From the NCBI GenBank assembly GCA_010015585.1, contig ML975149.1: a stretch of 64,000 nt of DNA, one strand, 5' to 3'. The stretch's first letter is position 1. Each line of letters starts with the position of its first letter. The position numbers and the translations under genes are program-made. This document shows, piece by piece, positions 1-64,000 of this stretch. Origin of the DNA: Eremomyces bilateralis CBS 781.70 (taxonomy: Eukaryota). The notes beneath the pieces were generated by a model that saw nothing but the letters and a program-made list of their open reading frames with translations, ran no database searches and was not told where the DNA came from.

Positions 1-513
1 TCCACCACTCGTGGCTCCGCTCCCGACACCGACATCCCCGCCAGCACTCCCCGTCTCCTTTGGCTCCATTTGGATGATCCTCCGTGCCCTCGTCGGTGGT
101 GGCGGGAGCCGGTAGGCTTTGTCCGCCCGTCCCGCGTCCTCGGCATCATCGTCGTCCACTTTCGTCGCTTCGTTCGTGCGACCCCGCTGGTTGTGGCCCC
201 CCTTCGTGGCGCGTCCGCTGGTCGCGGTGCTTGGGCGTTTCTTGCCATTGCTGGGTGATGTGCTGGTACCGCTCGGTGGTATCGGTGGTTGCGGCTCTGT
301 TGATATGGGGAAGGGTTCTTGTTCGTGGAGGGTGGTCGCGTGGATCGGCAACGTGAGGCTGAGTGGTCGACATGCGCTGGATGTGCTGGTGGTAGAGGGG
401 GGGAGGGCGGCAGGAGGAAGGGCGAAGGGGTCGAGGGAGGTGAGGGAGCCGCGCTTGGAGGCGGGGATGTCGGTGGAAGGCTGGGGGGTGGGGAGGGAGG
501 TGGGAGGGGACAT
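1..513 (-). CDS. Partial gene (5' part; continues off the window), probable fungal bHLH transcription factor N-terminus
   Basis: Open frame from ATG at 513 to the window edge: MSPPTSLPTP...DDDDAEDAGRADKAYRLPPPPTRARRIIQMEPK. I recall the LPPPPTRxRxIIQMxP motif from the N-termini of a fungal bHLH family. The bHLH domain itself is not in the window. Confidence 0.55.
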   Translation of the reverse strand, partial: MSPPTSLPTPQPSTDIPASKRGSLTSLDPFALPPAALPPSTTSTSSACRPLSLTLPIHATTLHEQEPFPISTEPQPPIPPSGTSTSPSNGKKRPSTATSGRATKGGHNQRGRTNEATKVDDDDAEDAGRADKAYRLPPPPTRARRIIQMEPKETGSAGGDVGVGSGATSGG

Positions 514-1854
514 GGTGGGAGACAGGATAGATCTTGGAAATCTATATAGACGAGGATGTGCGATGTTCAGCGTGGGTTGGGAAGTCGTGGAAGGAGGGGA
601 GTTTGTCTCGCGATGAGGTGGATGTTCGAAGAATGGGGTAGAGATTGGACTCGGCTGGCGCCCTGATCGGCGTGTCGAGGTCGTTATAATGAGTAGAAGG
701 ATCTCAGTCTCATGCACCAAATTCAATTCGGATCATCTGGTTTCGATGTAGATCGAGAGACAAGTAGCAAGTGTAGATGGTATACGGATAGCACCGCAGC
801 TTCCTATTCAATGAACAATGGACTTGAATGGATAAAAGATGCACTCAAGGTGCTGTGGGATTTGGTCGAGTGGACTGTGGAGGTGCCAGGGAGCGAAGTC
901 TGCGAACACGACCGTAGTGCACACAATAGCACCAACTTGACTCCAACTAAATCAGACAAGAGAACAAGTAGAGGTACAGAATGAAAAGGACTAGGCCAGC
1001 TCTTTTACTCTGTTCTGCGATGGTAGGCAAGTATATCCACCCCGCGATCATCTAAACCTCAAATGCCTCACCGATCGAACGCAGTACAGCCTGTCCGATT
1101 TGCGTCTCCAATTCCTCAACAGCCTCAACAGCAGCCAGCGAAGCCATCCCAAGGATTCCTGTCTCCGAACCCCCCTCCTCTTGCAAATACAACTGTGCCA
1201 TACGTTTCCAGGATTGCGTCGACGACACAGTGTCGTCCGTTCCGTCCATGCGCAGGAGGCACGCGACAGCATTGGCCGGTCCCATTGGTGCGTCTGCAAT
1301 TGAGCACGCGTTCAAGATCTGGGTGCGGATTGGATGGATGGATTGGGGGTCCAATTTGTGTGAAGGCGGCGGGTTCACTGCAGGGTTGAGATTTTAGAGG
1401 ATCCTGGGGATTGGTCACGTGGAGACGCGTTTTATTAGGTACCGAGGTTCGGTTGACGTGACGTGACGCGTTCTTTGAACACGATCTCTTCCATCTCAAC
1501 CCTTTCTGTTCTCAACCATCCCATTGTCTCTACTGTTGTGTAACTCTTTATGACTGGACTTAATGCCTCGTGAGTCATCAGCCGTCTTAGTAGCACTTCC
1601 AAAGCGGATAGGTCGATTGGTTACTGACAGCCAGCTGCCTGATTGGTGTAACAGGCAATGTGAAAGCTGCTGGTTTGGTTACTGCGTAGCTCAACTAATA
1701 TATGAATTTCTGTTTTTCTCCCTTTAGTCACATCAGTTCTGCTTCTATGGTTTAACATTTCTCAACATCAGAAAGACATCTCTAAAGAATCCCTACCATT
1801 GCCAACTTGAACCACTGTTTGCACTGTGTTGTTGATGCGAGCCGGAGTGACGAT

Positions 1855-3452
1855 ATGGACAACAATCAACCCGACGCATTTGATCTTCTCCAAGTAGTCT
1901 CCACGGCGCTTCGTCGCCATGCCTCGAAAGATGTCTTCGCGATCGGCGGCAAGATCGATGTCGAGACTCTCCAAACTACGAGCTCGGTCAATCAAGGCCC
2001 AATTGTCATCCGCTGGGATTCCCGCAAGGGTGGACAAGGACGCAAGGTCTCGCTGCCAGTGCCGGGTGACGAGATGTCGAGCCGTGACTTTCAGCAGCTG
2101 CTAATGGACTGCCAGCCCGCCACGTTCGGTAAGGGGAACGCGGAAGTCTTGGACGAGGAGTATCGTAAGGCGGGTAAGATGGATGTCACGGAGTTTTGCA
2201 CCAACTTCAACCTTGCTAGGCATGGGATTGTCGACACGGTGACCCAAGCATTGGTCCACAGTGCGTTTGAAGAGGAAGTAGAGCGCAATGGTGTGAGAGC
2301 GGAGTTATATAAACTCAACGTGAGTTCGCAGAGGGGATCAAGGAAAATTGCTAACAATATGATAGATTTATTCGGGACCGTCGGGGAAATTCAAGTCTCA
2401 TGTTGACACCCCTCGATCGGAGAATCAGATGGGCTCCCTTGTCGTCTGTCTGCCCTCTCCCCACCAAGGTTCGCAGACCAGATCCGTAGTCGATCAGCCA
2501 TCTAACATGCTTCCCAGGGGGTGCCTTGGCCGTACGCCATGGCGGCCAAGAAGTCCTCTTCGACTGGTCGTCCAAGGACTCCGACTCGATCCAATGGGCC
2601 GCATTCTTCTCCGACTGCGAGCACGAAGTCTTCGAGGTCACCGACGGTCATCGAGTGACGCTTACGTACAATTTGTACTGGACCAGTTACGGGCCGTCGC
2701 TCATGGCGACCCATCTGAGCGCTCTGAACCAGTCCTCGTTCCACTTCTATGCCGCGCTGGAGAAGCTCGTGAAAAGCCCTTCATTCCTTCCTAATGGTGA
2801 GGCTCGAACTCCAAAGACTTGTCGCATTCACCAGGCTGAGCTAATCACTGCTCGATAGGTGGTCACATCGGCTTCACATGCACCCACGGCTATCCCCATT
2901 CCTCGCCAGCCGCTATCCCCCATCTAAACCCCATGCTAAAAGGCCTCGACATGATCGTTTACCAAGCCCTCAAACGTCTCCTCCACCACACCGGCGTCCT
3001 CGCCGTCCTCGACGGCAGTCACTACGAGCAATGGCGCGATGACCACGAGATGACCGACTCCGATGACTCCACCCCATCTGACAATGGCACCGCCGACCCC
3101 CATGCGACGAACGTCTATCTGTCTGACTTCTTATGCGCCCCGATCGTCTGGGAGAGATACACGGAGGAAACTAGTCTGGATCCGGAGTCGGTCACGCATT
3201 CTGTGACGCGGGATAACGAGACGACATGGCACCGGGAGAGGGTGTTTCCGAAAGAGCGGGTGACGTGGTTGAATGGCGACCCGAGGTCGTTTAAAGAGCT
3301 GGCTGTTGCCTTTATGACGGTAAGTCGACACTCCTCTTAAACGAACAACTTATCCTGACGATACGTAGTATGGAAACGAGCCGGGAATCGATGCCTACTA
3401 CTCTGCGGCTGTGATCGTATCCTGCCTCCCGACGTATGATCAACGTAAGTGA
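1855..3452 (+). CDS. 2-oxoglutarate/Fe(II)-dependent dioxygenase (P4Hc / 2OG-FeII_Oxy_3-like)
   Basis: Five exons (1855-2319, 2366-2468, 2518-2796, 2859-3319, 3369-3452) with GT-AG introns. The spliced product contains LYKLNIYSGPSGKFKSHVDTPR (HxD), GGALAVRH and FFSDCEHEVFEVTDGHRVTLTYNL (distal His and 2OG-binding Arg). Confidence 0.88.
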
Positions 3453-3966
3453 GGAGGCGAGCCTTTGGTGCTTGGGACTGGCGGCGTGGATCCGCGAGAG
3501 TGGAATAGGTCCGAAATATTCGAATTGATACTACTCGGACAGAATAACAGGTCTCATTCACATGGTTATGACTACAGTGATTCCCCGTCACCCATAACAT
3601 CACGCTTGAAACTCGTGTCGTTCGCTCTCGAGACAGTGGGAATATCCACCGTCACACCTCTACCCACATCGCGCATGGGTCCTACCAAGGAAATCCATTG
3701 GAAACTCGTGAATTTCATACAAAATTCTTCGACTGAAGCACTGTTTCCCCGGGGAACCGGCAAGGTCATGCACAGGGGAGTTCACGGAACTTGGAAACTT
3801 CGTCGGGTTTATGGACGCATGCTACATCGTAATACAGTTTTATGTAAACAAGGAGCGGTTCACACCCATGCCACGAAGATAGACGATAAATCGACAACAG
3901 GGTGCCGACAGCGACGCAAAAGTCCATCTCCCAAAATCCAATGACATCCCCTAGATCGGTCCTGAC

Positions 3967-5750
3967 TCATGACACCCCCTCCTCCTTCATATCTCCCAGC
4001 ACTGGCGACGACTTATCGTTCCCCTTCCGATCATACCCCGGATGTTTACTCTTCATATGTTTCGATAGATTCGATGACTGCCATCAAGTTAGCCATCATT
4101 CTTCCGTTGATTTGATCCCTCCGAAAAACTTACATCCCCACTCCGATGCCCACACACCCGACACACAAACGGCTTCTCCTTCGTATGCGTCCGCTCATGA
4201 TTCTTCTGCTGCGTCGCCGTCGCGCTCCGCTGCCCGCACCAGCCGCACACATACGGCTTCTCCTTCGTGTGCGTCGTATAGTGGTTCTTCAACTGCTCCT
4301 TGGTGCCGTGCGCCTTGCCGCACAGGTCGCAGACGTGCTCGCAGAAGCCGGAGTGCACGAGCAGGTGGCGGTTGAGCTTGCCGCGCTGGCGGAAGTCGCG
4401 GCCGCAGAAGCGGTCGCAGTGCAGGCGTTGGCAGTGGTAGGTGCCGGAGAGGAGGGCGGTGTGGGCGCGTTCGAAGTGGTGTTGGAGGGCGGAGGCGGTG
4501 GGGAAGGTGAGGGGGCAGCAGGTGGTGGGGTCGGTGGGGTCGGTGACCCAGTTGCATTGGTAGAGTTCGGTGGGAGGGATGGGGTCGGTTGCGGAGGTGG
4601 AGGTGGTGAGGGGGGGTGTGGGGAGGTTTGAGGTTGATATCACATGGGGCGATGCCTCGATGGTTGTGTTTGGTTGGGACTTGATTGGACTGGTCCCTGG
4701 AATTTCGGTCCTTTGTTCTCGCAGGCTCGTTAACGGCGGTTGGAGATTGGTTCCTTGTTGCAGACGAGACAAATCCAGCCCGAATGGATCGGACCGTAGA
4801 ACCGAATACTCTTGTTCTTGAAACGGCAGAGACCCCTGTTCAGTATGCGGTCTTGATACCGGCGAGTTGAAGCAGGTATGGTGGCCATGCCGTGTCCGGC
4901 CATCGTCGCCCATCAATGTGCCAGGAAATTGCGAGGATATCTGATTCGCAATGGACGTCTGGGCCAGCGTGTGGAAGTGAGGCCAGGACGGATGCCCATC
5001 GTGCGCCTCCTGGCACAGCTCCAACCCACTCCCGCTCCACCACTGCTGCCCATTTTGCAACTGCCCTGCCAACAGGCACTGCCAGTCGTCACACTCCGTG
5101 ACATCGCCATCCATCTCCGGTTCGTCGGGCGGGTACATCGGCCCCACGTCTCCGGGATACGAATGGAGACACCCCTCCTCGAAGCAGGGCGACTGATAGA
5201 GCCCCCCGTCGAAGCAGTTGCTGTCCGTACACGGCTGCGAGCAATCACATCCATCGCAGGGGATCTCCCCGCACCTGTCGTTCAGACCGTCTGCGCAGCC
5301 GGCGTCGACGCAGGTGGGGAGCGCGCAGTAGCCGGGGATTCCGCAGGCGTCGTCCTCGGACGTGCAGGCGATGGGGCAGGGCTCCTCGCAAGGGGAGGGA
5401 GGGCGGAGGAAGGATGTGTCGAAGGCGGTGGTGAAGTCGTGGAGGGCGAAGCATGGTGGGCCTTTGGGCGGATGAGGGGGAGAGGACGGGAGGGGTTGGG
5501 GATTGTGTGACGGCGTTGGGTCGTCGCGGGACGCCGACGGGGTGGACGGGAGGCTTGGGAAGGTGGTATGAGGTGCTTGATGTTGACAAGGCGGGTGTTG
5601 GTGAGGATTACTGTGTCGCTGAAACCTGTGCGAGGTGGGGGAGATGGTAGGACGATACGATAGGGCGTTGGTCGCAATATCGGGAGAGCGCCGCCGCTTT
5701 CGTCCGATGTTTGATTGCATCGTGTCGAACTGGAATTGCTCGAGCCTCAT
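3967..5750 (-). CDS. C2H2 zinc-finger transcription factor, Zap1/ZafA-like zinc-responsive activator
   Basis: Exons 5750-4134 and 4077-3967. The N-terminal region is Cys/Asp-rich (CEEPCPIAC..., CDGCDCSQPCTDSNC). Five C-terminal C2H2 fingers, the last two linkers of HTKEKP type, end in DSSNLSKH as in Zap1. The C2H2 call is firm; orthology is less certain. Confidence 0.75.
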
Positions 5751-6357
5751 AGATTCGATATTGGGCTTTTAGATAGGACGGTCTTCATCAATTCCATCTA
5801 TCTGTTGTCAGTGGTACAGTTGTGACTTGTCGGGAGTGGTGTAGCGATGAAGACGAGACTCCCACTTACCCATCAAGGTACTGATGACACCAGAGGCCCA
5901 CCAACGACTCTCCCCGAGATTGATGCCTTGAAGCAGTGATGAATTGATCTACTCCTGAGCCTCTTCAGCCGTGATCGCATTGTCAACTATAATCCGACCC
6001 CGATGGATTCTTGCGATGCTCATGGCTTGGAGGGACAATTGTTGGAATGGCGCTGGCAGATGATGAAAGACGTCTGCAGAGGAGGCGCAGATTCTGGCCA
6101 ATCAGAGGAGCCGTAGCTTGGATTGGATATCCGGAGCGACGACGACAAATCCACCACCGCGCGTCCTTCATCCGTATCTTCCACCAACCTATGTTCTCTA
6201 CCGCTTCAATTGCCTCAAGGTTCATAATCCCTATACCCAATCCCTAGAAATAATCCCTAGAAACAATCCCTATAAACAGCCTCTAAACCCCTCTCCCCCA
6301 GAATCCCCCCTCCAACCCCACCTCTACCTCCCTATACCTCTCACCACCATAACAACC

Positions 6358-6974
6358 ATGGGCAACTGCTTCGGCAAGCCCTCCACCAAATCCTCCCCCT
6401 TCCAAGGCTCTGCTCGCACCGTCGGCAGCGCCAACCCCCCCGCCCGCCCCGCCCAAGGCAGCAGCACCGCCACCAACCCCCAGAAAGCAGCGCCGCCGAT
6501 CAAGCCGGAGACCGGACGGACGTTGGGGGGCGGGACGAGGGACGTGGAGGATCCGAAGGCCGCGGCGGCAAGAGCGGCAGAGGTAGGTGTTTTTTCGTTT
6601 GCGTTGGTTTGTGAGGCTGGGTTGGGGAGAGGGTCATGTGTTGTGTATAGTGCGGTGCAGTGCAGTACAGTCGCATGGCTGGCTGAATCGGAGCCCAGGC
6701 TCATCGGCCCATGACCACGACCGTGTGGCTCTGATCCACCTCCCACCCTACCACCACCCTTTCTCCCGCCCAACCCACCGAAGTGCGTATCCGAACCCAT
6801 CTAACCCCCGCATCACAGAGCCGCGCGCAGAAACCCACGCCGTCGAACAAGCTCGCACTGCAGCTCAAGACACAGCAGAATCGGACGAGGACGGAGATAT
6901 TGAAGGAGGCGAGCGAGGAGAATCAGCGGCAGAAGGAGGTGGATGCGGGGGCGACTGTGAGGAGGTGGGATTGA
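6358..6974 (+). CDS. Small N-acylated protein (MGNCFGK...), SVIP-like
   Basis: Exons 6358-6582 and 6819-6974 (GTAGGT...CTAAC...CAG). It has an MGxC myristoylation/palmitoylation signature, a GRTLGG motif, and KAAAARAAESR across the splice junction. Confidence 0.75.
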
Positions 6975-7996
6975 TGGAAGGACTGAGGTTGGGGGGTTGA
7001 GTAAATGGAATTGGGGCGGATGAGGGGGGAGGGGGAAGGCGGCGGGTTACGACGTGATGATTTATGAGCGGATGGGATGCGTGGCTTATGAAGATAGTGG
7101 GATCCGATGGTGGATTGATGGACCAATGTGTATGGATTGCATAGATGCGGATCGCGAGATTCGCCAGCTGGAAGGTTGGAGGGAGTGGGATTCAAAACAT
7201 CGGGCAGGATGAAATACACTATTCCTACACCATCAATCATCAGAATCACGAAGACATCACACCTAAGAATTCAAGTCATGTATGCCATTGTTCCTATCCA
7301 TCCGTGTACACTACATACACATGGACGCCCATCCGTTTTTGAAATGATGCCTCATCACCCTCCTCCACGAAATAGACATCGCACCATTTTTATTGCCACC
7401 TCACTAGCCCCAGCCGTTGTGTACTTTTGCCCATATGTCTGCTGGAATGAGTTCGCGCGTCCAACGTAGCCAAGAGAAATGATGCCGATGACGATCCGGA
7501 ATCCATACGCTATTTTTCGCACTCCACGGGACTTCCGCCATCGCGCACGGAAAGACATGCGAGCGGATCGGGGCTAGTAATGCAGGATGCTAGTGAGGAA
7601 AGGATGAGATGGGGCGGATAGGATAACCGTGAAGAGCACCGCAGCGCGAGGGACAGAGGGGGAATGAAACAGCCTAATAAGAATATACCCAAACATTGGA
7701 ATCTAACGCCGTGGGCCCGAGAAGAAATTCGCGATGATCAAGGAAGCAACCAATGTGTGATGTTGCTCGGAAGGTGAGGACCCATCCATCATTCAGTCGT
7801 GAGAAGAGAAGAATTAGTGCGAGTGGGAGGAAGGGAGGACGCATCGCTAAACAGGGAAGCTCGGGGAAACGATGATTGTGCTGCGCTGAGGAAAAGCAAA
7901 TCTCGAGAGCTGAGCGATGATGTACAGCCGCCCAATTAAAGAGTCGGAACCGCGGGGTCGACGCTTTCGATAGGACACTCGGTGAGGTGTGCGTGG

Positions 7997-9665
7997 TTAT
8001 GAGCTCAGGGAGCTATGCTTCCTAGGAGCGGCCCTCAACGCCGATGATGACTCGTACGTTGAGGGAGCCTCCATGCCAAAGTAGTCGTGATAATACTTCT
8101 TGGTCCATTGGCGAAGGACGATAGAAGCTTGGAAGAGTCAGCGATGATTCTATGATGCACGGGGAGATTGCAATACCTTTCAAGAACTTCTTGCTGGCGT
8201 ACTTCTTGAAGAACGCTTCATGAAGGACCGGACCATGCAGATAGTCGACCATGAGCTGGAAGCACGGCCACAGTTCTTCCTCGGTGTAGCCGGAGTAGTG
8301 GGCGAGGGTGGGGTCCCACTCGCCCTTCTCCAGGACCAGACGAGCGAAATACATCGCTGCGGCGGCGACCTGGCTGGGCGGGTGGCCGATGAAGTGGTGG
8401 TCCAAGCAGCTGATCTCGAGCAAGTACTTGCCGAGGGTACGGGTCTGGATGTCGTAGGCATCGGCCTTGGAGATGCGACGCAGGAAGTTCATCGGGTTGG
8501 GATAGCTGAGGTCGTAGTTGAGGGCAGCTAGGACGAAACGCTCCGCACTGAGGATCTCCTCCTCGGTGAATCCGTCATCGGCGACGTGGCGGAAATTTTG
8601 GACGTGAGGTGATAGGACCTCTTCGTACTTGGAGGCGATGAACATGGCGGTGACGCCGACGAGTTGGAGGCGGTCGAGCTGGACGATCTTGCAGGAGAGG
8701 AAACGGTCGATGATGTTCACAGCTAGGAAGAGGGTTTCAGGAAGGAGACGGAAGCGACCATGAACCTCCAGCAGCCAGTCAACGAGAATGCCACGCATCT
8801 TCCATTCGAGTTCCGTTTGGAGGTCCATGTAGTCCTCGCTGGCCATAGTCCTGCCCTCGATATCGAGCAGGTAATCAAAGATCTCATTGACGTATTCGGC
8901 AACCATCAGAGGATCTTCAATGTCCTCGAGATCGAGGTCGACGACTTCCGGGTTAATCAGCTTGGGAGTGGTGGATCGAGGTTGGAACTGAGCCTCCTCC
9001 TTCGGAGCAACCGCCTCATGCTTCGTCTTGACTTCCATATAGACGTTGGTGTTTTCCGCTGGTGCAACATTCTCCTGGGTCTCAACGCTCTCCTCTTCCT
9101 CAATGGACTTCGAAGTGGAGTTCGTGTTTCGCTTCTTCGAGGCAGGGCCGTGAACCCCCGACCCACTCGCCGGTCGCTTCAAGTCCGAGGCATTCTTGTC
9201 CTTGTTCCCAAGAACGTTTCGCGTCGACTGGGAACGAGAAACCTTCTGAACCTTGGTAGGTGCGGCGGCTTTGACGAGACCCGGCTTGGCCCCAGCTTTA
9301 CCATTCTTCTCCGTGACCGTGCCTTGCTTCACGACATTGCTGACATCTCCGAGGGCTGCACGTTTCCGGGACTGACCCGCGGTGGTGGAAGTGGTGGTCG
9401 ACTTGGTTCGGGTGAGAGGCTTCTTGACTAGATCGGATGCAGCACTTTCGTGGTTCAGAGCGGCGGCCTTGGCACGCGTCAAACGTGTAGTGCCGGCATT
9501 CTCGTCGTTTTCAATGCCCTGAGCCCGTGATCGAACAGCTCGACCCTGGTGATGGTCAATTTACACGTCACAAGGGGATATCTCATCGAACGGGTTGACG
9601 TGTTGAATAGTCGAAGACGACGTTGACGGTGATATCAAGCAAGAGGAACTTACAGCAGGAGGCAT
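7997..9665 (-). CDS. nimE: G2/mitotic B-type cyclin
   Basis: Exons 9665-9654, 9545-8177, 8127-7997. Destruction box RAALGDVSN; cyclin box MRGILVDWL...LQLVGVTAMFIASKYEE; FFKKYASKKF. Confidence 0.95.
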
Positions 9666-10403
9666 GATGAGTTCGTCAAGCCTCTAGAATGCTAGAGGAG
9701 TGGACACGGAGGAATTGGAACCGTGTATATCGCGGTTTATGCACGATATCAAGGTTGTTGTGGTATATGTTTTGATGGATGCGTGAGCTGGGAATGAAGT
9801 TAGAGATTGCTGTCCAGCGAGGTCTTATGGATCCATCTTAACGTACGGATAACTGGGCAACTGCACTGGGCAGGTGAAGTAGATGCTTGGGTATGATGAC
9901 AGGTAAAGATACCCAGCACTGGTACCCGATACACGATGTTGATTGACGAGATTCCGACCGAATCAAGGCAGGAGAAAGAACGTGACGGAACCTGGAATAG
10001 ACTCTGTACACGCGAGAGGGTGAGATGGAGACGGCGTACAGGAGGAAGAGAAACAGGATAGACGGAAAATAGAGGAAGGCGTGTTTGGGGGACGAAAAGG
10101 AACTCTGTTGTGAGGAGCAAATACACGATGGTTGATGTAGAAAGCAGCAGAGACGTTCACTCACGGGTTTGTTGTTGCCCCAGCGGGTTACATAAGCAGA
10201 GGATCCCGGTCAGTTGGGCGTGTCTTCGCGCCCGCTTGGACCACCACGCAAGGCCCCGCGCAACGACCGTGATATACCGCGATTAGGACTGTTTGAAGGG
10301 CTGGAGACGCTGAAAATGTTGGGAATTGTTGGGAGATAGTCGTGGAAGAGGTATAAGAGATAGAATTGTGATATCAACATTCTTTGGACGAGAAAACCAG
10401 AAA

Positions 10404-10420
10404 ACGCGTGAAAAACAAGT
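10404..10420. promoter_or_regulatory. Candidate MCB element (ACGCGT) with an adjacent forkhead-like AAACAA in the cyclin B / RML2 divergent promoter
   Basis: Sequence AAAACGCGTGAAAAACAAG. This is a short motif that fits cell-cycle regulation but could occur by chance. Confidence 0.3.
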
Positions 10421-10689
10421 CACGGGATCGCGTTCTTCTGGTGGACGGCCAACCAGGCAACGCTTTCGTCATGGCAACCAATCAGGACGCGACGCAATAG
10501 AGTGGGTCGGCCGAGTGTACTCATATTAGCCTTAGCGCCTCAGACATTAATAATTGCTGCCTCAGGCATCCTTGACATTTTCTTGAAGCTCAATTGAAGA
10601 CTGAACATGTTGGATACAGCTTCGTACATCACAGCATCAATTCCTCCCATTAGCCACGCCGGCATCTGTGATGTGATACAGGAGTGGCG

Positions 10690-12001
10690 ATGATCCAAAC
10701 AAGGCCGTTCTTACGGTCAATATGGCAATCCAGCCAACGCCGTACCACCCTCCGTAACCCACGCCTCTACTCCACCGTCACCATCGAAGTCACATCCCCT
10801 TCCCAACCCCCAACCATCACCCTCACCCCCAAATACCCTCCCACCCCTCCCACCGCCTCCGCCTCCAACTCCGAGACCGCCCGCCGCGTCGCCCTCAAAA
10901 AAGGCGGCGCCGCCGCCATCCTCCGCACCTACACACCGCGCACCCCCGGCATCCGCCATCTCCGCCGCCCCGTCAACGACCACCTCTGGAAAGGCCGCCC
11001 CTACTACCCCCTTACCGTCCCGAAGAAGGGCCACGGCAAAGGCGGCCGCAACAACACCGGCCACGTCACCGTGCGCCATCGCGGCGGCGGCCACAAGCGC
11101 CGCATCCGCCTCCTCGACTTCAAGCGCATGGACGCCGGCCCGCGCCTCGTCGAGCGCATCGAGTACGACCCGAACCGTAGTGCGCACATTGCGCTGCTCA
11201 GCCAAGAGGCGGACGAGGGGAAGAAGGCATTCAGCTACGTCATCGCGGCGGAGGGCATGCGCGCCGGCGACGTGGTGGAGAGCTTCCGGGCGGGAATCCC
11301 GCAGCGGCTGATCGACGAAATGGGCGGGGTGGCGGACCCGGGGATGCTGGCGGCGAAGACAGCGATCCGCGGGAACTGCCTGCCGATGCACCTGGTGCCG
11401 GTGGGGACGAAGGTGTACTGCGTAGGGTCGGCGGCAGATCGGGGCGCGGTGTTTTGTAGGAGCGCGGGGACGTATGCGACGGTGATTGCGAAGGGGGAGG
11501 AGGGGACGAAGGAGGAGAGGACGGTGGTGGTGAGGTTGCAGTCGGGAGAGGTGAGGAGGGTGAGTCGGAATGCATGCGCGACCATCGGGGTGTCGAGTAA
11601 TCCGCATTGGCATTTCAGGCAGTTGGGGAAGGCAGGGAGAGCGCGATGGTTGGGAATTCGGCCGACGGTCAGAGGTGTTGCGATGAACGCTGGTATGTCA
11701 TATCGTCTCTTCGTCTCATCAGATCCTTCCGATCACTTTGTCTCGATTGAGGTATACTGATTGTTTACATAGCCGATCATCCTCACGGTGGTGGTCGTGG
11801 CAAGTCGAAGGGTAACAAGATTCCCACGAGTCCATGGGGTCAACAGGTACGTGTCAATCCCGTCTACTTTCCCATCCACATTCTCACCGTCTACAGGCCA
11901 AATCCGGATTCAAGACTCGCAAGAAGCGAAACGTCAACAAGTGGGTCGTCCATGCTCGGCATCGGAACCAAGGCAAGCGACGGGCCAAGTCCGCATCATA
12001 A
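10690..12001 (+). CDS. RML2: Mitochondrial large-subunit ribosomal protein uL2m
   Basis: Exons 10690-11692, 11773-11846, 11897-12001. Arg/Ser-rich presequence; GRNNTGHVTVRHRGGGHKR, IEYDPNRSAHIAL and RPTVRGVAMNAADHPHGGG. Confidence 0.96.
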
Positions 12002-13510
12002 GGATTGGATCTCCGTGCACTTCCTGGTGTTGGCTTTCGTATCATGGGCGTCGAATATCTACCTTGTACTTAGCGACCCTCGCATCTTGTCGAACTAGAA
12101 GCGTGCTGTACAATAGTCAAAGGCATCAAGCCTGCGGTTGAATGCTGCGTGTACATTAGAATGAGGAATTGGCATATCAATCAAACCAGCACAACTTTGG
12201 CATGTAACAAGCATTCAAAGGACCAACGTCATCGCTGCCGCCTCCCTCGGTATACTTATTCACTGATACTGCAATGGCATAACACAAACGTGGCTTCAAC
12301 ATCACGACCCAATCAACCACTCAGCAGAATATAAAACTATGCCGATCGAGCCAATAGGATTTACTAATGGTACTGCCACACCACCCAACATCTGGACTCT
12401 TAAGTCTCTTACAAAGCAGCAATGTGACGACTCCCAGCCCCCTGTGATGGACGCACCTGGACACCGAATACGATGCCATCGCGGCGTGTCGGCGGACGTT
12501 GGATGTCCTGGTCCGGTTGCTCCGCCACAAAGAATGCACTCCAAATGCATGTGCAAACTCAATATGTGCTCCTGCTCGAGTGATAATATTTGGAGTTCGG
12601 AATTCGGAATTCAGATTGAGGACCGACCATGGACACAGTCAGCACCGTTTCAACCCCTTTTCCAACCGGGTAATACAGACACAACTCCGAGCCTCAAATG
12701 CCAGCATGGAGACCATTGGCAGCGCGGAATTCATCGATGCATTTCTCATTATTTGGATTATTAAGATGCGGCCCTTGTCATAATAGCGCTCGGCAACGCC
12801 GGCGATCATCAGCTTGGCTTCAGCCCTGCTATCGGTGGTCCAACCATAACACCGACCTCCTGGCCGTACCGCCTGCGAGGATGCAGGTAGTGAGCCTGTG
12901 TGTCACAGAAGGATGCACAGAGATGTTTTAAGATATTGAGGATCTGAGAGGGGGTCTACTCGATAGGGATGAAAATGCAATCCTAGAAATGGAGGTGAAA
13001 TTGCGCTTGCGTGTGACGTTGCGCGTTCATATCGAATTGCGACCCGTTGACGACGCCTCTTGGTGTTTGCCTGGAGTCCTGGACTTAATCGCTGCGTTGG
13101 GCCGGAGATCTCGTATTCTTCCAGTTCAGTGGTGGAATCTCGCCAATCCTGTCTCTAAGTTTAAAGTTACCCTCCCGTTCTCCCATCGTTCTTCTAACTT
13201 GTTCCGCGGCTTTCTAAGCATTTTGGCCCAACGTCGGTACAGTACTGCAGTTTCATCCACCTTGCGCTCTACGCCCACTTCTGCGTCGTGACGACACGCT
13301 TGATTTTAATATTCTGCCTTTCAACCACTGGGAGTCATTTCATAGTGGTTAAATAATCCAGCGGTGCGAATGTAAATACACGATTCCGTTCATCTCGCAG
13401 GAAAGGGTCCAAATCCCCACATCCTGTCCATTCAGCTGCTTGGGTCCGTATCCCATGGTACACCAGGCACCAACACTCCCCCAGACCCTTTCCACCTCCA
13501 AACCAAGGAC

Positions 13511-16500
13511 ATGCTTCCCGTCCACACCATGCCGCCTATTGCCCCCTCCTCCGACGACTTCTTCAACGACGCCTCGCGCCCCCTCCCCAGCGAGATCCCC
13601 AACGACGTGGACGCGCACCCGGACGCCTCGAATGTCCCAAAGACGAAGCGCATCGCGTGCGTGCTGTGTCGGAAGCGGAAGCTGCGCTGCGATGGGACAA
13701 GGCCGGCGTGCGCGACGTGTACGCGGCTGAACCATGAGTGCACGTATGATGAGGTGCGGAAGAAGAGTGGGCCGAAGAGAGGGTATGTGAAGCATTTGGA
13801 GGCGCGGTTGGCGAGGTTAGGTGAGTGAAGATGTTCTTCTAGTTTGGGTGCCATGGCTATGTATGGTTGTGATACGTTGTGTTGTGGTGCCGTGCCCAGT
13901 GGGTTTGTTGGGGAAGTTGGATGAGGGCCAGGATCGCTGACTTGAGATCGGTGGATAGAACAGGCGGAGAATATCGTCAAGGCGAGAGAAGCTGAGCCAC
14001 CTACGAGGATTGTTCCCGATGCGCGGAATACGAGTTACGGTCTCGGGGCCACCGGCTCGGAGGGACTGAACGTCTCGATGGGAGGGACGGAGTCAATATT
14101 GAACGGCACGAGCGCCATCGCTCCAGATGGCTTCGGTCTCAACCCAACGACACCTAATACTACGAACGACAACGAACCGCTGTCCTGGGAGATGATCGGC
14201 CTGGGGTTGGAAGAGCCGCTTCCGAGTCAGGAGATCATTAACGAATTGTAGGTTGCTTTCATAACTGAAGGGGCGCTTGGATGACTGACGTCGTCTAGAC
14301 ATCAGATGTACTTCGAGAAAGTCCACCCGTCGATGCCAATGATCCATCGTCCCCGCTACTTCGCCGCCATGAACCTCGCTCCGAATATGCGACCGCCCAT
14401 CGCCCTCCGCTATATGATCTGGTGCTCCGCGGCCACCATCACCGACCGCTTCGAGTCGCTCCACGAGCACTTTTACTTTCGTGCGCGGAAATACTTGCAG
14501 CTGGATGAGATGAAAGGCCACGGGGAGAACATCATCACCGTGGCGCACTGCCAGGCGTGGATCCTGGTGTCAGCGTATGAGTTCCGGCATATGTATTTTC
14601 CGCGCGCCTGGCTGAGCGTGGGACGTGCGACGCGGTTGGCGCAGATGATGGGGCTGCATCGGTTGGATGGACAGGGGCTGGACGTCAAGCAGTGCATTTC
14701 GCCGCCGAAAGATTGGGTGGAGCGGGAGGAGCGGAGACGGACATTCTGGATGGCATATTGTAATGACCGATATGCTAGTATTGGGACCGGGTGGCCGATG
14801 CAGATCGAGGAGGCGGATGTAAGTCGTGCCCAACTGTCCCATTGTGTCTCCGCTAACAGATGGTAGATCATGAGCAATCTTCCCGGGGCGGACGAGGCGT
14901 ATCACTGCAGTAAACCTGGACTAACCTGCTCACTCGAAGAAGTCTTCGAACCCGGCGGTGCATCCAACCTCTCCTCGTTCGGCGGCATCGTCGTGATGGC
15001 CTGCCTCCTCGGCCGCAATCTCACCCACCTCCACCGCCCTAGCCCCGCCGACGCCGCCGATGACCTCAACGGCGAGTTCTGGACCCGCCATCGCAAGATG
15101 GAATCCCTCCTCTCCACCACCGCCCTCAACCTCCCCGACCACCTCCGCCTGCCTGCCGGCCTCGGCGAACCGAATGTCATCTTCCTGAACATGAACATCC
15201 ACACCAGCGTCATCTGCCTGCACCAGGCCGCCATCTTCAAGGCGGACAAGCACCGCCTATCCTCTAACATCAGCTCCGAGAGCCGCGTGCGCTGCGTCAC
15301 CGCCGCCGCGGAGATCGCCCGCATCATGCGCATGCTGACCCATCTTGATCTTTCTACTGTAAGACCTGAAAATGGTGTGCGGTCCGTTCGACCAAGTTCG
15401 CTGGAACTGACACTCAACAAGACGAACCCGTTCAGCTCCTTCAGCATCTACGTCGCGAGCCGTGTGTTCGTGCAGTATTTGAAGTTCCGCCCCAAGGACC
15501 AGCCCATGGTGGCGAATCTGCAGTTCTTGCTCGAGGCGATGCACGCGCTGAAGAAGCGGAATCCGCTCACCGAGTCGTTCTTGGTCCAGTTGAACGTGGA
15601 TCTCGAGGGCGCGAATATCCCGATCCAGCGACCGACTGTCAATCGCAATGGGTCCAACCCAGTCGTACGTCTCATTTGTTCATATCTGTATTCCAAACTA
15701 ACCCACTCCTCCAGCCCGGCGAAATCCCTACCAACACCGACGCCCTAAAATGCAGCCCGATCTTCGAACTCCGCGAATCCCAATCCGATTCCGCCCCCAT
15801 CAACACCTTCACCCGCCCCACTCCCCTCCCCTCCACCTCCCNNNNNNNNNNNNNNNNNNNNNNNNNNNNNNNNNNNNNNNNNNNNNNNNNNNNNNNNNNN
15901 NNNNNNNCCGCTCCCGCCCCTCCCCCCGCGCCCAACCCGGCCTCCCCCCGGGCACCTTCTCCATCGGCCGCACCCCCTCCATGGGCCACGTCTCCTCCCT
16001 CTCCCCCCCCTCCGACCTCGACATGGGCGTCGGCGCTTCCCCCACCTCCGCCACCGCCGACCCCACTCCCGACGCTGATCGCCCCACCCCGGATTCCACC
16101 GGCCGCGGCAGCGTCTCCGGTGGCTCGGGCGCCGCGCTCACCGGGTCGTCCCACCGCGGCAGCTCGAGCAACACGAGCTTCAGCCCGGGGGACAACACGT
16201 CGGGCGCGTCTTCGAGCAGGACGGGCCCGCTAGGCCTGCATGGGGATTTCGGGTTCGCGGGGTGGAATCTAGGGAACGGCGCCGCGATGGCGCCGGGGGG
16301 CGGGGCAACGATGGGGGTGGGGGCGATGGGGGCGATGGGGGGGCCGGCGACGACGGCGGGGCAGGGCGGGATGGATGCGAGTGCGGGGTATGCGGATTTC
16401 GGGGACTGGAGTATGGGGGGGATGGGGATGGGGATGGGAGCGGGGACGGGGATGACGCCGGGGCCGACGGGGATGACACCGGCGAATGGGGAGTGGGCGA

Positions 16501-16535
16501 TGATGGACGATTTGCATTGGCCGGCGAATGGGTGA
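13511..16535 (+). CDS. Zn(II)2Cys6 transcription factor with fungal TF middle-homology domain
   Basis: ACVLCRKRKLRCDGTRPACATCTRLNHEC; YFEKVHPSMPMIH; EREERRRTFW. About six exons (13511-13820, 13959-14247, 14299-14818, 14867-15358, 15422-15665, ~15715-16535). The last exon spans an N gap and the start codon is uncertain. Confidence 0.9.
15842..15907. other. Assembly gap (66 N) inside a C-rich tract
   Basis: Run of N flanked by poly-C-rich sequence. Confidence 0.99.
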
Positions 16536-17078
16536 GAAGACGGGCGGAGGTCGAGCTGGATGGCTGGAACTGGGATGGGATAGGGTTCTTGGGACGAATG
16601 GACGGGCGTTGGGATGCGATCTAGCAAAAATCTTGATGGCAGTACGCTCCTTCACTCTACTGGGAGGGCTTAATGATCTGAATGGAACTGTATAGTACAC
16701 ATCTGAGATAGGAGTTGGACTCTCCCCTTTTTGTCACGACGTGATGATTGACCTATGGGAACAATAGCACGGCTCTTAGGTAGTCAATTGAATATCATAG
16801 TATTACGGCTGAAAATACGTACATCTTACTATAGAATTCCTTGTATGTACCCCTTATGCTGTGTCCTGTCAGGAGTAAGGGGGTCTCACGGCGATCGATG
16901 ATTGGCCACCCGCGGTTGATGTCATTCGCACTGCCGAGGATCCCTGAATCGGATCACGAAGCTCATGATACTTGCAGACCACTTTCTCAGGGCATTATTA
17001 TAATCCAAACATAACTTCTTGTAATCAATCTTAAGCTGGTGTACCTCAATTAACGATTCTCCTCCCTCGCCATCCACA

Positions 17079-17935
17079 ATGTCCTACCCCGACCCTCCCT
17101 GCCCCTTCTGCACCATCGCCTCCACCTTCCCTGGCCCCTCCTCCCACACCACCTCCTCCCCCAATCCCCCCAAATCATCCCCCCCCATCGCTCCCCTCCT
17201 TGCTGCCGTTCCCACGAACCCCGACCCCTACCAACTGTCCCCGTCCTGCTTCCTCGTGCTCGCCGCGGACGACACGCTGGCGTTCCTGGACATCATGCCG
17301 ATGACGCGCGGGCACCTGCTAGTGACGACGAGGCGGCATGTGGAGAAGATGGGGGGCGCGGAGGGGGAGGAGATGGGGCGATTGGGTGAGTGAGATTTGA
17401 TTTTGTTAGCGACGGCATAGCATTTGGTGGTTTCGGCGGGTTGGACGGGGTTCGCGGGCGGTTTGGCGGTGGCACGGTTCCTATGGTTCCTCGGATCGCT
17501 GGAGTCCGCGGAGTGGGATATCCCAGCTGCACCACCTTCCACTCACCCCAACCACCTCAATCCTCGACATATCCCCCTTACCCCACCATCCCCTTCCTTA
17601 CACGACCAAAGCTAACCCCCCTAGGCTTCTGGCTCCCCCTCCTCTCCCGCGCCGTCGCCCGCGTCACCGGCTGCACCGACTACAACCTCGTCCAAAACAA
17701 CGGCATCTCTGCCGCCCAAGTGGTCCCACACATCCACTTCCACATCATCCCGCGCGGCCCACTGAACGCCCCCTCCTCACATGGCGCGACATGGCGCAGT
17801 TGGACCATGTTCGGGAAGGGCGCGCGCGAGGATCTAGATGAGGAGGAGGCGGAGGCGTTAGCGGGGGAGTTGAGGGGGGCGTTGAGGGAGGAGATTGAGG
17901 GGTTGGGGGTGGGTGGGGGGAAGGGGAGGTTGTAG
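17079..17935 (+). CDS. HIT-family (histidine triad) nucleotide hydrolase
   Basis: Exons 17079-17385 and 17625-17935. [40 protein letters not shown] (HxHxH). Confidence 0.93.
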
Positions 17936-18581
17936 ATGGGTGGAGGAGGAAGGAGGTTGGATTGGGGTTGGATTAGAGTTGGGTCGGTGATATCCTTCAT
18001 ATATGGATTGTGTGGGAGGGATGATGGGGTGGAAGTGGGACGTCTTCATAGTGTGGAGGAGCGAGATACCCTGGCATGCAGATTCACTAGACACAGAATT
18101 GGCAATGGTGGATCGCGGTGTTTATGGGATTTGTAAAAATTTTCAGCTTCATTTTGCTCCGAATGAGAGGCTAGCTAGATGGTGTCATCCGGAAAGCCGT
18201 GTCGATGCTCTCCTGATTTTGAATTACGCGCTCGTGCATGGAGAGCGCATGGAACTCCCCAAAGAAAACACGCCAATGGATGTTCTGCGCCTGTTACGTG
18301 GTAACTTCAGCTCCAGCGTGGTCATGATATCGCCGCGCGGTCTTTTTTCCTGCATATGCTCCAATCAAGCTCCTCGACAAGTGCTCGCGGTCCCTCATAT
18401 CTTCCGCTGCTCAGCGCAGCGACTATATCGCAAAATCGATTCTGGGGGTGTGCCCCAGTACTGGCCGTGTCCAGGACTCTGTATTCATGTGTCGCCGATA
18501 TTTGTCGCGGCACTTTTGGTGTGTAAAAAGCTTCCTCATGTAGAAGTCAAATTGGTATCATCAGGCATGAAATGCATGGCA

Positions 18582-20130
18582 TCATCGTCGTGCTCCAACC
18601 ATTCCTAGGTGGTGGTTCATTCCCCGCTCGCTCATGGCCAATGGGCTGGGAACCGTGGGTGAAAAGTCCTGCAAGGGTGCGATGTCAGCGGGATGGTCCC
18701 GATGAGAGGCGCAAGCCAGGTAGGAGATCGTAGAGAGAGAGATAGAGAGAGAGAGATCACATCCTAGACAGGACCAGAGAAATCTGAAAAGAAATAGAAA
18801 GGCTTCCTCAGTATCTATCTGCTCTATCTCAAGCAGACGTAGATGGAAGCAAGAATATCTTCGGCTTCCCGTACCCAGAAAATGTGGCAGAAGAAATGAA
18901 AAAAGATTAATTCCTCACCTTTCTCCGCTTCTTTTTCGAATAACCGCGGTCATCGTCCCCGGTCGCCTCCTCCCCAAACCCTTCATATCCAACGAAACTC
19001 TCATCCACATAGCTGCGCTTCTTTCCCGATCGGCTAGGTCTCGACATAGGCGAAGGCGCAGCTGACGGACGTGCAGATGAAGGAGCCGATCGAACACCAC
19101 TGACAGTCCCAGCAGGCTTCTTCATGGCAACGGTTGCAGGTTTGTTGCGTATATCGTCCGAGACCAATGCTCTGTAAGTCTCGCTGACGGAATTGGGCAT
19201 GCGTCCCGGTGCCATGCTGAGAGCTCGTGCCATTCTGGCGTTGTTGCGCGGTCGGTCGATCGCTTTGCTGTGAACGTGCGTCGCATACCAGTCTTCATCC
19301 GGATAGCTCATCATTTGCATGAGTTCCCCAGGCGTGTGAACGGCCCGTGACTTCCCCGCCAGTCCCATCTGCTTCACCTTGCCCTCATACGATTTTCGCA
19401 GCTTGTTGATCTTCTCGCCTGTGGTGGGGTCGAACCGTGCCACGGAGGCCGCTAACGGATCGAGTTTGTACAAGGAGATGAGGTTCTGCGAAGGATGCGG
19501 CCGAGATTTGGCGTGTTCTAGACAGTCAACAACAGTGCCTCAAAGAAAAGCGATGGTGTTTCATAGGGGTCATGTTGTGACAATCAAGGGTATGGCTGAA
19601 CCAATCAGCAGAAAGGGACTGGGAGTCTTACGGGTTCTGCAAAGCTTGTAGAAGACGTCATCCGAATCTGCCTCTTGCCGGTCCTCTGCCGCCTTTTTGG
19701 CATCTGCTCGCGACCCAGGCTCCCCTTGCCTATCATGATCCGACCGTCTGTGATCTTCCGTCTCTGACATGATAACGTCGGTATTGTGGATAATAGTGTG
19801 GTCGGGCGACTTCTTTTCCGAAGCGACGGTCGAGATTCTCGAAGAGTCATCGACCATCATCGCATCCAAGTGATCATTCTGGGTGGGCTGAGATGCTGCG
19901 CTCGGAACGTGGCTAATCGGCGTTGAAGCGGTCGGACCGGACGAATCGGTGGCATGAGACGAAGCGTAGGACTGTGAATTCGAAGACATGTGCGGAGGCG
20001 AGGTGGGTGTGTTGGGTTGAAGGGCGGCGATTTTCGAAGGTGAGGAAGCGTCCGGCTTGGCGTGCTGATAGTACGGCGGCGACGCAGGTGAGAACGATCC
20101 GGAGTGCCTCGCGCGCTTGGGAGCGGACAT
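18582..20130 (-). CDS. ROX3: Mediator subunit Med19/Rox3
   Basis: Exons 20130-19632, 19517-18919, 18668-18582. PHPSQNLISLYKLDPLAASVARFDPTTGEKINKLRKSYEGK; basic KKKRRK tail. Confidence 0.88.
18732..18756. repeat. (AG)n microsatellite in the last MED19 intron
   Basis: AGAGAGAGAGATAGAGAGAGAGAGA. Confidence 0.8.
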
Positions 20131-20479
20131 CAGAGCAGTGCCCTATCGGCGAGAGATGGCGGTCTATCGAAACGAAGGTTGCGCGGGTCGGATGGAGAGA
20201 TGGATCGTGGTGACCGGTGGGTTAGAGTAGTGATGGGGGAACTAGGAGTGGATCGCGGTCGGGCTGACCGGCACAGCCTTTTCCAAGTGAATATCGATCC
20301 GTCAAGCAGCGAAGCGCAGCATGGGTCATATATCGACGGTTCGAGAGTCGAGAGTCGGTGGGATATGTGTGATGGGTATCAAGAATGTGTGTAAGAGAGA
20401 GGAAGGGAGGAGGCGTCGGAGGGAGAAGTGGGTGAAGGTGAAGAGGAACAATGAGGTGAAACAGTGAAACTGATTGTGG

Positions 20480-20563
20480 TCATGTGATTGGTCATGTGAC
20501 GAGTGACATATCATTACTGTCATGTGATCTATGTATCCTCATCATGTGACCATTATCATGTGA
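20480..20563. promoter_or_regulatory. Cluster of five TCATGTGA E-box motifs in the MED19/RAD10 divergent promoter
   Basis: Exact TCATGTGA at 20480, 20492, 20520, 20542 and 20556, with different spacers. Confidence 0.6.
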
Positions 20564-20790
20564 CCAGCGCCTCTAACCTCCCCCCAAACATCACTACAGA
20601 CTATCACGTCCTTAATGAGCCGTTGATCCAATCCATACTCCCTACGGCCTATACACCATCCTACACTGCCACTGTGGGAGGAGTTAATGTCTCAACCCTC
20701 AGACCACAATGAACTCTTGCAGCCCAATCTCAAGGCCGCAGGAAGGTGACGAGCTATATCTCCATCAACCTTGAAGCCCTCAACTCCATC

Positions 20791-21783
20791 ATGGCTTCAT
20801 CAGAATCCAGACCCAAGATCCAACAGCCTACACCGCAGGCCCTCCCCACCCGGCCCGGCCCAACCGCGATCCTCGTCTCCCCCCGTCAAAAAGGTAACCC
20901 CATCCTCAAACACATCACCGCCCTCCCATGGGAATACTCTGACGACATCCCCGCCGACTTCGTCCTCGGGCAGACCACCTGCGCGCTCTTCCTCTCCCTC
21001 AAATACCACCGCCTGCACCCGGAGTACATCTACGGCCGCATCCGTGAGCTTGCGGGGAAATACAACCTGCGCCTCGTGCTCACCATGGTGGACGTCGACA
21101 ACCACGAAGCCGCGCTCAAGGCGCTCTCGAAAACCAGCCTTGTCAACAACGTCACCATCGTTCTGTGCTGGAGTGCCCAGGAGGCCGGCCACTACGTCGA
21201 GCTGTACAAGATGTACGAGCACGCGCAGCCCACGAGCATCAAGGCGCATCAGGCGACCGGGTATTCGGATCGGTTGATCGAGTTCATCACCGTGCCGCGG
21301 AGCGTCAACAAGACGGATGCGGTGGGGTTGATCTCCAATTTCGGGAGTCTGCGGACCGCGGTGAATGCGAGGCCGGAGGAGGTGGCGTTGATTGCTGGGT
21401 GGGGCGAGAAGAAGGTGCAGCGGTGGTGTAATTCCGTGCGGGAGCCGTTTCGGTTGAAGCAGGCGGCCAAGCGAGGGTTGGTCCGGGAAGATGGCGGTGC
21501 GAGCGCGCCGGTAGGACGGCGGACAGGGGGTCCGGGGACGTTTGGGATTGAGGAGACGGAGAACCTGCCGAGCAATGCGATTGATGTAGACACTGTTGGG
21601 CTTGAGTCGGAGGAGGCGGCTTTAAGGGAAGTTGAGGCGCAAAGGAAACGTTTAGAGGCGGAGAGGAATGCCGAGAGCTCTCGCGTTGAGAATGAAAGGG
21701 TAAAGGCGGCAAAGAAACGACCGGCTGAGGAGCAACTGGACGACGGTGTCATGGCTGCATTAGCAAAGCTTCGCAATCAATGA
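20791..21783 (+). CDS. RAD10: DNA repair endonuclease subunit ERCC1/Rad10/Swi10
   Basis: ILVSPRQKGNPIL, CALFLSLKYHRLHPEYIY, and C-terminal HhH motifs (SVNKTDA...FGSL, GWGEKK). Intronless. Confidence 0.94.
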   Translation: MASSESRPKIQQPTPQALPTRPGPTAILVSPRQKGNPILKHITALPWEYSDDIPADFVLGQTTCALFLSLKYHRLHPEYIYGRIRELAGKYNLRLVLTMVDVDNHEAALKALSKTSLVNNVTIVLCWSAQEAGHYVELYKMYEHAQPTSIKAHQATGYSDRLIEFITVPRSVNKTDAVGLISNFGSLRTAVNARPEEVALIAGWGEKKVQRWCNSVREPFRLKQAAKRGLVREDGGASAPVGRRTGGPGTFGIEETENLPSNAIDVDTVGLESEEAALREVEAQRKRLEAERNAESSRVENERVKAAKKRPAEEQLDDGVMAALAKLRNQ

Positions 21784-22029
21784 ATTGCATTTTTACGAGA
21801 AGTGAGTATTCGTGAAACTAGTGTACATGAAAATCATTCGAATCTCAGCTTTTTGTCCATATTCGCAGCACCCTTCATGATCGTCGCAGGAGTATCCCTA
21901 CTCGAGAACTCTCGCGACCCCCTCCGACCCACCTCAGTACTCCAGGGCTGGGTCCGTCAACGTATGCGGATTTCTAGACGACGAGGGGCTGAAGAATAAT
22001 GGGTGAACGGCAGAGCACAGCGCAGCATT

Positions 22030-24822
22030 CTAACCCGACTCCTTATTGTGATTGGCGGGAGTGTCGGCATCGTAACCGGCAGAAGTGTCCCGATCGAAAT
22101 CGCTAGTAGGATCCCCACTATCGTAATGGCTAGACGCGGCCACGTTGTAATCAGGGAAGTCCACGTCGTGGTTAGGAGCAAAATCTCCCCCCGCATAGTT
22201 CCCGATCAGGTGCTGATATCCATGTCCCTGACACTGTCCCAACACAATATTCTCCAGCAATTCCATGTTTTGCATCAGCTCCTTAAAGAACGTCCCCTGC
22301 AGATAGGCCTTCCATCGGGGGGCGTTTGCACCGAAGAATTGCCACTCCTCCGGCCTCCACAAAGTCTTGTTCCCGATCGCCAACGTCCCGTTGTATCCTA
22401 GCAAGTCGTCCCAGTTCTCGTAGAACATGTTCAGGGCCCACCCGCTCCTCGGCGTATCCACGATCTTCGCTTCCGCCTTCGACCCCGCTACTGGCTCGCT
22501 CAATTCCGCAGTCTGCACGTATGACAAGTCGATCACGCACTCGGTCCCCTTTATCCGGAACAGCCAGTGACGTCGCTGCACGAACTCAATCAGGGGCAGC
22601 TTGGACATTGCGAGCGACCGCTCATCCCCAAACGTAACGAACCGCTTCCCGTTCATCCAATGCACGCCCGCGACCTCCGGGTGGAATCGGATCGTCTTCG
22701 CGAAGTCGAGGAGGCGGCTCGGCACCTGCGATTCGTGGAGCGAATGGGTACCCTCGATGCCGAAGTGGTACGAGAGTCCGCGTCCCGTCAGGTCGGCGAA
22801 GCAGAATTGAAGCATCTGCGTGGGGCCGTCTTCGTTCGCGAAGAACTTGGACCAGGTACCGCGGCTGGACGCTTGTCCACCTTCCATAGGCTGCAGGTCG
22901 GCTGCGTAGGATGTCTCGAGCCGGTACGTGCTGTAGGACTTCTTGGTTTCTTGGAATTTGAACAAGAAGGTCGCGGAGTAGCGGGGTCGCATGCTATTGA
23001 GATCGTCGGTGAGGAGATCGTAGGGACTTAGGATTGCGCTGCTGCGTTGGAGGCGGCCGAGGATATGCCTCTCGAGTTTTCGATCGCCGAGATGCTCAGT
23101 GACTTCCGAATTGAAATTCCCTACATCGTCAGCGTTGCGTTCGTTGATGAGTTGCTCGAACTCCTCGAGCGAGTATTTGGTGACGGGATTGTTCTTCTTG
23201 TCTGTCCTCACCGCATCAACGAGGAATTGGCCAACGCGGACTCGCATCTTCAGATTGCCTCGGAAATAGTTCAGGAGTTCCAAGGTCGGGATCGTGATAG
23301 CCTCGAGCAGCTGGAGGTTCCTTTCGTCGTTGTCGCTCACTCCAAGGAGAATCGACCCAGGCGCTAGCTTGTCGATTTCAACAAGTTTAGCTTCTTCATT
23401 CGAGGGCCCGAGTGGTGGCAGCATCTCCTGTCGTGCAGTGAGTGCATACGAATCCAGTTGCTTTCCCTCCAGCTCGCAAGCGAAGCCGATAACAGGGGGC
23501 GGTTCGTTCGTCAAGCCCGCCCAGTCCGTTGAACAGAAAGTGCTCGTGGTGAACTTGCGAACCGCCACCGTGTCCACAATTTCGGAAAGATACACCCGTT
23601 TGAACAGTACGATTTGGGGCTTCTCGTATTCCCTGGCATCAACTTGTTTATCGATCGCCATAATGCGAGCCATTCCCTCTGTCGCTCCGAGACTATCCTC
23701 ACAATACAGGCACAGAATTGGGTCGCCATGCGCATCCCACTTCTTCGTGATGTAGATTTTATGGTCCATTCGGATTGGATCCAAAGCCTCCAGGTTCTCT
23801 CCCAGGACCTCCTCCATTCTCCAGTCTCTTCGGCCCCAGGCAATCTCGGCGATCATCCCGAAGATAACGTTCGGTGGGGGAGGACGTCGATACTTTTCCA
23901 GCGAGGTTTGGGCGAGGATGGACTGTTCCCCATAGAATCGGGTGACTTCCGCCCGGACCCTAGCAAATTTAGTGCCGAGCAGCTCCTTCGGAACGGCCTG
24001 AAGCCATACTTGGATCTTGGCTTTGGCTCTCCGTACATCATTCGGCAGACCATAGAAATTCAACAGAATGTGGCCATTCGGTATATTTAGGTTTGGTTCC
24101 ATGTACACTTCGCAGGACCTAGCGACGTCGGCCAAATCGAGCCGAGGATACCTCGCCGGAAGGTGAGACTGGTCGCCCGGATCGAATCCCGGAGGAAACT
24201 TCATTTCGTCGCAAGGTCGTTCCCTCTTGCGCCATTTACGCCGACCTGCATTGTCGGGATCGGTCACAAGCGAACTGAAAATCTTCGGACGGCGAGACCC
24301 TTTCCGCGTGGGCCTTGGAGGGCCACTACTCAGAACGTGGGTGTAGCGTGGAAGTCCACCGCCGATTGGCTCCATCTTCTTGGTGAAGTGGAGCTTCCGG
24401 TTCGGATCATCGACCTGAGAGTAGGTGGGTTTCGAGCCATTACCATGTGGCTTGGGTAGATGTGCTGAATTATGCGGAGGCATGATCGGTGGGTTCGGTC
24501 TCGTCGGTGCGACCTCAAGCTGCTTCAGAGAGGAAGTTTCCACCTTGGCGGTTGTAGACATGCCATTTCGGTTCACAGTGTCGCTTTTAGCTCCGACAGT
24601 GATAAGTCCGACTTGATACTCGATCTGGGGGAGGTCGGAGGGGAGCACAACCTTGGGGGCAGTCTCTTGAATTGGCAGTTGAGCTACGCCGTTGGCTTTC
24701 GCGGCTTCTGAGGATGGAGATTCTTCATCATCCGAGAAACTCATGAGGTCAGGTTCTTCATCCTTGTTCGTTCTAGAAGGTGAAGACTCCTGCAGAACGG
24801 CGAATTGATTGGAGTCCCCCAT
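22030..24822 (-). CDS. Large hypothetical protein (~930 aa) with a disordered N-terminus and a globular C-terminal region; function unknown
   Basis: An uninterrupted ~2.8 kb ORF with protein-like composition; first ATG in frame at 24822. No family assigned with confidence. Confidence 0.75.
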   Translation of the reverse strand: MGDSNQFAVLQESSPSRTNKDEEPDLMSFSDDEESPSSEAAKANGVAQLPIQETAPKVVLPSDLPQIEYQVGLITVGAKSDTVNRNGMSTTAKVETSSLKQLEVAPTRPNPPIMPPHNSAHLPKPHGNGSKPTYSQVDDPNRKLHFTKKMEPIGGGLPRYTHVLSSGPPRPTRKGSRRPKIFSSLVTDPDNAGRRKWRKRERPCDEMKFPPGFDPGDQSHLPARYPRLDLADVARSCEVYMEPNLNIPNGHILLNFYGLPNDVRRAKAKIQVWLQAVPKELLGTKFARVRAEVTRFYGEQSILAQTSLEKYRRPPPPNVIFGMIAEIAWGRRDWRMEEVLGENLEALDPIRMDHKIYITKKWDAHGDPILCLYCEDSLGATEGMARIMAIDKQVDAREYEKPQIVLFKRVYLSEIVDTVAVRKFTTSTFCSTDWAGLTNEPPPVIGFACELEGKQLDSYALTARQEMLPPLGPSNEEAKLVEIDKLAPGSILLGVSDNDERNLQLLEAITIPTLELLNYFRGNLKMRVRVGQFLVDAVRTDKKNNPVTKYSLEEFEQLINERNADDVGNFNSEVTEHLGDRKLERHILGRLQRSSAILSPYDLLTDDLNSMRPRYSATFLFKFQETKKSYSTYRLETSYAADLQPMEGGQASSRGTWSKFFANEDGPTQMLQFCFADLTGRGLSYHFGIEGTHSLHESQVPSRLLDFAKTIRFHPEVAGVHWMNGKRFVTFGDERSLAMSKLPLIEFVQRRHWLFRIKGTECVIDLSYVQTAELSEPVAGSKAEAKIVDTPRSGWALNMFYENWDDLLGYNGTLAIGNKTLWRPEEWQFFGANAPRWKAYLQGTFFKELMQNMELLENIVLGQCQGHGYQHLIGNYAGGDFAPNHDVDFPDYNVAASSHYDSGDPTSDFDRDTSAGYDADTPANHNKESG

Positions 24823-25378
24823 TATGAGGACTGGATGACTCGAGTCTAGGGGAGAGTGCACCGTATTATCGGGGTAGCGGGGAAGTTCGAGTAGGAGCAA
24901 GTGAATGAAGTTGAAATATAATCACAGAACGAAAGTGGTGGACTATCAAGGTCTGTCAAAGTCTTTAACAAACCGACACGAACCGCATGTGTATGCCCCA
25001 CAGTGGAATGGCCCGAGAAGGTGACGCACATGCCATGCAACGTGAGAAGTATCCAGAGGCCAATAGGGCAGAAATGTTTCGTTATTGGCCCAATCGCAGT
25101 ACTTATGGTTGAGTCGAACTGCGATGGAGAATCGAGTTTGAGATGTGGTAGAGCAATTTATAGGTGGGTGCTGTCTGAGAAAGGAAGGCACAGGATGTAA
25201 CCATCTCCTCACGTGGCCCCCTACTTGCTCGATCGCAGCATGAGCCAGGCTATTCCTGTCCCTCCATAATACTTGCTTAGAGAAAATACAGAAGAATATA
25301 ACTTTAAGTGTCCCCAACTCAACGCGAAGAATCCATATGACTGACTTAATGAAAGGGGCAGCAATGCGGGCAGCCGGA

Positions 25379-25431
25379 ACGGAACTCTGACAAACGGAAC
25401 TCTGACAAACGGAACTCTGACAAACGGAACT
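25379..25431. repeat. 15-bp tandem repeat (ACGGAACTCTGACAA) x ~3.5
   Basis: Perfect copies read directly from the sequence; intergenic. Confidence 0.92.
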
Positions 25432-25964
25432 TTAAGTTATACTTAACCTCGCCTCTCCTTACCATACTCTATCATATGGGTCGAACGAAGACATATTCGC
25501 GTGAGATCCGGGTCTCTCTGTCCTCTATCTAAGCAGAGGCCAGTGCTGGTGATATTATACTCATGCAAAATGCAGACATGCCTTCTCATGCCGATGAGAT
25601 GGTGGCATCCATGGATCTCCACAAGCCTCTCCATGGCCCTCCTGCTGTGGGATAATTTGGGTTTGGATTTCTCGAGTCAATGTTTTGGATTTGAAGACTA
25701 TGAGATGACGTTGAACAACAGAAGGTTGAAATACTATTGCACTACGATATATTGTGGCGCTAGTCCTAAAACCATTAGCAGTAGTGGCGCTCGCAGGGAT
25801 AGCTGTGGCGTTTTTCCAAATGTCGTTAGCCTGCCCGTAAAGGGACATGGATACACTAATCTATGACGTCCTTGCTCCAGCTCTCGCACCAGCTCCCGAT
25901 ATATACGAAATACTGCATCCAGATTCACATACTGTAACTAATAAGATGGGAATTGAGCTCAATA

Positions 25965-26938
25965 ATGGCCACAATCATGAAAGAGAAGCCATTATTTGGT
26001 GGGAACAAGTGAGTGCGATCAGGGAGTTGCGTATTGGTCAAGCTGCCACTGATATATTAGGCATTGGCGGAATCCCGACTGGACCGAGCTCGATGATCGA
26101 GTAAGGGGAGGAAGGTCTGAGGTATCCTCCATGCACTGAACCATCGTCAGAGTTCCGAAATATTAACTTTCAACCAGTCCCATCTCCTAACTGATGGCCA
26201 CCGTGCCGAATTCTGCGGCATTCTTGATATCCATGCCCTACGCGGCGCGGGTTTTGCAAGCCAGCGAACGACTGGGGATGATCGGTCGTGGGATTTGGAA
26301 GGGTTCACTGGGGTGAAACTGAGGATTCTTAACTCTGATGGTATGCCGAGATTATTGCCCTTTGTATAATATGTCTTGATAATGGGACAGTGAAAAACTA
26401 TACCTTCAGTGTGAAGGACATGATTCTCCGGCGCCAACCGGAGGGCCAAGGCCAGGGCACTCTCTCATATGAGGCAGACTTCACACTCTCAGGTTCAGAG
26501 ACAGATGTTTTCCTTCCATTCTCACGCATGAACGCCACATATCGTGGGAAACCCATAAACAATGCCCCAGAACTCAGGCTGTCAAGCATTAAGCAGATGA
26601 GCATCATGATGAGAAGGTAAGTAGACTATTTTCTTCATCTCCACCATTTCTAGCCAACTAATGACCGAAGCTTTTTCGGCGAGCAAGAGGGACGCTTCTC
26701 GCTGACGATTGGCTCCATATCTGCCTACACATCAGAAGGTGACATCCTGGAGGCGGAGAAGGGGAAGAATGTCCCAGATCTGAATGAATGGGAAACCTAC
26801 GTGCAACGGGAAGCCCACCGACGGAGGATCCTCCACGCGTGCCTGATGGCAATAGCATGCGGGACGTTAATCACAGTGACAATGTCTTCCACCGGCACGA
26901 TCTCCTCGCTTTTGGAATGGGTAAGGTCGCACGAGTAG
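25965..26938 (+). CDS. CIA30-domain protein with a C-terminal hydrophobic segment
   Basis: Five exons with GT-AG introns. Spliced product: LFGGNKHW...WTELDDRVRGGRSESHL...GILDIHALRGAGFASQRT...ATYRGK...SIMMRSFFGEQEGRFSLTI. Confidence 0.85.
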
Positions 26939-27026
26939 CACGTCGGTCGCCAAATCCGTGTAATAGAACTGGTTTTATATAACTAAATGTGCAGTTCCTG
27001 GACGCCAGCCCGATATTTATGCCGAT

Positions 27027-28004
27027 CTAATCATAGTCAAATTCTTCCACTCTCACTGATGCGACCACCATGGGTATTTGGAATTCTGCCGCCTTTGATT
27101 CTTCCACGATGGGCACTGCCCCCTTCGCCTCCATGTCCGACAGCTCGTCCACCACGGACAACGTCCATTCCACCTTCACCCCCTCCTGCCCACCCAACTC
27201 CGCTTCCCCCCTCCCCCGCACCTTTCCCCTCCTCCACCAACATGCCGCCTCCACAATCCGCATCACGATCTCCACCTCCTCCGCATTCCGCGGCGCGTAT
27301 ATTAGCATAAAATCCTCTGGCACAAACTGCCGCAACCACCCCCCCCTCCCCAGAGGATGCCGCTCCCCCCACCCCTGCATTAACACCACCCGCACGTCCC
27401 CCGGATGCAGCACGATGTGCATCGACCCGTCCCACGGATGCGCGTGCAGCAGCTCCGTATCCCGATCCGTCGTCGCCGCCCCGCTTCCCCCCTCGCGTGT
27501 CTCTGAGCAGCTAAACAGTGCCGGCCCATGCTTTTCGATGCAACTCACCCCAAACACCGCTGCGTTCCCCGGATCGTCCGCGACCCGCCGGATCGCCCGC
27601 TCTAGCATCGCGAACTCGGGCGCGTGGGCGTGCTGGTTCGTTTGGCGGTGGGGCGCGATGCCGACGACGGTGGGGCGGGATCCGCGGCGGGGGGGAAGGG
27701 TGGAGGGATGGAGGTAGCCGGCGGTGGGGGGGAGGGGGGAGGCGCGGCGGGGATGCGGGTGGGCGAAGAGGGATAGGAATTTGATGCGGAGGTAGCCGAG
27801 GGGGGTGGGGGGGGTGCCGCCGGGGCCGAGGGAGAGGAAGAGGATGTAGTCTTTGTGGAGGAGGGGGAGGAGGGAGAAGAGGGGGAGGAGGAAGAGGAGG
27901 AGGAGGAGGAGTGTTGTGAGGGGGGCGGAGGGTTCGTGGGTAGGGGATTGTTGGGCCATGCACGTGGCGGTGAGGTTGAAGAGGGCTTTGCTCGAGCTGG
28001 TCAT
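27027..28004 (-). CDS. DUF5519 / fungal luciferase-like domain protein with an N-terminal TM helix
   Basis: LSLGPGGTP, RPTVVGIAPHRQ, SCIEKHG, HAHPWDGSMHIVLHPGD, GWGERHPL, IYAPRNAEE. Confidence 0.82.
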   Translation of the reverse strand: MTSSSKALFNLTATCMAQQSPTHEPSAPLTTLLLLLLFLLPLFSLLPLLHKDYILFLSLGPGGTPPTPLGYLRIKFLSLFAHPHPRRASPLPPTAGYLHPSTLPPRRGSRPTVVGIAPHRQTNQHAHAPEFAMLERAIRRVADDPGNAAVFGVSCIEKHGPALFSCSETREGGSGAATTDRDTELLHAHPWDGSMHIVLHPGDVRVVLMQGWGERHPLGRGGWLRQFVPEDFMLIYAPRNAEEVEIVMRIVEAACWWRRGKVRGRGEAELGGQEGVKVEWTLSVVDELSDMEAKGAVPIVEESKAAEFQIPMVVASVRVEEFDYD

Positions 28005-29284
28005 GGTTGGGAACTATGCCCTAGGACTGATGGTCTGAAGGACGCAACTTGGAACTAAATAAGAGCAGAGAAAGGGGTCAGAGCAGAGAAGGGGAGGGAT
28101 CAGTGGCTGTAGATGGGAAATTGGGTTCATTACACAACATGAGAAGACGGTTAGTCGCACACCGGTTACTTATATCCACTGAATTGATGTCGCGTGTGTT
28201 CATCCACGACCAGTCGATACGTATATTCGTTCGATTCTCGTCTTCCAGGTACGGTAACCATTACAAACTCGCCGGTTGGCCCATAGTCGGGCCGTACCTT
28301 AATTGGTCGACCGTGAAACAGCTTCCATATTTCAAATCCAGGTTTTCGACTCAAGACTGCGAACTTGTCAGCTTACTGGTTTCCAATCCGTTAATCCGCT
28401 TACCAGCTATCTATCATGCTTCAACCATGTGGGTACGTCAGCATCCCAGTTTGGGCAATTGTACGTCATATGCTGGAAGTTGGTACTTATATTGCTGTGA
28501 CAAATCTCGGCGCATCTCCACCCGTTCGTAAGTCTGTAAACGTCGTCGTCCATATGAGACAAAGGTCCCTTTAGCAAACCAAGAAACTTGTGGTACATGC
28601 ACCGCCATGCTGTCAGGGTTCTGAATAAATCTGGGCAAACATCTTGTCACCCATGGCACTGAAGCCCCGTCATATCATATCGTGGACGGCTTCAACTGGA
28701 CAAGTTCATGCCGTGTGGAGAACAGGAGATGAAGCAAGCAAGCAGAGGCACTCGGGTACTAATAATATCGATGGTTCACGGTCGTCGACTCACCGCTCAC
28801 TTCAGCGGCACTGCCCGACCGACTGGGTTGGGAGAAAATACGCCGCACATGTTGTACAGCAACGCGATCATCACGAGCGTAGCGAGTTACCTAAGTGGTC
28901 GAATCAATTCTTCTTTGCCCTCTGATTGGCTAGACAGGGGTTTGCGAAAGGAAACCACGTGACTTTGATGCTTTTCACTGTTTACTTTCTATTTCTATCT
29001 CTCTCCTTCCTCTCCACCAATCGATTGAAACCAAGCTTCCTGCGTGACTAGTTATTATAGTTTGTAATAGCAAGCACTAGAAATTCTGCATCGTAATACG
29101 CGTGGGAAGTTAAGGTGATCGGCAAGCAAACAAACGCGTCGCGACGCGTCAAGAGCGCACACATCCAGCAACAGACGAGCATCACGAACCTACACGACTA
29201 GTGGCCATCATCTGTGGTAGCGACCACTGAAGCCCTATACCACACTACACGTAGGAACCCGGGCAATAGAAAGGACTACCAGGA

Positions 29285-30631
29285 ATGCCCCCCGCCCTCC
29301 CGAGGGCGCCTCCAGGAAGAAGGGGCAAAGTAACACCGACATCCCGAGAGCCGCCAAGCACGGGATCGACCCCTATGGTATCAGGAGTCACAACGAGAGC
29401 AGGGAAGGTAACCCAAGAGACGGCAAAGGCCAGAGCCCGGGAGATAAACGAACGACTGCAACAAGAGATGGCGGCTAGCCAAAAGAAGGATCACGGCTCG
29501 AGTGACGCGATTACCAAGATGCTCCGAGACGGCATCGCGGCAATAGAACAAGGAATCAAAGCACAGACAATGGAACTGAAAACCGAGAACGAAAGGCTGA
29601 AAAGCGAACTAAACAGCATGACCAACAAATTCGAGAACGTCACGAACAAATTCCAGGATATGGAGAAGACGGTCGAGACGCTAAGACAAACCCTAGAGAG
29701 AGTAGAACAAACCGTGCTTAGCCAGTCTAGTATATCTAGCCCCTTGGGAAGCACGCGAGCGGGATCATACACCGCAATCGCCGCGGCAAGATCGAACAGC
29801 CTGACAGTCCCTTCCCCGACGATGCTCTCACCATCGATCGCCATTACACCACCAGACACCATCCCAGATCTTCGTTCCGTCTCCGACCCCGTCGTGACAC
29901 GTATCCCCTCTCCAGGAAACGGCCAGATAAGGAGGGAAAACCATAGGCCACCGACGGTTAACCTCAACCTTTCGGCTTCTCGATATAGTTCGGCCGGTAA
30001 TAAGGAGCTTAAGGAAATGATGAACAAGACCCTACAGGCAACCGACGAAACGAAGAATTGCAAGTGCACTGCCGTACTAAACCGCCGACCAGATAGCATA
30101 GGCTTCGTCTTTCGATCACAACAGGAAGTCGAAACTATAGAGACAGCACTACCGTGGGCCAACGATCCAACGCTCCAGGACATAAAATTGAATATCCGCG
30201 AGGATTTCAAAGTCAAAGCAACAGGAGTCGACAGATTCTCGGTAGGCAACCCAGAGACAGGTCGACGGATCGATGAAGATATTGTTAAGGACATCTGCAT
30301 CGAGAACGATGCCCAGATCCGCGGCATGCGACTACTCAGCCGGCCATCAGCCCACCTAAGAATCGAGTTAGTGGTCTTCTGTAGATCGCAAGCAGAGAAA
30401 GATAGACTACTCAACGAAGGATCGATCTCTATCCAGGGAGCATACGTGAGAATTAAAGAGTTCTTCGAAACACCACGAAGCAGACGATGCTTCAAGTGCC
30501 AAGGTCCCAACCATAACGCAGTGGACTGTATAGAAGACGCAAGGACTAGAAACGCCCCCCAGGTAGAAGACCCCCTCCGGGTATTAGACGCATGGTCTAG
30601 AAACGTCCCCCAGGAATTCTCTAATGCGTAG
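29285..30631 (+). CDS. LINE ORF1 (gag-like nucleic-acid-binding protein)
   Basis: Heptad coiled coil (LKTENERLKSELNSM...) and one zinc knuckle, RCFKCQGPNHNAVDC. Confidence 0.85.
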   Translation: MPPALPRAPPGRRGKVTPTSREPPSTGSTPMVSGVTTRAGKVTQETAKARAREINERLQQEMAASQKKDHGSSDAITKMLRDGIAAIEQGIKAQTMELKTENERLKSELNSMTNKFENVTNKFQDMEKTVETLRQTLERVEQTVLSQSSISSPLGSTRAGSYTAIAAARSNSLTVPSPTMLSPSIAITPPDTIPDLRSVSDPVVTRIPSPGNGQIRRENHRPPTVNLNLSASRYSSAGNKELKEMMNKTLQATDETKNCKCTAVLNRRPDSIGFVFRSQQEVETIETALPWANDPTLQDIKLNIREDFKVKATGVDRFSVGNPETGRRIDEDIVKDICIENDAQIRGMRLLSRPSAHLRIELVVFCRSQAEKDRLLNEGSISIQGAYVRIKEFFETPRSRRCFKCQGPNHNAVDCIEDARTRNAPQVEDPLRVLDAWSRNVPQEFSNA

Positions 30632-31856
30632 TAAACCTCTGAGAATACTACAGGCCAACATGAGGAAAATGCCAGAAGCACAGCACGCACTGATGAACGA
30701 CGAAGCACTACAGGATATCAGCGTTATCCTGATTCAGGAACCATCCTGCTTCCTGACAGACGATGATCGAGTGGTTGCAGCACCATCTACTCACTCATAT
30801 TTCCAACAGTTCATCCCAAACGAAACCCATAAGACACTACGATACCCAGTACGGTCACTGATCTATGCAAGCCACCAACTGCGACCCAGGCAAATAGAGC
30901 TAGGGTCACCAGACATCACAGCAATCGAAGTGGAGATCAACGGACGAGAGATGATCATCATATCAGTCTACGTACCAATACAAACAGCAACAGTCGCGGA
31001 GAGCCAAGCCCAGGTTAGAGAGATACTAGACTTGATCGAGAACACGACCGTAAGATTCCCATCCCATGATCTACTCATTGCTGGGGACATCAACCGTCAC
31101 GATCAGCTATGGGGAGGAGACAGGGTTAGAGATAACCATGGGGAGGATATTATCCAATTCATGCATAAGCAAGGATTACAACTTGCCCTCCCCAGGGGTA
31201 CCTCTACACATAACTCAGGAACCACGATCGACCTCTGCATGGTATCAAGCCGGCTATTCGAAGACATACTCCGATGTACAACCTGGCCTACCGAATATGG
31301 CTCCGACCATAACGCAATCGAGTCCCAATTTGACCTAGACCTATACGACTGCACGAACGAGCCAAGAAGGCTCTTCCGGAAGACTAACTGGAAGAGGGTA
31401 GCAAAAACCACCAAGGAAGGGATGAAGAACCTGCAAATTCCACCGGACAAGAAGATCCCAAAAGAGAAAATCGATGAGTTCAGCACCCAGCTAATCCAGA
31501 TCGTTACGAATGCGGTCCTCCAAGACACCCCAGTCGCTAGGCCATCGGCATTCTCAAAGAGATGGTGGACAATGGATCTCACAGACCTCAAAATCGCGCA
31601 TACAAGGGCAAGAAACGAAGCAGCCTCAACGCGAAGAGCAGGAACCCCCAACAACCGCCTAGAAGAGAAAGCCAGAGTAGCTACGAAAACCTTCCACGAC
31701 GCGATACGGAGAGATCGAAGAACATGTTGGAAGGAATTCCTTAGCGACAACAACAACATCTGGAAAGCCGCAAAATTCCTCCACCCAGCCCAGTCAAGCG
31801 CGTTTGGGAGGATATCAGTCCTAAAGACAAACGAAGGGCTAGCGAAAACAGACTAG
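30624..31856 (+). pseudogene. LINE ORF2, endonuclease (EEP/APE) portion only, with a premature stop
   Basis: LRILQANMRK, ILIQEP, ISVYVP, IAGDINRH, TIDL, GSDH, SKRWWT. The in-frame TAG at 31854-31856 is followed by continued protein-like sequence (AISRELLTHFF). Confidence 0.88.
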
Positions 31857-32007
31857 GCAATATCAAGGGAACTCCTTACCCACTTCTTCAGCCAACCGGC
31901 AGACGCCCCAGAACCGCCCCAAACTAGAGAAAGACACCAACACCGCGTAAGAATATCAATCATTCCATCCACCACTTATTCCTGATCTACCACTATTACC
32001 TCCGACA

Positions 32008-32530
32008 TGTCATCTTCTGGAGACCCCAGTGGTAGAGTATGCTCGAACTGCAGGTCCTAGAGGGTTAATAGGGAGTTTACTTCAAAGCGTTGCCGACTAC
32101 TGGTCAAGAAGTGCTGGCGATGTTGTTACGGTCACGATCATGGTGACGCTGTAGGTAGAGTGAATGATTCGAATACGTTGAGGCTGACATCGTTAGACCC
32201 CGTTGACTATCGCATATGCCATCACAACGCATAAGTCGCAGAGAATGACTCTAGCACGGGCTGTGCTAGACATTTCGGAGCGGGAGTTCGCGCCTGGCCT
32301 GACCTACGTGGCAGTCTCCCGTGTGAAAAGCCTTAGAGGGATTATGTTTGAGGCTCCATTCGATTTGCAGGATTTGAACCCTCGCACGGAGAGTGAGACG
32401 ATGAAGTCCCGGAAGCAGGATGCGCTCAGGAAGGAGAGCCAGCATATCACGGCAGAGGTTCGTTTATATCGTTTAAATCAATCGCGCGGTGTTAACATAG
32501 TGTAGGACATCCGACGGCCTGTCGGATTGT
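32008..32530 (+). mobile_element. Internally deleted PIF1-helicase (Helitron-like) element remnant
   Basis: An N-terminal CSNC...CWRC segment with an in-frame TAG sits next to PIF1 motifs V/VI (AYAITTHKSQRMTL; GLTYVAVSRVKSL, ORF 32203-32505). A downstream hairpin ATCCGAC-GGCCT-GTCGGAT lies at 32509-32527. Confidence 0.72.
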
Positions 32531-33297
32531 CATCCTCAATTCCACTTCCTTCACAGGCGGCACAGTAGGGACGGAGTTCATAGCTTAGTGGCGTGGATGC
32601 GGAGGACTTCTGGAAGGCGGAGAGTGCTATAAACAAGGTGGTTATGTGGCGCGAGATCAGGATCAAAACATCACTATACGATCAGACGATCAGATGAGAA
32701 AAGGGTATCGTTTGAATTCCTAATTAGGAAGTATGCACTGGTCGCGAAGATACTGTTTTTGAGCGATTCAGCTATTCCTCCCATGATGATTAAGAATACT
32801 TGATTAAAAATCCTACGGGGGGTGATTCTATATTCTAGGAAGGCAGAGATCACATGCTACCTACGCTCATGAGATTTGGGGCAGAAAGGTTGCCTTTATG
32901 CATCACTGGCCTATTTTATTGTGGTCTCTTGAAGAATTTGCCAGATACACAGCAGGATGACTGGTGAACTATGTTTCTAAAATGATGATGTCGATTTCCT
33001 GAAGTGGTAGAGGTAAATGCGAAGTGAAAGATGGTGCCAAATATTGACTTACTTCCAGTGAACTGTGATAATATTTCTCTTAGAGATTTACTTTCCTCCC
33101 TCACTCGCTCTTGTCCCCAAATATTTGTTCGTTTGATCATCTTGCTTTCTCGTCCACCAACAGCAAGAGTATGTTAAAGGATTGAGTTTGAGCAGAGTAG
33201 ACCAGACCTGACAATAGTCAAAAGGGCAAGCATTAAATTTCAGCCTTAGCGCCTTAGAGCCTTAGCGAATTTTCGTCTTAGCTCCTTACCCGTCACG

Positions 33298-34236
33298 ATG
33301 GCAACCCCTACGCAACCCCCACGCCTCCATCTCATCCGCTCCGCCCAAGCCAACCACAACACCTCCCTCGCCAACCACCAGATCCGCGACCCCCTCCTCA
33401 CCCCCACTGGCGGACTCCAAGCCCGCCACCTCCGCCATGCGATCCCCCCCTCCATCCGCGACCGCATCGGCTTCTTCGCCGCCTCCCCCCTCCGCCGCAC
33501 CCTGTACACCGCCCTCCTCGCCTTCGAAGACCTCCTCCTCCCCGAGGGCCGGGAGGAGGGCCTGATGTCGACGGGAATCGGTACAGACCCTCTGCCTATC
33601 CCCGAGTCCGGCTTGTCGGTGTCCCATAACACGCCGCGCTTTCCCGTCTTCGCGGTCGCCGAGGCCCAGACGGTCTCCGACCGCCCGTGCGACACGGGCT
33701 CGCACCGCGACCAGCTTGTGGCGGTGTTCAACGTGGTGGATGGGCCGTGGATTTACCTCGTGAGCATGGCGCATCTGCGGAAGGACTGGTTTATCAAGAA
33801 GAGCAAGTGGGCGACTGATGAAGCGATGGTGAAAGCGCGTGCGGCGGCGGTGAGGCGGTGGTGTAGGAAGAAGTTGGCGGGTTTGGAGGGGGAGAAGCGG
33901 GATATGGTGCTGGTGACGCATGGGACATTTCTGCACTACCTCACGCAGGATTGGTCGGGCTATGAAGAGGTCGCTGGTGAGTTTTGGAGATGAGTTGGGC
34001 GAGGTGACGTGGATGGGTTGTTGACTGATGGACTAGAAACCGGGTGGGAGAACTCCGAGGTGAGGTCGTTCCAGTTCGTGGATGGACTGAGGACTGACGA
34101 TGATGATGCGAAGATTGAGGAGACGGAGGAAAGCAAGCAGTACCGAGAGAAGAATGGGCCGATGTGTGGGTTGGACGGGTCCTTGGAGACCGAGGAGCTC
34201 GCTCCCGCCAGAGATGCCATCGCATTCGAGCATTGA
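33298..34236 (+). CDS. Histidine phosphatase / phosphoglycerate mutase-family protein with the catalytic His replaced by Ser
   Basis: Exons 33298-33976 and 34037-34236. LIRSAQANHN, DPLLTPTG, ASPLRRTLYT, PCDTGS, LVTHGTFLHYLT, GWENSEVRSF. Confidence 0.85.
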
Positions 34237-34481
34237 GGGCTATGATGGCACTGGGCATAAGCAACAATGCGACATGCTCAAAAAGGCGGATCACTTGATA
34301 TGCATAACAGTAGTGACATGGCTCAAAAAAGTCGATTGCCGGAGATCCATACCAACGGATAGATAAAACAAGAGTCGCAAGACCTCGCACATCTTCATGC
34401 CTCGATATCAACCAACTAACGCGAGCCATCTGTCTTATACCCAACCTTCCACATCCCCCCTCACCTCCCCTCCTCCTACCC

Positions 34482-34853
34482 CTATGCCCCCGTCCCCGCC
34501 CCCGCCAACTCCGCCTTCAACCACGCCGGATACTCCCCCCCCGTAAATGTCGCACTATCATCATACGCGCCACCCGCCCACAGCGGACTGCACCCGCTCC
34601 CGCCCGGCACCTTCAAAGCGTCACGTCGGATCGAGTCCCCGGTGACGATGTCCCCCGTGTTGATATCGTGGTGGTGGTTGAGGTTGAACTTCTCGAAGGC
34701 GTTGGGGGTGCAGGCGGCGCCGGAGCCGGAGCCGGAACCGGAGGTGGAGGGGGTGGAGGTGGAGTCGCCGCCGAGGAGACCACTGAGGCCTTGGGGGGTG
34801 GGGGAGGCGAGGGCGAGGGGGAGGAGGGCGAGGATGGTGGTTGAGAGTTTCAT
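34482..34853 (-). CDS. Small secreted protein (123 aa)
   Basis: ACCATG start, signal peptide MKLSTTILALLPLALA-SP, Ser/Gly linker, 2 Cys, HHH. Confidence 0.8.
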   Translation of the reverse strand: MKLSTTILALLPLALASPTPQGLSGLLGGDSTSTPSTSGSGSGSGAACTPNAFEKFNLNHHHDINTGDIVTGDSIRRDALKVPGGSGCSPLWAGGAYDDSATFTGGEYPAWLKAELAGAGTGA

Positions 34854-36366
34854 GGTGGTGGAAGAAGAGAGGCGTTTGTATGTGGGTTTCAAGACGGGAT
34901 CAGTGGATCAGTGAACAGTGCCGTAACGGCTGCTTGACGACTTGGACATCTCGACTTCTTAAGAAACAGAGCGTGACATTGTGTAGGGTTGAATCCATAA
35001 TGGTTGTATTAAGGCTATATTAACGACATTATGATAAGAGGGGTCTCTGAAATCGACTGGACTCATGTATATTGAGATTGATTGATCGGCGATCTCATGC
35101 AACTGGTGTTTATGCTTTTGTATCCGAAGTCCGATGACATCATCTCATTAGGGTTGTCTGGAAAACCTTGTTTGATACGCTGTTCATAATTCGTATAATA
35201 ATATACGAGCTTATACTACTCCGAGTTGAAGTCAGAATGCCTGCGTGGTCAAGGAACGATTATTACCTTCGTAGTGGACTCCAGGGTTAGACCATACCAA
35301 CGACGATGATTTTGGCTGGGAGGCTTCAACTACCTCACTGGCTTATAAATCTACCAGAAAGATCCTCAACTGCCGGTTCCTATTCCTACCGTATATAAAT
35401 TCGCCGGCAAAGTGGAATATGCCCTCGGCACAGCGTGGATCCGACTCAATATAGGGTCGTTGGCATTAAAGCAGCCCAAAAAGCACAGAGAGACATATTC
35501 CCACCTTGCCCTAGGGTTGTCCTCGGATATAGAAACCCCAGTCCTTCGACCAATCTACCGGATCCGCTTCATTTGAAGAGAGAATAAGCTTATAGCCGTT
35601 ATAGAGCATGCAGTCAAGAGTCTCTTTACGCGAAGAGAGGCTTGAAACAACGACGGAAGGCTGTCTATACGCCGCGAGAATTACAACCAGCGGTCTAGAC
35701 TTTCACGATGCGCAGCCACCACCAGGATACCATCTCACCCTCTCAGGTCTCCTCCCGCCTCTAGGTGCACGCCCACCGCAGCCTCATCACGACCATCCTT
35801 GGCCGCTGAGTCGCCAGCACCGCAAGACCTGCACGCCGGTCGGCGACGCCCCTGCCATTCGCTCGTATGCCCGCCTCGTGGCTGCTCAGGGCTGACAGTA
35901 CGTTGCTTCTGCTCACCGTCCATCGCGACGCTTCGTGCGTTTCCCCTCGTCGCGTTTGCGGCTGAGCTGGTGGGCGTTTTGCGGTGGACTATGAATGGAA
36001 CGCCTGCGAGGGAGGGCGTTGACGGTTGGATGTTTGGTGAGGTTCCTTTGCCGGCCTTATTAGGTCGAGGTGGGTGCCAGTTTTGGACTTTTCGCCCTTG
36101 TCAATCTTATACTGCGCGTTTGAGAGTCCTGTTCCGCATCGCGATACGTCACTTCTACACAGCGCTCCTTGGGCTGAAATTCTGAGTCGCATATTGTACG
36201 GCACAAGTCGCGTTGTTCTGGATCATCTTATCCTGCCTGCTGGCCAGAACATTGGGCGCAAAAGAAAACTTCACCCTCCTTCTCTCTACAATCTCTCATA
36301 AGTCCCGCTTGTCGAGTCTACTTCTGCGAACCCTTTCAAGTCCTACAAGTCTTTCTTATCTTCGAC

Positions 36367-37026
36367 ATGGCGCCATGGCCTCAAAATAACGGAGCGCCGA
36401 AACCATCGCAACCCTCAACAACAAAGCCTGCTCAGTCAGATGACCTTCGGCCCGCAAGTATCGCCGCAGGAGTCGTCTTTGGCATCTATCTTGTCATATT
36501 CGCCATACTCGGCACCTGCACCATCGTCCAGTACATCGGCCGACGAAATCGCAAGCCCCAACCCATCCCCGAGTATCTCCGCCCGTCGAATCCCGCCTAC
36601 CTATCCCGCACCGGCAACAACGCCAGCTTCCTGGCCCAGGACGTTCATAATCCGCGTCGCGACGGCGCGCAGGACCCGAAGAAAGGATCCGAAGTGGTAA
36701 CGCGTGATCTCGGGAGCGGTCCGATCGGGACGCCGCCAGTCGGACCGGAGGTGTATGTTGTGTCGCCGCAGCGCACGCCAGGGGTTTCGGCGGTGGAGGC
36801 GCCGCTCATTCCGCTAAAGGCGACAAGGCATGGTCATCCGGATGTTTTGAGGCGGGAAGAGAGCGGCTATAGCTTGCGAGATGCGGCGGGTTATGGGGAT
36901 TCGGACAGTGACACTGATACTGTGACGGGGTTGGAGCGTCGGGTTAGCGATGTGAGCGATGTCACTGTTGATTCGACGCGGCGATATTACTATCCAGAGG
37001 CTTATCGGGGGAATAATCAACAGTAA
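36367..37026 (+). CDS. Hypothetical single-pass membrane protein
   Basis: 219-aa ORF with one hydrophobic helix (IAAGVVFGIYLVIFAILGTCTIV) followed by RRNRK and a disordered tail. Confidence 0.7.
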   Translation: MAPWPQNNGAPKPSQPSTTKPAQSDDLRPASIAAGVVFGIYLVIFAILGTCTIVQYIGRRNRKPQPIPEYLRPSNPAYLSRTGNNASFLAQDVHNPRRDGAQDPKKGSEVVTRDLGSGPIGTPPVGPEVYVVSPQRTPGVSAVEAPLIPLKATRHGHPDVLRREESGYSLRDAAGYGDSDSDTDTVTGLERRVSDVSDVTVDSTRRYYYPEAYRGNNQQ

Positions 37027-37582
37027 TGATGAAATGATAAGTTGGATACCCCGTTTTTATGATGCTTTTCAATGAGCGGGGAAAGATTTCTATGTCTGTC
37101 CAGGTACCCCTCTGTCTCATCGCACTATCTTTCCCGCGACGAGCGATACGGTGTTCCGATTTCGGCATCCATTTATTGGAATATTTGAGCCGCAGAGCGA
37201 TTATCATGGCATAGGTGCGGAGTAACGAACAATTCATTATCTTATCGGTCTTCATGTCAATAAACACTCACCGCTCATGCAGTGACATCTCCCTCCTGCG
37301 TGTGATAACTGTGACAGCCCATTTTATTTCCCAACTGGGGAGTCCCGTGTCTAGCCGCTCGCCCCGGCCCCACTAGCCAACCCCGCGGCGCGTCATCGCG
37401 TGCAGCTGCCATGTTACTCATTACTGAAGGTATAATAATCAATAACTGCTCCGGCAGCAAACAAACATTCCTTCAAAAGGCTTCAAAGAAATTTCTATCA
37501 CTGGTACTTCAAACCAATTCTTTGTTACACCAGAAAAGATCCAGTAGAAGCTACTTACAGCTCACAAATCAATTGCTAACGA

Positions 37583-39686
37583 ATGGCCACCTTTAGAGAG
37601 GGGAACATGCTTCGACCTTCCATTCAACGATGCCTTTCCTCCCCTCGACCTACGCTCTTTCTGGGGAAGCGACTGCACGGATATAATCCTGCGAGACTCA
37701 GCTTGTCAAAGAATTTATCTGTCTTAGGGCAGCAGCGACGGTCGATCGCGATTGCAACTGCATCTCAGTTCAACGCGGCCAAGACACCAGCAGTCAGCAA
37801 TGAACCGACAGTACGTATCCCGCCACGATCCGCGTTGCAGCCTTACTTGTGGATTATCCTGGGGAAACTGACAGTAGATAGTACATGTACGCATCTGGAG
37901 ATCCTGGCCGAAAGAAGCTTCTCCAAACCAAGAACGATGTCGTCTCGAAACTTCCGGTGCAGATGAAGGTCTACGTCGATGGCAAGCCGGTTCGTTTTCA
38001 TTGATGCCGACCGTCCTGCATTGAAGATACTGATAATGGAGTGTAGATAGAAGCTAAGAGCGGCACCGGGAAGCAGTCCAACCCTGGCGAGCCGTCGATG
38101 ACACTGATCGAGTATCCGAACGTTGCGAAGGACGACGTCGACAGGGCCATTGGGGCTGCACTCGATGCCAAAGAGGAGTGGCAACGGATGTCATTTGCAG
38201 ATCGAGCAGCCATATTCCTAAAGGCCGCGGATCTTGTGTCGGGGAAATACAGAAATGAAATGCTGGTGGCGACGATGCTGGGGCAAGGGAAGACTGTGTT
38301 CCAAGCAGAGATTGACTGTGCTGCTGAACTGGCGGACTTCTTGAGGTAAGGAAGACATGACACGACTATGATAGATGGCTAACAAGGTCTAGATTCAACG
38401 TCAAATACGCCGAGGATTTGTATAGCCAGCAGCCGGAACATAACTCTAGGGGATGTTGGAAGTGAGTGCCCCTTGTTTATATCATGGATAGGACTGATAG
38501 TACTAGTCGCCTCGAGTATCGCCCGCTGGAAGGCTTCGTCTACGCCATCACCCCTTTCAATTTCACTGCCATTGCGGGAAACCTACCTGCGGCACCGGCA
38601 TTGATGGGTAACGTCGTGATTTGGAAGCCATCCCCACACGCGATGCTGTCCAACCATCTTCTCCATCAAATTCTGCTCGAAGCTGGGCTCCCGGAAAATG
38701 TCATCCAACTAGTTCAAGGCGACCCCCAGATGATCACTGACGTCGTGCTCGACAACGCTAACTTTGCCGCGCTGCATTACACCGGCAGCACTGCGGTGTT
38801 CAAGAACATCTTTGCGAAGATCGGCCAAGGCATCGCGACGGACAAGTACCGCACATTCCCCCGTGTTGTCGGCGAGACCGGCGGCAAGAATTTCCACCTC
38901 GTCCACAGCAGCGCGGATGTCCGCAGCGCCGTCCTGCACACCATTCGCGCCGCTTTTGAATACCAGGGCCAGAAATGTTCCGCACTCTCCCGCGCCTACG
39001 TCTCTTCCCAAATCTGGCCCGAATTCCAGCGCCTCCTGACCGAAGAGATCGCCAAGATCCGCGTCGGCTCCGTCTTCGACTTGCAGAACTTCATGGGCCC
39101 GGTGATCCACCAGGGCTCCTATGACCGGCTCACCAGCTGGATCAACGCGGCGAAGAACGACGACGAGCTTGAGCTGCTGTGCGGCGGGACGTACACCGAC
39201 CCCTCCGCCGGCTTCTTCGTCCATCCGACCGTCTACCGCACCACGAACCCCACCCACAAAATCATGTCCACCGAACTCTTCGGCCCCGTCCTCTCCATCT
39301 ACGTCTACGACGACCCCCCTTCCACCTCCACCCCCTCCGACCGCCCCTACCCCAAACCCGACAACCTCGCCTCTCTTCCCTCGATCTGCCAGCTTATCTC
39401 CGAAACCACTGCCTACGGTCTCACCGGCTCAATCTTCGCCTCCTCCCGCCCCGCGATCCGCGCCGCCGAGGAACATCTGCGTGACGTTGCGGGAAACTTC
39501 TATGTCAATACCAAGTGCACCGGGGCGGTAGTGGGGCAGCAGGCGTTTGGGGGAGCGCGGATGAGCGGGACGAACGACAAGGCCGGGAGCGCGAATCTGA
39601 TCAGTCGGTTTGTGAGTATGCGGAGCGTGAAGGAGGAGTGGGGGGGGTTAGAGGCGGTGGGGTATCCGCATATGGAGAAGGATTAG
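37583..39686 (+). CDS. PUT2: Delta-1-pyrroline-5-carboxylate dehydrogenase, mitochondrial (ALDH4)
   Basis: Multi-exon gene with a mitochondrial presequence. EYRPLEGFVYAITPFNFTAI, HYTGS, VGETGGKNFH, AFEYQGQKCSA, FGGARMSGTNDKAGS. Confidence 0.95.
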
Positions 39687-40222
39687 GTGATGCGGACGGA
39701 ATGCGGATGTCTTCATGAATGATGGAGGAGTTTCGGACGTTGATGTTTAGCGGTTTCGGCTTTAGCAGGTGTTAATTAGGGATGAATTACTCATCGAAAG
39801 GCGTACTAATGCATATTCGGTTGAGCATAACATTTGGGTACATTCTAATTGCAATTCCGTCTAGTAAGTACTCATTCGAGGAGGTCGGAGGTCGAATGCA
39901 CATCATCCCGCAACTCTCGGCCATCTCGGAGCAAGCTACAAACTGAGGTGAGACTGAGCGATAGTTCTGACATGACCCGCGTCTGGTGTCCATTCTCATA
40001 AGCGAAATGACCGAGATTAGCAGCTCTTTGCATGCCATGTTACCTTAACTATGCCCATTGAGGTTGATATCCGATCTATAGCGTCCTCCCGTCCCCGCCC
40101 CCATGCAAAGAGATATCTCCCAAGAAACGCCTTCTAAGGCCCATCCATGATACAATACATTATCCCACTCTTCCCCTCCCAGGACTTTCTACGACTTCCC
40201 TTCTCTCCCATTCCTAGATCTC

Positions 40223-42852
40223 TCACCCCAACCCCCAATTCATTATCCCCTCCCCCATCCCAAACGGCGACGCCGGTCCCATCTGCCAAAAACCCGCCGG
40301 CGTCCCCCCCTCGTTCAACATATTATTCCAATCCTCCATACTAATCCCCATCTCGTCCAGCTCCATCGCCTGCTCCATCCCCGGCGACACCCCTCCCCGC
40401 CCCGCCGCCCCGAAGTTCCACGACGTCTCCGAGAACGCGAATGTCGTCTCGTTAAACGTCCCCGCCGCGGCGGGCTGCAATGGGGATGCGGCCGACGTCG
40501 CGGGCGCGTGCGCGGGGTAGCCGAGCGGCTGGCTGGGGAGGATCGGGAACGGCGGCGGCAGCGGAGACGACATCGCCGACGGCTGCTGCAACAGCAACGA
40601 AGGGGATGTCGGTCGCGATGACCGCTGTCCGGAACTCTGACCGGGGATCTGCAGCGTCGCGGAGGCGCCTTGCCACCGGGCGCGGGTGGCCTGGGCGCGG
40701 GCGAGCAGGCGCTGGAGGATGATGCCGTTCTGGCTGGAGCGGATGTCGTCGGTCCAGTTATCGACGGAGGCGGCGACGGTGTGCCAGGCGCGGTCGACGT
40801 CGGGGGTGCCGGGGAGGCGGACGCACAGCTCGGTGAGGATGAAGGCGAGGGGGAGGTACTGGAAGTAGCTGTAGATGAGCCAGCGCCACTCGTTGAGGCG
40901 GGGGTCGGATTCGAGCTGCGTGGAGAGCTCAAGGATTGAGATAGCGAGGCTGAATTGGCGGTCTTTGGCGTCGGGAGGCAGTTGGGTGGTGGCGGGTTGG
41001 CTGGGGCGGTGGGAGCTAGGGGAGTTGACGGGGGAGGGGGAGCGGACGATGGAGGAGGGGCGGAGGGGGTTGCGGAGCATGAAGCGAGATTTGGCGATGA
41101 GCATGTCGGTGATGGAGCGGGCGAGGTACTGCAGCGGGTCGGAGGGGTCGTAATTGGTGAAGTATCGGGTGTGAATGTCGTGGTGGCAACGGGAGATGAG
41201 TTGTTCTTTTTCGGCGAGCGTGAAGGAGTGGCGTTTGCCTTTGGAGTCTTCTTACGGTTTACAGATTAGCAAGATGCTCGATTTCGCCGACTTGAAGGAT
41301 ATCGAAGCGATACCGCCGTTACACATACCTTGACTTAGGAACACTGGCAAATCCTTCCGGTCCGTCGCTAATCCCGTCCGAATCATCCTATTCATCCTCG
41401 CAAACTCCAGTCGGACAAGACAGAAGCTGGAATCTGTCCATACCCTCTTACTCTCCACCGGTCGAGTGGACCCGGGGATCAGGTCCTCGTCATTCACATT
41501 CGACGGCGGCTCCGTGTCGAAGGCAAGATCCCACGCGGAAGACTCCGCCCCATAATCCTCGGACGCTCGCTGGTCCAGATAGCAAAGCTGCCACCACAAC
41601 CGTCGCCGCTGCTCCGTCTCGAAGGGCGGCAGCATGAACCGCGTGCCATCGTGGTGCAGGCCCTGCGATTGCGCGATCCGGAGCGCCATCCCGGCCAGGT
41701 TCCCCGCGCGCTTCGTCTCATCCAGTCGGCGGATGCTCGCGAGATAGAGCACGAACGCCTGCAGCGTCGCCAGATCCTGCGTGTTGTCCAATTCCGCGTT
41801 GAGCAAGGCTTGCTCAACCGCCCAGCGATAATTGGTCATCAACGTCGCCTTCTCATGGTGCAGAACGCGCTGGACAACGTGCTCGGGCATGCTGATCAAG
41901 CTTACCCAGTAGACGGCGAACATCAGTGCTTCATTTGGCGGGGAGAGTGACTGTCGTAACTTCACGGCCGTGACGAGTTGCTCCATGGTGGGTAAATGAA
42001 GCACTTTGACGAGCGGGTCGAAGTGGCCGACGTAGGTGTCCCAGTGCACGTCGATTTGCTCGGGAGACGGGTGGAAGTACTGAAGGTCCACTTTCGAGGA
42101 TCCCAGCGGGAATTTGGACGTTCCGTCAAAAGATCTGGGCGGATCTTGCGCGTCTGCCATCTCCGTGTCGGATTTGATGAGGACATCGTCCGCCTGTTGA
42201 ACCGTCAGGTCTTCGTTCGCAGTGTCTGGAATGGGGACTGACCACGTCGGTTCCATGACCCCAAAAGCTGGTCGATAAATACCGCGATCGCCCCTCGGAC
42301 CGCAGTAATCGCCCGACTCGGGTTTCAAAGTACCGCACTCGATCTGACTCCGACGCCCATGCCTCGCTCTCTGGAGTGATCACATCTTGGGAGCTCTCCC
42401 GGCGCGACGACTCGTCTAGAGAACTCCGTCCCGTCCGTGAACCAGACAGCGAGTGACTTCTCTCCGCGTCCAGGGCTTTTGTCAAGTCCTCAACAATCTG
42501 GTGAAACCCCATTAGCTCAGTCCAACTGCGCTGCTGACGCACCCCCACTCACGGTCTCGAGCTTGTCCATACGCTCTTTAAGTTCCGGATTTAGTGTGGT
42601 GGTGGCCGTCTCTTTCTGTGACTGTGTCCGCTTCGGACGATAGCACGTCCGAATAGGGGATGGGAAGATGCACTCCAACCTCGTCTTCGCGCAATTCCCA
42701 CACGGGGATTGCTTGTCACATTTGACTTTCCGCGTCCGACAGGCGATACATGCCTTGGGACTTCGCTCTTTGATAGCTAGAGAGTATTCCGCGTCGGCCT
42801 CGGGGCCTCGGGGGTGCAAGATTTTCTTTGATCTACTACTTGAGCCGCTCAT
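40223..42852 (-). CDS. Zn(II)2Cys6 transcription factor with fungal TF domain
   Basis: ACIACRTRKVKCDKQSPCGNCAKTRLEC; DPLVKVLHLPT; ALRIAQSQGLHHDG; EQRRRLWW. Several GT-AG introns. Confidence 0.9.
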
Positions 42853-44861
42853 GGGTGTTGTAGGTTGTATACGATAAGGCAAGAATGAAGAACCCAAAAA
42901 GGAAGTACATAAACAGTCGATCAAGCATGGGAAACGAAAGAGAGATGGTCATGGACAGGATGTTTAATTCCAGAAAGTCGGGTTCGGTAAGGTGTACGAC
43001 CATCGCGTCTCGTATATCAAGAAATTTGAAGAACCCAGCAGCGCGTTTTGCTCGATAATCAGACCAACCTAAGTCATGTCTGTAAGTAGCTGGATGGCTC
43101 TGAATTCTGAATAATCTCGTTTCGGCATTCCGGTCAATGGTGAAAATCCCCCCAGACGATACGCTGCACGTCTGCACCCTTACCCCAAGCGCCGACTGTT
43201 CCCTACCATCGCAATTATTATTAACCATTCATCTGCAACTCCCAATGAACCAGTCGTGACGAAACGGCCGATCCTCGCTCAAGGGAGACTAGCTGAGTTA
43301 CGTATTATTGAACGGGCGGCGACTCCGAATTCCAATGTTGCCGATACACAGTACATGCGGGCTGCTGGCTGCAGCCAAAGAGCCCCTGTCGGCAGGTTCC
43401 TAGATCCCAAACTCGTAAGAGATTCGGCTGGATACGCTTTTCAAGTTTTCATCATGGGAGATTGGGGTCCATCCAATTGAAGAGGAGAGCCACCACAAGT
43501 GACAACCTAAGACGGCAAGCGAATGCCGGAGCATTTTCTAGAAAGCGCCACAGTTGCGAGGAGGGAGGGAGCATGAATACCTGCATCCGCCGGGCTGGGG
43601 GGACGGCGTGGGTAGGGTCTTTCGCCATCCGATTAGTAAATCGGCCGGTTCTCGAAGGTGAGAATGCTAGGGAAGCAGCTTGATTTCCGAGAAAGCCGGT
43701 CGCTGGGCGGGAACGGGATCGGGGGAAGGTTGACAGAAAGTCGGAAACACTCCCTTCAAGAAAGTTGACTGTTGATTGTTTACTGTTGAGATCGGCCAAG
43801 GCAGTTTCATTGTGGAGTCGCGTAGTGTATAGGGCGTGTGAGCCTGGCGATACATATCGATATGTTGCCCGCACTACTAACGGACTAACCGCCAACAGTT
43901 TACAGTATATTGGTGTCGGGACCAAGGAGGTATCTCTGGCGGAATATTGGTGGAGATAGGACTTTCAAATCGAATTCTTCCGCAGCACCGGAAAGTCGTA
44001 TAAAGCGGTGCAGAAGGAAAAGTTCGCATTTCTCGGTCTTCTCGCGCTAGCTTGCTAGAAGCCCTGCGAGGGAGCACAAGAAGTTAGGCACGGTTAGGGA
44101 TAGGAATCAGTAAGTATCACAACCATCAACAGCCTTAACTACTCGTTACTACCAAGCAATAAGCTTGAAGCAGCCCTGCCATGTCATGACATGCATTTCA
44201 TACAAGGTACCTTGCCAATTTCTTGGAGAAATGCATCCCATGGGACGGGTAGCACATATGCTTTTCGTCGACAGATGAACGGATAGATACATCACCGATG
44301 GGCCAAAGAAGCATTGACGTTACCCCGTACAGTCGCATACCGCCGCATATATCGGTTTTCGTGTCGTACGGCATGAAATCACCCCGAGGAGCAGCATCGA
44401 GAGCCCAACTCCCCCTCCCATTCGACGATTGGGGAGTGATGTGACACGAGGAAATGCGTATTTCGGTCTTTGAATTTTCTAAACCGGAAAATGGGCACAG
44501 AATAAATCCACAGATGACAGTTTGTTGCTAACTCGTTCTGGTCCCGCGGAAGACTCGGCGTGCTAATTTTAGACGCCTGCAATATTCTAGAGTTTCCCTA
44601 GAGCCACAGATCCTAGTCCACGGCCCGGGGTCAAGGACTGCTGCTCGGTCTATGATAGTCGACAATGCATATCATGGTGTCACCGCCCTCGCTGCCCCTT
44701 CATTCGTTCATCTGGAACCGCGTCGAATTCGCCCGATATGATACCATGATTTCTCTCTTAGGGACACCGCTCATTGGTCGCCCACACCCACAGCCGTTCG
44801 ACATCGTTCGTATCGCGACAGACCAACGGTTGCCAGGATTACCCACGACCGAAAATTCCCT

Positions 44862-47318
<2,457 letters not shown>

Positions 47319-47870
47319 GGACGTCAGAGAGCCTTAGATTGGGTAAGGATACTCTATCGTGTGCGAGCGAGACGGTTTGCGACAGCGTCGTTTGACAAGT
47401 TGTCTTGTAGGTTGTTGCTGGAATAAAATTGTTGGGCAAAAAGTTTTGCCGCGCCGTGGGATGTTTGGCAGCTGGAAGCGTGGCGGGTCGGAGGCGCCGG
47501 AGCCGCAGCGACGGGGGCGGCGAGGGGCACTACGGGTGGCTTGCTGGAGGGGCTCCCGTTCATCTAGCAGGCAATAAAATGCACCATGAAAGTATAAATT
47601 AAGATATTAAGGTACTTGGAAGGTCAAGACTGAGAGATTTTAACCAGATGCTATCCATGATAGTTCATATGTTGGAACCGCCCGGTTTCTAGAATGGATT
47701 CAGGATGGATGCTACATCTCCAAACAAATATTCTAGTGATCGGACTGATCCAGGAATTGAATGAACAGTGGATGCGAAGCCCATGAATTCTATGCATCTA
47801 GACTCAATTCTAGAATGATGGTATAAGACCAGGATAGACACCTCCCAGGTATCGTCATCCATCAGCTCCC

Positions 47871-49438
47871 TTATGCAGCATCTTCCTCATACCCCTCCGT
47901 CTTGATATCATTCAACCCCAACTCCTCCAACTCCTGCTCCGTCCGCTCATAATCCTCCAACGTAATCTGCTCGTCCGGCTCCGGCGCCTTAAAGCTCTGC
48001 ACATAACTACTCGCCAACGGATCCTCCAACACCACCGTGAACTTCACAGCGCCGTTGATCGCCCCATCCAACCGCCCGAAGAACGACGCCCACCGCGCCT
48101 TCTCCGTCGACGGCATGCTGTCCCCCGCGTTCGCGTCGCCGATGTCAAACACCGACGAGCGGAGGTCGTCGCGCACTTGCGTCAACAGCCCTTCGATCGT
48201 CGTGAACCGTCCGCCCATCGTCCCCGGCTCGACGCTCAGTTCGAGTTCCGGGCATGATAGGGCGCAGGACTCAGATTTGAGGATATCGCGGGAAAGGTCT
48301 TCGGCGTTCTGGACGGAGACGGTGATGCGGCGGCCTTTGTCGGGGACCGCGCCGCCGGTCTTGACTTCGTTGCTGCGATCTAGGGACGGTGAGAGGGGGG
48401 AAACGGGGAAGGGTTAAGCAAAACTTACATCCGCAATCCTCGCAGACGGTGCTCATGAGCACGACTTGTTTGAAGTGAGGGATGTTGACCATCTTCATGT
48501 TCGTCGCGCAAGGGCGCGTGCAGCCGGGACAGGTAGCGGGGAAAGAGTACACCTGGTTCTCCACGATATCGTCCTCCGCATCAACATTCGTCGTCCCCGT
48601 CTCCGCTGGCATGCTCGGGTACATCTGTCTTGGATGATACTCCGGGCGCATCTGCACCCCATTTGTCTCCTCTTGTGCGCCCTCTTCCGCGCCCTCTTCC
48701 GCGCCCTCTTCCGCGCCCCCGGACAATCCGAGCGCCGTATTCTGTTCGGCAGTCCGAACATACTCATGCTTGCTCCATTTCCCTGATATGTCCTGCGGTG
48801 ATGGCTCGATCCACGAGTTTCCTGCGGGGTCATCGAGGACGAGGACAAACGGCAACTTCTCCGCCTTGGACATGCTGTAGAGCGTGTCGATGACCGATTG
48901 AACCTTCTCGTACATCTCGGCCGCCACCTCTTTTCGCTCCGGTTGCTTCAACTCCAGGTCCTGTGCAACCATGACCAAGATGCCCTCGACGTTGGTCATC
49001 TGGCCTCGCCCCGGGGGGATTTCTAGATCGGCTCCCTCGATGCGCACGGTACAAGTGTCGCTCTTGACGATTTGTCGGCCGAGGTCAGCGGATGACTGTA
49101 TATTGAATCGGTGGCGAGCGCCTTTTGCATGGATTTCGCCGGCGGGCTGAACTTCAGAGTTTTTGAGGCCGCATGATGGACATTCGAAGGACATGATGAC
49201 GATCTCGCGGAAGTATGGTATTCTGGTGAGGAGGAGTCGTGTGGTGCCCTGGAAATCTGTTAATACAGCCAAAACAATTAGGATATTTGATGCCACTTAC
49301 ATCTTCATGACAATTCATGCATAGACTGGAAATCTCCTCCACGACTCGCTGGTCGTCCGCATCTCCCGCGGTGTCCGCGACTTGTGCGCCGATATTCTCG
49401 AAAAGCTTGGGATCCTTGCGCTCTGCTTGATCCGCCAT
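47871..49438 (-). CDS. ZPR1: Zinc finger protein Zpr1 (eEF1A chaperone)
   Basis: Exons 49438-49301, 49248-48429, 48379-47871. Two modules (SLCMNC...IPYFREIVIMSFECPSC; CPGC...IPHFKQV...CEDC); DDPAGNS and EDPLASS. Confidence 0.95.
48676..48718. repeat. 12-bp coding tandem repeat encoding (GAEE)n in the ZPR1 linker
   Basis: Unit GCGCCCTCTTCC x ~3; protein GGAEEGAEEGAEEGAQEE. Confidence 0.85.
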
Positions 49439-49851
49439 CGTGCCGATAATAAAACGAATGAACCCTAAGGGTTGGGATGGATATGCGACGCCGGGGATAT
49501 ATTCGTCCAGTGAGTCGAGTTAGGATGAAATTAAATTGATGGCATGCGGAGGATGTGGTGCAGTGATGATGAAATATTTCTTCCCCCACCATGCGCCAGC
49601 GGCAAGCTTACCCAAGCGGAAGGGTCTTTTTCTCTTCTAGAATCATCGAAGCGCTCCCTGTAGAAATTATTTCGATCGTGGACATGATAGTCAAGGTCTG
49701 TATCTCTTAGTTTGGGATACTCGAAGGGCTTTCATGAGTTGCGTATTCCCATGAATTGCTGGTAGAGGTCCAATAGGCCGGAGAAGTGTGTGAATGCGAC
49801 AGATTTTGTGAACCAGATGGACCAACAGAATCTGATATCGGATGCACTGGA

Positions 49852-50436
49852 TCATCTATGCTTCATGAAATCCATAAGATTGAGTCCGAATCCCGAACTC
49901 GATGGAGGATTCTCCGATTTCGCCTTGCTCAGTAAGCCTTGTAGACTACGCTGCTTCCTCTCCTTCGCCCTTTGCTTCGACGTCTTGGCTGTTGCCGTAA
50001 TGGCTTTCACCTGATCGCGGATCGCTTCAGTAGCCAACTGCTCTTCAGCGGGCGCAATATCTGCGACTGATTTCTTCTTGATCAGCTCGAGTGTCTCCGA
50101 ATTGCACCGGCTGCACCGAAGGACTCGACACCCAGCGCCTTTATGAGATCGTATGAATGATGCATATGCACGCCGCTTGATTCGGGATGTTCCAGTATGG
50201 TGAATTGAGACTTTGCAGTTGGTGCCGGGCTGCAAGGGCAGGCCACAGGCCATACATAAGCTCGCTGGAGTCGGCGCTGATGGAATCGGAGGGAAGAGTC
50301 GATTCATATCGGTGGCAATATGAGAAGCGATTCCTGGTGCAGCGACTGTCAGTGCTTTAGCGGCTCCCTGGAGGAATCGTAGACGAGCTGCATCAGCATT
50401 GGCATCGGCCCCAGAGGGGATTGATTGAGGTGCCAT
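49852..50436 (-). CDS. RNase P/MRP subunit, Rpr2/Rpp21/Snm1 family
   Basis: ARLRFLQGAA, CMACG...PG, CSRC zinc pair, and a C-terminal GLLSK...FGLNLMDFM motif. Confidence 0.82.
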   Translation of the reverse strand: MAPQSIPSGADANADAARLRFLQGAAKALTVAAPGIASHIATDMNRLFPPIPSAPTPASLCMACGLPLQPGTNCKVSIHHTGTSRIKRRAYASFIRSHKGAGCRVLRCSRCNSETLELIKKKSVADIAPAEEQLATEAIRDQVKAITATAKTSKQRAKERKQRSLQGLLSKAKSENPPSSSGFGLNLMDFMKHR

Positions 50437-50730
50437 CTTGAGTCTTTGAAATGGTGAATGAAAGGCGTGATCGGTAAGATGGCGCCGAACTTCTGTTCAC
50501 GAAGAGTTCACGAAAGAGTTGCGGAACGCGTCAAGCTTGAGTCTTGACCATCTGGACCCCCACACTTGCTGCTTTGGTGTGAACTGGAGACGAGAGATCT
50601 GACCAACTCTTCGAACATCCGATGATTGTGACGTCTTCTACTTCCATTCCTCAATTGCAATTCCCATCATCTACCTTTCTGGATTCTCTCTTTGAATTCG
50701 TGGTGGGATACATTGCAGTTCATCAACGCA

Positions 50731-53215
50731 ATGGACCCAAAGTCAGCGAACCCCGAGTCCGATCAGGCGACCAAACTCGCATCGCAAGCCATCGATCTTG
50801 CGAAGGCCGGGAAGACAAATGATGCATTTCGACAGCTTGAAGAGGCCAGCAAGCTTTCTCCCGAAAATGAGAAGGTCAAATCCACACGGGAAGAGCTGAG
50901 AAGATATCAGGATGGGAGCCGGCTGGTCGATCTATGCAACGAGTGGCTCGAATCCTTGAGTGACGATGATGGCGAAGAAGCCCTCGACTACCTCCACAAA
51001 CACAAGCTATCCGACCCTATTGCCGATGAAGCGATGAATATCCTCCTGGAATACAAATCCGACTGTGACATGGCGGATCAGCTCACCGGCGAGGTCCTGA
51101 AGCATCCTGGCGCGAGAAGGGCACTGGCGGCTGCGCTCGTAGCCCACCCGACCGCTACATTCAAGAAGATGTTCGTTCGTGGTGAAGACACTATGGACGC
51201 CATGATGGCAGCCCTCAGGCTTGAATCGGAATGGAAAGACGATACTGCACGCGTTGCAGCGATTCGGGACGCGTTTCAGCTGGCCCTTGCGAGTCTGATG
51301 GAAGCCGGTGTGGACTATCCCGACCGCGCAATGAAGCTGATTGCCAACCTCTTGTCCTACGAAGCTCACCATCTCCATGGTCTGATCGATGCCGATGGAT
51401 TCGACGTCATCCTCTCCGCATTGGATATTCGGCTGCCCACGAGGATCAAGAAGTACGCGACCCTCGCGACCGCGAAGTTGCTGGAATCGTCGCCGGATTC
51501 GGCGAAGGTCTTGATTTCCAACTATGTGACTTGGAGAGTTCGAAAACCCACCGCCGACGGATTGATCGTCGCGTTTTCCGCCGCTGCCGCGGTGTTTCCG
51601 ATGGAGCCGACCAATGCGGCAGCACTCTTTCTCGCGGACGGGTTTTTACCCGCGTTCGTGCACATCGTGCAAGAGAAGCGGAGCAACCGAGTGGAACAGG
51701 CAGCACTGGACCTCCTCAGTGTTGCATGCATGGACAAAGGTTGCCGTGAGGGCATCGCGAAATATTGCAAGCTCTGGTTATGGGAGGTGGTAGAAGCGAA
51801 CGTGGACGCGCGGCGGTCGAACCTGGCAGCGTTGATTCTTGTGAAGATCGCCAACGAGTCCTCGCTGAAGAGCGGAGGGGAGTTGGACGACCTCATCAAA
51901 AAATTCAAAGCCACGATTGTGTCACCGGATCAGCCGGGCGTCGTAGATGCCATCGAAGCCCTTGCATTCGCATCGCTGAACCCACAAGTCAAAGAGGATC
52001 TAACCAACGACAAGGAGTTCCTGAAGATGCTGATTGCGAAACTTGGCGGACCCGGCCAGGGGATCAAACCCGCTCATTTTGGCGGCGTATCGATCTTGGA
52101 AAACATCACGGCCTATCCCCCTCCGCTGACCGAAGAGCAAAAGAAGATCTCCGAGCTCAAAGCGTATGCCAACAGCTCCAAGCCGACCGAAGCCAGCCCA
52201 CTCGAGTCCAATGAAAAGGTTACGGTCCGATGTCGAACGGTGCTCGATGCCGAAGCCGTTCCCCTCCTCAACACCATCAGCAAAGGCGCCTCTCCCGCCG
52301 TCCTCCTCCGCATCACCAAAATCTTCCTCTCCCTCAGCAAAGAGCAGCGACACCGCGGCGTGCTCGCCCAGCAAGGCGCCGTCAAGCAACTCCTCACCAT
52401 CCACGCCACTATCACCGCAGCACAGCGCGCCAAATCCCCCCCATCCACCACCAACCCCCACGACATCCTTCACACCGCCGCGCACGCCGTCGCCCGCATC
52501 CTCATCTCCGTCGACCCCCACCACGTCTTCTCTACCACCCTCCCCCTCCCCNNNNNNNNNNNNNNNNNNNNNNNNNNNNNNNNNNNNNNNNNNNNNNNNN
52601 NNNNNNNNNNNNNNNNNNNNNNNNNNNNNNNNNNNNNNNNNNNNNNNNNNNNNNNNNNNNNNNNNNNNNNNNNNNNNNNNNNNNNNNNNNNNNNNNNNNN
52701 NNNNNNNNNNNNNCTTCCCCCAGATCGACCCCCTCCTCCTCTTCAACCCCCAACCCCTCCTCGTCCGCGCCGCCACCGAGCTCGTCTGCAACCTCATGGC
52801 CTCCTCCGTCGGCGTTGCCCTCTTCGTCGACGACTCTCGCGACGCCCGCACCCGCCTGCGGGTCATCATTGCCCTCACCGACGCCGACGACCTCCCCACC
52901 CGGATGGCCGCCGGCGGCGCCCTCGCCATGATAACCGAGTGGGAGCCCGGCGTCGAGGCCGTGCTGGAGCAGGAGAACGGCGTGCGCCGCATCGTGGGCA
53001 TGTGCGGCGATGAGAGCGAGGAGGTGGGCATCCGCGGGTTGGCGTGCGTGGGAAATTTGGCGCAGGCGCCGGGGGCGATGGGGGAGCGGGGGAGGAAGCG
53101 ATTGATGGAGGAGAAGGCGCTGGAGGCGGTGCAGGGGATTGAGAAGGAGGGGAGGGGGAAGGATGTGGGGATGGTGGATCTTGCGAGGCAGATTGCGGAG
53201 ATTATGAAGGAGTGA
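50731..53215 (+). CDS. SHE4: UCS-domain myosin chaperone (She4/Rng3/CRO1)
   Basis: EALAFASL, LTEEQKKISELKAYAN, HRGVLAQQGAV, LVRAATELVCNL, AAGGALAMIT. The frame changes across the N gap. Confidence 0.92.
52552..52713. other. Assembly gap (162 N) inside a C-rich tract of SHE4
   Basis: Run of N flanked by poly-C-rich sequence. Confidence 0.99.
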
Positions 53216-53493
53216 GGGGGGATTTGGGAGGATAATGGATGATCGGCATGATTTGATGGATAGATGCGGCTGAATTAAAAGCTCCGTGTAGGTATATTAC
53301 GCTGTTATGCTATGACTTCCATGCCATGACTTCCGTTGCTATTAGTTGTAAACTGTCCCTATTGATTTCCTCCGTCCAAGCCGCTAGATACGCCCTTCGC
53401 TCATGCAAGTGATATAAACCCAATAAATCACCGAATCCACTGACTTATGAAATCCGAGATCCCGCCTTAGCCACTCTTTCGACTGGCGTTACT

Positions 53494-55365
53494 CTACTTC
53501 CTTCCCAAGTCGGCACTGCTCCGTTTCTTAAAGCTCTCTCTCGTATTCACTCGGTCAATATCAAACGGGCTCTCGTCATACTCCCCCAAACCCTCCCCTC
53601 TCGTCCCCGTCCTGATGCTCTCGACGCGGGGTTGCCGCTCTTGAACTTCTCCCTCCTCCGCACCCTGCACCGGCGCCTCTTCCTCCATCTTCTCCATATC
53701 CCTTTCCTTCGACGCCACCCGCGCCGGGGTCTCCGCACGCTCCACATCCCTCTCCTCCTCCGTCTCAAACTCCCCCTCCTCCGGCGGCGTTTCGTCGCCC
53801 CGCAACCGGCTCATGAACGCATCCGACTCCGCCGAATACTTACACCGCTTCCGAATCCCGGCGCCGTATTTATAGAATAGAAATGGAAACGGCACGCACG
53901 CGAGCGCCAGGAACGCTGGGATCGAGCTCGCCCAATGGATGCCCAGACTCCGATACATATACGACGTGAACAGCGGGAACGCGGCACCGAAGCACGACCG
54001 CAGCACCGACGACGCGGCCAGCACGCTCGCGGCGAAGATAGTGTACGCGTCAATGAGGTAGTTCATCGTCCCGAGGAAAATCAGCACCATGCCGAACCCG
54101 AACGGGATGCCGGCGGCGACGCTTGCGGGCCACGGGATGGCCGGGTCGTTTGTCCAGGCGAACCAGAAGAGGCCGATGGGGAGGACGACGCCGCCGACGA
54201 TTAGCATGGGGATGCGGGCCTCGGGAGGCGCGAAGCCGCCGTTCTTTTGGACGGCTTTCATGTAGTGCGGGTCGCCGATGAAGATGACGTAGGCGACGGC
54301 GAAGAGCATGCCGATAGCGACACCGAGGAAGGGGAGGCCGCCGATGCCTTCGGACCAGCCGCGGCCTTGCTGGTAGACGATAGGGTAGGCGCCGAAGAGC
54401 ATGTAGAGGGTACCGTAGATGATGGCCATGTAGGTAGAGAGGATGAAGACGATGGGTTCGCGGATGAGGAGGATCCACGGGCGGGAGAGCGCCGTGATGT
54501 ACAATTCTTTGACGGACGTCTTGCCTGTGTCCTTCTGGAGTTTGGAGACGTACACCTTGCCCGTGAGCTTCGACAGCGCCTCCGCACGCTTGCGGAGAAG
54601 CACGGGGGTGTACGTCTCAGGCACGAGGACCATGCCCACGATCCACAACGTCCCACTAACCGCCGCCAGCAACCCTTCCACCCACCTCCACCCCGCCGCG
54701 TGCCCGAGAAACCCCCCGGCAATCGGTCCCAACACCGGTCCCATGAACGGCGCGGCGCTGAAAATCGCCATCGCGAGCCCCCGCTCGTTCGCCGGGAACA
54801 TATCCGCAATGACGCCTCCCGCGTTCGTGAGCGGGCTACTCCCGAACGCGCCCGCCCAGAACCGCAGGATGATCAACGTCCAGATGTTCTGGCTCCCTGC
54901 CGCCGCCGCATTGAACGCCGTGTACGCGGCGAACGTGCCCGCGAACAGGACCTGGCGGCCGTACATCTCGCTCAGTGGCGCCCAGAAGAGCGGGCCGATG
55001 GCGAAGCCCATGACGAACAGCGAGAGGCCCAGGGTCGCGACGATCTGCGAGCACTGGAATTCGGCGATGATCTGCCGGATCCCGCCGCTGTAGGCGGACG
55101 AGCAGAAGGCGACGGTCAAGGTCGCGCCGGCCATGCCCATGGCGTAGGTCCATTTAGTGGCCGTTTTCCAGGTCATCGGGTTGCGGGCGTCGGCGTCGAG
55201 CCAGCTGACGATGTAAGGGTCGGATTCGGTCCCGCTGCCGGGCCATTCGTGATCGATGACATCGGGGGTGAGGACGCTTTGGTCGCGGATCAGACGCCAA
55301 TGGGGGATGCTGGTAGGAGAGTGTGGTTTCGAGTCCTTGGAGGACTCTGGGTTTGGCGCCTCCAT
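53494..55365 (-). CDS. MFS drug:H+ antiporter (DHA1 family)
   Basis: NPMTWK, GPLFWAPLSEMYGR, GGVIADMF...ERG, GPVLGPIAGG, PETY, PPEAR, YLIDAY. About 12 hydrophobic helices; intronless. Confidence 0.95.
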   Translation of the reverse strand: MEAPNPESSKDSKPHSPTSIPHWRLIRDQSVLTPDVIDHEWPGSGTESDPYIVSWLDADARNPMTWKTATKWTYAMGMAGATLTVAFCSSAYSGGIRQIIAEFQCSQIVATLGLSLFVMGFAIGPLFWAPLSEMYGRQVLFAGTFAAYTAFNAAAAGSQNIWTLIILRFWAGAFGSSPLTNAGGVIADMFPANERGLAMAIFSAAPFMGPVLGPIAGGFLGHAAGWRWVEGLLAAVSGTLWIVGMVLVPETYTPVLLRKRAEALSKLTGKVYVSKLQKDTGKTSVKELYITALSRPWILLIREPIVFILSTYMAIIYGTLYMLFGAYPIVYQQGRGWSEGIGGLPFLGVAIGMLFAVAYVIFIGDPHYMKAVQKNGGFAPPEARIPMLIVGGVVLPIGLFWFAWTNDPAIPWPASVAAGIPFGFGMVLIFLGTMNYLIDAYTIFAASVLAASSVLRSCFGAAFPLFTSYMYRSLGIHWASSIPAFLALACVPFPFLFYKYGAGIRKRCKYSAESDAFMSRLRGDETPPEEGEFETEEERDVERAETPARVASKERDMEKMEEEAPVQGAEEGEVQERQPRVESIRTGTRGEGLGEYDESPFDIDRVNTRESFKKRSSADLGRK

Positions 55366-55983
55366 GATGGCTGTGGATTCGTTGCGGCACCGATATGTGA
55401 AGACGGATGCCTTCTCAACAACAATGAGCTTAGCTCCAGCCCTACGGTGAAGAGATTGGGCGAATATGTTTGAGCCTCGAAGTGGTCGTGCAATGCCAGT
55501 GGTGCAAAAGAAGGATTAAGAGCAGTCCACCACCTATATGTAGACCACACTGAAGGATTGCTGAGGATACTCTCCTTGTAGAATGGTGTCCGCGCGGTGG
55601 ATCAGATCGAACACTTCTATAGCCCGATCATTTCGATTTCTCATCCTTTCTCGCGTTTACGGTGGCGCCAACTGCCGATCTCCATGGATTGCATTGATTG
55701 TGTCCCCAGGGAGGTGAAAGAATAAATTACATCATGGACCATTTGGGGACCCATGTGACACCAAGCCTTAGAGGAGAAAATCTTAATGGTAGTTGAGACC
55801 AATTAGATACCCAATTGCAAAACTTAGTGTATCTTGAACGTGCCGAATTCCGAAGTCCGATTCGCTCTGGATGCCGATGCTCCACCGTACCAAGTCGGCC
55901 CGCAAGTCTTACACAATACCACGCACAACACCTTGCACAACACCTTCCAGAACATCTTATGTCCGTTCCTCCGTAGCCCCTAG

Positions 55984-56298
55984 GGGATATTTCATAACCC
56001 GATATCTCAACAACAGCATCATAATAAAATCTAAAAGTTGATAGATAGACTTTACTAGCCATTTTAAGCCTTTACTCAAATTTATAGAGCTCTTGCTATT
56101 GTAGTTGTGGATATATCTAGGTCATAGTCGATTTTTGCACCTTTCAGCACCTAGGATCTAGGTATATCTACCACTACAACAGCAAGAGCTCTAACTATAA
56201 ATTTGAGTAAAGGCTTAAAATGACTAGTAAAGTCTATCTATCAACTTTTAGATTTTATTATGATGCTGTTGTTGAGATATCGGGTTATGAAATATCCC
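55984..56298. repeat. Long inverted repeat (arms ~140 bp, spacer ~30 bp); foldback or MITE-like
   Basis: 55984-56123 is the reverse complement of 56155-56298, apart from a few substitutions and one 4-nt indel. AT-rich. Confidence 0.93.
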
Positions 56299-56671
56299 GA
56301 TTTTGGTGAGATTTGAAGTTCGCAACTCGGTGGTATTCGCAGCTCCGTGGTGGATTACGTTAGAGTTATCAATTGATGGATCTCGAAAAATGGGTCGTAA
56401 CGGCTCGGGGTCGGCGGTTGGTGGAAGCCGTTGCCGACCCTCCGCAGCTCCATAACAACTTAGAAGTAGTGACAACAGTCAACAGGGTAATGAGACAACA
56501 AATGCAAATACTGTATGGAGTATGTGGAGAAGAAATAAATAAAACAGTACCTCTGATATATCAGCAAAATAGAAGAAAATATAGCACCTAGCGTGTTGAA
56601 AAACACAGTCCTACAGCAGAACTAAAGGGGCTTGGGCTATGAAGATTGAATCAAAAAAAGCCAAAAAAGAT

Positions 56672-56754
56672 AACCCACGGCGGGATTCGAACCCGCAGCC
56701 TTGAGATTCCTGGTTATAAGAGTCTCACGCGCTAACCAATTGTGCCACGCAGGC
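56672..56754 (-). tRNA. tRNA-Lys(CTT) with a 9-nt intron
   Basis: GCCTGCGTGGCACAATTGGTTAGCGCG-TGAGA-CTCTTA[TAACCAGGA]A-TCTCA-AGGCT-GCGGGTTCGAATCCCGC-CGTGGGT-T. A and B boxes are present, with oligo-T terminators downstream. Confidence 0.92.
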
Positions 56755-59700
56755 TAATGAGGATGAAAGAAAAATACCCTTCAAAGTATGTGAAGTGAAG
56801 TGAAGAAAGGAAAACGACATGAATTTAACAATTCCACTATCCGTGCCCTTGGACCGACCCACCACCAGATAATTCGAAGAAGGGATGGCACCAACAAATC
56901 AAATGGAAATTGACAGCATGCCTGCAGAATGAGAGGGGCCAGAGGAGGGGTCATGATGTCATCACGGATCCAAATGCAATATTATTATGTAGAGACGATC
57001 ACAGGTATTCAGGGATGTACCTCGTCCGCGGAGTGAAAGCGGTATTCGTCGTTCATTGCCCTAGGATTCTCGGAATAATCATATTAGAATTACAGTCTAT
57101 CAAGTAGATTGCTAACGGACGTATGTTGTGATTTTATCATGCCATCTGGTCCAGATTGTAGTTTGGTGGACCTGAGTGTAATATCGGAATCCCTAGTTAG
57201 ACACTGCAGACTGCAGTATTATTTGTCCGCATCCGTACAACAAGGAATTAGATCCATCGCTGTGAGACTGGGAGGATGACAAATCCGATGGTTGTCTCCG
57301 ACAGTGCCAATCCCCCCGATAAGGCGACAAGTGATAAATCCAAGTGACGAATCCTTTCCCAAGCCGCCGTAAATTCGGAACCGGAGACCGGTCGGGAGAG
57401 ACATTTTCATAAAAGAATGATATATAAACTCCGGTTCCCCCTCTAACGCCTCACAGTGTAGATCCGGCTTCGTCTTGCGTTTCTCATGACTGCCAAGGGA
57501 GGTATTGCGTGTCGCAGGAACGTCGCGAAGAGTCACGGATGGGATTATGATCGTATTATCGTGCACTCGGGTGATCCGAAGGATTACACAGCATTGAAGT
57601 TTAAGTTCTGCGCCCGCATCAAGGTGGTCCACTCTCATGAGATCCCCGTCAATATACACATTGAGAAATGCTTCAACTCAGCTACTTGGACGGCCTCGCG
57701 GCCTCGATGCGAGAGAGACCAACACCGATTTTGAATTGAAACCCAAAAAGACGACTGGCTGGTAGTTGAGGGAAAAGAGAAGGCGAGAGAAGGAAACATG
57801 CAGGAAGAGACCACCGGATAAGCAACCTCAGGGCGCAGCGTCACGGCTTAAGTTCAAGTTAGGAAACAGGAGAGGGCATAATATTTACCTTAGGTGTATC
57901 TTCGGCCCGATCAAGGAACCAGTCTCAATAAAGTAATAAACATCCGAACTGCGCATGTGAAACATCGTTTCGGCCATGTCATGAACCGTTACCTCATGCC
58001 CTGGGAGTAATTGTTACAATCCTTCCGTCTTATCCAGGATTGCCATGACCGCCTTCATCAGGGTGACGCAGGTCCGCTCCCATCGATAGATTTGCTCTGA
58101 GCCTGTCTTAGGTACCTGTACTGATTGGCGAACCATTGTTTCACATGGAGATTGTCGATTTTCCGTTTTGAAATCCCGTTTCCACCCAAATGATTTAGAA
58201 AATTCCGACCTAGTTACATACTCATGAATTGCGATTCCCATCAGGAGGAAGAATTGGTAAGGCATTAATAAATAAATAATAGACGAAGAGTAAGCAGTAA
58301 TTAAGCACTAAGCAGATGCTAGGATCGATCCGATGGGAGCTCCCGCTCCCGCTGCCCTAAATGTGGAGCAACTGACTGGGGCCACTGGTGCACCCGGCAC
58401 CACATGGCGTTCCTGTAATCGACGTCTATGAGGGGGTGCTTTCCACAAACAATCTGTCGAATCGTGATCATTGGCCAAATGTCTGATATATATTGTAAGG
58501 AGGCAGCGACTCGGCTGTCCGAGGAGATACATGAGTTCCTGACCGCTACAGGTAATTTTCCTGGTAGCCAGAGCGGCTGCGGACATATCGTGTCAGTTCC
58601 TCGCTGTCTTGTGGGAATCTAAATCGATCTCGACCTACCAGGCAAGCATTACTACGTCCCTGAAATTCGTATTGGTTCAATACCAGTACGAAAATGGCCG
58701 ACGATGTACATTCGAGTCCACCACTCTCAGAAGCGGTCTCAATGAACGCCGTTTCTCTTTCCGATAGAGGGAAAACAATCGCCTGGATCTGGCGTGGCAT
58801 ATGCTGAACCATGGGATGGAAGTTGCATTATGCGCCTATCGGCGAGAATCGGCGCGGATCATCGATCTGCGGACTGGTAATCACTAGATGGAGGTGGAAT
58901 TGCGGACCGTGGACAAGCTGGATAAAACCTGGGATATGGGCCATCGGTATGGGCATAGATACATTGGTGGATGTTTGCCTTCTCTTTCTCCTGTATTTTC
59001 CTCATTCCTGCTTTTTAGGACTTTTCTGGGTGAGTGCTGTTGGTTGGGAGGGTAAGATTTGGTGATCATCCGCTAGGGGAAAGGGGCCCATGGTGTGGTT
59101 GGAGAGACCGTCCTCCTGGTGAGATCAGTCCTATCAGTATTGCTGATGAAATGCGAAACACAGATATAAATCAGCATCACCCACCAGATGAAGTTCCTCC
59201 ATGTCCTCGAAGGGTTTTCCCGCCACCCGCTCACCATGAAGGGGTGGGCGCGGAAGAGGTCTATGCGTTACAAGCCGACGTACGGGAGGAGATGAAGGAC
59301 TATGCGCGGATGTAGATGTAGAATGACGGTACGTTTAGCCCCTTTCTCCTACATTCTTGTGGTGTGGATCCCTCCTCGGGTTGGCAGGTTGGATTCAGTT
59401 GGCTGCAATGATCGAAAATGGTTAGGCATCTGTTGTGTGGGCGCAGAAGCTGCTAGATGCGGAGTGAGGTAGAAATAGTCAGATAATAAAGAAGCAATGA
59501 CCAAAGGCGTGCGACTGATAATCCTGCGCTCTGAAAAGGAAAGCGCCCCCCTGAATTTACTGGGTTTTCCATTTGTCGTGCTTGGCGCACCGCTCATATA
59601 TATATACATGCCCGTACACTCATGCGATCCTGCTGGATGCGAATCCAGCCAGCTCTCAACCACGGAAGCTCATTCTAGGAAAAGACGAAAAAAGCCGCGA

Positions 59701-59959
59701 AGTGCACGGCCAAAAACAATTTGTTCGATCGTCGAATTAAAAGCGAAGAAAACAAACCCTCGAAACCTGAAGATCGGAAACCGGACGCTAATAATGCTGA
59801 GGAGCCATTGCCCACCACGCCAGAACGACGCGCGACGCGTCCCGGACCCATAGGTCATCAAACGCCGAAAGGCTGATGACGACGATAAAACGCAACGATA
59901 ATAATAAAGCACAGCGAAAGCGAAAACGATCCGTGGAACGCATCGCAAATCCTCCTCTT

Positions 59960-62900
59960 TCACACGCTCACCTCTCCATCGTCCCCTCCCAGCACATCCT
60001 CCCATCTAGTACCCGCCGTCCCCCTCATCTCTCCCCGCTGATCCACGCTCATCCCCTCTCCCTCACCACGTTCCACCCACTCCCTGTCATTCAGCTCCGC
60101 CCATATGCGCTGGAAATACAATCGCAGACTACGCACTCCGCGCAGATACCCGCGATCAATCCCGTGCACGTTGTGCGGCGGGCATCGAATCGACCCCTCC
60201 GGTCGCCCCGCTAGGTCTTCCGCGGTCACGCAGTTCGCGAAATCGACGATCTTCAGGCGGATGTGCGGCGTACGCGTCGGCTGGGGCTTGGACGGGGACG
60301 GGTCGGCGCTGCTGTCAACCGAGGCGCCCGAGCCGACCGCTACTTCCTCCCTGGCCGCCTCAAACTCGACAGCGCTGTCATACAGCATCAACAGACTGCT
60401 CGCGTAGAACCGATAGCCAGGCAAACTCCAGATGATGTCCTCAAGGCGGGCCAACTTGTCAAGGATGACAGGGATATGCCGATTCGCGGGAGAGTAGCTG
60501 TGTCCATCGAAGAAATACCGCTTCAGTGCGTCCTGGAACTCCCGTCCGGATTTGAGGTCGCGGCCGAAATACTTGTCTTCGAAGATGTAGGACTGCGTCT
60601 TGTTGCTCCACACCTGCATCCCGCACACCCGAACCCCCAGCTCGCGCGACGTCGTGGATTTGCATTTGCGTCGCTGAGATCGCTGCTTTTGCGAGTCCGC
60701 TTCTACTCCGTATTGGCGCGTGCCCATCTTCAGGTCTAGCACGCACGGTCGCGACATCCCGGCGGTGAGATCTTCGAGGAGGATGAAGTGCTCGACGCGG
60801 GCGTCAGTCTGGGTTTGAGACTGGATAGGATTGAGTGGAGTCGTGTATGGGCTGGGCAATTTCTCTTGCTGGGTTCGGAGCGGGGCGTCAGAGCGTTCGG
60901 ATCGACCGTTGTCTTCTCGGGTGCTCGTGCGGATCGTGCTCTCAGAGGAGTGGGAGCCCGTGGAAGAGGTATGGCTGGATGCGTGAGAGGAACTGGCCGT
61001 GAGCCGAGTCCGGTCTTCCCTCGGGGCCTCGTCTTCGCGGTCGCCGCCATACCCCTCGTCTTCGTGGTATTCAAGAGCGGTGCGCTTGTTGGTTTCGAGG
61101 TCGACGAGCGTGCGTCGGAGGTTGCCCCCCGAGCGTCGACGTCGTGGAATTGAGATTGCTGATCGGTTGCTAGCCTCACCCGACTCCGTATCGAGCGCCG
61201 CACGCGATCGAGATGCTGCCTCTCCGGCGAAGCCGGATCTATCGCCGGCAGACTGGGACATGCTTGGAGGTAGGGAACTGGTATCGATCGACAACGACGA
61301 CGTATTCGTGGTGGACCCCGAGCCATTCCGCCTTACACTGTGGATGTTGGATGAATCAATGCTACTCCGGCGATCCGACATGGATGACGCCGCCGAGAAG
61401 GACTGAGCTTCCTTGAAGGCTCGAACTTTCGGGTGGGTGCGCTCTCGTTTGGAGTGGCGATGCACGGGGGAAGGCGAGAACACCTCTCGTAAGACTTGTT
61501 CCTGAAGCTTACGGTTCACAGTAGTCGCTCCCCATATAGCATTTTGTCTCATTGCCAGCCGCGATGGACTACTATCAGTCGAAGTGCTTGTGTCCAGGGC
61601 AGCATCATCATCGCCCCGGTGCAACTGCGTCAAGAGAGATTCATTTCGACCTCGTTGCCGTGGAAAGCCGAACAGATCTTCAGGGATAATGTGCCGATTG
61701 TTCTCTAGGATCACTTGCGGTACCTGGGCGTGCGCTCCGGCTTGCTGATGGCTGACAATCCGTGGCTGGTTTTTCACTAAATGCTTGAGTGGCAACCCCT
61801 CGTCTTGGCGAGCCGGATCCTTCGACTCCCCTTCACCAGCCGGTTGCTCCTGCTCGGTCTTCCTTCGTTTCGAAGGTTTCCGATATGTCACATTGAGGAC
61901 CCCGATATACCTAAATACTGCATATTAGCATCGGCACACAGGAACAACAACCATGGATATGAGGGGGACGAGGTTGGGGAGGTATCTTGGCTGGGTCTCA
62001 GCTTCAAAGCCAGCAAAGGAATGATAAGGTATCGTACCTGGGCAGAAAGTCCAGCAGCTCCGGGTGATGCAACTCCACGGTCTCGTAAAACTCATTTTCA
62101 CGGTTATTGAGCTGTTTACAAACGGCGGCGCGAGAGAAGCGGTAGACGGTCGAATGTCCGCCGACTTGATGATCGAACGGCTCGAGCTCGACGGCACCGA
62201 GGGGGGCTGGTGGCTTCGAACGGCTACGATATTGCGACTTGGTTCGTCTTAGCGGTGCCGGTGTCATGTCGAATTCCTCTACTGCACTCAACTCATCCAC
62301 CAGGGCTCTGTTGGAGTCTTCAAATGGCTCACGGGAAGGACCCTCGTCAATCGGATGGAGACTCGGTTCTTCCGTAGCTCGACGACCGACTTCGTGGAAC
62401 AGCTGCTTTTTGTCCTGGGACTTGATGGAAATCTCAACCTCTCCGGGGCTTTGGCATAGTTCGTCGGCCTTCCACGCCGTAACCGCATCCTGAACCGGGC
62501 GAGGTCGAGTTTCGATCGGTATACCCTTTTTGGGCGACGGTGTCCGGGTCTCTTCTGAGCCTTCTTCATTGAGAGTAACCTGACGATGAGGGAAATACAG
62601 TGCTTTTGATATCTCGCGATCGGAGTCGTTTTCATCCTCTGCTGCTTTCTTGAGGGTTATCAAGGTGCTAGGTGAGTCTCTACCCAATGATGATCTTGGT
62701 GTATAGGGACGTCTTGGTTTGGTGGAAGGTGAGATGATAGGCTCAGGAGACTGAAGTACGCTGTCTTCCGGGACTGAAGCCTGTTGCTTGTTTTCTGCTC
62801 AACCGTGTATTAGCATCTATCGTCCTCATGGATGAATGCAAGGTGAGTTTCATTGGGGGTCCTCTACTTACTTGGTGTATCACGTTGATGGGCTTGGGCT

Positions 62901-63937
62901 AGTTCAACTACTTTCTGTAGCTTCGGTATCCCGGGAGACTCTTCCTCGTCGTCTCGTTCATCGACCTTTCGATGCTCCCTCTGCGATTGTCTCAGAGACG
63001 CTGCAGCCATCAACTCGCGTAGGTGCTCAGTGCGTCTCTTATCCTCCGCAGCCTCGTTCTCCTTGAAGATCCCTAGGGTATGACTTGCTTTGCGACTGCG
63101 CGCAACCGCACTCATATCCGCCTTGGGCAAGGTCGCTTCGATCTTCTTGTCGACGTGCGACGACTGAGCCGTTTTGCCCCGGGCCAACGTTGGCTTTCCC
63201 TGTCGCCATGACCTGTATATTTTTCGTTCTTCTTCATATTGCGGTTCTAGTGGCGGTGACTGGCCGCGACTGCTGCTTGCAGCCGAATGGGTAGTCAGGG
63301 TCTTGATGGAACTCGGGCTGCTCTTATCTATGGTGTGCGGGTCGTGAGGTTCTATGGTATGGGACTCCCCGCTTGTGCCAATATACTGCCTCGGACTGGG
63401 TTGATCGTCCGAACCGTCCATCGCTCCAGGAGGCCTTGCAATGTGCCGATGTACGCCAATTGGATACGGCATCGGCATTGGCATGGTGGAGGACGACTGT
63501 TTCCCTACACGATGCTTTTGCAGAAATATCGGAGGCTCCTTCAGCCTCTGGGCTGGGATCGCCATCTGCTTGCTCTTCTCAGTCGGAGATCCAACATCAG
63601 CTAGGCTTTCGACCACCGGAGACAGCCGAGGAGAGGATTCTGGCGATTCACGCGTGCTGTACGTAGTGGCGAATATACTATCGCGCTCGTCCAATTGCGG
63701 ACCCTGGGTGAACTTGGATCGAAGGGCTTCGGCGTTGATCGGGGTGGTTTTCGACCTCGCCTCGGATGCGAGTTTGACGGGTGTCACGTCCTCACCGTTC
63801 GAGCTGGCGGGGTGATGCATCGGGCGGTGGCCGTCAGCAGATGAGGAATTGAGGGTGGAGATGTCGCGAGGTCCGCCATGGCGACTCGCGAAGGCGGGTC
63901 TTGCATACTTATCGGGAGGGCGGGGTGGGTTCGCCAT
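59960..63937 (-). CDS. KCS1: Inositol hexakisphosphate/polyphosphate kinase Kcs1
   Basis: Exons 63937-62872, 62794-62038, 61910-59960. FDHQVGGH, ENEFYE, LPRYIGVLNV, FILLEDLT, PCVLDLKMG, FYASSLL, IVDFA. Confidence 0.95.
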
Positions 63938-64000
63938 GTTCGGGACATTGGAGAGACCACACTCTCACGACAACGAACCGCCTAGGGAGGGGTGGGTGGA

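Follow-up and report, generated by a model that had tools for sequence, protein, structure and literature searches.

The 64,000-nucleotide window analysed here, from contig ML975149.1 of Eremomyces bilateralis CBS 781.70, holds genes in which C-rich stretches give way to G-rich ones in blocks (C arm, then G arm). A 3-state HMM segmentation of this one 64-kb window, to which the entire analysis refers, was the source of the C arms, G arms and neutral state listed below.

1-680: gene truncated by the window start; C arm 1-205, G arm 206-680 in the HMM
4117-4678 (-): 3' part of a C2H2 zinc-finger gene; C arm 4117-4324, G arm 4325-4678
4995-5690 (-): second block of the same C2H2 exon (4134-5797), beyond a neutral 316-bp linker (4679-4994); C arm 4995-5300, G arm 5301-5690
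6151-6693 (+): orf6067, from the 5' UTR through exon 1 into the first half of intron 6581-6816
6694-7189 (+): orf6067, second half of the same intron, exon 2 and 3' flank
10730-11693 (+): fills exon 1 of the mitochondrial ribosomal protein L2 gene; flip at about 11205, end at intron 11692-11771
13409-14092 (+): Zn2Cys6 transcription factor gene, exon 1, intron 1 and part of exon 2
14610-15344 (+): Zn2Cys6 gene; G arm 14610-14819 stops at intron 14819-14866, C arm 15000-15344 lies in exon 4, and beyond intron 15359-15421 exon 5 is weakly G-rich
15693-16618 (+): probable last exon of the Zn2Cys6 gene (from 15715); N gap at about 15850-15950
17059-17517: HIT gene, exon 1 (ATG 17079) and the first part of intron 17387-17626, an intron assigned from splice signals
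17518-18065: HIT gene, second part of the intron, exon 2 and 130 nt of 3' flank
19881-21748: divergent pair; G arm 19881-20458 at the Rox3 5' end (-), a 105-bp AT-rich spacer, then Rad10 (+) with C arm 20564-21020, neutral middle and G arm 21315-21748
27114-28125 (-): whole luciferase-domain gene and about 120 nt of 5' flank; flip at 27617
29270-31853 (+): LINE-like retroelement ORFs without a block, an internal negative control
33282-34197 (+): histidine-phosphatase gene and 200 nt of 3' flank
34383-34906 (+): orf34420; a single codon phase shifts from 0.88 C to 0.91 G
35711-36042 and 36501-36961 (orf36178, +): two smaller blocks
39194-39730 (+): 3' end of the aldehyde dehydrogenase (ALDH) gene; weaker C3 excess from about 800 bp upstream
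40085-41233 (-): orf40226 and 3' flank
47839-48413 (-): last exon of the ZPR1 gene
52256-53269 (+): final kb of the UNC45-like gene, whose left 3.8 kb are neutral; N gap at about 52580-52740
53570-55400 (-): MFS transporter, a single ORF with two cycles; C arm 53570-53865 and G arm 54104-54499, then C arm 54630-54865 and a weakly G-rich part
59951-61013 (-): weak, gapped block, inositol polyphosphate kinase (KCS1-like) gene

Within the 64 kb the HMM passed directly from C to G 20 times and from G to C three times (two-sided binomial, about 5e-4), and neutral-to-C transitions (22) likewise outnumbered the three from G to C. The arms cover 17,079 bases in total. On 10 shuffles within 2-kb blocks the same model gave no C-to-G transition and a mean of 594 arm bases; shuffles within 1-kb blocks gave at most two such transitions. 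Arms are about 270-320 bp long and units 0.4-1 kb, C and G exchanging places on a high-GC background while A and T hold steady. Over 200-bp windows the extremes of skew are -0.735 (17001-17200) and +0.738 (17801-18000), and strongly skewed windows have a GC content of 0.6-0.75. A single codon phase carries 70-88% C on the left of a block and 70-91% G on the right. C3/G3 clustering exceeds that of 1000 synonymous-position shuffles in 27 of 30 coding segments (p<0.01); the 5'-to-3' slope is positive at p<0.01 in 18 of the 30 and negative in two, the cyclin gene and the UNC45 part cut at the N gap. Polarity is invariant, with the G-rich strand directed 5' to 3' away from the unit middle in every case. 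The mirrored C-to-G blocks are thus confirmed as a real feature of this DNA.

An earlier note, made from the letters alone, had listed 17 such blocks, and each of the 17, paired by eye with the HMM table, proved to be a C arm followed by a G arm: 15 with a direct flip and two with a neutral spacer (20564-21020/21315-21748 and 53570-53865/54104-54499). Its list did not include the blocks at 1-680, 4995-5690, 35711-36042 and 36501-36961, or the weak one at 59951-61013. The note had also described a signal that sits at synonymous sites, is its own reverse complement and looks alike in + and - genes, and all of this holds. The 2OG oxygenase gene, KCS1 and a 930-aa ORF, said largely to lack the skew, fit that description only in part, since they have it in weaker form; such weaker versions occur at 2840-3337 (z=10), in KCS1 (z=4.9) and in the DUF7905 gene (z=5.1), where a C-to-G cycle occupies the last third.

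That assembly or sequencing error produced the blocks is a reading to which we give practically no credence. Both N gaps fall in C-rich arms, and the contig of a DNA run, probably of the source sample, is 26 letters shorter at 15882, within the first gap. Against this, that contig and one from an RNA-like run of a second study list no other differing letters over 4000-23999, and reading frames and conserved domains are intact.

The skew is strongest at 4-fold sites, where C and G shares are 0.72 and 0.09 in C arms and 0.12 and 0.70 in G arms (skews of about -0.78 and +0.71), and codon position 3 dominates over the other positions. The same trend is seen at two-fold sites, codon positions 1-2, introns and UTRs. 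From C arm to G arm, position 1 changes from C 0.34 to 0.18 and from G 0.26 to 0.42, with A and T constant, and AT skew is near zero throughout the blocks. At two-fold sites in G arms, R-sites are G at 0.85 and Y-sites C at 0.46, the opposite holding in C arms. The skew persists outside coding sequence, where arms reach -0.50/+0.51, as against -0.44/+0.46 in coding parts. It is negative in the 100 nt upstream of the ATG in 13 of 15 genes and positive in the first 100 nt 3' of the stop in 12 of 15. Two long introns contain a G-to-C junction at their middle: the halves of intron 6581-6816 have skews of +0.50 and -0.54, and those of intron 17387-17626 have G55/C23 and C55/G7. Neighbour effects at 4-fold sites are weak and mirror-image between C and G arms.

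These observations bear on the level at which the pattern arises. Because non-coding arms are as skewed as coding ones, junctions lie mid-intron and neighbour effects are weak, the pattern appears to belong to the DNA rather than to codons. The earlier note had suggested a bidirectional mutation or repair footprint centred on candidate fixed sites (recombination hotspots, origins or chromatin units); a regional, DNA-level mutation or repair footprint fits better than codon selection, since introns and UTRs carry the skew. Its two other suggestions are not supported. Long-range C:G fold-back would affect whole-CDS folding energy, which does not differ from that of synonymous shuffles in six of six genes (z -2.2 to +1.9). 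For paired G4/i-motif tracts, the 17 and 12 G4 motifs in the arms compare with 21.9±3.7 and 16.4±3.4 in mononucleotide shuffles, with no enrichment beyond composition. We infer that selection on codons, mRNA fold-back or G-quadruplexes is not the cause.

The blocks go with genes: coding-like segments occupy 52% of the window and contain 83% of arm bases, and of the arm bases outside them 94% are no more than 300 bp from such a segment. The long UNC45, ALDH and DUF7905 genes carry a full block at the 3' end and are neutral on the left; in UNC45 and ALDH the C arms begin mid-gene with no G arm on their left. A gene may hold up to four cycles (the Zn2Cys6 gene), and a single exon two (C2H2, MFS). 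Each of the three types of intergenic region has G-to-C junctions in its low-GC spacers, and the two introns have them as well. The LINE-like insert has no block. A motif scan of the flips returned no convincing candidate, only the CG-rich words expected from codon structure.

The earlier note knew of no described system for such a pattern, but its generic form has been published as a gene-position gradient. In about 64 fungi, coding strands show a bias to C where genes begin and to G where they end, a pattern whose cause its authors report as unknown; the gradient affects 4-fold sites and amino-acid use, reaches promoters and 3' UTRs, leaves A and T nearly constant with flat AT skew, and correlates weakly with expression (R about 0.07-0.10) (McLean and Tirosh, 2011; PMC3315797). 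The present blocks share the C start and G end, the 4-fold and amino-acid effects, the inclusion of flanks and the flat AT skew, and it is this agreement of 4-fold, position-1, flank and AT skews that identifies the two patterns with each other. They differ in several respects. The published pattern is one three-part gradient per gene, averaged over genomes, whereas here there are 0.4-1 kb blocks, up to four per gene, with single-gene amplitudes near saturation at 4-fold sites and beyond those published. Degenerate and non-degenerate sites are about equally affected there, whereas position 3 dominates here. GC skew is negatively related to GC content there, whereas here absolute skew increases with GC4 (rho 0.32), a different measure.

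Other described asymmetries are more distant. A peak of C over G marks plant and some fungal transcription start sites (Fujimori et al., 2005; PMC555766), and the C excess of the RNA-like strand at gene starts, including the pre-ATG skew above, resembles it; that peak is confined to about ±100 bp around the start site, whereas our C arms, placed relative to ATG positions rather than mapped start sites, extend over about 300 bp of coding sequence and have G arms as partners. In grass genes, GC3 class and place along the gene likewise influence whether C or G is used at position 3 (Tatarinova et al., 2010; PMC2895627), with a reported CG3 skew of about 0.05-0.1, as against about 0.7 here.

We put at roughly 0.55 the probability that the blocks represent the published fungal GC-skew gradient in an extreme and repeated form, and are caused by a strand-asymmetric bias in substitution or repair that acts on the DNA and is tied to transcription units. 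In the version we prefer, an R-loop-type zone would leave one strand exposed as single-stranded DNA near the far end of a transcript, for sense and convergent antisense transcripts alike (antisense and internal transcripts being assumed), and C and A on the exposed strand would change to G. Each transcript would then become G-rich at its end and, by mirror image, C-rich at its start; long genes would show a full 3'-terminal block, and internal start sites would give a gene several. The 3'-end blocks with neutral left sides in UNC45, ALDH and DUF7905 fit such far-end anchoring better than a spread from gene borders. Deamination of exposed C predicts extra T in G arms; with T at only 0.08 of 4-fold sites there and AT skew flat, C>G and A>G changes would have to dominate. 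The two cycles in single exons and the four in the Zn2Cys6 gene mean that the far-end model needs several internal transcription units, and the weak published correlation with expression also counts against it.

Recombination-based versions are close rivals of the far-end transcript model. GC content peaks at the flip (0.67-0.69, vs. 0.60 in outer arms), which is more directly explained by a hotspot centred there. We regard as possible, if fairly unlikely, that the blocks mark exon-centred meiotic hotspots with the break at the flip and strand-polar biased gene conversion. Resection polarity would set the invading strand on each side, and G.G and G.T mismatches would be corrected to the donor more often than C.C and A.C, leaving C on the left and G on the right, as ordinary GC-biased conversion lifted central GC. 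In favour of this, blocks are tied to no particular place in a gene, some lying in the 3' kb of long genes and some as a pair in one exon, and the model predicts GC skew without AT skew and the direction seen at two-fold sites. In classic yeast genetics C.C mismatches are very poorly repaired, and a C:G ratio of about 8:1 that far exceeds the GC rise (0.71 to 0.82) is in keeping with this; a limited literature search on C.C mismatches gave nothing usable. Budding yeast breaks, however, occur in promoters rather than exons, Candida albicans has no regular meiosis, and no motif was found at the flips beyond the CG-rich words. The strong gradient in C. albicans (PMC3315797) thus counts against hotspots. 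In Zymoseptoria, 1435 of 2578 inferred hotspots lie in exons, with the lowest rate in introns, yet GC-biased conversion is very weak or absent (PMC5844332).

Breaks could instead lie at block borders (promoters, terminators, long introns), after which resected single-stranded stretches would be filled in with errors: C>G and A>G on the 3'-tailed strand would leave G on the left of a break and C on the right, and a gene between two break sites would read C then G. We think this unlikely. Strand-asymmetric mutagenesis of this kind is described at human meiotic break hotspots (Hinch et al., 2023; PMC7615360). To the left of the break it is the forward strand that is single-stranded and that carries C>N and A>N changes, with G>N and T>N on the right, and C>G and A>G are maximal 700-800 bp off-centre. 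The mirrored polarity and the change types (C>G and A>G among the main ones) match those proposed here, the mirror-image asymmetry having a 1-2 kb scale, and that polarity would set breaks at the borders, not the flips; those data are de novo mutations, whereas ours are standing composition. The G-to-C junctions in low-GC spacers and long introns agree with border breaks, and the changes proposed would raise both GC and skew. A symmetric process, however, predicts both arms, yet the UNC45 and ALDH C arms have no G arm on the left (22 neutral-to-C vs. three G-to-C transitions); skew and GC are maximal away from borders, in an alignment biased by HMM edge placement; and the expected A/T asymmetry is not found at 4-fold sites.

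Selection on the transcript or on transcription has in its favour that local 100-nt folding is 12-34% weaker than in synonymous shuffles in six of six genes (z +3.0 to +8.1), and selection against local RNA structure may act. Separating C from G would prevent local structure in GC3-rich RNA or in the exposed DNA strand; alternatively, 3' C-avoidance would tune RNA polymerase speed under CTP scarcity, an adaptive idea already published (PMC3315797). As an account of the blocks we nevertheless place little weight on it. Any separation of C and G automatically weakens local folding, and the order of internal blocks would be left unfixed, yet it is 20 to 3. Full-strength arms occur in introns that are spliced out, a single 5'-slow/3'-fast ramp is incompatible with genes that hold several cycles, and near-saturation at 4-fold sites would demand strong selection per site.

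Replication origins at the flips, from which leading strands would carry excess G in both directions as they do from bacterial origins, are very unlikely. The left-to-right polarity agrees, but 20 flips in 64 kb amount to about one per 3 kb, and known fungal origins are spaced far more widely. The arms are only about 300 bp long, and blocks are restricted to genes. GGN-rich, GC-skewed origins have been proposed inside plant genes (bioRxiv 10.1101/2024.01.04.574144).

At 24 orthologous loci of other fungi, such blocks were found in only two and none equalled the amplitude seen here. Relative to the text of McLean and Tirosh (PMC3315797), this window adds to the fungal gradient a near-saturated amplitude, a coupling to GC-rich patches, and multiple cycles per gene, two of them in one exon.

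The alternation of C-rich and G-rich sequence along the Eremomyces bilateralis window is real and striking. Within each block, which runs left to right from a C-rich arm to a G-rich arm through an internal switch (the flip), GC skew per 200-bp window changes from about -0.6/-0.7 to +0.6/+0.7 at a G+C of 0.6-0.75, and in one codon phase the share of C is 70-88% to the left and that of G 70-91% to the right. A three-state HMM assigned 17,079 of the 64,000 bases to skewed arms and made 20 direct C-to-G transitions vs. three in the opposite direction (two-sided binomial p ~5e-4); passages from the neutral state led to C 22 times vs. seven times to G, and returns to it came from G 23 times vs. six times from C. 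Applied to ten sequences shuffled within 2-kb blocks, the same HMM made no C-to-G transition and assigned 594 bases to arms on average. The segmentation recovers every one of the 17 blocks in the earlier note, a neutral spacer separating the arms in two, and adds several more, some lying outside 4000-55200.

The pattern follows genes. Gene-oriented profiles (per 25 codons) show C at codon position 3 (C3) early and G (G3) late on either strand, bearing out the earlier description of blocks that look the same in + and - genes. When synonymous codons were permuted inside each gene 1000 times, C3 and G3 were clustered beyond the shuffles in 27/30 coding segments (p<0.01), and the 5'-to-3' slope of G3-C3 was positive in 18/30 (p<0.01) and negative in 2/30. 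Of all arm bases, 83% fall in coding-like segments, which occupy 52% of the window, and for 94% of the remainder the nearest such segment is no more than 300 bp away.

The window (64 kb, 228 N) has a G+C content of 54.7%, and its genes are of ordinary filamentous-ascomycete types according to Pfam: C2H2 and Zn2Cys6 transcription factors, a cyclin, mitochondrial ribosomal protein L2 (closest named homologues 60-75% identical), HIT, Rox3, Rad10, a luciferase-domain protein, a histidine phosphatase, an aldehyde dehydrogenase (ALDH), a DEAH helicase, ZPR1, UNC45, an MFS transporter, and an inositol polyphosphate kinase, plus a LINE-like retroelement. Fifteen introns within 4000-23999 were taken from RNA-like contigs, and gene models elsewhere are ORF-based. 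These contigs come from run X3, which is tentatively taken as RNA and whose contigs skip GT..AG introns. Over 4000-23999 the DNA-run contigs and the RNA-like contigs, the latter from a second study, carry no listed letter differences from the window, and the skew pattern is therefore present in both genome and transcripts; an assembly or sequencing artefact is an unlikely source of the blocks. The segment called orf15965 probably represents the final exon of the Zn2Cys6 gene, read on the + strand. Because third positions coincide on both strands, this does not affect the counts, but it voids one row of the 3'-flank data. Other features of the window are as follows.

29270-31853, + strand: LINE-like retroelement, two adjoining ORFs with an endonuclease/reverse-transcriptase-type domain; A3 0.33-0.34, strongly positive + strand AT skew, no C/G block.
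About 15850-15950 and 52580-52740: N gaps, both within C-rich arms.
20459-20563: AT-rich 105-bp spacer (GC 0.38) separating Rox3 from the divergently oriented Rad10, abutted by arms on both sides; likely a bidirectional promoter core.
55800-57200: stretch of GC 0.34-0.45 without long ORFs, between the MFS and KCS1-like genes.

At 15882 the DNA-run contig is shorter than the window by 26 letters; the skew-bearing codon phase changes across each N gap, which means that the number of N in either gap is arbitrary.

The C-then-G unit corresponds neither to the gene nor to the exon, and the number of cycles differs among both.

C2H2 exon, 4134-5797: two full cycles with a 316-bp neutral linker between them.
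MFS gene, single ORF: two cycles.
Zn2Cys6 gene, six exons: about four cycles, one spanning an intron.
HIT, orf6067, and ZPR1: one cycle per exon.

The exon as the unit is ruled out by the two cycles each in the C2H2 and MFS exons and by Zn2Cys6 exons 4 and 5, which share one cycle across their intron. In the long genes UNC45, ALDH, and DUF7905, a full C-then-G block occupies the last kilobase and the remainder is nearly neutral. Junctions at which the G-rich end of one unit meets the C-rich start of the next occur in intergenic spacers of all three arrangements (divergent, tandem, and convergent), mid-position in both long introns, at or beside at least four short introns, and twice within exons. 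The two long introns accordingly reverse the order of a block, with skew of +0.50 in the first half and -0.54 in the second at 6581-6816, and G55/C23 followed by C55/G7 in the HIT intron at 17387-17626.

The median arm is 270 bp long on the C side and 320 bp on the G side. Outside the arms G+C is 0.52; it climbs to about 0.60 in their outer parts and peaks at the flip (0.67-0.69), and AT skew stays within about +-0.1 across blocks; because the alignment was built on HMM edges, the sharpness of its steps is not informative. For site classes, each codon was assigned to a zone by the 4-fold skew of its neighbours, its own site excluded.

Base frequencies by site class in C zones and G zones
4-fold sites: C zones, C 0.72, G 0.09, A 0.09, T 0.10; G zones, G 0.70, C 0.12, A 0.11, T 0.08.
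2-fold pyrimidine sites: C zones, C 0.82; G zones, C 0.46.
2-fold purine sites: C zones, G 0.45; G zones, G 0.85.
Codon position 1: C zones, C 0.34, G 0.26; G zones, C 0.18, G 0.42.

Codon position 3 dominates the signal, and positions 1 and 2 move the same way as the 4-fold sites. Since A and T are unchanged at position 1, the effect amounts to C and G trading places, with the minor strong base avoided, rather than to a simple transition bias. The skew extends at full strength beyond coding sequence, with values of -0.50/+0.51 in non-coding parts of arms (AT skew +0.02/-0.05) vs. -0.44/+0.46 in coding parts. The earlier note's placing of the signal at synonymous sites is borne out, most strongly at 4-fold sites. 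The 100 nt preceding the ATG are C-skewed in 13/15 genes, and the first 100 nt past the stop are G-skewed in 12/15 (>+0.3 in 7/15), one of the 15 models probably being on the wrong strand. Absolute 4-fold skew is correlated with GC4 (Spearman 0.32, 346 windows), indicating a coupling to GC-rich patches, and neighbour effects at 4-fold sites are mirror-symmetric between arms.

The earlier note had raised selection for long-range fold-back in mRNA and for paired G4/i-motif tracts, and neither is supported. Whole-CDS folding energy matched that of synonymous shuffles (25 for each gene) in 6/6 genes (z -2.2 to +1.9), and global mRNA fold-back as the driver is rejected. A long inverted repeat or fold-back element is likewise rejected, as the arms of the four blocks tested matched over just 15-34 nt at 74-93%. 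Relative to synonymous shuffles, predicted pairs become longer-range and local 100-nt folding is weaker (z +3.0 to +8.1). Weaker local folding could be read as the object of selection; however, it must follow from the separation of C and G, and such selection would leave nothing to set the C-then-G order of internal blocks and would not account for full-strength arms in introns that are spliced out. G4 motifs number 29 in arms vs. two in 46.9 kb of neutral DNA, but do not exceed mononucleotide shuffles of the arms; with GG/CC neighbours slightly disfavoured at 4-fold sites, G4 or i-motif selection is rejected. A cause in CpG deamination or methylation is unsupported, since CpG observed/expected is 1.19 in arms, with no depletion. 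No convincing motif was found at flips, where just CGACG/GACGA-type words exceeded mononucleotide shuffles, a control that leaves codon structure uncontrolled; such words are expected because C-ending codons precede G-starting codons. Amino-acid polarisation with 119 L2 homologues showed little change in the conserved core, the shift being confined to the poorly aligned N-terminus.

The earlier note knew of no described system that would explain the blocks, yet a generic C-to-G gradient of fungal genes is already in print. McLean and Tirosh (2011; PMC3315797) reported that in about 64 fungi, many of them filamentous ascomycetes, coding strands favour C at the 5' ends of genes and G at the 3' ends, with the bias present at 4-fold sites and in amino-acid use, reaching into promoters and 3' UTRs, and with A and T barely changing. 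They proposed two causes, mutation regimes that differ by transcription phase and C-avoidance under CTP scarcity. For plants and some fungi, Fujimori et al. (2005; PMC555766) described a peak of C over G at start sites. The window resembles the McLean-Tirosh gradient in the direction of its coding segments, C over G at the 5' end and G over C at the 3' end (positive slope 18/30, negative 2/30), in skew at 4-fold sites and at the amino-acid-changing positions 1 and 2, in its reach into 5' (13/15) and 3' (12/15) flanks, and in roughly constant A and T with flat AT skew. As a generic gene-position gradient, and only as such, the pattern is therefore already reported. Unlike the published gradient, which consists of a single 5' ramp, a plateau, and a 3' ramp per gene, the window has several cycles per gene. 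Four features go beyond the published text: single genes reach near-saturated amplitude, the units are discrete, mirror-symmetric, and several to a gene, position 3 dominates, and skew is coupled to GC-rich patches. A literature search outside subscription journals found no later or fuller description than PMC3315797 and PMC555766, and turned up just three later papers citing the former. Thus, across the one 64-kb window analyzed, the blocks are an extreme, modular variant of the published fungal pattern and not a new kind of element.

The amplitude was compared at the L2 locus, where third-position skew in the window is -0.71 and then +0.49, values approached by none of 24 eukaryote-type orthologous L2 loci from metagenomes. 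The same HMM found direct C-to-G blocks in only two of the 24, whose L2 proteins are 60-64% identical to that of the window and whose flips occupy a different position in L2.

Metagenome contig L009, 1462-2530 and 3026-3954: C-then-G blocks.
Metagenome contig L010, 1316-1944: C-then-G block.
Metagenome contig L016, 1-1711: 1.1-kb G-rich then 0.6-kb C-rich stretch, the reverse order; probably a two-gene junction.

Judged from these sequences, the amplitude is lineage-specific. The comparable measure in grasses, CG3 skew, is about 0.05-0.1 (PMC2895627).

Fixed polarity, equal strength in coding and non-coding sequence, and mirrored neighbour effects point to a strand-asymmetric process at the DNA level, rather than to codon or protein selection. 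We favour a process linked to transcription, in which the displaced strand would be exposed near the ends of sense and convergent antisense transcripts and C and A on the exposed strand would change to G, so that each transcript would end G-rich and its mirror image would give a C-rich start. Such a process would account for the full 3'-end blocks of long genes and for the tie to genes, but it requires hypothetical antisense or internal transcripts and, taken alone, leaves the GC peak at the flip unaccounted for.

That peak (0.67-0.69) is expected if exon-centred recombination hotspots place a break at the flip and a hierarchy of mismatch correction in heteroduplex DNA, with G.G and G.T corrected and C.C and A.C escaping, yields strand-polar biased conversion that swaps C and G on opposite sides. 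Although we consider this improbable, it also predicts the right sign, the lack of AT skew, the behaviour of 2-fold sites, and a skew far exceeding the rise in GC, and, if true, it would explain the 5'-C/3'-G gradient of fungal genes. A literature search found no description of biased conversion between two strong bases. A precedent comes from Zymoseptoria, where 1435/2578 hotspots are exonic, but the same paper also finds GC-biased conversion to be very weak (PMC5844332). Breaks might instead lie at block borders and be followed by resection and error-prone filling, a process documented in humans with matching polarity and types of change (PMC7615360); mid-gene C arms that lack a G arm on their left fit this poorly. 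Replication origins at flips are an unlikely reading; they would produce the observed C-to-G polarity, but jumps number 20 in 64 kb, where a spacing of tens of kilobases would be expected, and arms are about 300 bp long.

Because third positions in blocks are nearly all C or G, long antisense frames stay open within them, sometimes sharing third positions with the real gene, and could mislead gene callers.

10717-11697, - strand: long antisense ORF.
15809-16651, - strand: long antisense ORF.
27037-27717, + strand: long antisense ORF.
52000-53274, - strand: long antisense ORF.

The force behind the skew is strong enough to alter protein make-up, with Pro/Thr/Ser/Leu codons toward the 5' end and Gly/Glu/Val/Arg codons toward the 3' end. 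The 5'-C/3'-G skew of fungal genes has been in print since 2011 without an accepted cause. Because the effect in this window is near saturation and split into discrete mirror-symmetric units, competing causes, including transcription phases, R-loops, break resection, heteroduplex repair, and RNA-level selection, become testable at single loci.
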